Source: Alphaproteobacteria bacterium (lineage in GTDB: Bacteria; Pseudomonadota; Alphaproteobacteria; MPNO01; UBA830). From it: DNA of 64,000 bases. Shown here one piece after another: positions 1 to 64,000 of this stretch. The position numbers and the translations under genes were made by a program. How positions within the stretch are numbered: the first letter of the stretch is position 1; each line of letters begins with the position of its first letter. The notes beneath the pieces are model-generated. The model ran no database searches and had not been told where the DNA came from. It was given only the letters and a program-made list of their open reading frames with translations. The stretch spans positions 2,432,001 to 2,496,000 of the forward strand of contig OZ219790.1 of NCBI GenBank assembly GCA_964291215.2, read 5' to 3'.

Positions 1-108
1 AAAAAATCCGCTGCCCCCACGACAACGGATACTACGCCGCTTCACAAAAAGCCAGCGAAAATGCGAATCATCCTGAACAAGCAAAACCGACCCTTCCAAC
101 AAACCTAG
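1..108. mobile_element. Probable terminus of an IS element running off the window start
   Basis: Non-coding A-rich stretch ending CCCTTCCAACAAACCTAG, abutting a CTAG site; family not established. Confidence 0.3.
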
Positions 109-111
109 CGT

Positions 112-401
112 GGGATCGCCGTGCCGGCGAACGGAAGCTGTTCGCGACTGTCAGCTTCGGCCCCCGCTGCGGGCCTGGTCGAATGCCTCGGCGAGCGCGG
201 TAAGTCGAGCAAGGCCAAGCTGCGCGCGCAAAGCGTCTTACGCTTTTGCAAGGCCACCCTGCCGGCCACTGTCGAAAAGCCGGTCTCGGCCGTCCACCTC
301 ATCAAGCGCAACCCGCCCGGCAACGAGGACCCGATCCAGTGGTTCCTGCTCACCACCGTCGACCACGCCGCAACCGCCGCCGAGATGATCGGATATTACC
401 T
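112..401 (+). pseudogene. IS4-family transposase internal fragment
   Basis: Translates to ...PPGNEDPIQWFLLTT...AAEMIGYYL, the typical IS4/IS50 W-x-LLT...Y segment; cut by the IS30 copy at 402. Confidence 0.7.
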
Positions 402-1579
402 CCCCACTTCCAGTCTGAAGTGCAACACCCGGCCCTCATCGCAGTGAGGGCGTAGCCCGAACGGAGATGAGGGCCGGATGTTGCACAAATTTTTCCCCTC
501 TGCCCCTCTCGATTCCGCCTGGGAACAGCTTCAGTTCCTTCAACATCGAGCTTATGCAACGCCTTTGTCGGCTTCAAGCCACTATTCCGCCGTCGCGCGG
601 CATGGACCCTGCTGCACGTTGCGGCTGCGGAACGCAGATGGTCAGGGTGGTTTCACTTCAAGATTACCTCCGTCGGCGATCCCAGGACTTTCCGAGTGTT
701 GAGCCGCACCTTCTGAACATCTTCGTTGCATGTCGCGCGAAAGTCCGCGCCCTTCGGGAAGTACTCCCGCACCAGGCCATTGGTGTGCTCATTCAAGCCG
801 CGCTCCCAAGAATGGAAAGGCGAAGAAGAAATCTGCGTCAAGTGCGACACGCCTGTGGTCTGCGAACTCCTTGCCGTTGTGATTGTGTGGACCAATAGCG
901 CACCAGAGCCGAGCAGGCGGATCATGACCGAACCAACCGTGTCTTTCTGTCCACCCAGCAAGGTGTATTTCGTGGCACGAGCGACACGACAGCTCCACTG
1001 TGAGCTTTGCCGATGATGGCTCCCAGTCGCCGATCCGTTCCTTTGCCTCCGCAGGGCGCTCGGAAATGTCCACCCGGCCGGAATGGCATCCGCCCTTCCA
1101 GTTCGGCTTCTTGCCGCGCCGCCGAAGCTTCTTCCACAAGGCACCCCCAGCTCTCCGATCTTCGGCGATCATGGATCCGTTCACGGCCTTCCAGTCGAAA
1201 ACGGCCGCTGCTCGGGGCCCTCCCGCAGCTTTTTCTGAGCCTCAACCCGAGGCGTCAACCGCCAGGAAACAGACGAGGCGGCCCTGCGTTTCTGCCATCC
1301 TTTGCGCCTGCTTGTGACGGTAACCCCGTCCCCCGGTGTTGCGCTTGATCTCCCGGAAAATTGTTGATCGGCCCAGCTGCCGAGCAATCGCACCTTGTGA
1401 AAGACCGCTTTTCTGCCTCAATCTGACATCGCTCTTCGTAGGTGACGGTAGCCTTTGGACATGAACAAGCTCCCTCCATCTTGTACAGGAACTCTCGCCG
1501 CTACCGCTCCGCAACATCATGCGTCTAAAAACACATGGCCACAGCCCATCATGTGTTGCACTTCACTATGGAACGGGGG
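402..1579 (-). mobile_element. IS30-family element, copy 1, degraded
   Basis: Imperfect 27-bp TIRs CCCCACTTCCAGTCTGAAGTGCAACAC / GTGTTGCACTTCACTATGGAACGGGGG; transposase motifs (IARQLGR..STI.REIKRN, GDWE, SWERGLNEHTNGLVREYFPKG) split over several frames. Confidence 0.92.
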
Positions 1580-1800
1580 GATCTAATCCATACCGCTTCG
1601 CACCTCTGGCGCGAGGCCCGGGTTTCGCGTCTGCTTCTATCTCACTTTGAAGCCTGGCGACCGGCCTCAAGGTTATTTTGGGCGCGCCAGCCATGTGAGT
1701 TACTGCGCTCCTCATCAACTCCGGGCGTGATCACTTCAAAAAATTTGTCGTCGCCCCTTGCCTTGACGACACGATTCCGTACAGTAGTGGCGCATCGAAT

Positions 1801-1875
1801 GCGGGCGTAGCTCAGGGGTAGAGCGCAACCTTGCCAAGGTTGAAGTCGTGAGTTCGAATCTCACCGCCCGCTCCA
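1801..1875 (+). tRNA. tRNA-Gly (GCC)
   Basis: GCGGGCG acceptor stem, anticodon loop TTGCCAA, GTTCGAATC T-loop, encoded CCA. Confidence 0.97.
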
Positions 1876-1965
1876 TCTTTCTTCCAACATTGTCATCCAC
1901 GGTTCCGCCACGCGTGAACCCGTGGTGCGCACCAAGCGGAACGGCTGATTCGGCAACCGCCGCGA

Positions 1966-2298
1966 TCACGGCGTGCGGCGATGGTCTGCCTCCTTCGGGT
2001 CCTCGCCGGTTCCGGCCGCCTTGATCTCGCTGTACAATGTCCGCGCCTCGGCGGGAGGATCGCGACGCACGCCAAGCAAGTCGATGCGGACGACGCGAAT
2101 CCGGTGGCCGGATGGAATCGTGAGCACATCCCCGACGCGCACCGCGTAATGCGCCTTCCGCACGATGTTGCCGCCAACGCGCACGCGCCCGAGAGCACAG
2201 ATCCCGGCGGCAAGGCTGCGGCTCTTGAAAAACCGCGCCCGCCACAACCACTTGTCGAGCCGGACCGCGTTCGCCGGGCGGTTGCCGTCGTTCGTCAC
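1966..2298 (-). CDS. S4-domain RNA-binding protein (Hsp15-like)
   Basis: RLDKWLWRARFFKSRSLA motif. Confidence 0.9.
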   Translation of the reverse strand: MTNDGNRPANAVRLDKWLWRARFFKSRSLAAGICALGRVRVGGNIVRKAHYAVRVGDVLTIPSGHRIRVVRIDLLGVRRDPPAEARTLYSEIKAAGTGEDPKEADHRRTP

Positions 2299-2344
2299 CG
2301 AGCGCGACCCCGTCCCGTCTGCCAGCTATCGGCCTGAAGGAAGG

Positions 2345-4825
2345 TCATGACAGGTTGAGTTCACGCAGCTTGGCAAACGGCGAATTCGCGTCGGGGCGGC
2401 GCCGGTTGCCGGCCTCCTTGCGCAGGCCCGGTCGTCCCGCCCACGCCCACATCAAGATCCCGCCCTCCTCGCGCGCGGCATAGCCCATGGCCTCGAAGAC
2501 GGGGCGCGCCTCGGCAAGCGACAGGCCGAGCAGGTTGAGTTCGGCGGCGCCGATATCGAGCGCTCCCGCCCGTGACCGGCGGCGCAGATCCACGGCGAGA
2601 CGCTCGAGCACATCGATCCTGACCGCCCGCCCGCCGAGCGTCCGATAGCCGCAAGCCTCCAGGAAATCCTCGGGAAGGTCGCCCCCGATAGGTACGGTGA
2701 CGCGGCCGGGGGGTGGCGGCTCCGCCGGCGCCCTGTCCGCGTGCAGGCTCCACAGCAGAGCCCGCCACGCGACGGCAGCCGGCTTGACCAGCGCCGGCAC
2801 GAACAGCGACTCGGCGCCGATGATGATTCCACAAGACCTGAGAGCGGCGCGGTCTGCAGACCTCAGGTCCCGAATCTCGCGACGCGCCGTGGCCCGCGGA
2901 ATCGACCCTAGGCCCTCGACCACCCGGTAGGCCAAGCCGCGAGCCACGCCCTGAAGCCCGTTCTCACGCAGATCAAGTAGCGGCCCGAGATCCGCGACAA
3001 GCCGGGCCTGCAGCCAGTCGGACAGACGCCGCCCGATTCTGTCGCGCTGGCTCGAAGTCAGATGCTCGCCGATCCGCACCCGGATCTCCGGCGAGAGAAT
3101 GTCCGGTCCCCCGGCGAGGCGCGCCACGACCGAGCCGGACCAGATAAGCTCGCCGTCCGGACGGACGACGAAGTCGGCGTCCGCGGCCCCGAGGAGCGCC
3201 CGGAGCCGCGATCCGATCTCACTTCGGAGCGCGCGGCCTGCCGCCGCCCGTAAGACGCGCCCTTCCTGGCCGACGGCGCCGGAATCGGCGAAGAAGCAGA
3301 ACCCGTCCAGGCGTCCGACGAATTCGCCCTCAACCGCAACCTCGCCGTCCTCGGCCACGACTGCCGACAGGTCGTCGCGTCGCCGCGCCCGCGTAAGCAC
3401 CGTCGTGCGCCGGTCCACGAATCGCTGCGTGAGATTCTGATGGAGCGCATCGGAGAGCCGGTCCTCGATCTCCCGGGTTCTCGCCTGCCACGGCTCGGCG
3501 TCGGCGAACCAGTCGGCACGATGGGCAATGTACGTCCATGTCCTCACATGAGCGATCCTCGCCATCAGGGCGTCGATGTTGCCGTCGACTCGGTCGAGCT
3601 GGGTTACCTGGCGCGCCACCCAGTCGACGGGAAGCTCTCCGCCACCGGCGAGATGGCCGAATATCCGGGCGAGCAGTGTCGCATGGATGTCGGCCGTAGT
3701 CTGACGAAAATCCGGGATCTGGCAGACCTCCCACAGCAGCCTGACCGTGTCGGGGCTGCGGGCGCGGTCGCGGATCCGCGGTTCGGCGGCAAGGCGCTCG
3801 AGCGCGATGCGGTCATCCGCATCGCGCATGCGCCACAGTTTCGGGCGCTCGGGCCTCACGTCGAGGGACTTGCGGAGCGCTGTCGAGGACCTGAAATCGA
3901 GATCGCCGTTGCGCCAGGAGATCCCCCGGATATGCTCGAACCGGTGGTCCTCGATGGCCGAGACGAGCGAGTCCTCGAACGGCCCGGCCTCGGCGATCGG
4001 ACCGAACGTTCCGTCATTCATGTGGCGCCCGGCGCGGCCGGCGATCTGGGCGACCTCGGCCGTTGCAAGCCTGCGGCGCACGCGCCCATCGAACTTGCGC
4101 AGCCCGGCGAAGGCGACATGGTCTATGTCCATGTTGAGCCCCATGCCGATGGCATCGGTGGCAACCAGGAAATCAACATCGCCGGACTGATAGAGCTCCA
4201 CCTGGGCGTTGCGGGTGCGCGGGCTGAGGGCACCGAGTACGACGGCAACGCCGCCGCACTGGCGACGCATCAGGTCGGCGATCTCGTAGACCTCGTTGAG
4301 CGAGAAGGCAACCACGGCGCTCCGCCGTTTCAGCTTGGTCAGCTTGCGCGGCCCGGCATAGCTCAAGCTCGACAGCCGCGGCCGCCCGGAAACGACAATT
4401 CCGGGGACCAACGCCTCGATGATCGGGCGCATGGTCTCGGCGCCGAGGAACATGGTCTCCACCGTGCCGCGGGCGTGCAGCAGGCGGTCGGTGAAGACAT
4501 GGCCGCGTTCCGGGTCCGCGCACATCTGTATCTCGTCGATCGCGAGGAACTCGACCCTGCGATCGATGGGCATCGATTCGACCGTACACAGGAAGTAGTC
4601 GGCGCGCGGCGGCAGGATCTTCTCCTCGCCGGTGACGAGCGCCGTGCGCTCGCGCCCGCGCAACGCGACAACGCGGTCGTAGTTTTCGCGCGCCAGCAGC
4701 CGCAGCGGAAAACCGATCATCCCCGAGCCGTGGCCGAGCATGCGGTCGATCGCGTAGTGCGTCTTGCCGGTATTCGTGGGCCCGAGAAGCGCGGTCAGGC
4801 GGGATCGCTGCCGAACGGAGGACAT
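2345..4825 (-). CDS. SUV3/MgpS-like ATP-dependent helicase
   Basis: GPTNTGKT Walker A, DEIQ, ATDAIGMGLN, QIAGRAGR; start taken at MSSVRQ. Confidence 0.92.
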   Translation of the reverse strand: MSSVRQRSRLTALLGPTNTGKTHYAIDRMLGHGSGMIGFPLRLLARENYDRVVALRGRERTALVTGEEKILPPRADYFLCTVESMPIDRRVEFLAIDEIQMCADPERGHVFTDRLLHARGTVETMFLGAETMRPIIEALVPGIVVSGRPRLSSLSYAGPRKLTKLKRRSAVVAFSLNEVYEIADLMRRQCGGVAVVLGALSPRTRNAQVELYQSGDVDFLVATDAIGMGLNMDIDHVAFAGLRKFDGRVRRRLATAEVAQIAGRAGRHMNDGTFGPIAEAGPFEDSLVSAIEDHRFEHIRGISWRNGDLDFRSSTALRKSLDVRPERPKLWRMRDADDRIALERLAAEPRIRDRARSPDTVRLLWEVCQIPDFRQTTADIHATLLARIFGHLAGGGELPVDWVARQVTQLDRVDGNIDALMARIAHVRTWTYIAHRADWFADAEPWQARTREIEDRLSDALHQNLTQRFVDRRTTVLTRARRRDDLSAVVAEDGEVAVEGEFVGRLDGFCFFADSGAVGQEGRVLRAAAGRALRSEIGSRLRALLGAADADFVVRPDGELIWSGSVVARLAGGPDILSPEIRVRIGEHLTSSQRDRIGRRLSDWLQARLVADLGPLLDLRENGLQGVARGLAYRVVEGLGSIPRATARREIRDLRSADRAALRSCGIIIGAESLFVPALVKPAAVAWRALLWSLHADRAPAEPPPPGRVTVPIGGDLPEDFLEACGYRTLGGRAVRIDVLERLAVDLRRRSRAGALDIGAAELNLLGLSLAEARPVFEAMGYAAREEGGILMWAWAGRPGLRKEAGNRRRPDANSPFAKLRELNLS

Positions 4826-4933
4826 GGCTTCAAGATGACGACTTGCGGAACCGCTGGCAAGGTCTTGAAACCCGGAACGAAGCGCATATATGGGAGTGAA
4901 CGCCTCAACACAGCGCACCGGAGAGTTACGCCC

Positions 4934-6811
4934 ATGGCAAGGGAAAAACTGAGTTTCGAGACCGAAGTTTCGCGGCTGCTGCACATCGTTGCCAACTCAC
5001 TCTACAGCAAGAAGGAGATCTTCCTTCGCGAACTGATTTCGAATGCCTCCGACGCCTGTGACCGGCTGCGCTACGAGGCGCTGACGAAGCCCGAACTGCT
5101 GCCCGGCGGCAGCGGCTTCGCCGTGCGGATCTCGACCGGCGGCAGGGGCCGCATGCTCGAGATTTCGGACAACGGCATCGGCATGAACCGCGACTCCCTG
5201 ATCTCCGACCTCGGCACCATCGCGCGCTCGGGCACATCGTCCTACATCGAGGCGCTCGAGGACTCGGACAAGGCCGACGTCAACGCCATCGGACAGTTCG
5301 GTGTTGGCTTCTATTCGGCGTTCATGGTCGCCGAGGAGGTCGAGGTCACAAGCCGCCGCGCCGACGAGGACCAGGCCTGGCGCTGGCTGTCGGACGGCAC
5401 CGGCGAGTTCGAGATCGAGGAAGCCGAGCGCGAGGAATGCGGCACCACCATCTGCCTGAAGCTGAAGAAGGACCAGAAGGAGTTCTTGGAGCTGGACCGC
5501 CTGCGCGACATCATCCATACCTACTCGGACCACATCGCATTGCCGATCGTCCTCGTCGACGGCGACGGCAACGAGGAAACCGTCAACCAGGCCTCGGCGC
5601 TCTGGACGCGGGCGCGCAAGGACATCTCTAAGGAACAGTACGAGGAGTTCTACCACCATGTCGGCGGAATGGGCGAGCCGTGGTTAACGCTGCACTGGAA
5701 GGCCGAGGGCGCGCTCGAATATGCGAACCTGCTCTTCGTACCCTCGATGAAGCCGTTCGACCTCTTCGATCCGAGCCGCCGCCACGGGGTTCGCCTGTTC
5801 GTCCGGCGGGTGTTCATCTCGGCCGACGCCGAAGGCCTTGTACCGACGTGGCTGCGCTTCCTGAGCGGGGTCGTCGATTCCGAGGACCTGCCGCTCAACG
5901 TCAGCCGCGAGATCCTCCAGAACAACCCGATGATCGCGCGCCTGCGCAAGGCGATCACCCGGCGCGTGCTGCGCGAGCTCGGCAAGAAGGCCGACAAGAA
6001 ACCGGACGAGTACGGGGAGTTCTGGAACAACTTCGGGGCCGTAATCAAGGAAGGCCTCTACGACGACTTCGAGAACCGCGACAGGATCCTCAAGATCGCG
6101 CGCTTCCGCTCGACCGTCGGCGGCGAAGAGCTGGTCAGCCTCGACACCTACCTGTCGCGCATGAAGGAGGGGCAGGAGGCGATCTACTACATTTCGGGAG
6201 ACGATCCCGAACAGGCGCGCAAGAGCCCGCAGCTCGAGGGGTTCGTCGCCAAGGACATCGAGGTCCTGCTCATGACCGACGCCATCGACGAGTTCTGGAT
6301 CCCGGCGCTCGGGGCCTACGAGGAGAAGCCCTTCAAGTCCGCGACCAGGGGCGGCGCCGATTTCGACAAGATCGCGGCCGCCGGGGACGCGGAGCCGGAC
6401 GAAAAGAGCGAGGACGAGGCGGACCGGGGGAACATCGACGCCCTGATCTCGATCTTCCGCCTGACCCTCGAGAACCAGGTCCAGGACGTTCGCGTCTCCG
6501 AGCGCCTGACCGACAGCGCCGTCTGCCTCGTGGCCGACGAAACCGCCCTCGACATCCGGCTCGAACGCATGCTGAGGGAAAGCGGCCAGATCGAACAGGC
6601 ATCGAAGCGCATTCTTGAGGTCAATCCCGGCCATCCGCTCGTCCAGTCGCTCGTCGCCTCGATCGGAAAGGACAGGGCCGGCAGCAAGGTCGATGACGCC
6701 GCCTGGCTGCTGCTTGATCAGGCGCGCATCGTCGAGGGCGAGAAGGTCCCGGATCCGGCCGCGTTCTCGCGGCGCATGAACCACGTGATGGCGGCCAGCC
6801 TGTCAGGCTGA
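4934..6811 (+). CDS. htpG: Molecular chaperone HtpG (Hsp90)
   Basis: SLYSKKEIFLRELISNASDA, IGQFGVGFYS, DSEDLPLNVSRE; start at MAREKLSF. Confidence 0.97.
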   Translation: MAREKLSFETEVSRLLHIVANSLYSKKEIFLRELISNASDACDRLRYEALTKPELLPGGSGFAVRISTGGRGRMLEISDNGIGMNRDSLISDLGTIARSGTSSYIEALEDSDKADVNAIGQFGVGFYSAFMVAEEVEVTSRRADEDQAWRWLSDGTGEFEIEEAEREECGTTICLKLKKDQKEFLELDRLRDIIHTYSDHIALPIVLVDGDGNEETVNQASALWTRARKDISKEQYEEFYHHVGGMGEPWLTLHWKAEGALEYANLLFVPSMKPFDLFDPSRRHGVRLFVRRVFISADAEGLVPTWLRFLSGVVDSEDLPLNVSREILQNNPMIARLRKAITRRVLRELGKKADKKPDEYGEFWNNFGAVIKEGLYDDFENRDRILKIARFRSTVGGEELVSLDTYLSRMKEGQEAIYYISGDDPEQARKSPQLEGFVAKDIEVLLMTDAIDEFWIPALGAYEEKPFKSATRGGADFDKIAAAGDAEPDEKSEDEADRGNIDALISIFRLTLENQVQDVRVSERLTDSAVCLVADETALDIRLERMLRESGQIEQASKRILEVNPGHPLVQSLVASIGKDRAGSKVDDAAWLLLDQARIVEGEKVPDPAAFSRRMNHVMAASLSG

Positions 6812-8113
6812 AGAGCCGCCGTCCGGACCGCCGGCAGCAAGCGCAGCACCCACCAGATAGAGCGATCCGCAGAGCACGATCCGGCGCCACCGCCGGGTGT
6901 GCGCCGCCAGTTCGACCGCGCTCTCGGGCGTCGGCGCCGTCTCCGCCGGGATCCCGGCGGCCCTGGCGGCGGCGGCGAGCCGGTCCGGGGCCAGCCCCTC
7001 TGCTCCTGGCGGAAGCGCGGTCGTGATCACCCGGTCGACGATGCCGACGAACGGGCGCAGGAAACTGGCGGCATCCTTGTTGGCCTGCATGGCGCAGACC
7101 AGCGACGCCGGCCGCCCTCCTTCGAGGCCGGCAATGGCCCGGGCAAGCGCCTGCCCGGCCGCGGGATTGTGCCCGCCGTCGATCCACAGTTCGCACCCGC
7201 TGGCAAGCGCCGCGAATGGCCCGCCGTAAAGGCGCTGGAAGCGCCCCGGCCAGGCCGCGGACGACAGGCCCGCCGCCGCCGCATCGCGGCCGAAGGATTC
7301 GCGCCGCCAGCGCCTGAGCGCAGCAAGCGCCGTCCCCGCATTGACGACCTGGTGCGGCCCGGCCAACGCCGGTGGTGGCAGCCGGAGGGCGCCGTGGCGA
7401 TCGCGGAAGACCATGCCGTCCGGGCACGGCGCCGCCTCCCAGGCCGCCCCGGCGGCATCGAGGGGCGACGCGGTCCGCGCTGCCTGCCGTTTGATGACGC
7501 CGAGCGCCTCCGGCTCCTGCGGCGCAACGACGCAGGGCACGCCGGGCTTGAGGATGCCCGCCTTCTCGAACGCGATGTCGGCGAGGTTCTCGCCGAGAAA
7601 ACCCGTATGATCGATGGATATCGGGGTGATCACGGTCAGCTCCGGCTTCGCCAGAACGTTGGTGGCGTCGAGGCGCCCGCCGAGCCCGGTTTCCAGCAGC
7701 AGGAGATCGGCCGGCTGGCGCGAGAACGCAAGAAAGGCTGCCGCCGTCGTGATCTCGAAGAACGTCACGGGGGCGCCGCCGTTGGCGTCCTCGCACTCCT
7801 CGAGGATGGCCGCGAGTTCGGCCTCGGCCACCGGCACCCCGTTTACGACGATGCGCTCGTGGAACCGAACCAGATGCGGCGACGTGTAGACATGCACGGA
7901 AAGGCCGGCCGCCTCGGCGACGGCGCGCATGAAGGCTATGGTCGAGCCCTTGCCGTTGGTGCCCGCGACATGGATCACCGGCGGCAACCGCGTCTCGGGA
8001 TGTCCAAGCGCAGCCAGCAGCCGTTCGATCCTGCCGAGCGACAGGTCGATGAGTTTGGGGTGAAGCGAGGTCAGCCGTTCGAGGACGGCGTCACTCGCCA
8101 GCGGGCGGCTCAC
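6803..8113 (-). CDS. folC: Folylpolyglutamate/dihydrofolate synthase
   Basis: HVAGTNGKGST, ETGLGGRLDATN, DGGHN; start uncertain (GTG 8113 or ATG 8164). Confidence 0.93.
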   Translation of the reverse strand: MSRPLASDAVLERLTSLHPKLIDLSLGRIERLLAALGHPETRLPPVIHVAGTNGKGSTIAFMRAVAEAAGLSVHVYTSPHLVRFHERIVVNGVPVAEAELAAILEECEDANGGAPVTFFEITTAAAFLAFSRQPADLLLLETGLGGRLDATNVLAKPELTVITPISIDHTGFLGENLADIAFEKAGILKPGVPCVVAPQEPEALGVIKRQAARTASPLDAAGAAWEAAPCPDGMVFRDRHGALRLPPPALAGPHQVVNAGTALAALRRWRRESFGRDAAAAGLSSAAWPGRFQRLYGGPFAALASGCELWIDGGHNPAAGQALARAIAGLEGGRPASLVCAMQANKDAASFLRPFVGIVDRVITTALPPGAEGLAPDRLAAAARAAGIPAETAPTPESAVELAAHTRRWRRIVLCGSLYLVGAALAAGGPDGGSSA

Positions 8114-8334
8114 CGTGGCCTTCGCGGCCCTGCCGAGCGTCGGCAGAAGAGCGCCCGGATCCATGTCTTCCGGCACCGGGGTCTTTCGCAGGACTTTCCC
8201 ACGCTGTGGTTGATGTATTGAATGACCGCTGAACGGGGCACAAATTTCCGCATTCTTGCCAGGTTTTCCGGCTGCGGCGACCCGTGGACGGCCCCGAGGC
8301 CAGAAAACCCGGCAGGCTGTGCAACCTCCCTCCA

Positions 8335-9228
8335 TCAGCAGTCGGCAAGATCGAATGCAGCATGGGAAAGTCCCAGGGTCTTTCGCCTCAGCAGGTCGAT
8401 GATCCGCGCCAGAACCTCGTGCAGGTCGCGTCTGGGGACAACCATGTCCAGCATGCCATGATCGAGCAGATATTCCGCGCGCTGGAATCCCTCGGGCAGC
8501 TTCTCGCGGATCGTCTCCTCGATGACGCGTGCGCCGGCAAAGCCGATGACGGCACCGGGCTCGGCGATCGCGATGTCTCCAAGCATGGCGAAGGACGCCG
8601 AGACGCCGCCGGTCGTCGGGTTCGTCAGGACGACGATATAGGGCAGCCCCGCTTCCTTGACTTCCTCGACGGCGATCGTGGTCCGGGGCATCTGCATCAG
8701 GGACAGGATTCCCTCCTGCATCCTCGCGCCCCCCGACGACGGCACCACTACCAGCGCCGCGGAGTTCCGGACCGCCAGCCGGGCGGCGGCCAGTATGCCG
8801 TCGCCCACCGCGACGCCCATGGAACCGCCCATGAACGAGAAATCGAATATCGCGGCGACCGCGTTCGAGCCTCCGATTCTGCCGTGGGCGACGACGATCG
8901 CGTCGTTGCGGCCGGTCGACGCCCGCGCGTCCCTTAGCCGCTCGGAGTAGCGCCGCCGGTCCCTGAACCGGAGGGGGTCCATGGCCGCCTCGGGCAGTTC
9001 CGCCTCGACATATTCGCGGTCGTCGAACAGCAGCTCCAAGCGTTCGGTTATCGGCATCTGCATGTGATAGCCGCAGCTTGAGCAGATGTGGAGGCCGTCC
9101 TTGAGATTGCGGTGAAACAGCATCTGTTCGCAGGACGGGCACTGGTGCCACAGGTTCTCGGGAACCTCGGACCGGTCGCCGACAAGCGAACGGATCTTCG
9201 GCCGGACATAGTTGGTGAGCCAGTTCAC
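8335..9228 (-). CDS. accD: Acetyl-CoA carboxylase carboxyltransferase beta subunit
   Basis: [11 protein letters not shown], CxxC zinc finger, [16 protein letters not shown]; GTG start overlaps the trpA stop. Confidence 0.96.
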
Positions 9229-10070
9229 GCGCCGTCTCCGCCATCGCGCGCGGCGCGGACAGCGCCCGCGAGCTCGGACACGAATCCCAGGGCCGGGGCG
9301 ACGACGCGGTCCGCGGCGCCCGACATGCCGCCATCCTCTACCGCCTGCCTGATCTTCTCGACGATGGCCGTCCCCACGACCGCCGCGTCGGTGACGCGCA
9401 CGATCTCCGCGGCCTGTTCCGGGGTCCGGATTCCAAAGCCGACCGCGATCGGAAGCCCCGACCTCGAGCGAATTCGTGCGAGTTGCTCCTTGATCTCGGC
9501 AACCTGCGCCGACTTGGTCCCCGTGATGCCGCGCACCGAGACATAGTAGATGAACCCGGAGGCGCCACGGACGAGCTCGTCCATCCGCGCCTCCGTGGAT
9601 GTGGGCGCGAACAGGCGCACGATATCGATCCCCGCCGCCCGCGCCGGTTCGGCGAGCTCGGCTTCCTCTTCCGGCGGCAGGTCGACGACGATCAGCCCGT
9701 CGACGCCGGCGTCCCTGGCCTCTTCGGCGAACTTCGCGGGGCCGCGGGCATGGATCGGGTTGTAGTAGCCCATGAGCACGATCGGCGTTTCGCCGTCCGC
9801 ATCCCGGAACCGCGACACCATCGCCAGCGTCCTGTCCATCGTCTGCCCCGCAGCCAGCGCCCGTCCGCCGGCGCGCTCGATTTCGGGGCCGTCGGCCATC
9901 GGATCGGTGAAGGGCATGCCGAGTTCGATCACGTCGGCGCCTGCGGCCGGAAGCCCGGCCAGGATGTCGGCGGACAGTTCGGGACTGGGGTCGCCGGCGG
10001 TCACGAAGGTGACGAGCCCGCCGCGGCCTGCGGCGCGGAGCGCCGCGAAACGCGCCTCGATGCGGCTCAA
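9225..10070 (-). CDS. trpA: Tryptophan synthase alpha chain
   Basis: [26 protein letters not shown]; TTG start overlaps the trpB stop. Confidence 0.96.
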
Positions 10071-11278
10071 AGCGAAATCCCCAAGGCATCGGCGACCGCG
10101 AAGACGTCCTTGTCGCCGCGGCCGCACATATTCATCACGATGAGATGGTCGTCTTGCAGGTCCGGCGCGATTTTCAGGACATGGGCCAGCGCGTGCGACG
10201 GCTCGAGCGCGGGGATGATGCCCTCCAGCCGGCTGCACAACTGGAACGCCTCCAGCGCCTCGCTGTCGGTCGCCGACACGTACTCGACGCGGCTGGCATC
10301 GTGGAGCCAGGCATGTTCCGGACCGATGCCGGGATAGTCGAGCCCGGCCGAGATGGAGTGCGCCTCCTGGATCTGGCCGTCCGCGTCCTGCAGGAGATAG
10401 GTCCGGTTGCCGTGGAGCACGCCGGGCACGCCCGCGGACAGCGACGCGGCATGGCGCCCGGTCTCCAGCCCGTCGCCGGCGGCCTCGACGCCGACGATCC
10501 GCATGCCCTCGTCGAGGAACGGGTGGAAGAGGCCCATCGCGTTGGACCCGCCGCCAATGCAGGCGACCAGCGTGTCCGGGAGACGCCCTTCCGCCTCCAT
10601 CATCTGTTGTCGGGTCTCGTCGCCGATGACCGACTGGAAATCCCTCACCATCTCCGGATAGGGATGGGGCCCGGCGACGGTGCCGATGATGTAGAACGTG
10701 TCGTCGACATGGGCGACCCAGTCGCGGAGCGCCGCGTTCATGGCGTCCTTGAGCGTTGCGGAACCGCTTTCGACCGGCACCACCTCGGCGCCCAGCAGCG
10801 TCATGCGGAACACGTTGGGCCTTTGGCGATCGATGTCGGTCGCGCCCATGTAGACCACGCAGGGCAGGCCGAACAGCGCGCACACGGTCGCCGTCGCGAC
10901 GCCGTGCTGCCCGGCCCCGGTCTCGGCAATGATGCGGGTCTTGCCCATGCGTCTGGCAAGGAGCACCTGGCCCAGCGTGTTGTTGATCTTGTGCGCACCG
11001 GTGTGGTTCAGCTCGTCGCGCTTGAAATACACCTTGGCGCCGCCGCAGTGCGCGGTGATCCGCGATGCGAAGTAGAGCGGGCTGGGCCGGCCGACATAAT
11101 GCTTCAGCAGATCCCTGAATTCGGCGCGGAAACCGGGATCCTCCCGCGCCGTCTCCCAGGCCGACTCGACACGCAGGAGCAGCGGCATCAGCGTCTCGGC
11201 GACATAGCGGCCGCCATAGATGCCGAAATGCCCGTCCGTGTCGGGGCCGGCGCGGTAGGTGTTGGGCGCGGAACTCAT
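10067..11278 (-). CDS. trpB: Tryptophan synthase beta chain
   Basis: [34 protein letters not shown]. Confidence 0.97.
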
Positions 11279-11366
11279 CGGCGCACGGCCCGTTCGCGCG
11301 GCCGTAAAACCCCGCGGCCGCGGGCAGGGACCGGATTGTTGGCCTCCGGGGCCTGGACTGACATCC

Positions 11367-12020
11367 TCATCGCGAAGCCTCCGTGGTGGCGCCGAGAAAG
11401 GCGCCGATAAGCGCCGGGTCCTTGAGCCCGGGCGCCGATTCGACGCCGGACGAGACATCGACGGCTGGAGCGCCCGAGATCCGTATCGCATCCGCGACGT
11501 TTCCCGGCGCGAGTCCGCCCGACAGCATCCAGGGAAGCCGCCATTCGCGCCCCGACAGGATACTCCAGTCGAAGGCGACCGCGTTGCCTCCCGGCATCGC
11601 GTTGATCATACGCGCAGGCGTCTTGGCATCAAACAGCAGCATGTCGGCAACCTCGAGATAGCGGTCGGCTACCGCCAGGTCCGCCGCCTCCGACACCTTG
11701 ATCGCCTTCATTACCCGCCGCCCGGCGCGGTTGCGGATCCCGACGACCCGATCCGGCGTCTCGCGGCCGTGAAGCTGCAGCATCACCGACGGCGAGATCG
11801 CGGCAAGGCGGTCGACGAGACCGTCCTCCGGATCGACGGACAGCGCGACCGGCACCACGTCCGGCGGCAGCAGGGCGGCAAGCTCGACCGCCCGCTCGGG
11901 CACGATATGGCGCGGCGACACCGGATAGAAGACGAAGCCGACATAGCGAGCGCCGCTGACGACTGCGGCCTCTAGCGCGTCGCGGCTGCTGACGCCGCAG
12001 ATCTTGACGTCGACCGTCAT
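11367..12020 (-). CDS. trpF: Phosphoribosylanthranilate isomerase
   Basis: [18 protein letters not shown]. Confidence 0.95.
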
Positions 12021-12787
12021 CCGAGGGCCTCCGAGATCTCCTTCGCGATACGCCTCGCCACGGCCGCGGGATCGTCGGCACCGGTGATCGGCCGCCCGAT
12101 GACGAGGTGGTCGGCGCCCGCGGCGATCGCGGCGGCCGGCGTCATGATGCGTTTCTGGTCGTTCCTTCCCACCCAGCCGGGGCGGATTCCAGGGACCACC
12201 AAGGCCGGTCCGGGGCCGATTTCCTTGCGGATGGCCGCGGCCTCGTGCGGCGAACAGACGACCCCGTCCATACCGCTCCGCGCCGCGAGGCCGGCCAGCC
12301 GTACGGCTTGGTCCGCCGCTGCTCCGCGCTGGCCGACGGCGTCGAGATCCCGGTCATCGAGGCTGGTGAGCACGGTGACCGCGACAATCCGCGGCCGCGG
12401 CGCGGCAGCGCTCGCCGCGGCCTCGGCGGCGGCGCGCAGCATGGCCTCGCCGCCGGACGCGTGGACGGTGAGCAACGCGCAGCGGAGCGCGGCCGCGGCG
12501 CGCACGGCGCCAGCGACGGTATTTGGGATGTCGTGGAATTTGAGGTCGAGGAACACCCTGTGGCCAGCATCGACGACTCGGCGCACCCCCTCCGGCCCGT
12601 GGGCGGCGAAGAATTCGCTGCCGAGCTTGATGGCGCCGACTTCGCCGGCCAGAAGTTCGGCCAGCAGGAGGACCTCGTCTAGGCGCGTACTGTCGGCCGC
12701 GCAGAAGATGCGGTCGGCAATCGGCACTTCCGCCGTCGGCGCGGCCGTCGGACGGGGTGTGCCGCTCCGCCCTGTCCGTTCAGTCAT
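12017..12787 (-). CDS. pyrF: Orotidine-5'-phosphate decarboxylase
   Basis: FLDLKFHDIPNTV, VPGIRP, VIGRPIT. Confidence 0.95.
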   Translation of the reverse strand: MTERTGRSGTPRPTAAPTAEVPIADRIFCAADSTRLDEVLLLAELLAGEVGAIKLGSEFFAAHGPEGVRRVVDAGHRVFLDLKFHDIPNTVAGAVRAAAALRCALLTVHASGGEAMLRAAAEAAASAAAPRPRIVAVTVLTSLDDRDLDAVGQRGAAADQAVRLAGLAARSGMDGVVCSPHEAAAIRKEIGPGPALVVPGIRPGWVGRNDQKRIMTPAAAIAAGADHLVIGRPITGADDPAAVARRIAKEISEALG

Positions 12788-13130
12788 CAAGGAAGCGTGC
12801 CGGCAGCGAACGCGTCTCGGCCGCGGCAATCCGGGCGTCCGGCGCGCCGGGAGACATCGTCCCTGCGCCGCCCCGCGGCTCGAGGCGCCGGAGCTCGCGT
12901 TCCGCATGCCGTGCGCGCCGCCGCCAGCGGCTGCCGGCCAGCCAGCCGACCGCTATGCCGATGAACACGCCAGTCGCCAGCGCTGCAAAGGTCCACACCG
13001 AAACCGGCACCTCGATGGCGGCCGGCAGGGGCCAGAAATGGATGGATACGGGCTGCAGGTTCTTGACTGTGAACGCGCCAAAGACCAGCGCCAGGGGTAT
13101 GAACAGGGCTATTGCCGCAAGACGCTTCAC
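12780..13130 (-). CDS. LapA-family small membrane protein
   Basis: Two hydrophobic segments followed by a basic coiled tail; conserved position between ihfB and pyrF. Confidence 0.75.
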   Translation of the reverse strand: MKRLAAIALFIPLALVFGAFTVKNLQPVSIHFWPLPAAIEVPVSVWTFAALATGVFIGIAVGWLAGSRWRRRARHAERELRRLEPRGGAGTMSPGAPDARIAAAETRSLPARFLDD

Positions 13131-13190
13131 GGCCGGGCCGCCGAAGTCTGCATGTCACCGTCGATCCCGCTGCACCGCGCGGCCCGCCGG

Positions 13191-13505
13191 TCACCGTTCG
13201 CGGTTAACCCGGTCGAGCAAGCCCTTGCTGGCGCGGAAGAAAGGGACGAATTTCCGGCCGACCCTGATCGCCTCGCCGGTCCGCGGGTTGCGCGCATTCC
13301 GGGGCCGGCGATCCCGCACCGAGAAGGATCCGAAGCCGCGCAGTTCGGCGCGCCTCCCTTCCGCCAGGGCCTGCGCAATCTCGTCGAACACGAGCGAGAC
13401 CAGCGCCTTTACTTCGCTCTGCCGGAGGTCGGGATTCTGCCTCCAGAGGGCCATCACCAGATCCGACTTTGTGATCGACCGGGGTTCGTCTTGCTGCTTT
13501 TCCAT
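13191..13505 (-). CDS. ihfB: Integration host factor beta subunit
   Basis: TKSDL, ELRGFGSF, RNPRTG; located downstream of rpsA. Confidence 0.9.
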   Translation of the reverse strand: MEKQQDEPRSITKSDLVMALWRQNPDLRQSEVKALVSLVFDEIAQALAEGRRAELRGFGSFSVRDRRPRNARNPRTGEAIRVGRKFVPFFRASKGLLDRVNRER

Positions 13506-13598
13506 TTCCTGAACCAGCCGTTAGTGGACCGACAGATGTTTCCGGCGCGTATCCCGCGGCAGGACGGCGCCCGCCGGCAAAAGGGGTCCGCCTCGCTC

Positions 13599-15383
13599 CT
13601 ACTTCTCCTCGCCGTCATCCGGCTCGCCGGCCGCATCCTCGGCTGCGGGTTCTTCGGCCGCGGCCGACTCGTCGCTGTCCTCACGTGCGCGCTGCAATGC
13701 GGCGCCCAGGATGTCGCCGAGGCTTGCCCCGGAACTCGACGAGCCGTAATCGGCGATCGCCTGTTTCTCCTCGAGCGTCTCGTGGGCCTTGATCGACAGC
13801 GTGAGCTTGCGGTCTCGCTGATCGATGTTGGTCACCTGGGCGTCGATCCGGTCGCCTTCCGCGAATCGGTCGGGGCGCTGCTCGCTGCGCTTGCGCGAGA
13901 GCTCGGAGCGCCGGATGAAACCGGCGATGACGCCGCTGACGACCACCTCGAGACCGTTGTCGGTCACGGCGGTGACGGTGCAGGTGACGGTTTCGCCCTT
14001 GCGGATGTTGCCCAGCGGGCCGGCCACCGGGTCGTCCGACAGCTGCTTGATGCCGAGACCGACGCGTTCCTTGGAGAGATCGATGTCGAGCACGCGGACG
14101 CTGACCACATCGCCCTTCTTGTAGTTCTTGACCGCTTCGGCGCCGCTCTGGTCCCATGACAGGTCGGAGAGATGCGCCATGCCGTCGATGCCGCCGGGCA
14201 GCTCGATGAACAGGCCGAATTCCGTGATGTTCTTGATCTCGCCCTCGATCTCCGAACCCGGCGGATAGCTCTCGGCGAAGGACTCCCACGGATTGTCGTG
14301 GCACTGCTTGAGGCCGAGGCTGACCCGGCGCTTGTGGGCGTCGACCTCGAGCACCATGACCTCCACCTCCTGGCTGGTGGAGACGATCTTGCCGGGATGG
14401 ACGTTCTTCTTGGTCCAGCTCATTTCCGAGACGTGGACCAGCCCCTCGACGCCGGCCTCAAGCTCGACGAAGGCGCCGTAGTCAGTGATGTTGCTCACTC
14501 GTCCGGTGAACTTGGCGCCGGCCGGGTACTTGGCCGCGATGCCTTCCCACGGATCCGGCAGAAGCTGCTTCATGCCGAGCGAGATGCGCTGGGTCTCGGA
14601 ATTGTAGCGGATGACCTGCACCGTCACCGTCTCGCCGATCGTCAGCACCTCGCTGGGATGGTTGACGCGCCGCCAGGCAATGTCGGTCACGTGCAGCAGG
14701 CCGTCGACGCCGCCGAGATCGACGAAGGCGCCGTAATCGGTGAGATTCTTTACCATGCCTTCCAGGACCTGGCCCTCCTTCAGGCTGGCGAGCAACTCGG
14801 CGCGCTGTTCGGCGCGCGACTCCTCGAGTACCGCGCGACGCGACACCACGATGTTGCCGCGGCGGCGGTCCATCTTGAGGATCTGGAACGGCTGCGGGCT
14901 GCCCATCAGGGAGGTGACGTCCCGAAACGGACGGACATCGACCTGCGATCCGGGCAGGAAGGCGACGGCGCCCGACAGGTCGACCGTGAAACCGCCCTTG
15001 ACGCGTCCGAAGATGGTGCCGGTGACCTTGTCGCTTCTCTGGTAGGCGAGCTCCAGCTGCGTCCACGCCTCCTCGCGCCGGGCGCGTTCACGGCTGAGCA
15101 CGGCCTCGCCGTTGCGGTCTTCCATTCGTTCCAGATAGACATCGACGATGTCGCCGGGCTTGATCTCGGGAGGCTGCCCGGACACGCCGAACTCTTTCAG
15201 CGGAACCCGGCCCTCGGACTTGAGGCCGATATCGATCAGGACGTCGTCGCCATGGATGGACAGAACCGTTCCCTTGACGACGGCGCCTTCCAGCGGCTGG
15301 CCATCGCCGAAACTCTCGTCAAGCAGCGCGATGAAATCGTCCGTGTGGGCTGCCTCTGCAGCGGAGCCACTCTCTATGCTCAT
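13599..15383 (-). CDS. rpsA: 30S ribosomal protein S1
   Basis: Repeated S1 domains (YGAFVDLGGVDGLLH, GLVHVSEMSW). Confidence 0.97.
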   Translation of the reverse strand: MSIESGSAAEAAHTDDFIALLDESFGDGQPLEGAVVKGTVLSIHGDDVLIDIGLKSEGRVPLKEFGVSGQPPEIKPGDIVDVYLERMEDRNGEAVLSRERARREEAWTQLELAYQRSDKVTGTIFGRVKGGFTVDLSGAVAFLPGSQVDVRPFRDVTSLMGSPQPFQILKMDRRRGNIVVSRRAVLEESRAEQRAELLASLKEGQVLEGMVKNLTDYGAFVDLGGVDGLLHVTDIAWRRVNHPSEVLTIGETVTVQVIRYNSETQRISLGMKQLLPDPWEGIAAKYPAGAKFTGRVSNITDYGAFVELEAGVEGLVHVSEMSWTKKNVHPGKIVSTSQEVEVMVLEVDAHKRRVSLGLKQCHDNPWESFAESYPPGSEIEGEIKNITEFGLFIELPGGIDGMAHLSDLSWDQSGAEAVKNYKKGDVVSVRVLDIDLSKERVGLGIKQLSDDPVAGPLGNIRKGETVTCTVTAVTDNGLEVVVSGVIAGFIRRSELSRKRSEQRPDRFAEGDRIDAQVTNIDQRDRKLTLSIKAHETLEEKQAIADYGSSSSGASLGDILGAALQRAREDSDESAAAEEPAAEDAAGEPDDGEEK

Positions 15384-15456
15384 GGTCCATCCCTGTTGTT
15401 CGCGCATGATCATGCCGGTTCGGCGGCCTCCGGTGCACACCGAAGACAACCCCGCG

Positions 15457-16110
15457 TCAGTTCCCGTTGTTCCGCGTCAGGATGACCGACATTGCCACAT
15501 CGAATACAGCATCCACATCAAGATGCGTCGTGTCAATGACGGTCGCGTCGTCGGCCGGCACCAGCGGCGCCGTTGCGCGGGTGCGATCTCGCGTATCACG
15601 TTCCTTCATATCCCGCAGGACATCTTCAAGTCTAGCATCCATTCCCCTGTCTCGCAACTCCGCAAGTCGGCGCCGCGACCGTTCCGCGACGCTCGCGTCA
15701 ATGAACAGCTTGACGTCGGCACCCGGGCAGATGACGGTGCCGATATCGCGCCCCTCGAGCACCGCGCCGCCGGCGCCGCCGGGCGGCGCGGTGGCGAAGT
15801 CGCGCTGCAGGTCCCTGAGCGCGTCCCGGACGCCCGGGATGGCCGCGACGATTGTGGCCGCGTTCCCCGTCGCTTCCCGGCGAAGCGCCGCACCCGCGCC
15901 GTCGAGCGCCGCAAGATCGAAGCCGGTGGCAACCGCGACCGCTGCCTTCGGGTCTCCGGGGTCGATTTCGCGACGCAGCAGCTCGAGGCCGACGGCGCGG
16001 TAGAGCAGGCCCGTGTCCAGGTGCGGATAGCCGAGCCTGACCGACAGCCGGCGCGCCAGCGTTCCCTTGCCGCTGGCCGCCGGACCGTCTATCGCGACGA
16101 CGACAGGCAT
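15457..16110 (-). CDS. cmk: Cytidylate kinase
   Basis: AIDGPAASGKGT, LDTGLLYR, EGRDIGT. Confidence 0.96.
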   Translation of the reverse strand: MPVVVAIDGPAASGKGTLARRLSVRLGYPHLDTGLLYRAVGLELLRREIDPGDPKAAVAVATGFDLAALDGAGAALRREATGNAATIVAAIPGVRDALRDLQRDFATAPPGGAGGAVLEGRDIGTVICPGADVKLFIDASVAERSRRRLAELRDRGMDARLEDVLRDMKERDTRDRTRATAPLVPADDATVIDTTHLDVDAVFDVAMSVILTRNNGN

Positions 16111-16111
16111 G

Positions 16112-17437
16112 TCAGCCCCCGGCGGGCGTGATCTGTGCGCCCACTCCGTTCATGAGGTCGACGAAACCGGGGAAACTGGTGCCGATGGCCGCGCCGTCAT
16201 CGATACGGACCGCCTCGCGCGCGGCCGCGCCGAGCACCAGGAATGACATCGCGATCCGGTGATCCAGATCGACCCTGATAATGCCGCCGCCGGGCGGCGG
16301 ACCGCCGCAGCCGGCGATCAGGATGTCGTCGCCATACGCTGCCGCGTGTACGCCGCAGGCCGCCAGGCCGTCGACGATGGCGTCGAACCTGTTGCTTTCC
16401 TTGACCCTGAGTTCGCCGAGGCCACACATCCTCGTGTCGCCGACGGCGCAAGCCGCCGCCATTGCGACGACCGGATACTCGTCGATCATCGACGGTGCCC
16501 GTTCCGCCGGAATCTCGACGCCGCGGAGAGGACCGTGGCGAAACACGATGTCGGCGACCGGCTCGCCGGCCTCGCTGCGGCGGTTGGCAAAGACGATGTC
16601 AGCGCCCATCTCCTCGAGCGTCCGCATAAAGCCGCAGCGCAGCGGATTGACGCCGACGCCGGCTACTACCAGCTCGGAACCCGGCGTGACGAGGGCCATG
16701 ATCCCGGGGAACGCCGCGGAGGAGAGATCGCCGGGTACCAAGACGTCCACGGGCCGAAGCTCGGCATGGCCTTCGACCGCAACGACAATCCCGCGGTCGG
16801 TCGCCGCGGTCTCGATCGACGCGCCGAAGGCGCGCAGCATGTTCTCCGTATGGTCGCGCGTGGCACTCCGCTCGATCACCGTCGTGCGCCCGGGCGTGTT
16901 CAGGGCGGCAAGAAGGATCGCCGACTTCACCTGCGCCGACGGCACCGGGCTCTCGTATTCCATGGGTACCGGGTCGCGCGCGCCGCGCAGCAGCAACGGT
17001 AGGCGCCCGCGGCTGGCGGCGTCGAACGACGCACCCATGCGCGAAAGCGGAAGGATCGTCCGGTCCATCGGCCGTCGGCACAGCGAGGCGTCGCCGGTGA
17101 CGTGGGCGTCGAGGGGCTGGGTCGCGAGCAGCCCCATCACCAGCCGTGCGCCGGTGCCTGAATTACCGAAATCGAGAACCGCGTCGGGCCGGGCGAGGCC
17201 ACCGACGCCGGCGCCGTCGACCACCCATGCGCCGTCCTCCCTGCGTATCAGAGCGCCAAGCGCCGCGAGCGCCGACGCCGTCCGCAGGACATCGTCGGCC
17301 TCGAGAAGTCCGTCGATGCGCGTGCGTCCGACCGCGCTTGCGCCGATGATCAGCGCGCGATGCGAAATCGACTTGTCGCCGGGAACCCGGATGCGGCCGC
17401 TGACCGGGCCGGCTCGAGTTGATTGCAGTGCTGCCAC
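16112..17437 (-). CDS. aroA: 3-phosphoshikimate 1-carboxyvinyltransferase
   Basis: PGDKSISHR, SAQVKSA, ELRVKES, DHRIAM; GTG start with upstream GGAGG. Confidence 0.96.
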   Translation of the reverse strand: MAALQSTRAGPVSGRIRVPGDKSISHRALIIGASAVGRTRIDGLLEADDVLRTASALAALGALIRREDGAWVVDGAGVGGLARPDAVLDFGNSGTGARLVMGLLATQPLDAHVTGDASLCRRPMDRTILPLSRMGASFDAASRGRLPLLLRGARDPVPMEYESPVPSAQVKSAILLAALNTPGRTTVIERSATRDHTENMLRAFGASIETAATDRGIVVAVEGHAELRPVDVLVPGDLSSAAFPGIMALVTPGSELVVAGVGVNPLRCGFMRTLEEMGADIVFANRRSEAGEPVADIVFRHGPLRGVEIPAERAPSMIDEYPVVAMAAACAVGDTRMCGLGELRVKESNRFDAIVDGLAACGVHAAAYGDDILIAGCGGPPPGGGIIRVDLDHRIAMSFLVLGAAAREAVRIDDGAAIGTSFPGFVDLMNGVGAQITPAGG

Positions 17438-17668
17438 GCCGTTCCCGCGACCTCCCACACAATCGCCGCCAGCATGCGCGGCGGCCCCGACCTCACCGCA
17501 CCGGCGGGCCGGGCTTCGCCAGCCTGCAACTGATATCCGCGCTTGGGAAATGCGTCGCCCTGTCGCTTCCGGCACCTTGATGAGATGCCGTTTCCGGCAA
17601 TCATTGTCAACCGCAGCGCAAGATGATCCCGGATATTCTCACGCTAAGATATCTCGCCAAAATAGTTT

Positions 17669-18857
17669 CCCCACTTCCAGTCTGAAGTGCAACACCCGGC
17701 CCTCATCGCAGTGAGGTCGTAGCCCGAACGGAGATGAGGGCCGGGTGTTGCGCAAATTTTTCCTCTCTGCCCCTCTCGATTCCGCCTGGGAACAGCTTCA
17801 GTTCCTTCAACATCGAGCTTATGCAACGCCTTTGTCGGCTTCAAGCCACTATTTCGTCGTAGCGCGGCATGGACCCTGCTGCACGTTGCGGCTTTGGAAC
17901 GCAGATGGTCAGGGCGGTTTCACTTCAAGATTACCTCCGTCGGCGATCCCGGGACTTTCCGAGTGTTGAGCCGCACCTTCTGAACATCTTCGTTGCATGT
18001 CGCGCGAAAGTCCGTGCCCTTCGGGAAGTACTCCCGCACCAGGCCGTTGGTGTGCTCATTCAAGCCGCGCTCCCAGGAATGGAAAGGCGAAGAAGAAATC
18101 TGCGTCAAGTGCGACACGCCTGTGGTCTGCGAACTCTTTGCCGTTGTGATTGTGTGGACCAATAGCGCACCAGAGCCGAGCATCATAACCGAACCGACCG
18201 GGTCTTTCTGTCCACCCAGCAAGGTGTATTTCGTGGCACGAGCGACACGACAGCTCCACTGTGAGCTTTGCCGATGATGGCTCCCAGTCGCCGACCCGTT
18301 CCTTTGCCTCCGCAGGGCGCTCGGAAATGTTCACCCGGCCGGAATGGCATCCGCCCTTCCAGTTCGGCTTCTTGCCGCGCCGCCGAAGCTTCTTCCACAA
18401 GACGCCCCCGCCTCTCCGATCTTCGGCGATCATGGATCCGTTGCCGACCCACGGCCTTCCAGTCGAAAACGGCCGCTGCTCGGGGCCCTCCAGCAGCTTT
18501 TTCTGAGCTTCAACCCGAGGCGTCAACCGCCAGGAAACAGACGAGGCGGCCCTGCGGCGCGTTTCTGCCATCCTTTGCGCCTGCTTGTGACGGTAACCCC
18601 GTTCCTCGGTGTTGCGCTTGATCTCCCGGAAAATTGTTGATCGGCCCAGCTGCCGAGCAATCGCACCTTGTGAAAGACCGCTTTTCTGCCTCAATCTGAC
18701 ATCGCTCTTCGTAGGTGACGGTAGCCTTTGGACATGAACAAGCTCCCTCCATCTTGTACAGGAACTTTCGCCGCTGCTGGACAGCTCCGCAACATCATGC
18801 GTCTAAAAACACATGGCCACAGCCCATCATGTGTTGCACTTCACTATGGAACGGGGG
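17669..18857 (-). mobile_element. IS30-family element, copy 2, degraded
   Basis: Same TIRs and near-identical body to 402-1579. Confidence 0.92.
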
Positions 18858-19411
18858 CCTCTTTTTTTTAGCGTCTTCCTGACCGTTTCTTCCGAAATGC
18901 GCTCGACGATCTCCACCAGACGGCCGGCGAGCAGCGTCCACAGCCCTCGGGCGGGGACGAGACCAGCTTCGCCTCCATCGCCCCCGTTTTGGCCGGGGGT
19001 TCACCTGCTCCTTGCGGCTGAGGGCGGCGTCCAGCCCCCGCAGCGCTTGCGCAAGCGCTCGACCGTCGCCGTGCCGATGCCCAGCCCTATGTCGGCATCG
19101 ACAAGCGCCCCCTCAGCATCAGGATTTGTGCCCGGCGCCAGGCAGCCCCGGTGCCGTCGACGATCGCCTTCAGATCCCGGCGCTCCTGCGCTGAAAGGGT
19201 CACCCGGTAGAGCTTCCTGCCCCGAGAGTTGGCCATATGCGCTGCTCCCGTCATTGCGCCGAAGACCTGCGGGCATGCCCGTTGTCCGGACCTGCGCATG
19301 GCGCTGCCTGCCTGTTCGGCATCTTGCCCGTATCGGCACTGTCCAGATTCCAACGAACGCCGACACGAAAATACTACCCACCAAAACCATCAATACAATG
19401 CCGGTGTACTA
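18858..19411 (-). mobile_element. IS630-family element type A, 5' half, degraded
   Basis: Homologous to 41221-41798; KLYRVTLSAQERRDL, RRAQIL; truncated by IS30. Confidence 0.82.
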
Positions 19412-20531
19412 CTAGCGTCTTGTCATTCGTAAAATGTCGGATAAAGGCGTTTGAGTTTCACGCGGGCATCGTCGGTGGTGAACTGCCAATCCACCTTGGT
19501 CTGGATGCGGTCGCCTGCCAAGCGGCAACTTCCCGGCGTAGCACCTCGATGCAGTCGATGCGGCGGTTCAGGCGGATCATGACGTTGAGTTCCACCACGT
19601 TCAGCCAACTGCCATGCTTGGGGGTGTAGACGAACTCGAAGCGGTCCCACAGGGCCTTGGCCTCGTCCGGCGGGTAGGCCTCGTAGAGGGCGCCGGGGAG
19701 TGTTGAGATTGTCCATCACCAGGGTGATGGTGGTGGCATCCTGGTAGCGCCCGGCGATGTCGGCCAGGAACTGCGCCCAATCGATCTTGCGCTCGGTTAC
19801 CTTGGTCATGCGCTTGCCGGCCAGGGGTTCCGTGAAGACGTTGCAGGTACCGCAACGTCGATACTCGTAGTCGTTACGCGCTGGCTGTCCCGGCGCCATG
19901 GCGATCGGTTGCCGTGTCTCGCCGGTCGGGGCGTTTCGTCCATGCAGACCACGGGGAAAGCGGCGGGACGGCGATCGAGCACCTTCGCTGCGGCGAAGTC
20001 GGCGTTCCCTTGAGGAGGAATCACCCACCCGCTGCCATGGCTTGAGGCAGTTTTTTTTAGAACACGCCGCACCGTCTCGTGTGACACGGTGTAACCAAGC
20101 TCGACAACGCGGTCGGCCAGCAGCCGCAACGACCATTGCGCGTAACCCTCAGGCGGTTCACCACAACTCAGGGCCACCAAGCGCGCCTCGAAGACGCCGT
20201 CGGCTTTTCGCATGTAGGTAGGACGGCGCCGGCCACCCAATGCCGCCTCCAGCCCCTCGAAACGCTTCTTTACTCGGTCTACTTTGCGCATGCTGATGCG
20301 CAGAATCTCGGCAATGACCTTCCCGGTCATCTGGCATTCATTGAACGCGCCCTCGTCGCAGTTAAGCAGGGCGTTGATTACCTTTTGCGACAGGTGCGAG
20401 CCCTTGATCTCCGAAAGTTCTGCCCGTTCGTCCAAGGTCACCACGTAGCGTTTCATACTCCGACCTCCATCCCGAATGGACGGACAGTCTAGCACCAAAT
20501 GTACGACATATCATTGCTGACATAACACTAG
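19412..20531 (-). mobile_element. IS630-family element type B, degraded
   Basis: CTAG at both ends; VVCMDE, DYEYRRCG, VMDNLNT, DWQFTTDDARVKLKRLYP in shifting frames. Confidence 0.88.
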
Positions 20532-20753
20532 CGTGGGATCGCCGTGCGTTCCCACATGACGGGGTTGCACTCGGCTGCTGTGCGAGCTATACGTACATGC
20601 GATATGGCAGGATTGTGGTCGGCGCATGTGGCCGCAAACCTGTTGTACGGGAGGTTGAAGGCATGACCGAGACATCAGGGGATGTTGTGATGCGCGGACT
20701 GCCGTGGTCGTTCGGCTACAACGTGAGTGCCTCACGCGCGCGCGACCTTCGTA

Positions 20754-20777
20754 CCCCCCCCCCCCCCCCCCCCCCCC
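20754..20777 (+). repeat. Poly-C tract (24 C)
   Basis: Directly visible homopolymer. Confidence 0.9.
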
Positions 20778-21111
20778 GATTCGGACGCTGGACTGTATCG
20801 GCGGATGACCTTGGGAAGATATCCCGTCGCCTGAGCGCAAACCTCTCGGTCAGGGAGCCGGCCACGCAGGCGCACCACTTCCCTGACCTGCTTCGACGGG
20901 AACACGGCGGCTCACGCCACGCCGTCGGGTGCCGTTGCTTCAGGACCGAAGCTCTTTACACCTCAGACAACCGGGGTCGCACGGCCCTCGGCGAGCATTC
21001 GTTCCCTGGCATTCAAGCCTATGGAGCGGGATGGTTCACGCCCGCGCTGCGTCGGAAGCCACTCCATGGCAAGCCCCCCCCCCGGCGGGTTCTGACACCC
21101 CCCTCATCCAT

Positions 21112-21169
21112 CGTCTAAAAACACATGGTCACAGCCCATCATGTGTTGCACTTCACTATGGAACGGGGG
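21112..21169 (-). mobile_element. Isolated IS30 terminal fragment
   Basis: Matches the last ~58 bp of the IS30 copies, including the TIR. Confidence 0.85.
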
Positions 21170-21257
21170 TGGGAAACCGAAACCAAGGCATACATCAAAT
21201 GAACAGCTCGATGACTGAGAGATTCACGACAATTTCCAGACATCAGGTTGCGTAATC
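21170..21257 (+). mobile_element. IS256 right-end fragment
   Basis: Matches 60607-60690, ending CAGGTTGCGTAATC. Confidence 0.85.
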
Positions 21258-21272
21258 GTCCACAACCTAAGG

Positions 21273-21296
21273 CCCCACTTCACTATGGAACGGGGG
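21273..21296. mobile_element. 24-bp collapsed IS30 scar (fused outer TIR tips)
   Basis: CCCCACTTC + ACTATGGAACGGGGG, flanked by an AGG direct repeat. Confidence 0.85.
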
Positions 21297-21310
21297 AGGA
21301 GAAAAGTTCG

Positions 21311-23065
21311 ATGAGAACTATGAAATATGTGACCTTGGCGACGCTGGCCGCTGCGGGTCTGACGCTCGCAGGCTGCGGTGGCGGGTCGAAGAAGCCGGTC
21401 GCGATGGGCAACCAGCAGATGGAGATGACGGACGCCCAGAAGGCGCAGGCGGCCTACGACGCCGCCGCGGCAGCCGAAAAGGCGGCGATGGCGGCCGAGC
21501 AAGTGGCCAAAATGCAGCGTGATGCGGCCAAGAAGGCGTCCCCGACTGAGCGCATCTACTCCACAGGCGGCGACAGCTCGATGGTCAGGGCCAACGCCGA
21601 GGCCATAAAAGCCGCGAAGGCGGCGGCCGAGAAGGCGCTGGCGGACGCCAGGGCGGAGAAGATGAAGATCGATGAGGCGCTGAAGGCGCTGAATGCCCTG
21701 CCGGCCGGGCAGACCGGCCTTGCGGCGCAGAAGAAGGTGGTCGATCAGCAGAGCAAGGATGTGGCCGCGCAGATCAAGCTCATCGAGGGGTATCTGACCG
21801 GGGCCGGCTCGATCGCAGCCTATCTCTCGAGTGTCGATACCGAGGCGAAAATCAAGAACCGCGCCGGCGAAACCCCCGCCGGCGCCCTCCAGAGTTCGAC
21901 AAGGCCCGCGAGGCGGATGCTCTTTGCCTTGGAGCCTGCGGACACAGCTCGTGCGGGCGGCGGTTATCTAGGCGTAAGCATGACTCAATATCCTCTTAGG
22001 CCCGGACCCACCGCGAACGCCGGCGGCGTCTCCTTTACTGTGTCTGAGACGCCGCCGACGAAGGTCGTCGCCGCCACCCCCGCGAGCGTGAGCGAATCCG
22101 ACTCCGTTGGCCGCTCCATGTTCTATCACAGGTATGACGTTGGCGAACTTCCGGCCGGCGTCATGACCTGGGAGCAGATTGCCGCCAAGGATGGGATGCT
22201 CGTGAAGAAGGCCTTCGGCGCCGACAACATGGATGTCGATGTCCTGCCCCTTGCCGGGATGCCCCTTACCGTACTCACCACCAGCAGTGGAACGGCCCTG
22301 ACGGAGCTCCCCGAATTCACCAGCGGCATGTTCGCCGACCAGTATTACAAGGGGCAGATTAAGGGGACCCTGTATTGTCAGGGCACCTGCTCTGTCGAGG
22401 GCGGCAAGCTGACCGGCAACCTGTTCTTCAAGTGGGCCGGAGAAAACAACGTTTCGCGCTACTACTGGATAACGCCGAGGAACTCCCACTACACGGAGTG
22501 GGCGGCCTATGTCCGCTACGGGTACTGGCTGTATGAAACCACCAACACCACCGGGATCACGCTGCTTGCGCATAGCCCCGCCATATATGAAGGGTATATT
22601 GCTGCCAGCACCACTCTCCCGAACACTGCCACCTACAAGGGCAAAGCCCTGGGCCTGTCGGTGCTGAAGCTCTTCACCGCCGGCGAGCACACGGGGCAGA
22701 AGTCGGCACAGTTCACGGCGGATGTGACGCTCAACGCCAAATTCGGCGCCGCCCCCAAACTGGGAGGCACGATCGACAAGTTCATGGGGAATGCCGTCGA
22801 CGAGAAGTGGAGCGTCAAACTCGTGGAGGCCGCCACCTCTTTCCACGAGCCTACCGGTACTGGCGGCAACGTCGATTCCGGTCTTGCCACGGGTTCCAGC
22901 GGCGCTTCCGCCCACGACAAGAGCGGCGAGTGGGCGGTTAAGCCCTTCAGCCAGAACGGCGTGGGACGCCCGACCGGCTTCTTGGGTACCTTCAACACCC
23001 ACTTCCCGAACGGGCACGCTGCCGGTGCCTTCTCGACTAGGATACAGACGGAGACGACGGAGTAG
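21311..23065 (+). CDS. Surface lipoprotein with Ala-rich coiled N-region and C-terminal TbpB-like beta-barrel
   Basis: Lipobox LAGC followed by GGG; C-terminal YGYWL...ATYKGKALG...FTADVTL...GTF...AAGAF pattern; AGGAG Shine-Dalgarno. Confidence 0.8.
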   Translation: MRTMKYVTLATLAAAGLTLAGCGGGSKKPVAMGNQQMEMTDAQKAQAAYDAAAAAEKAAMAAEQVAKMQRDAAKKASPTERIYSTGGDSSMVRANAEAIKAAKAAAEKALADARAEKMKIDEALKALNALPAGQTGLAAQKKVVDQQSKDVAAQIKLIEGYLTGAGSIAAYLSSVDTEAKIKNRAGETPAGALQSSTRPARRMLFALEPADTARAGGGYLGVSMTQYPLRPGPTANAGGVSFTVSETPPTKVVAATPASVSESDSVGRSMFYHRYDVGELPAGVMTWEQIAAKDGMLVKKAFGADNMDVDVLPLAGMPLTVLTTSSGTALTELPEFTSGMFADQYYKGQIKGTLYCQGTCSVEGGKLTGNLFFKWAGENNVSRYYWITPRNSHYTEWAAYVRYGYWLYETTNTTGITLLAHSPAIYEGYIAASTTLPNTATYKGKALGLSVLKLFTAGEHTGQKSAQFTADVTLNAKFGAAPKLGGTIDKFMGNAVDEKWSVKLVEAATSFHEPTGTGGNVDSGLATGSSGASAHDKSGEWAVKPFSQNGVGRPTGFLGTFNTHFPNGHAAGAFSTRIQTETTE

Positions 23066-23092
23066 ACTGCTCCCGGAGCATCCGCGTTCCCG

Positions 23093-23127
23093 GGCCCCGG
23101 CCGCTTCGCGCGGCCGGGGCCTTCTTT
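23093..23127 (+). terminator. Rho-independent terminator-like hairpin
   Basis: GGCCCCGGCCGC / GCGGCCGGGGCC stem followed by TTCTTT. Confidence 0.65.
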
Positions 23128-23180
23128 CCTCCGGCGCTCTCCGGGCGGCCGGAGGTTCCCTTTCACGGACAGGGGTTCCC

Positions 23181-23570
23181 ATGCGCATACCCGCTCTCGT
23201 CATTGCCGCCGGGCTGTATCTGTTCGCCGCCGCCGCCCACGGCCAGGACGCGACCGGCCCGCGGTTCCGGGCGGGCATGGAGGCGCTTGCCGCCGCGCAG
23301 GCCGCCGCGGACCAGGACGCCCGCGACGGGAAGCTCGACGAGGCGATTGCGGCGTTCCGGGCCATCCTGGTGGACCGCCCGGACCTGGTGCGGGTGCGTC
23401 TCGAACTCGCGCACGCCTTCTTCCTGAAGGAGGAGGACAGCCTGGCGCGGCGGCATTTCGAACAGGTGCTGGCGGGGACGCCGGCGGCGGCCGCCAACAT
23501 CCGGCGCTTCCTCGACATCATGCGCGCGCGGCGGCGCTGGGAGGCGCATTTCGGCCTGGCGGCAGGATAG
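23181..23570 (+). pseudogene. Truncated Slam-like (TPR + barrel) outer-membrane protein
   Basis: Signal peptide, TPR-like RVRLELAHAFFLK...ARRHFEQVL; ends where the barrel would begin, at the repeat starting 23571. Confidence 0.7.
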
Positions 23571-23653
23571 TCTTACGCTAAATTCTGTCTGATTTTTCAA
23601 GACAGTACCTGGGCTTTGCGGGGTTGCGGGTTGGTGCGGGAGATTTTTTTACA
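23571..23653. mobile_element. Terminal fragment of an unclassified repeat (also at 51705 and 62425)
   Basis: TCTTACGCTAAATTCTG... near-identical to the two longer copies; cut by IS30. Confidence 0.8.
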
Positions 23654-24837
23654 CCCCCGTTCCATAGTGAAGTGCAACACATGATGGGCTGTGGCCATGT
23701 GTTTTTAGACGCATGATGTTGCGGAGCTGTCCAGCAGCGGCGAGAGTTCCTGTACAAGATGGAGGGAGCTTGTTCATGTCCAAAGGCTACCGTCACCTAC
23801 GAAGAGCGATGCCAGATTGAGGCAGAAAAGCGGTCTTTCACAAGGTGCGATTGCTCGGCAGCTGGGCCGATCAACAATTTTCCGGGAGATCAAGCGCAAC
23901 ACCGGGGGACGGGGTTACCGTCACAAGCAGGCGCAAAGGATGGCAGAAACGCAGGGCCGCCTCGTCTGTTTCCTGGCGGTTGACGCCTCGGGCTGAAGCT
24001 CAGAAAAAGCTGCGGGAGGGCCCCGAGCAGCGGCCGTTTTCGACTGGAGGGCCGTGGGTCGGCAACGGATCCATGATCGCCGAAGATCGGAGAGCTGGGG
24101 GCGTCTTGTGGAAGAAGCTTCGGCGGCGCGGCAAGAAGCCGAACTGGAAGGGCGGATGCCATTCCGACCGGGTGGACATTTCCGAGCGCCCTGCGGAGGC
24201 AAAGGAACGGATCGGCGACCGGGAGCCATCATCGGCAAAGCTCACAGTGGAGCTGTCGTGTCGCTCGTGCCACGAAATACACCTTGCCGGGTGGACAGAA
24301 AGACACGGTTGGTTCGGTCATGATGCTCGGCTCTGGTGCGCTATTGGTCCACACAATCACAACGGCAAAGAGTTCGCAGACCACAGGCGTGTCGCACTTG
24401 ACGCAGATTTCTTCTTCGCCTTTCCATTCTTGGGAGCGCGGCTTGAATGAGCACACCAACGGCCTGGTGCGGGAGTACTTCCCGAAGGGCACGGACTTTC
24501 GCGCGACATGCAACGAAGATGTTCAGAAGGTGCGGCTCAACACTCGGAAAGTCCTGGGATCGCCGACGGAGGTAATCTTGAAGTGAAACCGCGCTGACCA
24601 TCTGCGTTCCAAAGCCGCAACGTGCAGCAGGGTCCATGCCGCGCGACGGCGGAATAGTGGCTTGAAGCCGACAAAGGCGTTGCATAAGCTCGATGTTGAA
24701 GGAACTGAAGCTGTTCCCAGGCGGAATCGAGAGGGGCAGAGGGGAAAAATTTGCGCAATACCCGGCCCTCATCTCCGTTCGGGCTACGCCCTCACTGCGA
24801 TGAGGGCCGGGTGTTGCACTTCAGACTGGAAGTGGGG
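23654..24837 (+). mobile_element. IS30-family element, copy 3, degraded
   Basis: Reverse-orientation copy with both TIRs. Confidence 0.92.
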
Positions 24838-25034
24838 CATTCATTGAACGCGCCCTCGTCGCAGTTAAGCAGGGCGTTGATTACCTTTTGCGACAGGTGC
24901 GAGCCCTTGATCTCCGAAAGTTCTGCCCGTTCGTCCAGGGTCACCACGTAGCGTTTCATACTCCGACCTCCATCCCGAATGGACGGACAGTCTAGCACTA
25001 AATGTACGACATATCATTGCTGACATAACACTAG
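24838..25034 (-). mobile_element. IS630 type B 5' fragment
   Basis: Near-identical to about 20335-20531. Confidence 0.85.
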
Positions 25035-25083
25035 AAGCATCATCCTGATTTGGAAACATCGAAGCCGAGGTCAGGACGTCTGA
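25031..25083 (+). repeat. 53-bp inverted repeat, left arm
   Basis: Reverse complement of 29726-29778 with one mismatch. Confidence 0.9.
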
Positions 25084-25220
25084 TGTTGGAAGCCGGCCGC
25101 GTGGTGAAGGCCGCGGCGTTCACCACAAGACGCTGGTGGCTGCTGCCGTCGAAGTCCGCCAGAGGACGCCCGGCACCGTGCGGGACAAACGCAATAATGG
25201 GCGCTACGCCGGGCGCCGGC
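25084..25220 (+). pseudogene. IS1595-family transposase fragment
   Basis: Reads GEGRGVHHKTLVAAAVEVR...RYAGR, resembling the IS1595/ISXO2 GRG..K..V..AVE motif. Confidence 0.6.
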
Positions 25221-25310
25221 TGTACGATCCGTGTTTGCGCCGGACCGGCCCCAGAACCGGGAAGCCGGCTGCCGCGGCAGGCTGCGGGAAAGGGGTAGCG
25301 GCAGATTTGC

Positions 25311-25339
25311 TTGACGGGGGGGGGGGAAGGGGATAGAGT
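25311..25339 (+). promoter_or_regulatory. sigma70-like promoter with an 11-G tract in the spacer
   Basis: TTGACG (25311-16), 17-nt spacer, TAGAGT (25334-39); G run at 25316-25326. Confidence 0.65.
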
Positions 25340-25458
25340 CTTCATCCGCGACGGGATTGGGATGGAAGCTATGGCTATCGGGCGGACTGCGGCAACGGGA
25401 CAACTCGGTTAAGGGTGGTTCAGACAATGTTCGTCTGTTCGACGGCCAAGGCAGCGAC

Positions 25459-27834
25459 ATGCTGAGCGGCATCGGGCGTATCACGACGGTCACGCTCGTT
25501 ATCAGCGGTTTTCTGCTCGTCGCCTGCGGCGGCGGGGGAGGAGGGAAGCAGCCGAGTCCGGGCACGCCATTGTTACCTCCCGATCGTCAATCGCCGACAG
25601 CCGACCCGACGTATCATCTTGGCACGGCCCGTTTCACGACGCATCAGCCCGTCGTGCTGCAACAGATCGGCGCTCACCATGCCTACGCCAAGGGCCTGAC
25701 CGGCCGTGGCGTACGCATCGGGATTGAGGACAGCGTCGTTGACTATACTCAGAGTGCCGAGTTCGGGAGTAGGGTCCGGCTGCGCGATATGGATGGCGCG
25801 GTACTGTCCTATAGACATCCATTCGGGGATGAGCCGTTCAGCGATGTCTGGCGTTGCCGCGCAAGCGGCACATGCCGCATTCGGCGAGGCAACAGCCAAG
25901 GCGACGAGGAGGCGCACAACCGGTGGGTACAGCAAATTGTCCGTGAGGACGGCTGGTCCACGCGCGACGACAGCGCTTTCTTTCTCGATCAGTATTACAG
26001 CCGGGACGGCACCATCCGCGAATGGCTCCGGTGGCACGAACTCCCGACACCGTATGGCCGGGAAGGGGCGCACGGAACCATCGTGGCCTCCGTCGCCGCG
26101 GGCACCAATCTCGGTGTCGCCCCGGAAGCCACCATCATTCCGGTTGCGACGAACCTGACGAATGATCAGTCCGCGGAGGCCGATGCGAATACGCACCTGC
26201 TACGCCAGATAGAAAGGCTGCCGCTGGCAGAGCGTCGGCGGCTCGACCGGGAGACCGCGGATGTGGTGCGGACTCAATACGCAAAATTCGACATCATCAA
26301 CCGGTCCTATGGAAAACCGAATACAAACCTTCTCACGCTTTTCGACAACGTGCGCGCCACCGATGCTTTGGTGAAGTGGTACCGTGCGAATATGCCGGAT
26401 ACCCTCAGGGTCGAATGGCAAACCGACAGACGCGACGCTGACAAGACCATCATCGTATACGCCGCGGGCAATGACTATGAACCAGGCAATGAGAGTGCAC
26501 TGCTGCCGACCCTCGGAGCCCTCCTGCCCTTCGGTTACCCGGAGCTGCGCGGGCACACCATCGCCGTGGCGGCAACGAACCCGCAAACGGGGCGTATCGC
26601 GAGCTATTCCAACCGGTGCGGACCTCTTCCGCCCGACTGGAGTGCCATACGCCATGGAAGGCACTACTGCCTGGTCGCCCCGGGCACGGTGCGCGGCCTC
26701 GTTCCGGACCGGAACCGGCCCGGACGCGGCGCTGCGGGAGAAGGATTGAGCGGCACGAGCTATGCTGCACCCGTCGTTTCCGGCGCACTGGCGCTGCTCA
26801 AGGAGCACTTCCGGGGGACGCGCGGAAACACGCAGATTGTGAGGCGGATGATCGATACCGCCGATCGAAGCGGGATCTATGCGGACGCCGAGACCTATGG
26901 CGCGGGGCATCTGGACATTGCCGCCGCGCTCTCGCCGATTGGCCCTCTCAATACGGGTCAGTCGGCGCGGTCGCTCGGCCTGACGAGGCTTCGCCCCCCT
27001 GCCGCGTATGGCTCGGTCGCGCAACGGGTCGCCCACGTCGAACTGGCGGCGTTCGATCAGCAGGGTTTCCCGTTCTGGGTGCCCCTCTCAGGGCTGGTCT
27101 CCGCGCGGTCGGACAGCCGCTCGACGATCCCCGAATTTGCGAGCACGGACACGGAACAGGTCGATATGCCAGCCGTCGGCCTGGGCGCGCTCGGTCTGCA
27201 TTGGGCAGCGCTCAAGGGCGCGACAGAACGCGCTTTTCCAGGCGAACAGGAGTGGGCTCTGGGGCTTGGCCGGACCTCGGTAAGCCTCGCGCGCCGACCG
27301 CATGCCGGTGGGTGGGGCTATGGTTTCGGCTTCGATGGTGCGGGATATCTTGGCTCCGAAACTGCGGGCGCATTTGGCTCGGACCTTCGCTCCAGCATGA
27401 TCTGGATGTCGCGTGCGTTAGGGCGGGATCTGGGTAGTGGCTGGACGCTGCATGCCGAGGGCACCCTCGCCTGGAGCATGCCACGGTACGAGGACGACGC
27501 GATATTCTCGGCTTCGCCCTCGGTGATGTCAGCGGCGTCGATGCGAATAGGTACCGCAAGCACGGGACTGACGGTCGAGCAGCCACTGCGGGCGGAGTCG
27601 GGAACCGGGACGTTTCGTGTCGAGAACGGGCGCATGGAGAGCGGCAGAAGACTTCGTGACGAGTACCGTGTTCCGCTGCGGCCCGATGCGAGAGCGGTGC
27701 GCTTCGCCCTGTCTCACGAGCGCGAAGCCCTCGGTGGCAACATCGCGGTCGAGATCAGCCATTCGATGAATGCCGGCCATATCCCCGGAGTATCGGAGAG
27801 CGGTATCGGGTTAGCATACCGAATGAGGTGGTGA
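25459..27834 (+). CDS. Lipidated subtilisin-family (S8) serine protease with beta-rich C-terminal domain
   Basis: Lipobox LVAC; triad IGIEDS / HGTIVAS / GTSYAAP; AAGN oxyanion motif; terminal aromatic residue (W). Confidence 0.9.
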   Translation: MLSGIGRITTVTLVISGFLLVACGGGGGGKQPSPGTPLLPPDRQSPTADPTYHLGTARFTTHQPVVLQQIGAHHAYAKGLTGRGVRIGIEDSVVDYTQSAEFGSRVRLRDMDGAVLSYRHPFGDEPFSDVWRCRASGTCRIRRGNSQGDEEAHNRWVQQIVREDGWSTRDDSAFFLDQYYSRDGTIREWLRWHELPTPYGREGAHGTIVASVAAGTNLGVAPEATIIPVATNLTNDQSAEADANTHLLRQIERLPLAERRRLDRETADVVRTQYAKFDIINRSYGKPNTNLLTLFDNVRATDALVKWYRANMPDTLRVEWQTDRRDADKTIIVYAAGNDYEPGNESALLPTLGALLPFGYPELRGHTIAVAATNPQTGRIASYSNRCGPLPPDWSAIRHGRHYCLVAPGTVRGLVPDRNRPGRGAAGEGLSGTSYAAPVVSGALALLKEHFRGTRGNTQIVRRMIDTADRSGIYADAETYGAGHLDIAAALSPIGPLNTGQSARSLGLTRLRPPAAYGSVAQRVAHVELAAFDQQGFPFWVPLSGLVSARSDSRSTIPEFASTDTEQVDMPAVGLGALGLHWAALKGATERAFPGEQEWALGLGRTSVSLARRPHAGGWGYGFGFDGAGYLGSETAGAFGSDLRSSMIWMSRALGRDLGSGWTLHAEGTLAWSMPRYEDDAIFSASPSVMSAASMRIGTASTGLTVEQPLRAESGTGTFRVENGRMESGRRLRDEYRVPLRPDARAVRFALSHEREALGGNIAVEISHSMNAGHIPGVSESGIGLAYRMRW

Positions 27835-27838
27835 TCCG

Positions 27839-28156
27839 TTGACGCGCGCGTTCTTCTTCGCCTTGGGACTCGTAATGGCCATGAACACCGCATGCGCGGG
27901 GCCGGGCAAGACGGACAGGACGCCCGCTTCGATCGATTCGCGCATTGTGGCGGTGGTGGTGGAAGACGGCGTCATCTACACTCCTGCAAGCCTTGGCCCG
28001 CAGGGGTGCGTACTGTACAGCCTCCGCATTCCGGGCGGGCAGGCACCTGCCGCGCTGGTATACCGGAGCTTGGAAGGTCGATTCGGCTACGACCGACCGA
28101 AGCAGTGCGTCAAGCGCCCGAAAATTGTAATACCAGCGGCGCCGGTTCCTGACTGA
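27839..28156 (+). CDS. Small exported protein or lipoprotein
   Basis: Hydrophobic N-terminus with Cys; starts 4 nt after the protease stop. Confidence 0.6.
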   Translation: MTRAFFFALGLVMAMNTACAGPGKTDRTPASIDSRIVAVVVEDGVIYTPASLGPQGCVLYSLRIPGGQAPAALVYRSLEGRFGYDRPKQCVKRPKIVIPAAPVPD

Positions 28157-28202
28157 TGACAGGGATTTCCTCACGGCCCGATTTCTGATTCCAGGTCGGC
28201 GG

Positions 28203-28437
28203 GTATCTGCTCACCCCTCCGTAGAGATGGGTTTGGCGTTGTGCATTTTGATCATGTCGGCGGCGTTTCCGGCGAGTGCGATCTGGGTGGCGACGAGTGA
28301 GTTGTAGCCGAGTGCGGTGATGGAGGTGAGATAGCTTGAGATTCGGCACCAGGCCTTGACGTAGAGCGGGGTTCGGAAACATCCGGACACCTTGATCTTG
28401 ACCTTTGCCATCCGGATTTTCTTCTCACCGGTGTTAT
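28203..28437 (-). mobile_element. IS66-family 3' end fragment
   Basis: GTATCTGCTCACCC terminus; IRMAKVKIKVSGCFRT motif. Confidence 0.8.
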
Positions 28438-28884
28438 GGGTGCAGTTCTCGCATGGCGAATGCAAGTCATTGATTTAACATGGTTTTGTGGCTGCGAGGC
28501 AGCGGCAAAAACGGGTTTTCGTGACAATCGCCCGTTTCAGGACAGGATTTTGTCACGGGCCGAGCGGTGGAGGTGGGAACGTTCTGCACCGCAAGATGCG
28601 ATATGATATTGGAGACAATCCACAGCATCAGGAGCGCTCGCATGTCAGTTTCGCAGCCTTCCGCGTCGATCGATATTTCCGGCTTGCCGCCTCGGGTTGT
28701 CGAGGCGGTCACGCAGATAACCGCGGTTTGTCATCGGCAACTCGGTTCGCAGCGCTCTGCCGAGGCCTTTGAGGAAACGGAGCGACGGGTGCGTGAGAGC
28801 GTGTACGCGCTGCGAGATCCTGGGTGCCGAGGCCCGGGACGACGGTGCGCCCCGGATCGAGCGGGACGGGCAGAGATGGTTCCG
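28438..28884 (+). mobile_element. ISKra4-like element 5' portion
   Basis: Starts GGGTGCAGTTCTCG, homologous to 57034 onward; interrupted by a group II intron. Confidence 0.65.
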
Positions 28885-29650
28885 GTGTGCCAGGCGAACT
28901 GGCAGGAGGTAGGGGGTGAAAGTCCCCTGAAACGAAGGAGTAACCAAACCGCGTTTCTCCGCGAGCGTCGGTTCCCGCGAGGGAGCAGGCGAAGCGTCGG
29001 TAGCGGGGCTAATGAGCACCGAAAAGCTCATGGTTCGGGGTGCCGAGGCTCGGTCGAAGGCAACATCGCAGGCATCGATTTGGTGAGATGAACCCACCCA
29101 CCCCGCCTGTCGGGACCGTGCAGGGAAGGAGAAAGCCGAAGCCTATGAGGAACGGTTTGAAGAAGGGGGCCTGTGAAGGCGGCGAACAAGGGAGTTTCTG
29201 CGGAGCCGCTGGAGGAAAGGGCCTCGACCAAGGGGAATCCGGGACGCCAAAGCACGCACCGAACGCAGTGTCGGGTGCCACAGGAGGCGGACCGGAGCTG
29301 CAGAGAGAGAAACCCGAAGGAACGTGCACTCTTCCATCACGCCGGATGGGCTCCGGGCGGCCGGTCTGAAGAAGGAAGCCTCGGCAGGTGTCGACGGCGA
29401 GGGTCTGGACGAGCGCTTGCTCGATCTGCACTCGCGCCTGCATCGTGGGGGAGCGTACCGGGCGTCGCCGGTGGGTTGAGATACCGGGACACGACCGCTT
29501 GCCGCACTGGAGGACAAGATCGTTCAGAAGGCGGTTGTGGATGTGATCCTGACACCGATTTATGAGGTGGAGTTCCTTGGCTACGGGTTTCGACCGAGGG
29601 ACGCTCTCGACGCCCTGGCGTCGAGCGGCGCAAGGTCAACTGGATAGTCC
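28885..29650 (+). mobile_element. Group II intron 5' half (ribozyme plus RT N-terminus), degraded
   Basis: GTGTGCCAGGCGAACTGG start, homologous to the intron 5' end at 61471; RT remnants AAGVDG, LEDKIVQKAV, YGFRP, KVNW. Confidence 0.8.
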
Positions 29651-29725
29651 CCGCCCGACGCGGTCGAACGTAGTACCAGCGAATTGCTCCGCCGAGCGGT
29701 AGCAAGGACAGTCCAGTTCCCAGTC

Positions 29726-29778
29726 TCAGACGTCCTGACCTCGGCTTCGATGTTTCCAAATCAGGGTGATGCTTCTAG
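29726..29778 (-). repeat. 53-bp inverted repeat, right arm
   Basis: Pairs with 25031-25083. Confidence 0.9.
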
Positions 29779-30099
29779 GCCGAGTTTGCGTGCGTTGTCT
29801 GGCAGTCGAAGGGCTTCAGGTTCGAGAACAAGACGGTCGGCATGTCGACGTTGGCAAGGGAGAAGCACGAAGTTCCGATCGGGACGGGGCTTCAGACGGG
29901 TACATTGCGAACGTGTTCAGGGTCGGGATCATCCCATTACAGGCATCACATTATATTGGACCACGATGCGGCTCTGTTGTCGAGCACAAAACCGGTCAAA
30001 TCATTCATTGCACTGGGAAAAAGGGATCACGGACTGACCAAGTCAACTCACGAGGTCAGGACCTCTGAGTCTGCTTGGGAAGTTCATCGGCCCGTCACC

Positions 30100-31320
30100 T
30101 CAGCATTCCATGCTGAACTGCTGCCGGACCTCACCAGTCCCGACGAATTGCGATAACAACCTGTAGTTCTTCCGCTCGTATCGAACCCTCCCAGCGATAA
30201 CCGCCGGATGCACTTGAAGAATGTTGGCGAGATTCATCACGGCCATGGTTGTTGGCCGATCCCGCACTGCGCTCGCTTGCCAAGCCGAGCGCGGAATAAG
30301 AGCTTCTTCCGCCCATTCGTCCGCCTGCGTCTCCCGCGGATCTTCCTGTCTCCCTTCGATTTTTCGAAGCGTGAAGTCGTCGATAAAGGCTTTGCCTCTG
30401 TCGTTGTCCATGTGTCGCCCCACATGCGCCAACTCATGCAGCAAGCAGAACCAGAAACTATCAATTCTGTCGTAGCGCAGCGTGAGTCCGATTACCGGTC
30501 TGCCATCCCCGAGCCGAAGTGCCGCCCCGTCGAGATACGTCTTTGGCAGATGTTTTTCGATCACCAGCGGAATGCCGTGCCTGGCCAACAAGTCCCTCGC
30601 CAGCCGCGGACCGTTTTCCAATCGGCTCAGCCGCGCGATATTTCGAAGGAAATCCAAAGTTATGGTCCCGCGCTCATAGTCCGTATCGGGACGCTCCTCG
30701 TTGACCCTTGCAAGAATCTGCCAGCACCACGCCCTGAGCGCATAGGGGTCCATCTTGGCATTCGTACGCATATGGTCATTCTTCCGGTAGAGCCTGGCGC
30801 CCGCGACATCCAGTCCCCCTGCACGATCGATCAGGTTCCGCATGACATGCTCGGCACGTCCTGCCAGATCGTGTCCGTTCGGAATCCAGCCCAACCTTGC
30901 CATCGACTTGACGGGAAACCGGTTCCACTCGATGTCCGAAAGGGGGTCGTCCAAGTCGACATCCGGTTCCTGCAACAGCACGTCCGCCGGAATCCCGAGA
31001 TGCTCATGTAGGGCACGCGCCATCGGCATGTTGATTGTGCGTTTGCCGGAGAGAATTTCCGAGACCTTTGCACGGCTTCCGATGAGCGAGGCAAGGTCTG
31101 CGGGGCGCAGGCCTGCCTGTTCCATACGAAACTCGATCGCGGCGACCGGGCTCGGATAACTCATCGGCACTTCTTTGCTTTCGTACAGTTCAACGAGATC
31201 GACCAAAACATTGAGTTCATCGCCTTCCGGGCTGTCGATCTCTATATCCATGAGCTCGGATATCCGAGCCAACGCCGCCTCGTAGTCCCTCTCTGACCGG
31301 ATTGGCTTGATATGAGGCAT
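30100..31320 (-). CDS. higA: HigA-type HTH antitoxin fused to an ImmA/IrrE-like metallopeptidase
   Basis: IKPIRSERDYEAAL N-terminus, HTH (GSRAKVSEILSGKR), FWFCLLHELAH, E..AD..A. Confidence 0.85.
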   Translation of the reverse strand: MPHIKPIRSERDYEAALARISELMDIEIDSPEGDELNVLVDLVELYESKEVPMSYPSPVAAIEFRMEQAGLRPADLASLIGSRAKVSEILSGKRTINMPMARALHEHLGIPADVLLQEPDVDLDDPLSDIEWNRFPVKSMARLGWIPNGHDLAGRAEHVMRNLIDRAGGLDVAGARLYRKNDHMRTNAKMDPYALRAWCWQILARVNEERPDTDYERGTITLDFLRNIARLSRLENGPRLARDLLARHGIPLVIEKHLPKTYLDGAALRLGDGRPVIGLTLRYDRIDSFWFCLLHELAHVGRHMDNDRGKAFIDDFTLRKIEGRQEDPRETQADEWAEEALIPRSAWQASAVRDRPTTMAVMNLANILQVHPAVIAGRVRYERKNYRLLSQFVGTGEVRQQFSMEC

Positions 31321-31321
31321 T

Positions 31322-31615
31322 TCACACCTCCTCCACGTCTACGGCGTCATACTCCGCATGCGTACCCACGAAGCGGATGTAGACGACGCGGTACCGATAA
31401 TTGATCTTCACGACGAGCCGGTAGTTGTTGCCCTTGATGTTGAAGACCGCGCGGTTGCCGCCAACAATGCTCGCGCTGGCGTACACCTCCTTCAGGCTGG
31501 CTGGTGTATCCCAATCCGCTTGCTTCACTTCCCGGTACCAAGCGAGAAGTGGCTGTTTGGCATTCGGGTGACGCCGCCAGAACTCCCGGAGCGTCTTCTT
31601 GGCGATGATCCGCAT
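31322..31615 (-). CDS. higB: HigB-family toxin
   Basis: MRIIAKKTLREFW, VFNIKGNNYRL, FVGTHAEYD. Confidence 0.92.
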   Translation of the reverse strand: MRIIAKKTLREFWRRHPNAKQPLLAWYREVKQADWDTPASLKEVYASASIVGGNRAVFNIKGNNYRLVVKINYRYRVVYIRFVGTHAEYDAVDVEEV

Positions 31616-31619
31616 AAGC

Positions 31620-31671
31620 TATATGAACCGTTCCTATTTTTATGTCAAGTGCATTGCTCCCATATCAGGAA
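31620..31671 (-). promoter_or_regulatory. Putative higBA promoter/operator
   Basis: TTGACA on the minus strand at 31648-31643 and an imperfect palindrome CTCCCATATCAGGAA at 31657-31671. Confidence 0.45.
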
Positions 31672-31839
31672 TATTTCTTTGTTACGACACAATCTCCCGA
31701 TGTCAAGCAAACTGGCTCGGCCAGATCCGCCCTCCGTCGAGACCGGTTGTGCATCCGGCAGCAGACCTATTCGCAACGCGATGGACTGTCGGTTTCGGAG
31801 GAGTATCGTCGCCAGCTGAGGTGCTGCCGCGCTGGCGCA

Positions 31840-31987
31840 AAGGCATCGAAATGGAAGTGCGCAACCCGGTGCACCGGGACCTGATGCTGTTCGCGCTCTA
31901 ACCGGCATGCGCCGGGGCGAGGTCGTCTCGCTGCGCCGGAGCGGGTGGACCTCGAAGCGGGACTGTTCCGGGTCAAGGAGACCAAGT
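31840..31987 (+). pseudogene. Tyrosine integrase fragment
   Basis: RDLMLFAL (frameshift) TGMRRGEVVSLRRERVDL...ETK. Confidence 0.7.
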
Positions 31988-32079
31988 GCAAAATATGACC
32001 GGATTTGACGGCGATTCTGGGAATAATTTACGGGATTTATGTCGGCATTTGGCGGTTCTTGCGGCGTGATTTGACAATA

Positions 32080-34293
32080 GTAAGCGTTTGTTCGTGCGGT
32101 GAGGTGTTGTTTTTTTCGTCTGTTTGACAGGCTTTTGTCAGGGAGTTCCAGCGTCACCCGGAGCGGTTTCGTGCGCCGGGATGCGCGGTGAGGGGCACTG
32201 GCGCCATGCCGTGTTTTCCGCATTGGTTGCGGTTTTGTCCCGGCGCTGCGGAGGAGGAGCTGAGCGCCATCCCGTGCCGGTTGCAGGGGTCTGAGGGTCC
32301 ACTCCTTGCGGAGCGGGCCAGATGTCTTTCTTCGGCTTCTGTCATGTCGGTCGTAGCGGCCGCTGGTTGTTCCGACGCGGATCCGGCAGACGCCGCGGCG
32401 CGGGACCAGGGCCTCGCAGGGCACGGGCGTGGTGTTGCAGCGCGCGCTCCATGCGGCGGTCGAGAAGCAGCGGCTCGCCGCATGGTAGCGCATCTGCGGC
32501 GCCGAGGCGCGTGTATCCGAGGGAGTGTCAGCGGGCGGAGCTCGTCGAGGGTCTTCGGGGCGGCAGTGTGATCAGCTTCGGGGCTGGCGGCGGCAGAAGG
32601 CGCGGGCGATGGAGTCCGCTCCGTGATCGTCGCAGCACTGCGCGACCATGAAGTCGCGCCCTCGACCTCACGGCGGCGCTGCGAATCTCCGCCGCCTCTC
32701 CGGGCTCACGGCAACCAGGGCGACAGATCGCCGGGCCACCGTTCTCCGCGCAGGCGCCAGCGCAGAACGTCGAGGCCGCTCCTCGCGACCGTGCCGTGTA
32801 CATGACAGCCGTCCATGCTGTCGGAGCCGAAGCCGGGCTTCCGCCCGTTGGCCGGACCCCTGACAGCCCTTTCCCCGAAATTGTTGTCCATGGTCGACGA
32901 ACACGCGATGGTTGAGCGCAGCGGCCTGCCTTCCGGCGCCGCTTTCGGAAGCCTCGGCGCTTCCGCAAACAGCGACCGCAGTCTCCGGCGCCGCCTCGAA
33001 CGTCGCCGGAAGCAAGGCAGTCGAGCCGTGTTCAGGCGGCAGATCTCCGCGATCGATCCATTCCCACCCCTCCAGCTGCGGCCGGCGCAGTCCGGAAAGT
33101 CGCGCCGACAATGCGCCCGACAACAGCACAGGATGATGAAGGGCCACAGGCGCGCCAGCTTCTTGCAGGCGCCGTAGCGGTCGCAGACCGGATACATGGG
33201 GCCGACGACATCCGCGAATAGCTTTGCCGCGACCTCGGCGCTGCGCGAGGGAGAGAACCGCGTCACGGCCGACCGATGTCCGGAGCCAGGCGCGACTTCC
33301 GGACCTCCCTCAGGGCCCGGATGCATCGGCATGGCGCAGACCCCGGTGCGCGAGGATCGTGTCCCGAAGCGGCTCGAACAGGGGCAGCATCCAGCTCGCT
33401 GGCCAGCGTTCCCGGGAGACCGCCCCTGGACGCGGCGCAAGGGCCGCATGCACGCGCTCGTGCAGCACATGCGTCCACACCCGAATGCGGTGCCGGCCGC
33501 CACCTCGCTCGGTGAACCGGGGCAGTCACAGCCCCGGCGGACAATCCGCCGCTTTTGATCTCGATGATCCTGGTGCGAACCGTTGGCAACGCAGCACGAG
33601 CAGGCGTCCTCCGCCACCTCCAGCCGCTCCTCCACCTCCTCGAGCGCCGGCCGCGGCCAGGAGTGCCGCGCTGCTGGCCGCGCTTCGATGGCGCCCGCTG
33701 CCTCTTCTCGCTCTTGCGCCCGTACGACCTGTTCGAACGAAGCTTGTCGTTCTCCGCCCCGACCCTTCAGAACCTTCATCGCGGTCTTCAGGCCGGCATT
33801 CTCCATGCGCAGCGACACCACCGCCGACCGCTTCCGCGCGCCGGCCTCGGCAAGAAACTGGCCCGGACGCGCAACCTCCTGCTTCAGCGCAAGAGACTGC
33901 TTCGCCGTCCGTCGAACTTCCCTGATCTCCGCACGGGCAGCTGACAGCTTCTCGCGATTGCTCTCGAAAATCGCCTTCAGGGAATTCGCGCGGCCCTCCA
34001 CCTCCTGCAAGCGCAGCTCCTCGCAGCGACCCTCCGCAGCCGCCGTGCGGGCTTCCGCCGCCTCGGCTCGAATACGCTCGCGATCGTACAGGGACTTCCA
34101 GGTGGCCGAATCACGACACGACGACTGCGGCATGTCGCCAGCGGCGTCCGCACCCGATGATGACACGAAATCCTCGATGCACATGACCATGCACGACCTG
34201 ATGGCACCGCCAAAAAAATTTACAGCCCCCTTCTCCGAATCACCAAACCAAACCTCAGCGCAGATCGTCATCACCGCACGAACAAACGCTTAC
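32080..34293 (-). mobile_element. IS66-family element, degraded, possibly with nested debris
   Basis: Perfect 23-bp inverted ends GTAAGCGTTTGTTCGTGCGGTGA; motifs CDRY, C.AH.RR.F, DNN..ER..R; no matching target duplication. Confidence 0.8.
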
Positions 34294-35220
34294 CCGCAAC
34301 ATTCGCGTCGAAAGGGTGACGCCGAGCACGATCAGAGCAGTGCCGAGGAGATGGAACAGTCCGACCGTCTCGCCGAGAAGCGGAATCGCGAACGCGGCTG
34401 CGAAGGCCGGCACGAGATACATGTAGAAACCCGCGCGGTTCGGCCCGAGGCGGGTGATGGCATTGTTCCAGCAGATGATGGCGACGACCGAGGGAAAGAT
34501 CGCGACGAACACCAGCGAGACGATGGCGGCCACGCTGGGTTGCGGAATCTGCCCGGTCGCGATCTCGCTCGCGAAGAACGGCAGGTGATAGAGGGCGCCG
34601 AAGGCGCAAATGATGGTGATGAGGGAAAGCGGATTGAGCTCCTTTGGGACCTTGTTGATGATCACCCCGTAGGTGGCCAGCCCGAGGTTGCAGCCAATGA
34701 GGATCGCGTCGCCGAGATTGAAGTTCAGGTTGAGCAGGACTTCCGGGTCGCCCTTCGAGATGATGTAGAACACCCCTGCAATCGCGATCACGGCGCCGAC
34801 GCACTGGATCACGGTCGCGCGGGTGCCGAGAATGGCCCATGACAGGAGAACGATGAGGACCGGAAGTGATGTCTGGATGAGGCTGCCATTGATGGCGGTC
34901 GTGTAGTTGAGGGCCACATAGGTCACGCCGGCGCCGACGAACGGCATCACGAAACCGGCGAACGCCAGCAGCTTCAGATTCTCGCGGAAGATCCTGCCTT
35001 CGTTGCGCAGATACCGCCACGCGAACGGCAGGATGATGAGCGTGCCGATAGTCCAGCGGGTGAAGCCGAGAGTATAGGCCGGTACTTCGCCCACCGCCCA
35101 TCTTCCGACCACGTAGTTCAGCCCGAAGATGAGGCCGGCGAACACCATCATGGCGTGCGCCGCCGCGTCGCCGCCCATTACCCCTTCGCGGGCGGGGGCG
35201 TCCGCACCGGTATCGGTCAT
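34255..35220 (-). CDS. DMT/EamA-family transporter
   Basis: About ten hydrophobic segments in two EamA repeats; last 12 codons come from the IS66 end. Confidence 0.88.
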   Translation of the reverse strand: MTDTGADAPAREGVMGGDAAAHAMMVFAGLIFGLNYVVGRWAVGEVPAYTLGFTRWTIGTLIILPFAWRYLRNEGRIFRENLKLLAFAGFVMPFVGAGVTYVALNYTTAINGSLIQTSLPVLIVLLSWAILGTRATVIQCVGAVIAIAGVFYIISKGDPEVLLNLNFNLGDAILIGCNLGLATYGVIINKVPKELNPLSLITIICAFGALYHLPFFASEIATGQIPQPSVAAIVSLVFVAIFPSVVAIICWNNAITRLGPNRAGFYMYLVPAFAAAFAIPLLGETVGLFHLLGTALIVLGVTLSTRMLRVSVCSCGDDDLR

Positions 35221-35308
35221 GAACGAAAGCGGCCGGCCAGTGAAACGGCCGGTCCGCCCCGGAACGGCCGGAAGCCGAAGAGCGGGCCGGGGGCCGGAGC
35301 CTGCCGCA

Positions 35309-36142
35309 CTAGGCGTTCTGCCGGAACTTCGGATTCGTGTATTGGGCGTTGTGCTCGATCATCATCTCAATCAGCTTGGGCATCGAGTCCTTGGTCGGCT
35401 CTGGATCCCTGTCCCAGTGATCATACTTGTCGACGCCGCGCACGAGATGCGCGGGCCGGCGTTCGAGGGTCGACTTGACATGGGGTGGGATCAGGAAAAA
35501 CGAGTAGCCGATCCGCACCTCGTCCGTGAAGTTCGGCGAGGATGCGTGTGCGGTCCGTTCGTTGTGCATCGAGAACTGGCCCTGCTCCAGTTCCATGTGG
35601 ACTGCCTTGGATTCGTCGAGCCCCTTGATGGTCTGGCCGCGGCCGAGCAGGTTCTTCTTCTCGCCCGGAGCGTCCCCGGGCGCATTCTCGTGGCTTTCCT
35701 CGTGATGATAACCTTCGCGGTGCGAGCGCGGCATCACGCGCATGCAGCCGTTTTCCTTGGTTGCCGGCGTAAGCGCCACCCAGCAGGTCACCATGTCGTG
35801 CGGATCGCATCCGAAATACGTGGAATCCTGATGCCACGAGACGAAGGAACCGTCACCGGCGGGCTTGACCCAGAAGCGTGAGCCGAAGGCGAGGATATTC
35901 GGTCCGATGATGTCCTCGGCAGAATCCAGGATCGCCGGCTCGTGGATGAAATCCCACGTCTCCTCCATCGTGAGGTGACCCTTGAGCTTGAAGAGGCCCG
36001 GATTGACGCCGTATTCCTCCTCGAAGCGCTGCACCCCGTCGAGCAGCTTCTGGCAGCGTTCCTTCGATATTCCGTCGAACGGAAAGGCATATCCTTCGCT
36101 GTGATAATGCTCGACCTGTTCTTCGGTCAACACTTTCGGCAT
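35309..36142 (-). CDS. Phytanoyl-CoA dioxygenase (PhyH)-family 2OG-Fe(II) oxygenase
   Basis: WHQD, W.AL..AT.ENGC, H.S..N...R. Confidence 0.9.
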   Translation of the reverse strand: MPKVLTEEQVEHYHSEGYAFPFDGISKERCQKLLDGVQRFEEEYGVNPGLFKLKGHLTMEETWDFIHEPAILDSAEDIIGPNILAFGSRFWVKPAGDGSFVSWHQDSTYFGCDPHDMVTCWVALTPATKENGCMRVMPRSHREGYHHEESHENAPGDAPGEKKNLLGRGQTIKGLDESKAVHMELEQGQFSMHNERTAHASSPNFTDEVRIGYSFFLIPPHVKSTLERRPAHLVRGVDKYDHWDRDPEPTKDSMPKLIEMMIEHNAQYTNPKFRQNA

Positions 36143-36467
36143 CGTGTGTTCTCCCCGCAGTTTGACGGTCTCCGATCGACTGTCAGATCACAGTCCCCGT
36201 CATCATGTGCCAGCACATCGTGGATTTCAAGCCCGTTTCGCGACGGAGACCGCGTGCGGCCGGCGGTCCCTGTTCCCGCCTGCGCATCCTGGCGCCCCGG
36301 GCGGCAGGCCCCGACCGGGATTTGCGATTACTCGCAGGGCTATGGCAATCTACAGGTATCTTCCTGCGGTGGCAGGAGAAATCGAGGCAACTTTCGGCGG
36401 GGGATTTCCGCAACGAGGACGGACAACTCCACCCCTACCGAGAAACCCGGAACAACGGAGAAGACCG

Positions 36468-37505
36468 ATGCTTGTACGCAGTTCACTGGCCGTAGCCGGC
36501 TCCCTGGCCGTGCTGGCCATGCTTGCCGTAACGCCTGCGGCGGCGCAGAAGACCTACACCCTGAAGCTTGCCAACTTCACTCCGAAGCCGGCCTCGACCT
36601 CGCGCTGGTTCGAGGCCAAGAACAAGGAACTTGCCGAGAAGTCCGGCGGCAAGCTCAAGCTGGAGATCTTCTACGGCGCGTCGATGGGGCCGATGCCCAG
36701 GCACTACGACCTCGCACGCAAGGGCGTTGCCGATCTCTCGTTCTTCCAGCACGGAACGACGCCGGGCCGTTTCCCGCTCACCGAGCTCACCCACGCCCCC
36801 TACCTGTTCCCGGCCGGGTTCAAGGGTGCGCTGGTCGGCGCCAAGGTCGCCCATGACCTGAATCCGGAGTATTTCGCGCCCGAGCACAAGGGAACCCGGC
36901 AGATCTGGGTTGTCTTCAACCGGCCGTCGGGAGTCTACGACTCGGCCAGGCCGATCAGGACCGTCGCGGATCTCAAGGGCCGGCGTTACCGCGCCCCGAC
37001 CCCGACCGATGTCGCCATGATGAAGTCGCTGGGTGCGTTGCCGATCGGCCTGCCGGCGCCGCTTATGGCGGAATCGCTGCAGAAGAAGACCATTGACGGC
37101 GTCGTCACCGATGCGCTGGGCGTTTTCGCGTTCAAGCTCGGCGGCCTTGTGAAGTACTATTCAAACATGTTCGTCTCGGTCATCAGCTTCGGCCTCGCCA
37201 TCAACGAGAAGGCCTACAACAATCTGCCGGCAGACTACAGGAAGCTCGTCGACGGGCTCGGCTCCAGGGCCAATGTCGAGCAGATGGCGACGATGGGCTG
37301 GGCGGACTTCCCGGTCTATCTCGATTACATGAAGAAACAGAACATCGAGACCGTCAGTCTGGACAAAGCCGCCGACATGGAGATGCGCGCGGCATCCGAC
37401 CGGATCATGGCCGTCAAGATCGCCGAACTCGAAAAGAAGGGCCTTCCGGCGAAGAAGGCCTTTGCCAGGATGAAGGAACTGTCGGCGAAGTATTCCGGCA
37501 TGTAG
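36468..37505 (+). CDS. dctP: TRAP transporter substrate-binding protein
   Basis: Signal peptide, DLKGRRYR, followed by dctQ and dctM. Confidence 0.88.
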   Translation: MLVRSSLAVAGSLAVLAMLAVTPAAAQKTYTLKLANFTPKPASTSRWFEAKNKELAEKSGGKLKLEIFYGASMGPMPRHYDLARKGVADLSFFQHGTTPGRFPLTELTHAPYLFPAGFKGALVGAKVAHDLNPEYFAPEHKGTRQIWVVFNRPSGVYDSARPIRTVADLKGRRYRAPTPTDVAMMKSLGALPIGLPAPLMAESLQKKTIDGVVTDALGVFAFKLGGLVKYYSNMFVSVISFGLAINEKAYNNLPADYRKLVDGLGSRANVEQMATMGWADFPVYLDYMKKQNIETVSLDKAADMEMRAASDRIMAVKIAELEKKGLPAKKAFARMKELSAKYSGM

Positions 37506-37518
37506 CGCGGACCGGACG

Positions 37519-38007
37519 ATGTCCGCCGCAGCGGCGGTGGCGCGGTTTCTCACCAGCGTCGCCGCCGTCTTCCTTCTCGCCATGGTCGGCATCAACGTCG
37601 TCGATGTCGTCCTGAGGTCGGGCTTCAACGCCCCCATCTTCGGCACCTACGAGATTGTCGAGCTGTTTCTCGCCGCGGTCGCCTTCCTCGCCATACCCGA
37701 GGCATTTTTCCGGGGCCAACACATCACCATCGAGCTCATCGACCAGATCGTGCCGCTCCGCGCCGCCACGTTCCTCCGGGCCACCGGCATCGCCGCGTGC
37801 GTGATCTTTCTCGGCCTGCTGGCGTACCACATGATTCAGCCCGCCATTGACTTCGTGGAGTTCGAGGAGGTCACGCCCGACCTCCAGTATCCGATGATCT
37901 GGAAGGCGGGTTTCGTGCTCGCCGGCGTCATCTTCTCCTTCCTTGCCGTGATAGTGATTTTCCTCCGCGAGATTCGCCGCTCCGCGAAGCCGTCCGGCGG
38001 CGCATGA
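37519..38007 (+). CDS. dctQ: TRAP transporter small permease
   Basis: Four TM segments, DV..R, HI motif. Confidence 0.88.
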   Translation: MSAAAAVARFLTSVAAVFLLAMVGINVVDVVLRSGFNAPIFGTYEIVELFLAAVAFLAIPEAFFRGQHITIELIDQIVPLRAATFLRATGIAACVIFLGLLAYHMIQPAIDFVEFEEVTPDLQYPMIWKAGFVLAGVIFSFLAVIVIFLREIRRSAKPSGGA

Positions 38008-39305
38008 CCACCCAGCTCATAGGCTTGTTCGGCATCGCCGGGCTGGTACTGCTGACATTCCTGCGCGTCCCGCTCGGGGCGGCCATGGGGCTCACCGGCC
38101 TGATCGGATATGCGGCCATCGACGGCTGGGAAAAGGCCTTCATCGTCTTCGGCGACACCCCCTACACGCTCTCGCAATACGCGTTCTCGGTGCTGCCGCT
38201 GTTCATCTTCATGGGGAGCATCGCCACCCGGGCGGGCATGTCGCAGGAGCTGTTCGTCGCGGCGAACGCCATATTCGCCGGGCGGCGCGGCGCGCTTCCG
38301 ATGGCCACCATCGGCGCATGCGCCGGATTCGCCGCCATCAGCGGCTCTTCTGTCGCGACCGCTGCCACGTTCTCCCAGATCGCCGTTCCCGAGATGCGCC
38401 GCTACGGCTACGACGAACGGCTTGCGACCGGATCGGTGGCCGCTGGCGGAACGCTCGGAATCCTCATCCCGCCCTCGGTCATCATGGTCATCTACGCGCT
38501 CGCCGCCGAGGAATCGGTTCCCGCGCTGTTCGCCGCCGGCATGGTCCCCGGGGTGCTGCTCACGCTCCTGTTCGTCGCCGTCGTCTGGGTGATAGCCCGC
38601 CTGCGCCCGGAATGGGCTCCGGCCGGCGCGCGCATGTCGTGGTGGGAACGGCTCGTCGCAGCCACCGCGATGTGGAAGCTGATCGTGCTCTTCGGGCTCG
38701 CCGTCGGAGGCATCTATACCGGCTGGTTCAGCCCCACCGAGGCGGCCGGCATCGCCTCGTTCGCCGCCCTCGTCATCGCGGTCGCCTCGCCCCGTTTCGG
38801 CTGGTCCGAGTTCTTCGACTGCCTGGCGGACACGCTCAGGACGACGGCGATGCTCATGTTCATCATCGCCGGTGCCTGGATATTCGCGTATTTCGTGGTC
38901 CAGACCCGACTGCCGACGGCTCTGATCCAGCTGATCGAGGCGATGGCCCTTGCACCGTGGGCGGTCATCGTGATGATCTTGGCCTTCTACATCCTTCTCG
39001 GCTGCGTCCTCGAATCCGTGGCCATAATCCTGGTGACGGTTCCGGTCTTCCTGCCGATCATCCTTGCCCTCGGCTACGACCCTGTCTGGTACGGCGTGCT
39101 GATGGTCGTGGTTGTCGAGGTCGGGCTCATCACGCCGCCCGTCGGACTGAACATCTTCGTCATCAGGGCGCAACTCGAGGATATAGAACTCGGCACGATC
39201 TTCCGTGGAATCGGACCGTTCCTGATCGCCGACGCCGTGCTTATCCTGCTGCTGATGCTGTTTCCCGGGCTGGCGCTCTGGCTGCCGGGACTACTCTTCC
39301 CATAA
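38004..39305 (+). CDS. dctM: TRAP transporter large permease
   Basis: SGSSVAT, GTLGILIPPS, TPPVG. Confidence 0.93.
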   Translation: MTTQLIGLFGIAGLVLLTFLRVPLGAAMGLTGLIGYAAIDGWEKAFIVFGDTPYTLSQYAFSVLPLFIFMGSIATRAGMSQELFVAANAIFAGRRGALPMATIGACAGFAAISGSSVATAATFSQIAVPEMRRYGYDERLATGSVAAGGTLGILIPPSVIMVIYALAAEESVPALFAAGMVPGVLLTLLFVAVVWVIARLRPEWAPAGARMSWWERLVAATAMWKLIVLFGLAVGGIYTGWFSPTEAAGIASFAALVIAVASPRFGWSEFFDCLADTLRTTAMLMFIIAGAWIFAYFVVQTRLPTALIQLIEAMALAPWAVIVMILAFYILLGCVLESVAIILVTVPVFLPIILALGYDPVWYGVLMVVVVEVGLITPPVGLNIFVIRAQLEDIELGTIFRGIGPFLIADAVLILLLMLFPGLALWLPGLLFP

Positions 39306-39458
39306 CCCCGGGAGCGGCCACGCCGCAGAACCGTCTCGGCGCGAACCCGGCGCCGAAGCTCACGGATGCCGGGTTCGCGGAATTCGGCGAAGGGTGTACA
39401 AAGGCGCAACGGATCCCGTCGGGGAGCCCGGAAAACAGATACAGAAGGGACAACCGTC

Positions 39459-40163
39459 ATGGCCGAGACCAGAGTTGCGATCATCACCGCGGGCGGGCGC
39501 GGAATCGGAGCGGGATGCGCCCGTGCGCTCGCCGTGCGCGGATACGAAGTCGTGCTGATGTCGTCCGGCGGTTCAGCGGAAGCACTGGCGGAGGAGCTCG
39601 GCGGGACGGGGGTAAACGGCTCGGTCGCCGACGCCGGCGATCTGGAGCAACTCGTGGAGACCGCGATGGAGAAGCACGGACGCATTGATGCGGTCATCAA
39701 CAACAGCGGATTCCCGCCGAAGGGACAGCTTCTCGAAATTCCCGACCAGGACTGGCTCGCCGGCCTCGACATGGTGCTGCTCAACGTCATCCGCATGGCG
39801 CGGCTGACGACGCCGATCATGATCGACCAGAAGCAGGGCGCGTTCGTCAACATCTCGACCTTCGCCGCCCTCGAGCCGAGCCTTGTCTATCCGGTCTCGT
39901 CGACATTCCGCGCCGGAGTGGCCGCCTTCGCCAAGCTGTTCGCCGACGAGTACGGGCCCCACGGCATCCGCATGAACAACATCCTTCCCGGCTTCATCGA
40001 CACCCACGGCTCCGACGACGATGTCGCCGGCACGATCCCGGCACGCCGTTTCGGCCTGCCGTCGGAGATCGGCGAGACAGCGGCCTTCCTGCTGTCCGAC
40101 GAGGGCATGTACATCACCGGACAGAACATCCGCGTCGACGGCGGCCTGTCGCGATCCATCTGA
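39459..40163 (+). CDS. Short-chain dehydrogenase/reductase
   Basis: TAGGRGIG, NNSG, ITGQNIRVDGG. Confidence 0.9.
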   Translation: MAETRVAIITAGGRGIGAGCARALAVRGYEVVLMSSGGSAEALAEELGGTGVNGSVADAGDLEQLVETAMEKHGRIDAVINNSGFPPKGQLLEIPDQDWLAGLDMVLLNVIRMARLTTPIMIDQKQGAFVNISTFAALEPSLVYPVSSTFRAGVAAFAKLFADEYGPHGIRMNNILPGFIDTHGSDDDVAGTIPARRFGLPSEIGETAAFLLSDEGMYITGQNIRVDGGLSRSI

Positions 40164-40215
40164 GGGGCTCGGCCGGAACCGAACGCCCCGGCCGGCGCCA
40201 GGGATGCGGCCGCCG

Positions 40216-41930
40216 CTATCTGGCGGTCGGCTTCTCTCCCTCGACGCCTGCCGCCGACAGGCCCACCTGCACGATACGCCGTCCGTCGACGCCGGCGACG
40301 ACCACATACTTGAAGCGCTTGCCGTCGAGTTCGCGCGCCCGGACGCCTTGGACGACCGTGGCCGCCTCGTCGATGAGCAGGCGAGCGAACGGCGCCGACT
40401 GCGGGTTTGCCGCGGCGTCTGTGGCGATACGTGAAGTCCGTTCCCGGCGCATGGGTGAAGACGACCCTGCCGGTCTCGTCGCTGATTCAGAATTCGGCGA
40501 TGACCGTCCGCTTGACGATGTCGGCAAGGACGGCGTTGATCTCGCCGGTGCTCATGTCGGCCTTGAGTGCCGCCGCAACGTAGTAGTCTAACATTATTGT
40601 ATTGAGGGATATAGTGACTTCAGTTTCGTCCGGGCATCCTTCGTCGTGAAACGCCAGTCGACAGTGACATCGGCCGCATTGCGGCGCTCGACCCACGCCA
40701 CGGTCTCCCGCAGCATGGTGTCGCTGTCGGGAATGCGCCGCCGAAGGCATTGCCGCGACAGCGCACCGATCTCGGCCATGTTGAGCCAGCTTCCGTGCTT
40801 CGGCGTATAGCGAAACTCGAACCGCTTTCGTACCCGCCTCCTCGGGCTCGAAGGCTTCATACAGCGACTGTGCGTGTTCAGATTGTCCAGCACGATCTTC
40901 CTGTCGGGGAAATGGACGTCGGCAAGCTCCCGGATGAAGTGCGCCCAGTCCCGCGACGGTCGGTGACTTTCACCGTGCGCCAGTTCTCGTTGGGCGCAAA
41001 GGCCAGGAAGAGGTTGGCCGTGCCGTTGCGCTCATATTCATAGTCGACCACCTCCGGCTGACCGGAGGACGGGGGGTTTCCTTCGTCTGCTGCCGGCTGG
41101 TTTCGCACACCAGCACCTCGTCCCCGGCAAAGTCCCGCTGATAAATGTCAAGCACATCCGCCGCCACGAACTGTGCGCTCCGGTGCGGTGGAATGCACCA
41201 GTTCAGCCACGGCTTGATCTCTTTTTTTTAGCGTCTTCCTGACCGTCTCTTCTGAAATGCGCTCGACAATCTCCACCAGACGGCCGGCGAGCAGCTTCAG
41301 CGGGCACAGCCCTCGGGCGGGGACGAACAGGGCGATCAGCTTCGCCTCCATCGCCCCCGTTTTGGCCGGCGGTTCACCTGCTCCTTGCGGCTGAGGGCGG
41401 CGTCCAGCCCCTCCAGGACGCAGCGCAAGCGCTCAATCGTCGCCGTGCCCAGCCCTTGCGCAATGTCGGCATCGACAAGCGACCCCTCAGCATCAGGATT
41501 TGTGCCCGGCGCCAGGCAGCCCCGGTGCCGTCGACAATCGCCTTCAGATCCCGGCGCTCCTGCGCCGAAAGGGTCACGCGGTAGAGCTTCCTGCCCCGAG
41601 AGTTGGCCATATGCGCCGCTCCTGTCATTGCGCCGAAGACCTGCGGGCATGCCCGTTGTCCGGACCTGCGCATGGGGCTGCGGCTGCCTGCCTGTTCGGC
41701 ATCTGCCCGTGTGGATATCGGCACTGTCCGGATTCCAACGAACGCCGACACGGAAATACTACCCACAAAAAAACCATCAATACAATGCCGGTGGACTAGT
41801 AGTTCACCGCCAGTATCGCTTCAGCCACCATGTGCGCGTTGACGAGTTTCTCGGCTGGGGACGGATCGTCGGCCCGCGCCAGACCGAGGGGAAGGAGACA
41901 GAGGGCGGCGGCTGCCAGCACTGTTCTCAT
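40216..41930 (-). pseudogene. Exported protein gene split by IS630, with nonsense codon and frameshift
   Basis: MRTVLAAAALCLL...AVNY joins VAAALKA...AEF*ISDETGRVV...FKYVVVAGVDGRRIVQVG across the IS. Confidence 0.65.
40584..41798 (-). mobile_element. IS630-family element type A, both ends present, degraded
   Basis: Imperfect TIRs TAGTC..ATTGTATTGA, GTAG on both flanks; DYEYERNG, LDNLNTH, YTPKHGSWLNMAE. Confidence 0.9.
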
Positions 41931-42215
41931 GGTAACGGTTCTCCGGATGGATGTCGGGCAGTCGGATGTCGTGGGAAACACACCGCAAAATCACGGCCCC
42001 GGGAATTTCGGAATCCGTCTGGCGCCGACACCCAACCCCTCCGCCGATCCATCCGGGCCGGTTGCAAAAATCCGTTGCCGCCCAGCGCCCGCGACGATGG
42101 CATGGGCCGGAACCGCTGGCGTCGGTGGCGATTCTGGACACCCGCGTGCGGGACTGTATCATCGACGCATGATGACAGCCTCGCATTCGGCAGCCCGACC
42201 GCACAGCCCTTGGAC

Positions 42216-42938
42216 ATGAGCCTCAAGCCTTCCGCAACCGAACTGTTTCGCCGGAAACTCGCCGAGCGTCCCCAACCGGCCGAACTCCGCCAGATCGCGC
42301 TTGACGGCCTTGCCTCTTCGCCGGCGCTAGAGGCAGCCCGTCACGCCGAGATCGGCATGCTCGTCATGCACACCGACAGGACCTGGTGGGACGGCCTCTT
42401 GGTGCGCGCCCTTGCCGAACAGGGGCTGGCACTGACGGGGAAATGGTCCGGGCGCCTGGTTTCGTCTGCCGGCAATGCTGCCATTCGCAGCGGCGAGGCG
42501 GTCATCCAGGTCAGCCACTTCATCGTCAGGGAAACGCATGAACGGAACCGGTGGCCGATCCGAATGCAGGGCCTCGACTGCAGGAACGCCACCTCGCTCA
42601 CCCAGCTGATCGTCGAACACGAGATAGCGCATGTCGCGGAATACGCGGCCACCGGGAAGATGCGGGGTCACGGACCGACATTCCGGGAGATCGCCGGCAG
42701 CCAGTTCGGTCACACCAAGTTTACCCACAACCTGATCACGGCAAGGCAGAAGGCGCACGACGAGGGAATCCGACCGGGCATGCGGGTGACATTCGTCCAT
42801 GAGGAGAGCCGCTACTGGGGCAAGGTCGCCAGGATAACGAAGCGGGCCACCGTCATTACCGAAGGGCGGCCGCAAATGAAATGCTACGTGCCGATCAAGC
42901 TGCTCGAAGCCGCGCCCCTCCGGCGGTCGGCAGCCTGA
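42216..42938 (+). CDS. SprT-like zinc metalloprotease
   Basis: EHEIAH and HGPTF motifs; C-terminal SH3/KOW-like GKVARITKRATV. Confidence 0.75.
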   Translation: MSLKPSATELFRRKLAERPQPAELRQIALDGLASSPALEAARHAEIGMLVMHTDRTWWDGLLVRALAEQGLALTGKWSGRLVSSAGNAAIRSGEAVIQVSHFIVRETHERNRWPIRMQGLDCRNATSLTQLIVEHEIAHVAEYAATGKMRGHGPTFREIAGSQFGHTKFTHNLITARQKAHDEGIRPGMRVTFVHEESRYWGKVARITKRATVITEGRPQMKCYVPIKLLEAAPLRRSAA

Positions 42939-43670
42939 CCGATCCGGACCCGCTCCTTCGTCGGAAGCCGCCACCGGCCCGATTCGGCAAGCGCCGCCAG
43001 CGTGGCGGGATCGTCTCGCACCGTCCCGCCCGGGATTTCGACGCCTTTCGGCACTTCAGGGATATCGCTTGCGCCACGGCCCGCGAACAGCCCGAAACGC
43101 CGCCTCCCGCCCCTTTCAACATCCCACACTTATACAGGTATCTCATTCCCGCCTTCTCTCGCCGAGTGCGTCGCGCACCTGGATCGCCCGGTGCAGCCGC
43201 TCGAGACCCTGCCAGACCTTCTTCGTTCCCGGGAGCGATTGCCGCGCGGCAAGATGCGATCCGACGAGGCGTCCGAGATCGATGACCACCGCCCTGATGT
43301 CGGGCGCCTTCCCGTTCGCCATCCTCACGACGTTGCGATGACCCTGCGCTTCCGGCAGCGTGTGAAGCAGGTCGATGTCCTCCTCCGCAAACACTTCGCT
43401 CGCCGGGGTCAAGGGACACTCCTGCGCGAGGACGGTCAGGATGTGGACGGCGAGGCACTTCTTCAGATCGTCGGCCCGCCGGCGGTCCTTGATCCGGGTC
43501 TTCAGCGTGCAGAACCAGGTCTCGATGCGCGTCCGGTACCAGCCGGTCGCCACGTGCACGGCCTCCGCTTGCGCCGGGCGCTCGGTGGTCAGCAGCGCCT
43601 CGTCGCCGTCTCGCTGGCCGCGAACATGGACACAGGCGTTGCCCTCGCGGTGCGGCGGCACTACCTCGAC

Positions 43671-45597
43671 CCTTTCAATGGTACACTGTCAACTCGATGT
43701 TGGCGTAGTCGCCCCGGTAGTTTTCAGTGAACAAGATCAGGTATCCTTCCCAGAGTTTGTGGGTGCCCGGCATGGGCTGGCGGTTCGACGGGATGAATCC
43801 GGCGAGGCGCGCGGTGTTGACGGCGAACTCCGCGATCGCCTGGGCCGCGTTGCCTGCGGTGGTTTGGTTTCGACATGGCGAGGACATGGATCTCGTCCTC
43901 GTGGACGATCGTGCGCGCCGGCATGGCGCTCCGCGCGAGGATGACGGTGCATGCAGTAATGGCAGGCACTTCCTCAGGTCGTCGTCGGCGTTGAGCCCCT
44001 TGATCCGCGTTCCGGTCTTGACGGCCGCGAACCACTCTCAGCCAGCGTTCCCAGGCGCGGATCGCGTTCTCCTGCGTGGGCTCACCTTCGGTAGTCAAGA
44101 GCAACCAGCCGGTCCTGTCGGCGGCGTCTTCTCCAGGACGCGCACTGCGAGCATGGTGAGTGGGGCCGTGCCCAGGGCGGGACGAGATCGGCCCGCAGCT
44201 TGTTGCGCCCCTTGCGCGTCCGGGGGCCGCCACAGGTCGATCGTCTTCTCCGCGACGATGTCCAATTCGGCCGCGAACAGGTCCCTGGCCTTGCCGTCCG
44301 CCGTGATGGCCCGCCCGAACGGCTGGCGCGGACCAGGAGCCGCCGGGCGCGGAGGCCTCCGACAGAAGAGACCACATGTCGCCCTCACGGTCGCAGACGG
44401 GCGAGTTCGCGGACAGGCCGCCTCGGCGGACTTGGCGAAGGTGTCCGTCCGCTTTCCTCGCCCGCCGTCGCCTTGTCCTCCGCGCGGAATCAAGGCTGAA
44501 TACCCCCGGTGCGCAGCCGCTGAACGCAACGCCGACATGAGCCCCTTGCTTCCAGAGCCGCCGATGTCGACAAGGCCCTGCGTCGCCTCGCTGTAGTTCA
44601 GCATCCCTGAACCGCAACAGACTGGCTGCGGCAACGCATCGCCTCCTGATGCGGCTGTCTTGCATGCCGATCCTCGGGTTCGACAGGAACCTGTAAGCCG
44701 CTCCGCCTCGCCGGGAAAGATTATCGGTGCACCCGGACGACCGCACCAGGCCTCGCCCATCGTGACAAGGCGCTTGCGCACATCGCCGTGCGCGCTCCGT
44801 CCGTACTCCGCCATCCTCCCTCGACGCGGGCCTGAACCGATCACCCGGCCCGCCCGAGAGACCAGTCCGCCGACAGCGGCTTCACATACACCCGCAACCC
44901 CTTGCAGCACGCCGCCGCACGGTAGGCTCCGCACCCACGTAGCTGTACGCCAGGCGAACACCGTAGCGCTCCTCCCAGTCACGCGATCATGGAACAGCGC
45001 CACGGACGCAAGCCCGCGGACGCCGGGAAGAAACCTGTCATTGTTGACAGCCCGCCCGATGTTGGCGTCCCGCGCTGCCAGCCGATGTGGAAGTCCCGCG
45101 CCTTGTGATGCCAAGACGCAGCGCCAGGCCGCCGAGGACGCCGTGCAGGGACGAGAGAATCCAGTAGCGGATGCCCGGGACAGGCCGCGTCGGGATGGTG
45201 CGATGCCATCATCGACCGCGCCAGCGACTTGTCCTCGTCGGCAACCGGAACCACGCCAAGATCGCCGAGACGGCACGACAGGTGTCTGTCGGGATAATCC
45301 GGCGACGGGGCCAGGGACTCCGGGGTCATCCCTCCCATCGTACGAGCCTCCGGCAGAGGCAGACCGAGTGCGGCGGAGAACTTCGGAAGCGCGGGCGAGG
45401 CATAGTTTTCCCTTCGCGTTCCGCCAGTCCTCACGCTCGCAGAGCTCACGTGCCAGGAAGGTCCGCGTGCAATCCCCGGCGCCAAGCCGTGCCTTCAGCC
45501 AGTCAACCGTCTCGCCACCATGATGTCGCAGGCCGATTCTCATGGAACCGTATATACGGCGTCAGTTGCTTCGATTCTACAGTGATCAGTTGAAAGG
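43671..45597 (-). mobile_element. IS4-family element B with DUF4338-like N-terminal region, nested in A
   Basis: Ends CCTTTCAA / TTGAAAGG; LARELCEREDWRNAKG, VNNDRF, AYRFLSNP, VCDREGD, WLLLTT, PGTHKLWEG. Confidence 0.78.
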
Positions 45598-46956
45598 CCA
45601 CGGGCCGCGACATACTCCCACAGGCACTCCTCGTTGCCGTCCGCACGCGCTGTCTCGCGCGCACCAGCAGCGCGGCCCCGGCGTCCACGGCATGCAGCTC
45701 CCGGAAGTCGCCCTCGCAGACCACCCGCGTGTCCGGGCAGGCCGGCGCAAGCTCCCGTGCCCACTCGAGACCGGCTGTCCTCCCCGGGCTCCTGCCGGAA
45801 GGCCGCGTCCATCAGGCCCGGGGGCCGGCCCTCCGGCGTCACCGCCAGACCGGCGAGAATGCCGACGCTCCCCTTGCCACCCCCGTCTGGACCCTTCGTC
45901 GACCCCGGCCGCTGCAGTCGAGTGCCGTCGTGTCTTGTATCGCAAGAGGCTCTATCCGACAACGCTCGACGGTCGCCTCGACATGCGCCTCCGGAACGTG
46001 CTCCATGGAGATCCTCGGGTTCGACAGCAGGCGGCCTTCTGCTCCGTCTTCTCGGGAAAGATGACCGGCAGATCCTCCCCCATGTTCTCCATCCGGGCCC
46101 ATGTCAACGATGGCCGCCGCCCGTCGGCGTGCGCCCGTACTCCCGCTCCGCGTCAGTGCCGTCATGGGCGCCCGCGAGGGCGCCGAGTGGATGTCGCCCT
46201 GTCCCGTGGAGCGCCAGCCGCTCTCCAGCGCCAGGACCCCTCGCCGCGGCGCCCGCTGCCGGCCACGGTCCAGCCGGCGCAGTGGCAGCAGTAACCGCTC
46301 CGCGCCGACATGGGTACAGGCCGCCACCGGACGCACCGCGGGCTTCCCGGTCGTCGGCGACGCGCTCCGCCGCCATGCGCAGGACCCCAGCCCGCAGACC
46401 CGGACGCCGGGAAGAAACCGATGATGGCAGATCACGCGCCTGATGTTGGCGGCGCGGGCGTCGGCAGACCATCCACTTGTCCCGCGCCCGCAACTGCCAG
46501 GTCGCGAAGCCGATCCCGCATGCCGTGGTGCTGCGAGCGGACCCGGTAGCGCACATGACCGCCGGGGCGCCCGTCCCGGCGGGTGGTGCATCGCCATCAT
46601 CGCCTCCCGGAGCCGGCGATCGTCGGTGCCGCCCACCGGCGAGACCGGGCCGAGATCCTGCAGCAGGCAGGCGAGCGTCATCGGGCAGGACGGCGGGCAC
46701 GACGGTCGGGGACGCTCCGCGGCAGCTCGAGACCCACGCGCTCGGCGAGCGCCGGCAGCACCTGCCGCCGACAGGCACGGACGACCAGGCGCGTTGCGCC
46801 AGCCGGTGCGCTCGCAAAGCTCGCGAGCCAGACCGTGACGGATGGCGTCGGCGGAGCGCGCCAGCGAACCGGTCCGGTGTCCGTGAATCGAAATGGCGGA
46901 GACCGACCTGCGTGCCCGCAGCATGCACGAAACAAATCACTATATAAGTCTGATAC

Positions 46957-48421
46957 GTATCTACTCACCCCTTGTTGGGTTCTGATTGGCCGTAGTGCTC
47001 GTTGATGATGTCTGCGGCTTTTCCGTCGAGGGCGATCCGGGTGGCGACGAGTGGGTTGTAGCCGAGTGCGGCCATGGAGGTGAGGTAGCTTGAGCCCCGG
47101 CACCATGCTTTTGCGTGGAGCGGAAGCATCCGGACACCTTGACCTTTGCCATCCTGATCTTCTGTTCTCCGGCATTGTTGGTGAAGCTGACGTTGGGGTC
47201 GTCTGTGAAGCGCAGGTTTTCGTGTTTCACGAGACGTTCGTACAGGTTGTGCGCGTCGGACTTGCGTCCACGTTTTCCTTTCGTCGGGATGTCGGGCAGT
47301 TCCCTGGCGCCCTGATGGTGCGGTAGCGCCCGGCGTCGTTCAGGGTTTTGGATGCGCTCTTGTTGATCTTGTGGCAGACCTCGCGGAGCAGGCTCTTCAT
47401 AAGTCGCGCGGTAGCCTCGACGACAAAGGTCAGTTCGCGCAGCAGGTGGCTACCGCACAGCTGGTGGCTACACTGGCCCATGTACGAGGCCCAGGACGCC
47501 CTTGTAACACGGGCCGATCTCTTGCTTGCGGTGCGGGAACTTGCACGTCAGGGTCCCACGACATGGAGCCACTTGCTGTTGATCCGAAATCATCGACATC
47601 GGGCGTTGCAGGAGGTGCGCCACGGCGGCCTCCTCCCATGACGCATCGTGAAAGCATAGCCGAGGCCTCGGAGAGCTTGATGCCGGAGATCGACTGCACG
47701 AACGCGACGGCGCAGGGACAGCATTTGGGCGACCAGCAGGTTGATGACGAGGGCCTGAATGCCGATGCCGTACTGCACGGGATGTTGTCGGGGAACCGGG
47801 CCTTGCACTTCGGGCATTCCTCGGCGCGGCGCTCGACGACCTCGAACACGATGTCGTGCGGCGCTCCCGATCGACGGGGCCGTCGATGTCAGCGCCGCAG
47901 GCGTCGCAGGCCGCAACCGTTTCCTCGACGATGGTCTTGCGCAGGTTGTCGCCCATCTGCCGGTTCAGCTTCGGGCCCTTGCCGTTGCTCCCGGCACGCT
48001 CTTGTCCGTCTGTGACGGCGGCAGACCGGAGTTCCGGCTCGTGCGTAGTCTTCTCCAGAAGGACGACGATGAGGATGTCGAAGACGCGGATCACGGCATC
48101 TTCCGCCACCTTGCCGGCAGCGCCGCGATCTTGGCCGCTTCGAACTCCTCGCGCGCCGCCCGTCGCCATCACCCGGCCTTGCGCTTCATCAGCGCGCCGC
48201 CTCCGAGATGCGTTTCCACATACAGATCATGCGGAGGCTGGAGCCCCGGAAGCAGCTGGCACAGCCCGCTCGTCGCCTTCGATCCAAAGTAGCCCACTGG
48301 CGGTCCCCGTCGTTCTCGATTACCACCACTAAACGAATCGGCCTGCAGTGTCAAATCTCCACGAAAACCCGTTCGTTACTCTACCCCGACATCAAGCCGG
48401 AACCAGGGGGTGAGCAGTTAC
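46957..48421 (-). mobile_element. IS66-family element, degraded
   Basis: GTA(T/A)CT.CTCACCC TIRs with a perfect 8-bp target duplication TCTGATAC; HQLCGSHLLREL, FTNNAGE. Confidence 0.92.
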
Positions 48422-48456
48422 TCTGATACTTTGAAAGTTCCCGCCACGACAAGCCA

Positions 48457-49221
48457 TCAGGCCGGGGGCAAAGACGCTCCCTTCCGGTAAAGCAGACGCA
48501 TCGCCGCCGCCGACACGGCGAGGCAAACTACAAGAAATGGGCCCGCGGGAAGATCTGCGACCGCGGAGATCAACAGGGCTGCCAAGACGGCGGCCCCGCC
48601 GCTCGCGAAGGCGCGCCGGTGGATGTAGCCCCTGCCGGCCCGGGCCGCGAGAGCGGGGAGGATGAGGCTGGCGAACACGACATAGACACCGACCAGCTGC
48701 ATCGATGCCGTGATGACAAGGGCGAACAGGATGAAGAAGCCGGTGCCGGCGCGAAGGCGCGGCACGAGGAGCCAGAGAGCGGCAAAGAAACCGTATATCG
48801 GCAGGAACGACGCGATATTGCCCCAGGTTACGAACAGAAGTTGACCCGAAAGCACATGGCGCAGCGCCTCGCCGCCGTGAGGGTCATTAGCAAGCGCGAG
48901 GAGGGCTACGGAAGCGGCGACGATAAAGCTGCTGCCGATCACCGCTTCCTGCTCGTCCGGCGATTTCCGTTCGATCCAGCGAAAGAACAACGCGATGGTT
49001 ATGCCAGCGGCGAAGGCCGCCCCTTGGGCCACGATCCAAGACGGCTCCTCCAACCAGACGTTGAGCAGGATGACGGCGAGGCCGACGACCTGCGCGGTGG
49101 CGAGGTCGATGAACACGATCCCGCGCTTGAGAACCTCGATTCCCAGCGGCGCATGGGCCGCCGCGACGAGCAGCCCGCCAACAAGGCCCGGCGCCAGGAT
49201 GTCAAGCAGATCAGGGTCTAT
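48457..49221 (-). CDS. Metal ABC transporter permease (ABC-3 type)
   Basis: H.PLG.EVLKRGIVFIDLA, VGVYVVFASLILPA; open frame back to ATA at 49221 behind GGAGG. Confidence 0.85.
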   Translation of the reverse strand: MDPDLLDILAPGLVGGLLVAAAHAPLGIEVLKRGIVFIDLATAQVVGLAVILLNVWLEEPSWIVAQGAAFAAGITIALFFRWIERKSPDEQEAVIGSSFIVAASVALLALANDPHGGEALRHVLSGQLLFVTWGNIASFLPIYGFFAALWLLVPRLRAGTGFFILFALVITASMQLVGVYVVFASLILPALAARAGRGYIHRRAFASGGAAVLAALLISAVADLPAGPFLVVCLAVSAAAMRLLYRKGASLPPA

Positions 49222-50122
49222 CCGGGACCTCCTCCAGCAAGCTCAGGGTGCTGTCGAACAGAGAGAAGAGATCGGTCGCCTCCGGGCGGCCGCCGACCGT
49301 GAAGGGAAGCTCGACGACCGGAATGCCCGTCTTGCCGGAGAGCCAGTCCGAGGCGTCTTCGGGCTCGAAGGGCGCACGGACGATTGCCCTTGCGCCAGCG
49401 TCCTGCACCAATTCGAGAACCCGGGCCAGATGCGATGCCGTCGGCGGAACCCCCGAGATCCGCTCCAGAGCTGCAACCCGCTCCAGGCCCGACCAGCGCA
49501 GCAGATAGACCCAAGCCTTGTGGTGAACGATGATCTTCATACCGCGCAGCTTCTCCGTTCGCTCGCGCCAGCCGGCCAAGGCCCTGGCCCAGCGCTCCTG
49601 GAACGAGGCCAAGCGCTGCCGGTAGGCTGCCGCGCGATCTGGATCGATTTGCTCCAGACGACCCGTCAGCACCTCTGCAAGGATGGCGATGTTGCGCGGA
49701 TCGAGATGGACGTGTGGATTCCCGGCCGGATGGATGTCCCCCATGCTGCGGTCCACGACCTTCGGCCGGTCGAGGACTTGCACATGGTCGGCCGCCAAGA
49801 TATGCCCCGGCTGGCCCGGCTGAACCATGCGTCCGGCACCCCTTTCCAATAGCACCGGCAGCCATCCTACTTCGAGGTCCGCCCCGGAACAGAACAGTAT
49901 TTTGGCGCTGCGCACCTTCGCGATCAGGCTGGGGCGGGCGCGTATGTGGTGCGCATCCTGGCTGCCGTGAGTCGCCGAGTGGACGACGACATCCTCGCCG
50001 CCGATTTCCTCTGCCAGCGCCGCCCATTCCGGCTCGCAGGCAAGGATCCGGACCTGCGCACTCGCCGCCGCCGGCGACAACAGGGCGGCCGCGACCGCAG
50101 TGGCCAGCGCCGTTCGCTTCAT
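49211..50122 (-). CDS. Zn/Mn ABC transporter substrate-binding protein
   Basis: QDAHH, GNPHVHLDP, HKAW.Y motifs; signal peptide. Confidence 0.9.
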   Translation of the reverse strand: MKRTALATAVAAALLSPAAASAQVRILACEPEWAALAEEIGGEDVVVHSATHGSQDAHHIRARPSLIAKVRSAKILFCSGADLEVGWLPVLLERGAGRMVQPGQPGHILAADHVQVLDRPKVVDRSMGDIHPAGNPHVHLDPRNIAILAEVLTGRLEQIDPDRAAAYRQRLASFQERWARALAGWRERTEKLRGMKIIVHHKAWVYLLRWSGLERVAALERISGVPPTASHLARVLELVQDAGARAIVRAPFEPEDASDWLSGKTGIPVVELPFTVGGRPEATDLFSLFDSTLSLLEEVPDRP

Positions 50123-50131
50123 CTCCGGGGC

Positions 50132-51592
50132 TCAAAAGCTGTGGGCAGCGTGGGCGCCGAGGGACATGATGTATTGCAGGATGAACTGGTGGTCACGCTT
50201 CGAGCCAAAGGCCTCTCGGTTGTACTGGAAACGGACACGCCCGAACTCGCTGTTGGTCCAGTCGAGCATGGTGCTGACCGAGGAGTGGCCCCGGCCCAGT
50301 TCCGCATCCTTCGGCGGCGAGAGATGCGAATAGCGGACACCGGCCCGCCAGCGCGGCAAGAACTTGTAGACCGCCTGAGCATACCAGCCGCTGGCGTCAC
50401 CATTGAGTTCCTCGGTCTCTTCACAGACTTCGTGACCGTGTTCCTCTTCCTCGCATTCCTCCTCCAGCGTATAGGAACCCGTCTCGCGACGGAGGAAATA
50501 CTCGCCCTGGAGGATCAGCTCCCTTTCCCGCGCATTGCCTGTCGGCGCGAGGGTATAACGGAGATCCGCGCCGAAGATCTGCGCATCGCCCGTGAACAGG
50601 CCGTTCGAGAAAAATTCGTCATGGGCATGTTCTTCGTGCTCCTCGTCATGCTCTTCATGGACATGCTCGTCCTCATGTTCATGCTCGTCCTCATGTTCAT
50701 GCGCATGGCCCCCCCCACCTCGGCGGTGAGCCTTCCCATTCAGCATATAAGCGCCAATCCGGAATGCCGAATTTCTGGTCACATCGCCGCCCAGCCGCAC
50801 ATAGGCGGACCATGCTTCCCGACCCGTTTCGGAACCGCCGAAAGGCATGTCATCGCCGCGGAAGATGCCGGCCCCGACCTCCTTGTAGAAGTCGCCCGGA
50901 AGCACGACGGAAACCTCGGCGCCGTCATCATTGTAACCGCCGTCAAGAAACGCCCGGTAGGGAAGCGGCCGATTACTGAAGTCGTCGCCGTGGGCGTGCT
51001 GCTCGTTCAGGTAGCCGAACGTCCAGAGCGCCCGGCCTGCCTTGAGACGAATCCCGTCCGGCATGCCTGAGCCGGGCAAGGTCTGGATATAGGCTTCCTC
51101 GAGATCGAGTTCGGTCATGTCGCCGTGGGCACCAAGACCCAGGGTGAGATTACCGCGAAACTTGTCATCGATATTGCCTGACGCCGTGATCTCGCTGTGA
51201 CCAAGGCCGAGCCCCTCTGCAGGACGCTCGGAATGATGGCCAAGCTGGAAACCCGGAAGGCTGGAGCTGTCCTCGGAGTATTCCGTCAGCATGCCGTTGA
51301 GAACGATACCGATCGCCGGATTGAAGCTGTTGTCACCGGACCGCATGGAAGGCCGCACCATCGCAGCGGATGGCGAGGTTTCCTTGCCGGCAGCCGAGAA
51401 CTTCGCCTTCATCGCCGCAAGCTGAGCTTCAAGCGCCGCAACGCGTTTTTCATATTCCTGCCTCAGAGCCTCGATCTGCCCGCCGAGTTGCTCTGGCGTA
51501 GGCGGTCCAGATTGCGACTGGGCCGCTGGAACGCCGAACAAAATCGGCAATCCGACGGATGCTGCCCACACATATGCAACGAGTTTGCGCAT
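50132..51592 (-). CDS. His/Glu-rich outer-membrane beta-barrel, probably zinc-regulated
   Basis: Signal peptide, FNPAIG..LNG, LEEAY, NEQHAH, HEHEDEHEHEDEH loop, C-terminal SLGAHAAHSF. Confidence 0.82.
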   Translation of the reverse strand: MRKLVAYVWAASVGLPILFGVPAAQSQSGPPTPEQLGGQIEALRQEYEKRVAALEAQLAAMKAKFSAAGKETSPSAAMVRPSMRSGDNSFNPAIGIVLNGMLTEYSEDSSSLPGFQLGHHSERPAEGLGLGHSEITASGNIDDKFRGNLTLGLGAHGDMTELDLEEAYIQTLPGSGMPDGIRLKAGRALWTFGYLNEQHAHGDDFSNRPLPYRAFLDGGYNDDGAEVSVVLPGDFYKEVGAGIFRGDDMPFGGSETGREAWSAYVRLGGDVTRNSAFRIGAYMLNGKAHRRGGGGHAHEHEDEHEHEDEHVHEEHDEEHEEHAHDEFFSNGLFTGDAQIFGADLRYTLAPTGNARERELILQGEYFLRRETGSYTLEEECEEEEHGHEVCEETEELNGDASGWYAQAVYKFLPRWRAGVRYSHLSPPKDAELGRGHSSVSTMLDWTNSEFGRVRFQYNREAFGSKRDHQFILQYIMSLGAHAAHSF

Positions 51593-51653
51593 CAACACTT
51601 CTCCTGTGGCCATGTCCCGCACGACCGGGCTTCGCCAATTAGGTTAGGTTTAA

Positions 51654-51668
51654 GTAATATTATAACAT
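51654..51668. promoter_or_regulatory. Zur-box-like palindrome
   Basis: GTAATATTATAACAT directly upstream of the metal uptake genes. Confidence 0.7.
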
Positions 51669-51704
51669 ATAATTTTACTGCGCACAACTATGCAGCCAAG
51701 GCGA

Positions 51705-53188
51705 TCTTACGCTAAATTCTGTTTTATTTTTCAAGGCAGTAGATGGGTTTTGCGGGAGCGCGGGTTGGTGCAGGAGATTTTTTTGCAGTTTTCGCTGGCT
51801 TTCCTGCACTGGATTTGTCATGGTGCGGGGATGTCGGTTCACAAGCACATCGCGTCCTGTCCGATTCACGTCGCAGCTCCGGAAGGGTCTGTCCGAGCAT
51901 CCATGTTTCTTGGCAAGGTTTTTGCGGGTGTCTGCGGTGATGTTTTCCGTGGTTGTCCACAAGCGGTATGGGATTTGCTCTGCGAGCGAGGCGACATGAA
52001 GCTTGTGGTCCCGGCGGCGGGTTGCCGTCCATTGGTCACGTGAACGCGGCTACCTTGCCGTCCCCGGGCACGTGACCGTCCGGGTTCCAGGTGTCCCAAG
52101 GCGGTTCGATCTCCTTGATGTCGGCCTCGACGATGATCTGCAGATGTTCTCCCCAAGCCGTGTCGTAGAGAGAGACTGTCGAGACAGTCCCGATCGCGCT
52201 CTCGGCAGGGGTGAGGGCCGTGTCTCCTTCACTCACTCACCGGTGCTTCAGGCAACGCTGCTGTCGCAGCAAGGTGTTCGCCAGAGCTTGCGCATCACGG
52301 CGACAATCGCGACTTTGTGGGCCTTGCCGGCAGTCTTGAGGCGCACCAGGTCCGCGTTGAAGCGTGCCGGTTGCGGCCAGGAGATCGCGTGGCCTTCGGC
52401 GCCCGCCACGGATGTGCCGAGCACCGTGGTCGTTGGCGCCACCCCGATCAAGGCTGCCGACGCTGCCGAGTTCGGGCATCCAGAAGGGCGGCGGCGGTCA
52501 CCGGATCGAGGTCAGGATGGCGTAGCTCTGCTCGGGATTACCGGCGATCATCGAGATCGGCCGCCGAGGCCCTTGTGACGGTTTCGCCATCCACCTCATC
52601 TGCCACGCGTCGACAAGCGCGGCACCAGGAGATCCTCCAGGCTCTTGAGGAAGGCGGAGCCACAGGCTCAAGATCGCCCAGCCGATCTTGGCGTCGACGC
52701 GGTTGGCGCCTCGGCGAAGCGCCCGCAACGGGTTGACGAGAATAACCTCGAAGCCCCGGTCATGAAGACACTGGTGAACCTTGCGGTGATAGCGGCCTGT
52801 CGCCCACCACCCGGCTCACCCCGAGGCTGCGAAGCCACCTGCCTGTGGCGTCGTTCGCAAAACAATGCGCCAGATGTCCAGACTGGCTGACCCCTGCTAC
52901 TACCTTGACCATCGTCCCTTGCTCCTCGCCTTGTGATGATACGGGTTCAAACCCGGGCATCCAGCGAGGGACGTCAAGGGAGGTTGCCAAACTCGGACGC
53001 GGCTCTGTCAAGGTCGAAACGGCAACCTCCGCGGAGATCGTTTGCTCCCCTGTGCGTGTTCGCTCAGGGGAGCGGAATCTCTCTGCAACCATAGACCGGA
53101 CGCTCTCCCACAGTCGGGGTTGTCCACATTTTCCCGCCCCCAACCGCTGTGGATGATTTCATCATCAAGGGGACAAAACCTAGTCACA
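51705..53188 (-). mobile_element. Unclassified repeat containing a degraded IS110-family element (IS110 about 52214-53094)
   Basis: Near-identical to 62425-63956; ARFNADL..RLKTAGKAHKVAIVAVMRKL; CT dinucleotide at both inferred IS110 ends. Confidence 0.82.
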
Positions 53189-54366
53189 CCCCACTTCCGG
53201 TCTGAAGTGCAACACCCGGCCCTCATCGCAGTGAGGGCGTAGCCCGAACGGAGATGAGGGCCGGGTGTCGCGCAAATTTTTCCCCTCTGCCCCTCTCGAT
53301 TCCGCCTGGGAACAGCTTCAGTTCCTTCAACATCGAGCTTATGCAACGCCTTTGTCGGCTTCAAGCCACTATTCCGCCGTCGCGCGGCATGGACCCTGCT
53401 GCACGTTGCGGCTTTGGAACATGGCGCAGATGGTCAGGGCGGTTTCACTTCAAGATTACCTCCGTCGGCGATCCCAGGACTTTCCGAGTGTTGAGCCGAT
53501 CCTTCTGAACATCTTCGTTGCATATCGCGCGAAAGTCCGTGCCCTTCGGGAAGTACTCCCGCACCAGGCCGTTGGTGTGCTCATTCAAGCCGCGCTCCCA
53601 AGAATGGAAAGGCGAAGAAGAAATCTGCGTCAAGTGCGACACGCCTGTGGTCTGCGAACTCCTTGCCGTTGTGATTGTGTGGACCAATAGCGCACCAGAG
53701 CCGAGCAGGCGGATCATACCAACCGTGTCTTTCTGTCCACCCAGCAAGACGTATTTCGTGGCACGATCAACCAGCGACAGCTCCACTGTGAGCTTTGCCG
53801 ATGATGGCTCCCGGTCGCCGACCCGTTCCTTTGCCTCCGCAGGGCGCTCGGAAATGTCTACCCGGCCGGAATGGCATCCGCCCTTCCAGTTCGGCTTCTT
53901 GCCGCGCCGCCGAAGCTTCAAGACGCCCCCAGCTCTCCGATCTTCGGCGATCATGGATCCGTTCACGGCCCTCCAGTCGAAAACGGCCGCTGCTCGGGGC
54001 CCTCCCGCAGCTTTTTCTGAGCTTCAACCCGAGGCGTCAACCGCCAAGAAACAGACGAGGCGGCCCTGCGGCGCGTTTCTGCCATCCTTTGCGCCTGCTT
54101 GTGACGGTAACCCCGTCCCCCGGTGTTGCGCTTGATCTCCCGGAAAATTGTTGATCGGCCCAGCTGCCGAGCAATCGCACCTTGTGAAAGACCGCTTTTC
54201 TGCCTCAATCTGGCATCGCTCTTCGTAGGTGACGGTAGCCTTTGGACATGAACAAGCTCCCTCCATCTTGTACAGGAACTCTCGCCGCTACCGCTCCGCA
54301 ACATCATGCGTCTAAAAACACATGGCCACAGCCCATCATGTGTTGCACTTCACTATGGAACGGGGG
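53189..54366 (-). mobile_element. IS30-family element, copy 4, degraded
   Basis: Same TIRs and body as copies 1-3. Confidence 0.92.
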
Positions 54367-54794
54367 CGAGCAAACGAAGAAGGGCAAGTTCAGGGTCGGC
54401 CGCAAACCATCCCGGTAACGGGTCCACCGCATCCTGCGGCGGATCAAGGAGGCCTTGCGCACGCGGTGGTACGACAACCGGCACGAGACGGCCAAGTGGC
54501 GAGTGATCAAGGGCTGGCTCAACTACTACGCCGTTCCGGGAAGCAGTGAGTACCTGCAGGAGTTCATATATCAATGCAGACTGCTGCTCATGCGTGCCCT
54601 TTGGCGGCGCTCCCGAACGGACCGCACCGAATGGAGGGACATGGACACCCTTGCCCACTGGCCCAAGGCCAGCATCCGCCACCCGTGGCCAAGCCAGCGT
54701 CTTGTCGTCAGGACCTGAGGGAGGAGCCGGATGCGAACAGCGCTCGTCCGGATCCGTGCGGGGGGACCGGGGAAACCCGGTTCCCTACCGCGAT
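54367..54794 (+). mobile_element. Group II intron 3' fragment (maturase end, domains V-VI)
   Basis: GWLNYYAVPG; DV GAGCCGGATGCG...GTCCGGATC; ends CCCTACCGCGAT. Confidence 0.85.
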
Positions 54795-54830
54795 ACTACT
54801 TCGACGGGGGATCATGCCGTGCGCACCCGC

Positions 54831-55724
54831 CTACTCTTGTCCGGCGCCGAAACCGCCGACGATGCCGCGCTTCTCGAAGGCGCCCGCGGCTTCCGCATGG
54901 TTCGGGCCGTGGAAGCCACCCCGGATGATATCCCCCGAGGCTCCGAAACCGAACGTGCCGTCCGCGCTGACCGGAACGTCGTCGAAGCGGACGGCGCCGA
55001 CGGACCAAGCATTGCCGTCCGCATTATCCCGGATGTTGTCGATCGCCACGTCGATCGTACCGGCCGCAGCGCTCCAGGAGAGAGTCGCGTCCCCGGCCAA
55101 GCGGGTTCCGGCCGCGGCTCCCTCGACTGCCGTCCCCACCATGCGCCCGGTCCATGTCGCGCTGGCCGGCGGCCGCGACCCTGTCAGGTCTCCGCCTGCA
55201 AACCCGAAGCGCGCTATCGGCTGCCCGGGTTCTTCGGCCACGCCGAACACGCTGTGCGTCATCCAGTAGCCATAGGTTTTCCGGTCACCGGATCGGTATT
55301 GGAAGTCGGTCGCACCGTCGTGGGTGGCGCCCTTGGCGACGCCTGAAATATCCGCCGGGAACAAGTCGGAGATCGTCCGGGCCGGGGGCGCGCCCCCGCC
55401 GGTCCACAGGCAGCGGGCCCGAGTGCATGTGGCCGTCGCGACAGGACTACTTCCGGCATAGGCGCCGGTCGCGACGAGGGTATCCGCGCGCCGGGCGAAG
55501 TCCCGGGCACGTGCCTTTTGCTCCTCCGGTCCCTCCGACCCGGACAGATCGACGCCGAATAGCTCCTTGGCGACATGATCGCCGACATCGCTGCCCAATT
55601 TCTTGAAATCGGAACCGGAGCAGGCGCCTAAAGTCAGCAGGAGAACTGCCACAACGGCCCCGGGAGGACCGGATATTCGGGCCTTCCGGCAGCAAAACAG
55701 GTAGGGCGATTCGGTTCTGGACAT
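54831..55724 (-). CDS. Lipoprotein with C-terminal TbpB-like beta-barrel
   Basis: Lipobox LGAC; YGYW, ATWTGRMVG, GFHGPNHAEAAGAF, GGFGA; start uncertain. Confidence 0.72.
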   Translation of the reverse strand: MSRTESPYLFCCRKARISGPPGAVVAVLLLTLGACSGSDFKKLGSDVGDHVAKELFGVDLSGSEGPEEQKARARDFARRADTLVATGAYAGSSPVATATCTRARCLWTGGGAPPARTISDLFPADISGVAKGATHDGATDFQYRSGDRKTYGYWMTHSVFGVAEEPGQPIARFGFAGGDLTGSRPPASATWTGRMVGTAVEGAAAGTRLAGDATLSWSAAAGTIDVAIDNIRDNADGNAWSVGAVRFDDVPVSADGTFGFGASGDIIRGGFHGPNHAEAAGAFEKRGIVGGFGAGQE

Positions 55725-55894
55725 GCGACGGAACACCTCTGCTGTCGCCTCTTTCATCAATGCTACCGCTTATGGTGCCGGCAGCTGTGGCCGCATGTCA
55801 AGCAGAAAAGCGGGCTGACCAGCTTGATGAACATCCGCGCCTGCGTGCGTGGCGCCTTGGCCGGTTCGAGAGGGAAGACGGTCCTGATCCTCGC

Positions 55895-56959
55895 CTATTG
55901 CAGCGTGATCTCTGTCCTGTGCCCGATCCGGAAAGGCCCTGTCGGCGCCTCTCCGGAGACGATGAACTCCGCTCGGTAGACGCCTGGCTCCCAACTCGCG
56001 GACTTTCGACGCTTGCCGGCATAGGAGAAATAGCGCGCCCGGTCCTCATCGATCGAATGCCGGTTGTGGAACAGGATGCGGCCGTCCGGGCCGGAAATGA
56101 CTGTCTCGATCAATGTGCCCGAAAACGCGCCCAGCAGGACCGTGTATCCGACGAGCGCCGCCGCAGTTGCCGAAGCGACCCGCGGATAGCCGCCATGCAT
56201 CGCCCGGTCCGTCTCGGGAACCTCCGCCGCCAGGCCGGCGCGATGGACAATCGTCGTCGTGTAGCGCGCCGGATAGTCGGAGGCCCGCCACAGCCCCGTT
56301 CCCGTCCGGCCGGAGGCCGACGCCGTGCAGCGTGGCGGGTCGGCGGACTGCGCGCCGGTGAAGGGATCGACCGGCCGGCCGTTCCTCTCAACCTGGAAAT
56401 GCAGATGCGGAAGCTCCGAGTGGCCGGAGCTTCCCGTCCGCCCCAGCAGGTCTCCTGCCGAGACCCGCGCGCCCTTGCGCACCGTGACGCTCCCGCGCTG
56501 CAGATGGCAGTATTGGGTCGTCCAGCCGCCGCCGTGGTCCAGGCGCACGCCGTTGCCGCATTCCCTGCCTTCCCGGCTCGGGTCGAACCCCCTCACCGGG
56601 CTGTCCTCCATTCCGTCGCGCCATCCCAGCACCACGCCGTCGGCAGCTGCGACGACAGGCAGCCGCGCGCCCGGATCGACGGGAGCGATATCCGTTCCCT
56701 CGTGCCCCTCATAGGTCCGAAGCCCGCACCGGTAGTCCCGGTAGGCGGGCCCGGACTGGAGATCCATGTAAGCGAAGAACCAGCAGTCCGTCCCGATCTT
56801 GCAGCGCACGGGAAAAAGGAGGTCCGGCGGGTCCGCCGCCTGCGCGCCCGCTCCCGCCAGGGCGGCGCAAACTGCCGGCAGCGCGACGGCGCGGCGCGTG
56901 CGCCGAAGAAGCCGCGCAAGGTATTCCCGCATCTCCATCATCGACCTGCCGAATTCCAT
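55895..56959 (-). CDS. M23-family metallopeptidase
   Basis: HEGTD, YCHL, PHLHF motifs; start uncertain. Confidence 0.88.
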   Translation of the reverse strand: MEFGRSMMEMREYLARLLRRTRRAVALPAVCAALAGAGAQAADPPDLLFPVRCKIGTDCWFFAYMDLQSGPAYRDYRCGLRTYEGHEGTDIAPVDPGARLPVVAAADGVVLGWRDGMEDSPVRGFDPSREGRECGNGVRLDHGGGWTTQYCHLQRGSVTVRKGARVSAGDLLGRTGSSGHSELPHLHFQVERNGRPVDPFTGAQSADPPRCTASASGRTGTGLWRASDYPARYTTTIVHRAGLAAEVPETDRAMHGGYPRVASATAAALVGYTVLLGAFSGTLIETVISGPDGRILFHNRHSIDEDRARYFSYAGKRRKSASWEPGVYRAEFIVSGEAPTGPFRIGHRTEITLQ

Positions 56960-57033
56960 GTTTCGAGTATACCCATCGTGGATGCATCCAGGAAGGCGGA
57001 CCCTGATCGGCGAGCTTCGGTGAGGGTGGAAAG

Positions 57034-57484
57034 GGGTGCAGTTCTCGTATGGCGAATCCAAACCATTGATTTAATACGGTTGTGCGGTCAGCGAGGCAGC
57101 GGCGAAAACGGGTTTTCGTGACAATCGCCCGTTTCGGGACAGGATTTTGTCACGACCCCCGCGGCATCGACAGGGTGATCCGGGCGCTGCGCCACCTTCG
57201 CGACACCGCGGCGCCAACATCGACAGGGAACTGTCCTTCTTTCGCAAGCATCGCCACCGCATGCGCTACCACGCGCTGAAGCAACCGGCTCGGGAATTGT
57301 CGAGGCGGCAAACAAGACCCTCGTCACACAGCGCATGAAACGCTCCGGCATGCGCTGGCGCATCGTCGGCGGACAATCACCTTCCACGCCCTGCTCAAAT
57401 CCGGCCGCTTCGAGAGCGCGTGGACGGCCATGATCGGTGCAGACGACGCACCAGCCAACGACAACATCAGCCCAAATCACACCC
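57034..57484 (+). mobile_element. Internally deleted ISKra4-like element (MITE-sized)
   Basis: GGGTG ... CACCC ends; left end matches 28438; C-terminal VEAANKTLVTQRMKRSGMRW. Confidence 0.75.
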
Positions 57485-57549
57485 CGGCACTGGCCGCATG
57501 GTCTTACGAAGCGATCGATACCAAGCTCGCCCGCGAGACCAAGGCGGGC

Positions 57550-57610
57550 GATTACGCAACCTGATGTCTGAAAATTGTCGTGAAGCTGATCGAGCTGTTC
57601 CCATTTGATG
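57550..57610 (-). mobile_element. IS256 right-end fragment
   Basis: GATTACGCAACCTGATGTCTG, reverse complement of the 60690 end. Confidence 0.8.
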
Positions 57611-58787
57611 GTAACTGCTCACCCCCTGGTTCCGGCTTGATGTCGGGGTAGAGTAACGAACGGGTTTTCGTGGAGATTTGACACCCGATTCGTTTAGTGG
57701 TGGTCATCGAGAACGACGGGGACCGCCAGTGGGCTACTTTGGATCGAAGGCGACGAGCGGGCTGTGCCAGCTGCTTCCGGGGCTCCGCATGATCTGTATG
57801 TGGAAACGCATCTCGGAAGCGGCGCGTTGATGAAGCGCAAGGCCGGGTGATGGCGACGGGCGGCGCGCGAGGAGTTCGAAGCGGCCAAGACCGCGGCGCT
57901 GCCGGCAAGGTGGCGGAAGAGGCCGTCATCCGCGTCTTCGTCATCCTGCTCGACATCCTCATCGTCGTCCTTCCGGAGAAGACTACGCACGAGCCGGAAC
58001 TCCGGTCTGCCGCCGTCACAGACGGACAAGAGCGTGCCGGGAGCAAGGGCCCGAAGCCGAACCGGCAGATGGGCGACAACCTGCGCAAGACCATCGTCAA
58101 GGAAACGGTCGCAACCTGCGACGCCTGCGGCGCCGACGGCCCCGTCGATCGGGAACGCCGCATGACATCGTGTTCGAGGTCGTCGAGCGCCGCGCCGAGG
58201 AATGCCCGAAATGCAAGGCCCGGTTCCCCGACAACATCCCGTGCAGTACGGCATCCAGGCCCTCGTCCCTGCTGGTCGCCCAGATGCTGTCCCTGCGCCG
58301 TCGCGCTCGTGCAGGCGATCTCCGGCATCAAGCTCTCCGAGGCCTCGGCTATGCTTTCACGATGCGTCATGGGAGGAGGCTGCCGTGGCGCACCTCCTGC
58401 AACGCCCGATGTCGACGATTTCGGATCAACAGCAAGTGGCTTCATGTCGTCGGGACGTGCAAGTTCCCGCACCGCAAGCAAGAGATCGGCCCGTGCTACA
58501 AGGGCGTCCTGGGCCTCGTACATGGCAGTGTAGCCACCAGCGGCAGCCACCTGCTGCGCGAACTGACCTTCGTCGTCGAGGCTACCGCGCGACTGATGAA
58601 GAGCCTGCTCCCTGCCACAAGGTCAACAAGAGCGCATCCAAAAACCCTGAACGAGGCCGGGCGCTACCGCACCATCAGGGCGCCAGGGAACTGCCCGACA
58701 TCCCGACGAAAGGAAAACACATCGCAAACGCGCACAACCTGCACGAACGTCTCGTGAAACACGAAAACCTGCGCTTCACAGACGACC

Positions 58788-61471
58788 ATCGCGGTAGGGA
58801 ACCGGGTTACCCCCCGCACATAACCGGACGTGCGCTGTTCGCTCCTCCCCTGACGACAAGGCGCTGGTTTGGCCACGGATGCTGGCTCAGTGGGCAGCGG
58901 TGAGGGTGTCTGTGTCCCCGGTGAAGTCCTTTTGGGAGCGTCGCCGAAGGGCACGCAGCTGTTTGCATTGGTGTATGAACTTCTGCAGGCTGCTTCCCGG
59001 AACGGCGTAGTAGCAGCCGTTGATGACTCACCACTTGGCCGTTTCGTGCCGGTTATCGTGCCACCGCATGCGCAAGGCCTCCTTGATCCGCCGCAGGGTG
59101 CCCGTTTGCGACCGACCCTGAACCTGCCTTTCCTCGTCTGTTCGCAGAAGTGCGTCATGCCGAGGAAGTCGAACGTCTTGTCCACGCTTCCGGCGGTTCG
59201 CTCTGGCAAACCGACCGAACTCGATGATTTTCCGGGTGCAGTTCAAGTGGGCCAGTCTCTCCCCAAGGTCTCAGCGCCGCCCAGATGCTGAAAGCCGCAC
59301 ACGAAGTCGTCCGCATAATGATCGTGTCCCGCTTGCGCCAGTGGTTCTGGAACCAGTCGCACGTAGTGCAGGTTCGCAAGGCGCCGCCCCTTGCGGTGTT
59401 CCCTTGCCAGTCGGTCCCTTCCATGACGCCGGCGTCACTTGATGATCAGACCCCCCGATCCGTTTTTTTCCCGGGTACTGTAACTTGATGTCTGGAAATT
59501 TATCTGAGATTTGCGCTTTGAGGCGTTTCACTGGGGGGCTAGCCCCCCAGTGAAACGCGGCGCCATCGTGCTATCCCATGGAGTTGTAAAACATTCATGG
59601 AGGAAGCGAATGGACCTGCGACACACTACGACGATTGAGGCCGTTTTGGAACATCTGATCGCAAACGGAGCAACGGATCTGGGGCGGATCTTTGGTCAGC
59701 TCTTCGAGCTTGCGATGCAAATCGAGCGCGAGCAGCACTTGAGAGCGGGCCACCGGACACCGGAACGACAGGGCTATGCCAACGGCTACAAACGGATCGA
59801 CACCCCCACTGTTGCCAAACGGTCACGGGGACGACCCCCCAGTCGCTTGAACGCGGCCAGCGATCTTCTCGCGCCGTAGCCGAGATGTACATCAAAGGTG
59901 TTTCCACGCGGCAGGATGTAATGCGCGAGTTCGGGAGCCTGTCCTCTTCTCAGGTCAGCCGGGCCACCAAGTTGCTCGATGAAGAACTCGCCGCGCAACC
60001 GGCCCCTGATGAAATACCTGGATGCGCGCTATGAAAAAGCCCGCCATGACGGCGTTGTGCGCGATGTTGCAGTGCTCTCGGCCATCGGAATAGGGGCTGC
60101 AGGCACGTTCTGGGGCTCTCTGTGGCGCTCTCCGAGGCCGAGGTCCATTGGAGAGCCTTCCTGGAAAGCTTGCTAGCCCTGCATGGTACGACCTTCATCG
60201 TCTCGGATGCCGGGCTGAAAGCGGCACGACGCGCGGTGCTGGGCGCGGCGATGTGGCAGCGCTGCCAGTTCCACCTGGCGCAAAACGCCGTGCACCGAAC
60301 AATGACATCAGGAAACGTATTGGAAAACAGCTCGGAACCATGCGTCCTCACTCCAAAACGCCGAGGCTGAACTGGGCGCCCTCGTGGCCAGCTATCGCGA
60401 CAAGCATCCAAGCTTCCTGGCTGGAAAAGAATGCGGGGCTCGCTGTCTTCACCTTGCCCGATGCTCACCGCAAGCGCATGCGAACCTCGAACGGCATCGA
60501 GCGGCCGATCCAGCAAGAACTCAAGCGGCGCACCTCCAAAGTCAGGGTCTTTCCGAACCTCGCCTCGTTGGAGCGCCTCTCAACCGCGGTCCTCATCGAC
60601 AAAAAATGGGAAACCGAAACCAAGATCAAATGGGAACAGCTCGATGACTGAGAGCTTCACGACAATTTCCAGACATCAGGTTGCGTAATCGTTTCCCGAG
60701 CATCGCAACCAGATGGTCGCGGTTGTCGAAGAACCCACGGGCGTCAACGATCCAGTTGACCTTCCGCCGTTCCACCGTGACGGCGCATGATGCGCCCCGG
60801 CCGGAACCGAGGAACTCCGTTTCGCGGCACCAGAATCACACCGCCCGCTGAAGAATCTTGTCCGAGGCAAGTTGCCCCTCCTTGGGAATGTAGACCCTGG
60901 AGGCGCCCGCCCCTGTGCACACGGGCGTGCAGCAGTTCCACCCCGTACGTTTGCCACACAACGCCCCGCCGCCGCATCCTTCCTCAAGGAATGGAACGCA
61001 GAACATCACGTGGTGGAGTAAAGACGCTCTTCCGGGTTCCTCTTCGCTACCTGCCGCCTGTGACCCCCGCTTCTGCGCGCGGCGCGGGCCAACCGCATTG
61101 CCCTTCCCTCCAGCAACTCCGCAGGCTCCGGAGAGCCCTTGTTCGCCGCCTTCAGCGGTACTATGGCCGAATCTGACTTCTCGTTCATCATCGGCTTACG
61201 GAATTTCCTCTGCGGCCCCTCCACGACAGAGGGGCAAGACCTCCCAGGTCCCTGCTTCGGCCATGGTTCTCGGACCCCGCGGAGCCCCCCTCACCAACGC
61301 GGCTCGTTGCCTTCGGCCACGACCTCGGCACTCCGGTTTCAAAGCATCTCGTGGCTCAATAGCCTGGCCTGCCGCTCCCCAACGCTTCGCCTCACAACGC
61401 ATGGTTCACGGAGAAATTAGCCTCTCTCGGGACTTGCACCCGGCCACATTCCACCAGTTTGCCTGGCGCAC
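58788..61471 (-). mobile_element. Group II intron, both ends present, degraded RT/maturase
   Basis: 5' GTGCGCCAGG at 61471, 3' ...CCCTACCGCGAT at 58788; GTPQG, YADDF (59317-59303), FDFLG. Confidence 0.9.
59474..60690 (+). mobile_element. IS256-family element, degraded
   Basis: TIRs sharing AAC.TGATGTCTGGAAATT; 7/8 target duplication (T/G)TTTCCCG; WQRCQFH, RTSNGIER. Confidence 0.9.
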
Positions 61472-61825
61472 CCGACGTCAGCTTCACCAACAATGCCGGA
61501 GAACAGAAGATCAGGATGGCAAAGCTCAAGGTGTCCGGATGCTTCCGCTCCACGCAAAAGCTTGGTGCCAAGCTACCTCACCTCCATAGCCGCACTCGGC
61601 TACAACCCACTCGTCGCCACCCAGATCGCCCTCGACGGAAAAGCCGCAGACATCATCAACGAGCACTACGACCAATCAGAACCCAACTAGGGGTGAGTAG
61701 ATACGATCAATTTATTTTAGCGAACGCCCTTAGGGCGCCGCCATGTCGAACATCCTTCCTCTTCCGGCCCGCAAGCGGGCTGTCCGTCGGGGGCCTCCCG
61801 GAGACGATGCCAGAGGTCTTTCCCG

Positions 61826-62446
61826 GTGAGCCTTCCGGCGACGCCGCACGATGCGCTGTTCCGGGCGCTGATCTCCGAGCCGGCCCGCGCCGCTTCGCTG
61901 CTCGCGGAGTACCTGCCGCCGGAGGTGGCCGCCCTCCTCGACCCCGAGGCCCCGCCCGAGGCGGTCGAGGGCAGCTTCGTCGACGAGGACGCCGCGCGGA
62001 CCCAGTGCGACGTACTCTTCCGGGTCAGGCTGAGAAGCGGCCACGAGGCGCGCCTCTATGTGTTGCTCGAACACAAGAGCCGCGTCGATGCTGACACGCC
62101 ACTCCAGCTCCTGAAATACATGGTCAACATCTGGCGCCGCGAGATCGAGAATGGCGGTGCCGGGGACAGGTTGCCGACGATCATCCCGCTGGTCTTCTAC
62201 CATGGCCGGGGCCGTTGGACGGCGCCGCTCTCGGTGCCGGGGATGATAGACGCGCCCGGGGAGTTGGAGCCGTTCGTCAGGGAGTTTGCCTATGTGGTGC
62301 ACGACCTTGGCGAGATTGCGCCAGACCGGCTGTCGGCCTCACCCGAGGTGCGTTCTGGCGCTCAGGGTCGTTCATGCCGAGGAGATACCGCCCGATCTTC
62401 TCGACGAGATGACGGGCAGGGTGATCTTACGCTAAATTCTGTCTGA
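61826..62446 (+). pseudogene. Rpn/YhgA-like PD-(D/E)XK nuclease, C-terminally truncated
   Basis: HDALF, SFVD, CDVLF, YVLLEHKS, IPLVFYHG; runs into the repeat at 62425. Confidence 0.82.
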
Positions 62447-63956
62447 TTTTTCAAGGCAGTACCTGGGCTTTGCGGGGTCGCGGGTTGGTGCGGGAGATTT
62501 TTTTACAGTTTTCGCTGGCTTTCCTGCACTGAAGTTGTCATGGTGCGGGGATGTCGGTTCACAAGCACTTCGCATCCTGTCCGATTCACGTCGCAGCTCC
62601 GGAAGGGTCTGTCCGAGCATCCATGTTTCTTGGCAAGGTTTTTGCGGGTGTCTGTGGTGATGTTTTCTGTGGTTGTCCACAAGCGGTGTGGGATTTGCTC
62701 TGCGAGCGAGGCGACATGAAGCTTGTGGTCCCAGCGGCGGGTTGCCGTCCATTGGTCACGTGAACGCGGCTACCTTGCCGTCCCCGGGCACGTGACCGTC
62801 CGGGTTCCAGGTGTCCCAAGGCGGTTCGGTCTCCTTGATGTCGGCCTCGACGATGATCTGCAGACATTCTTCCCAAGTCGTGTCGTAGAGGGAGACTGTC
62901 GAGACAGTCCCGATCGCGCTCTCGGCAGGGCCGTGTCTCCTTCGCTCACTCACCGGTGCTTCAGGCAACGCTGCTGTCGCAGCAAGGTGTTCGCCAGAGC
63001 TTGCGCATCACGGCGACAATCGCGACTTTGTGGGCCTTGCCGGCAGTCTTGAGGCGCACCAGGTCCGCGTTGAAGCGTGCCGGTTGCGGCCAGGAGATCG
63101 CGTGGCCTTCGGTGCCCGCCACGGATGTGCCGAGCACCGTGGTCGTTGGCGCCACCCCGATCAAGGCTGCCGACGCTGCCGAGTTCGGGCATCCAGCAAA
63201 GAAGGGCTGCGGCGGTCACCGGACCGGGGATCGAGGTCAGGATGGCATACCTCTGCTTGGGATCACCGGCGATCACCGCTTTGATCGCCGCGCCGGCAAT
63301 GCGATCATCGAGATCGGCCGCCGAGGCCCTTGTGACGGTCTCGCCATCTACCTCATCTGCCACCTGCTTGGCGTCGACAAGCGCGGCACCAAGAGATCCT
63401 CCAGGCTCTTGAGGAAGGCGAAGCCACAGGCTCGAGATCGCCCAGCCGATCTTGGCGTCGACGCGGTCGGTCTTCGCCAGATGGCCCATCGCCTCGGCGA
63501 AGCCCGCAACGGGTTGACGAGAATAACCTCGAAGCCCCGGTCATGAAGACACTGGTGAACCTTGCGGTGATAGCGGCCTGTCGCCCACCACCCGGCTCAC
63601 CCCGAGGCCGCGAAGCCACCTGCCCGTGGCGTCGTTCGCAAAACAATGCGCCAGATGTCCAGACTGGCTGACCCCTGCTACTATCTTGACCATCGTCCCT
63701 TGCTCCTCCCCTTACGATGATACGGGTTCAAACCCAAGTATCCAGCGAGGGACGTCAAGGGAGGTTGCCACACTCGGACACGGCCCTGTCAAGGTCGAAA
63801 CGGCAACCTCCGCGGAGATCGTTTGACCCCCTGTGCGTGTTCGCTCAGGGGAGCGGAATCTCTCTGCAACCATAGCTCTCCCACAGATCCACATTTTCCC
63901 GCCCCCAACTGCTGTGGATGATTTCATCATCAAGGGGACAAAACCTGGTCATATAA
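62425..63956 (-). mobile_element. Second copy of the unclassified repeat with nested degraded IS110 (about 62927-63875)
   Basis: AKTDRVDA, LTSIPG, WMPELG, RHIRGG, VMRKL; near-identical to 51705-53188. Confidence 0.85.
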
Positions 63957-64000
63957 GGTTGAGGTTCGCGAAGCCTGAGGAGCGTCCGCTGCGTTGATGG

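What the first reader, a model, noticed from the sequence alone, without database searches (positions are those of the whole stretch)
402..63875. Mobile elements shredded by stereotyped ~6-nt deletions while host genes are intact: candidate repeat-inactivating process
Seen: every IS and intron ORF here is broken into many frames, yet the housekeeping genes are uninterrupted. Hand alignment of sister copies gives a narrow indel size range. IS30 copy 1 vs 4: six indels of 5,6,7,5,6,5 nt against roughly two dozen mostly transition substitutions. IS630-A (18858-19411 vs 41221-41798): 6,7,7,6,6,6,6,6 nt plus two 1-2 nt events. IS66 pair: 6,7,12,6,6,6,5,~6,5,7 nt. IS110 pair: mostly 5-8 nt with two larger. 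Many junctions carry 1-4 nt microhomology (CTCC-AGC-CTCC, GAC-ATC-GAC, TGCC-GA-TGCC), and they are not at homopolymers. Known: bacterial deletional bias exists, but spontaneous small indels are usually dominated by 1-nt events. Inference: a specific cut-and-rejoin or slippage process removes about 6 nt at a time. It could be aimed at repeated or mobile DNA (a deletion analogue of fungal RIP), or act genome-wide and be purged from genes by selection. No responsible enzyme is identifiable in this window.
Basis: partly seen in the sequence, partly recalled or inferred. Interest (0 to 1): 0.92.

Follow-up and report, generated by a model that had tools for sequence, protein, structure and literature searches.

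The report
Deletions that spread between transposon copies
In this uncultured bacterium, jumping genes are riddled with 5-7-letter deletions, and nearly identical copies share exactly the same deletions as distant copies without sharing their other changes, which likely means that dead copies pass their damage on to fresh ones.

Summary
Across 1,583 repeat copies, distinct deletions peak at 5-7 nt (608 of 1,130; a power law fitted to 1-4 nt predicts about 24). Contigs from other runs confirm the junctions. Single-copy DNA has the same signature (14 vs 0 gaps of 5-8 nt against a 92-93% identical sister species), and two congeners show an excess of 2-residue gaps in host proteins. The rate there is about 0.9 per 100 substitutions, against 19 in repeats. 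The excess comes from sharing. Copy-private deletions are ordinary (30 of 58 are 1 nt), whereas 140 of 183 sites found in 10 or more copies are 5-8 nt. One intron pair differs by 2 substitutions and 26 deletions; all 25 of 5-8 nt recur exactly in a clade 3% away, but only 2 of that clade's 30 SNPs do. Best reading (0.5, inferred): a low-rate source plus templated, size-selective copying of deletions between repeats. Main rival: guided recurrent cutting. No enzyme was found among the families searched.

The parts
402..1579 (+). IS30-family copy 1 (strand = family consensus orientation); deletions 5,6,7,5,5 against consensus, 18 substitutions
   Evidence: label from annotated plasmid hits
17669..18857 (+). 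IS30-family copy 2; deletions 5,6,6
   Evidence: weak HTH_38 hit below cut-off
23653..24837 (-). IS30-family copy 3; deletions 5,6,6,5
53188..54366 (+). IS30-family copy 4; deletions 6,6,6,7,5
18862..19416 (-).
40581..41802 (-). Full copy of family 3; deletions 1,8,6,6,7,6,1,6,6,4,6
19412..20492 (-). IS630-type element (family 7); deletions 6,6,6,6; the family consensus lacks 13 further 5-7 nt pieces present in the G004 homologue
   Evidence: DDE_3 (below cut-off) and HTH_32 hits
32419..34293 (-). IS66-family element (family 10); 14 deletions, 10 of 5-7 nt
   Evidence: PF03050
43672..45596 (-). Unnamed repeat (family 26); 12 deletions, 8 of 5-7 nt
46957..48421 (-).
57611..58787 (+). Family 0 copy; 26 deletions against 21 substitutions
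51893..53186 (+).
62613..63958 (+). Family 4 copy; 18 deletions
58788..59465 (-). Group II intron (family 1), one part; 13 deletions against 6 substitutions
59596..60690 (-). Unnamed element (family 2) lying between the two intron parts; 9 deletions
60690..61473 (-). Group II intron (family 1), other part; 17 deletions against 13 substitutions. This family holds the pair with 2 substitutions and 26 deletions elsewhere in the genome
   Evidence: Rfam RF02005 at 61265-61436
2345..17575 (.). Housekeeping block with uninterrupted frames (internal control); a strain contig over 1799-8218 has 46 substitutions and no gap

Best explanation
The same 5-7 nt deletions sit in many copies of each repeat family regardless of the copies' SNP background, and they are likely spread by templated copying from deleted copies to longer ones. 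Step 1 (shown as a pattern, cause inferred): 5-7 nt deletions arise at a low rate anywhere in the chromosome, with a weak two-fold end preference (pyrimidine second, purine second-last, often N-T-C at one end). Step 2 (inferred): when a longer copy pairs with a deleted copy, or with a short fragment of one, the unpaired 5-7 nt loop is cut out and sealed with little or no new synthesis. The deletion is thus gained with exact ends while neighbouring SNPs mostly stay behind. Loops of up to 4 nt would be handled by MutS/MutL, which sets the sharp lower edge; longer loops would be processed poorly. Step 3 (inferred): because such a step can remove but not add bases, families ratchet towards the union of all their deletions, and freshly expanded copies are inactivated by resident dead ones. 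In single-copy genes the same alleles are rare, and only in-frame 6-nt ones survive. Whether this is a selected defence or a by-product of repair is not shown.
For: (a) Intron copies C2:3402928 and C2:173378 differ by 2 substitutions, 26 deletions and no insertion. All 25 deletions of 5-8 nt occur with the same ends in copies about 3% away, but only 2 of those copies' 30 diagnostic SNPs do; three more sisters give 27/27, 27/27 and 28/28. Family 8: 11 of 13 to 13 of 15 deletions shared, 7-11 of 82-83 SNPs. Pooled over 22 copies: 249 of 505 far deletions vs 153 of 903 far SNPs (copies are not independent). (b) Carriers of a deletion shared between subfamilies keep their own diagnostic SNP on both sides in 72 of 86 cases (74 of 78 and 82 of 96 at other thresholds). 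(c) 129 of 228 deletions of 5-8 nt reach 10% of copies or more, vs 684 of 4,105 SNPs, 11 of 61 one-nt and 3 of 25 long deletions. (d) Private deletions away from shared sites: 9 of 58 are 5-8 nt; sites in 10 or more copies: 140 of 183. (e) Local linkage: r2 SNP-SNP 0.41, 0.31, 0.27 vs deletion-SNP 0.20, 0.15, 0.13 at under 10, 20, 40 nt. (f) A donor-type SNP travels with a gained deletion in 6 of 14 cases within 10 nt vs 4 of 36 at 11-60 nt (p = 0.02). (g) In the family 27 copy with 39 deletions, several events overlapping its relatives' sites have other ends (read by eye), while 4,857 carriers of common sites share exact ends against 67 one-nt length variants. (h) Single-copy rate 0.85 and private repeat rate 0.67 per 100 substitutions agree; the repeat load is 19.4. 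(i) MutS and MutL are present; bacterial mismatch repair handles loops up to about 4 nt efficiently, and the E. coli large-loop repair proteins were unidentified in 2008 (PMC2504288, passages read).
Against: No enzyme was found. Direction was not shown independently: gains outnumber losses (44:14), but so do they for SNPs (109:57; Fisher p = 0.19), and with looser pairs deletions are less biased than SNPs (125:78 vs 378:161). In the key pair the longer copy could instead have regained its pieces from an unseen donor. Between sister copies, common deletion sites switch only 1.3 times as often as common SNP sites (0.217 vs 0.17 of the unrelated expectation). Gained deletions are not clustered along the element (18 cases, combined p = 0.89), which argues against ordinary local tracts and fits site-by-site recurrence equally well. 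The private-spectrum test masks shared sites, so it would also hide true hotspots; unmasked, 29 of 44 singletons lie within 8 nt of a common site (expected 25%), some through alignment shifts. A few copies carry many deletions with no donor in this genome: 31 in a two-copy intron, 14 in a two-copy transposase, 10 private ones in the family 27 copy. G004 has the strongest host-protein signal but a weak one in its sampled repeats.
Confidence: 0.5

Rival explanations
1. Recurrent cutting at fixed sites. A guide-directed or strongly site-selective nuclease makes a 5-7 nt staggered cut at the same places in every copy; the overhangs are lost and the ends joined. Exact sharing then reflects recurrence, not copying.
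For: Sharing without flanking SNPs; gains scattered along the element; two-fold end preference in two species (N-T-C start at 42% vs 19% of 269 sites; 54% vs 17% of 61 in G002), equal on both strands (67 vs 72); singletons near common sites; site density of about one per 40-60 nt both in a 161-copy family and in a two-copy intron.
Against: The motif gives only about two-fold enrichment, far too little to pick about 40 of 1,600 positions. The most deleted family 27 copy often uses other ends at its relatives' sites. None of 113 CRISPR spacers matches a repeat family. No match in G000 to Piwi, Ku, ATP-dependent ligase, NucS, endonuclease V or VII, S1/P1 nuclease or topoisomerase IB. SNP co-transfer within 10 nt needs a template.
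Confidence: 0.22
2. Bursts aimed at mobile DNA, then inheritance (closest to the reader's RIP analogue). Single copies are hit by many new deletions at once; broken copies are then mobilised in trans and shuffled by ordinary gene conversion.
For: Strong overdispersion (3-30 deletions per copy in family 0, variance 33.6 vs mean 13.8). Burst-like copies: 31 deletions vs 45 substitutions, 14 vs 31, 39 vs 25. Broken copies keep target duplications (30 of 55). SNP linkage decays with distance, so conversion occurs.
Against: It does not explain 25 of 25 deletions identical to a distant clade's without that clade's SNPs. Few private 5-8 nt events in the nine big families (9). Host genes carry the signature. 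The two-copy intron is at 60-90 times single-copy depth in run X16, so donors may have existed.
Confidence: 0.13
3. A steady genome-wide mutator of about 6 nt, with selection alone sparing the genes.
For: 14 vs 0 gaps of 5-8 nt in 121 kb of single-copy DNA; gaps of 1/2/3 residues 37/70/11 in G004 and 13/25/3 in G002 vs 18/4/2 in G003 and 45/6/9 in unrelated genomes.
Against: About 20-fold lower rate per substitution outside repeats (intergenic constraint could hide part of it); ordinary private spectrum; deletions are shared rather than private (9,622 instances, 1,130 distinct clean events).
Confidence: 0.09
4. Assembly or polishing artefact.
For: X14 may be the window's own sample; the library type of the runs is not on record; the key intron pair itself was not checked against reads.
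Against: X14 and X15 contigs reproduce a 31-deletion copy without gaps; 5-6 nt indels appear among element contigs of three runs; only 19 of 965 single-copy orthologue hits were flagged as possibly broken, many of them tandem paralogues; G002 shows the same peak and end motif, G004 mostly not.
Confidence: 0.01

Closest known systems
Repeat-induced point mutation (RIP) of fungi (features recalled; only search listings seen)
   Same: Damage concentrates in repeated DNA and leaves whole families dead.
   Different: RIP writes new C-to-T changes in a dinucleotide context. Here the changes are 5-7 nt deletions, mostly pre-existing ones shared between copies; C-to-T rates are nearly flat by context; single-copy DNA is also touched.
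Gene conversion between repeat copies, and biased gene conversion (recalled; the one search for 'deletion-biased gene conversion' with 'bacteria' returned a human meiosis paper, listing only)
   Same: Non-reciprocal sharing of alleles among copies; SNP linkage decays with distance; a skew to high frequency is the usual sign of a conversion bias.
   Different: The shared alleles are one size class of deletion and mostly travel without flanking SNPs; ordinary tracts carry both.
Large loop repair and the loop-size limit of MutS/MutL (PMC2504288, passages of abstract, introduction, methods and results read)
   Same: Bacterial mismatch repair is efficient up to about 4 nt, where the spectrum has its trough; loop-directed removal exists; the E. 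coli proteins were unidentified.
   Different: Described for loops of tens to hundreds of nt, with no 5-7 nt window and no genome-scale footprint; the paper says 5-8 nt loops are still repaired by mismatch repair, less efficiently.
Deletion bias in bacterial pseudogenes (PMC6054270, passages read)
   Same: Deletions exceed insertions; 6 nt is over-represented; microhomology at 171 of 396 deletions; Ku-type joining absent from most of those genomes.
   Different: There the sizes follow a power law with a bump at multiples of 3. Here 5 and 7 nt are each about as common as 1 nt, and 3 and 4 nt form the trough.

Membership tests
RIP | Context-specific C-to-T hypermutation in repeats | tested here: not met
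   C>T rates 1.8-3.9 per 1,000 across 16 contexts, no dominant dinucleotide
RIP | Effect depends on being repeated | tested here: met
   19.4 vs 0.85 deletions of 5-8 nt per 100 substitutions; not absolute
RIP | Changes are made anew in each copy | tested here: not met
   Most instances are shared events; private spectrum ordinary
Biased gene conversion | Alleles move between homologous copies | tested here: met
   Four-gamete violations and linkage decay; exact sharing across clades, for which recurrence remains a rival
Biased gene conversion | One allele class is transmitted in excess | tested here: inconclusive
   Frequency skew strong; direct gain:loss test no different from the SNP control
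Biased gene conversion | Co-conversion of flanking markers | tested here: not met
   Own SNPs on both sides in 72 of 86; co-transfer mainly within 10 nt
Large loop repair | MutS-independent removal of heteroduplex loops | not testable with these tools
   Needs extracts or a reporter; MutS and MutL are present
Ku/LigD end joining | Ku and ATP-dependent ligase genes | tested here: not met
   0 of 5 genomes each; controls rang
NucS/EndoMS mismatch cleavage | nucS gene; deletions centred on mismatched sites | tested here: not met
   No match in G000; no SNP excess in the middle of deletions
Argonaute or CRISPR guided cutting | Piwi-domain gene, or spacers matching the elements | tested here: not met
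   Piwi 0 of 5; 0 of 113 spacers hit a repeat family; the PIWI-RE search had no ringing control and shows nothing; short Argonautes not tested
Aborted transposition scars | A resident family with 5-7 bp target duplications | tested here: inconclusive
   Among 19 families tested: 8 bp in three, 2-3 bp in one, '6 bp' in one whose ends look two bases mis-set, none in the rest; low-copy families untested
Topoisomerase IB deletions | TopIB gene | tested here: not met
   0 of 5, control rang

The most novel reading that the evidence does not exclude
A dedicated bacterial genome defence in which decayed transposon copies act as a memory: a loop-cutting or guided enzyme writes their 5-7 nt deletions into every new homologous copy, a deletion-based counterpart of RIP that is present in some species of this genus and not in others.
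Probability: 0.3. Interest if true: 0.96.

Novelty: categorically new. Interest (0 to 1): 0.88.

Why it matters
Bacteria are not known to have a RIP-like way of disabling repeats by homology (recalled; not found in the 10 searches, a library lacking most subscription papers). Under either leading reading, an unknown activity edits deletions into DNA with exact ends and leaves nearby SNPs alone. It would explain how a genome that is 40% repeats keeps its genes intact, offer a way to the unidentified loop-repair proteins, and warn that shared indels need not mark common descent. The signature is strong in G000, G002 and G004 host genes or repeats and was not seen in the sampled parts of G001 and G003, so the cause can be sought by gene content. 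If the mechanism is plain conversion escaping MutS, the rating drops to a new variant of gene conversion.

Tried and rejected
Mismatch-centred cutting: no SNP excess in the middle of deletions. Hairpins: only 0.2 kcal/mol more stable than matched random sites. A 17-nt phasing seen by eye in one intron was not found genome-wide; my flank filter hides spacings under about 16 nt. No regional effect along the contigs. TC-specific deamination: not seen. DarT as source: the G000 gene is intact, but the context is not the recalled TNTC and G004 has no match. Phosphorothioate (DndD) and Vsr: matches only in G002 and G004. RecJ, XseA, RNase HII, PolA, UvrC, MutL, MutS and Cas1 match in 5 of 5 genomes and do not separate them. 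Gain:loss polarity test: uninformative. CRISPR arrays carry no 5-7 nt deletion but almost no substitutions either, so they say nothing. Single-copy pseudogenes are too few to test. The end motif was not detectable in host-gene gaps (8 of 34 vs 6.5 expected; 5 of 14 vs 3.1). The 11-13 nt bump fits two merged events (p = 0.22). Protein gaps for G001, G008 and seven other family genomes were too few to read. The genome scan read 2 of 64 parts and gave only distant relatives; the metagenome scan found none. Whether IS30 copies 1 and 2 are missing in runs X15 and X16 is unresolved. Habitat: ten small-share rows are labelled sponge metagenome; only X2 was laid, on an intron, so habitat is not established. 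Three look-ups of earlier findings gave nothing on this pattern.
Full report
Setting. The window lies in a 6.15 Mb, two-contig genome of 64% G+C with one 16S gene. Its best PyrF matches in a partial scan are uncultured Alphaproteobacteria at 51-62% identity. About 40% of the genome, and 31,920 of 64,000 window bases, match elsewhere in it. I built 63 repeat families covering about 23% of the genome and aligned 1,583 copies (1.49 Mb) to family consensus sequences, leaving out pieces under 200 bp or over 10% divergent. Indels within 15 nt of an alignment end were dropped; 8,124 of 9,622 deletions passed a clean-flank filter.

The observation. The window holds 200 deletions, 152 of 5-8 nt. Genome-wide, distinct clean deletions of 1-13 nt number 187, 47, 33, 14, 160, 276, 172, 53, 36, 8, 15, 34, 18, against 11, 8, 6, 5 expected at 5-8 nt from a power law. 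The 11-13 nt bump fits merged pairs. Apparent 5-7 nt insertions are almost never tandem duplications (30 of 1,583), so they are bases kept by a minority of copies. An intact G004 homologue shows 13 gaps in one consensus and none in itself. Contigs of X14 and X15 reproduce a copy with 31 deletions. Published pseudogene indels follow a power law with a bump at multiples of 3 (PMC6054270, passages read; supplements not opened).

Is it aimed at mobile DNA? Not strictly. Against G001 (92-93% identical, 121 kb single-copy aligned), G000 has 14 gaps of 5-8 nt and G001 none (p = 1e-4; no outgroup, so some could be insertions in G001). Six are in-frame 6-mers in coding DNA and seven are non-coding. Host proteins show gaps of 1/2/3 residues at 37/70/11 in G004 and 13/25/3 in G002, against 18/4/2 in G003 and 45/6/9 in unrelated genomes (p = 8e-5 and 5e-4 against G003). 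G000's own proteins show only a weak, non-significant excess (25/10/2 against G003). Yet the non-coding rate is 0.85 per 100 substitutions (0.34-1.76) and the load in repeats 19.4. G002's sampled repeats show the same peak (19, 33, 5 at 5, 6, 7 nt vs 9 at 1 nt). G004's mostly do not, and G003's sample has almost no repeats.

Where the excess comes from. It comes from sharing. In the nine big families, 129 of 228 deletions of 5-8 nt reach 10% of copies, against 684 of 4,105 SNPs; 1-nt and long deletions behave like SNPs. Private deletions away from shared sites are ordinary (30 of 58 are 1 nt; 9 are 5-8 nt, per 1,335 private SNPs), whereas 140 of 183 widely shared sites are 5-8 nt. That mask would also hide real hotspots.

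Sharing is not by descent alone. Two copies of the window's intron family differ by 2 substitutions and 26 deletions, all in one copy. All 25 of 5-8 nt recur with the same ends in copies about 3% away, while 2 of those copies' 30 SNPs do. The alignment shows a far-clade SNP three bases from a shared deletion, and one between two shared deletions, left behind. Family 8 repeats this across 6.5% divergence. Across subfamilies, carriers keep their own SNPs on both sides in 72 of 86 cases. Twenty sister pairs within 0.6% differ by 104 deletions at shared sites.

Copying or recurrence? Both fit the above. For copying: ends are exact in 4,857 carriers against 67 one-nt variants, yet a copy with many events of its own often uses other ends at overlapping places; a donor-type SNP accompanies a gain in 6 of 14 cases within 10 nt and 4 of 36 beyond; and the end motif is too weak to fix sites. 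For recurrence: gains are scattered along the element (p = 0.89), singletons gather near common sites (29 of 44), and the motif is real. It was found after a scan of offsets in G000 (N-T-C start, 112 of 269 vs 54 expected) and then confirmed in G002 (33 of 61 vs 17%), on both strands alike, with a mirror-image purine at the other end. A one-way bias was not shown directly: the SNP control was as skewed as the deletions, and common deletion sites switch only 1.3 times as often as SNP sites. A few copies carry many deletions without a donor in this genome; for one, run X16 holds the undeleted element at depth 3,500-5,000 against about 55 for single-copy DNA, so the family is large in the population.

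Mechanism, as committed. Shown: the size class, its presence outside repeats, the 20-fold excess inside, and exact sharing without SNPs. Inferred: a low-rate source with a weak two-fold end preference; pairing of a longer copy with a deleted copy or fragment; removal of the 5-7 nt loop with little synthesis; a lower size edge set by MutS/MutL, efficient up to about 4 nt (PMC2504288, passages read); and a ratchet that disables new copies. No enzyme was identified. Ku, ATP-dependent ligase, NucS, Piwi, TopIB, endonucleases V and VII, S1/P1 nuclease, Vsr and DndD have no match in G000; MutS, MutL, UvrC, PolA, RecJ, XseA and RNase HII match in all five genomes.

Comparison and verdict. It works like RIP in outcome and like biased gene conversion in pattern, and is a member of neither: no context-specific C-to-T change, and little co-conversion. 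Features of RIP, gene conversion, DarT and transposon families are recalled unless a call is given. Ten literature searches showed no description of this pattern in their listings; two papers were read in passages, the rest as listings only. The pattern is solid, the mechanism is about even odds, and both leading readings would be new.

Noticed in passing
L080:7008-8826 (G000:C2:13007-14825), run X16: The undeleted form of this group II intron is at depth 3,500-5,000, and much higher near one end, against about 55 for single-copy DNA: a large recent expansion in another strain.
   Followed up: partly
G000:C1:2496180-2498550 (family 12): Young family just outside the window, with ends like those of family 0; 7 of 12 full copies have no deletion against the consensus. 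Possible helper for mobilising broken copies.
   Followed up: partly
window 402-1579 and 17669-18857: Contigs of X15 and X16 run on with unlike sequence at the edges of these IS30 copies, which may mean the copies are absent in those strains.
   Followed up: partly
L261:70-3189 (G000:C2, about 100983-104102): Intact DarT and macro-domain pair behind a type I specificity gene; the G001 DarT has an internal TAG.
   Followed up: partly
G000:C1:574247-581196 and C2:2068487-2069551: Two CRISPR arrays (98 and 17 repeats) beside Cas1 genes; one spacer has a 92% match over 25 nt elsewhere on C2, and one spacer is duplicated.
   Followed up: partly
G004, 559 single-copy orthologues: Two-residue gaps outnumber one-residue gaps 70 to 37, also in proteins over 80% identical, although its sampled repeats are mostly intact.
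   Followed up: partly
G000 single-copy DNA (3.6 Mb): Almost no single-copy pseudogenes in a genome that is 40% repeats; only one weak case of a host gene split by an element among 1,423 relatives' proteins.
   Followed up: partly
G002 whole genome: Eight Vsr matches and a partial DndD; G004 has one Vsr and a full DndD; none in G000, G001 or G003.
   Followed up: no
L240 (G000:C2:2152056-2152972): Most eroded copy seen: 39 deletions against 25 substitutions in 1.18 kb, with runs spaced about 13 nt apart.
   Followed up: partly
window 25357-27834, 30100-31320, 41385-42938, 61826-62446: Subtilase, HTH plus IrrE-like peptidase, SprT-like and YhgA-like transposase domains between the element clusters.
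   Followed up: no
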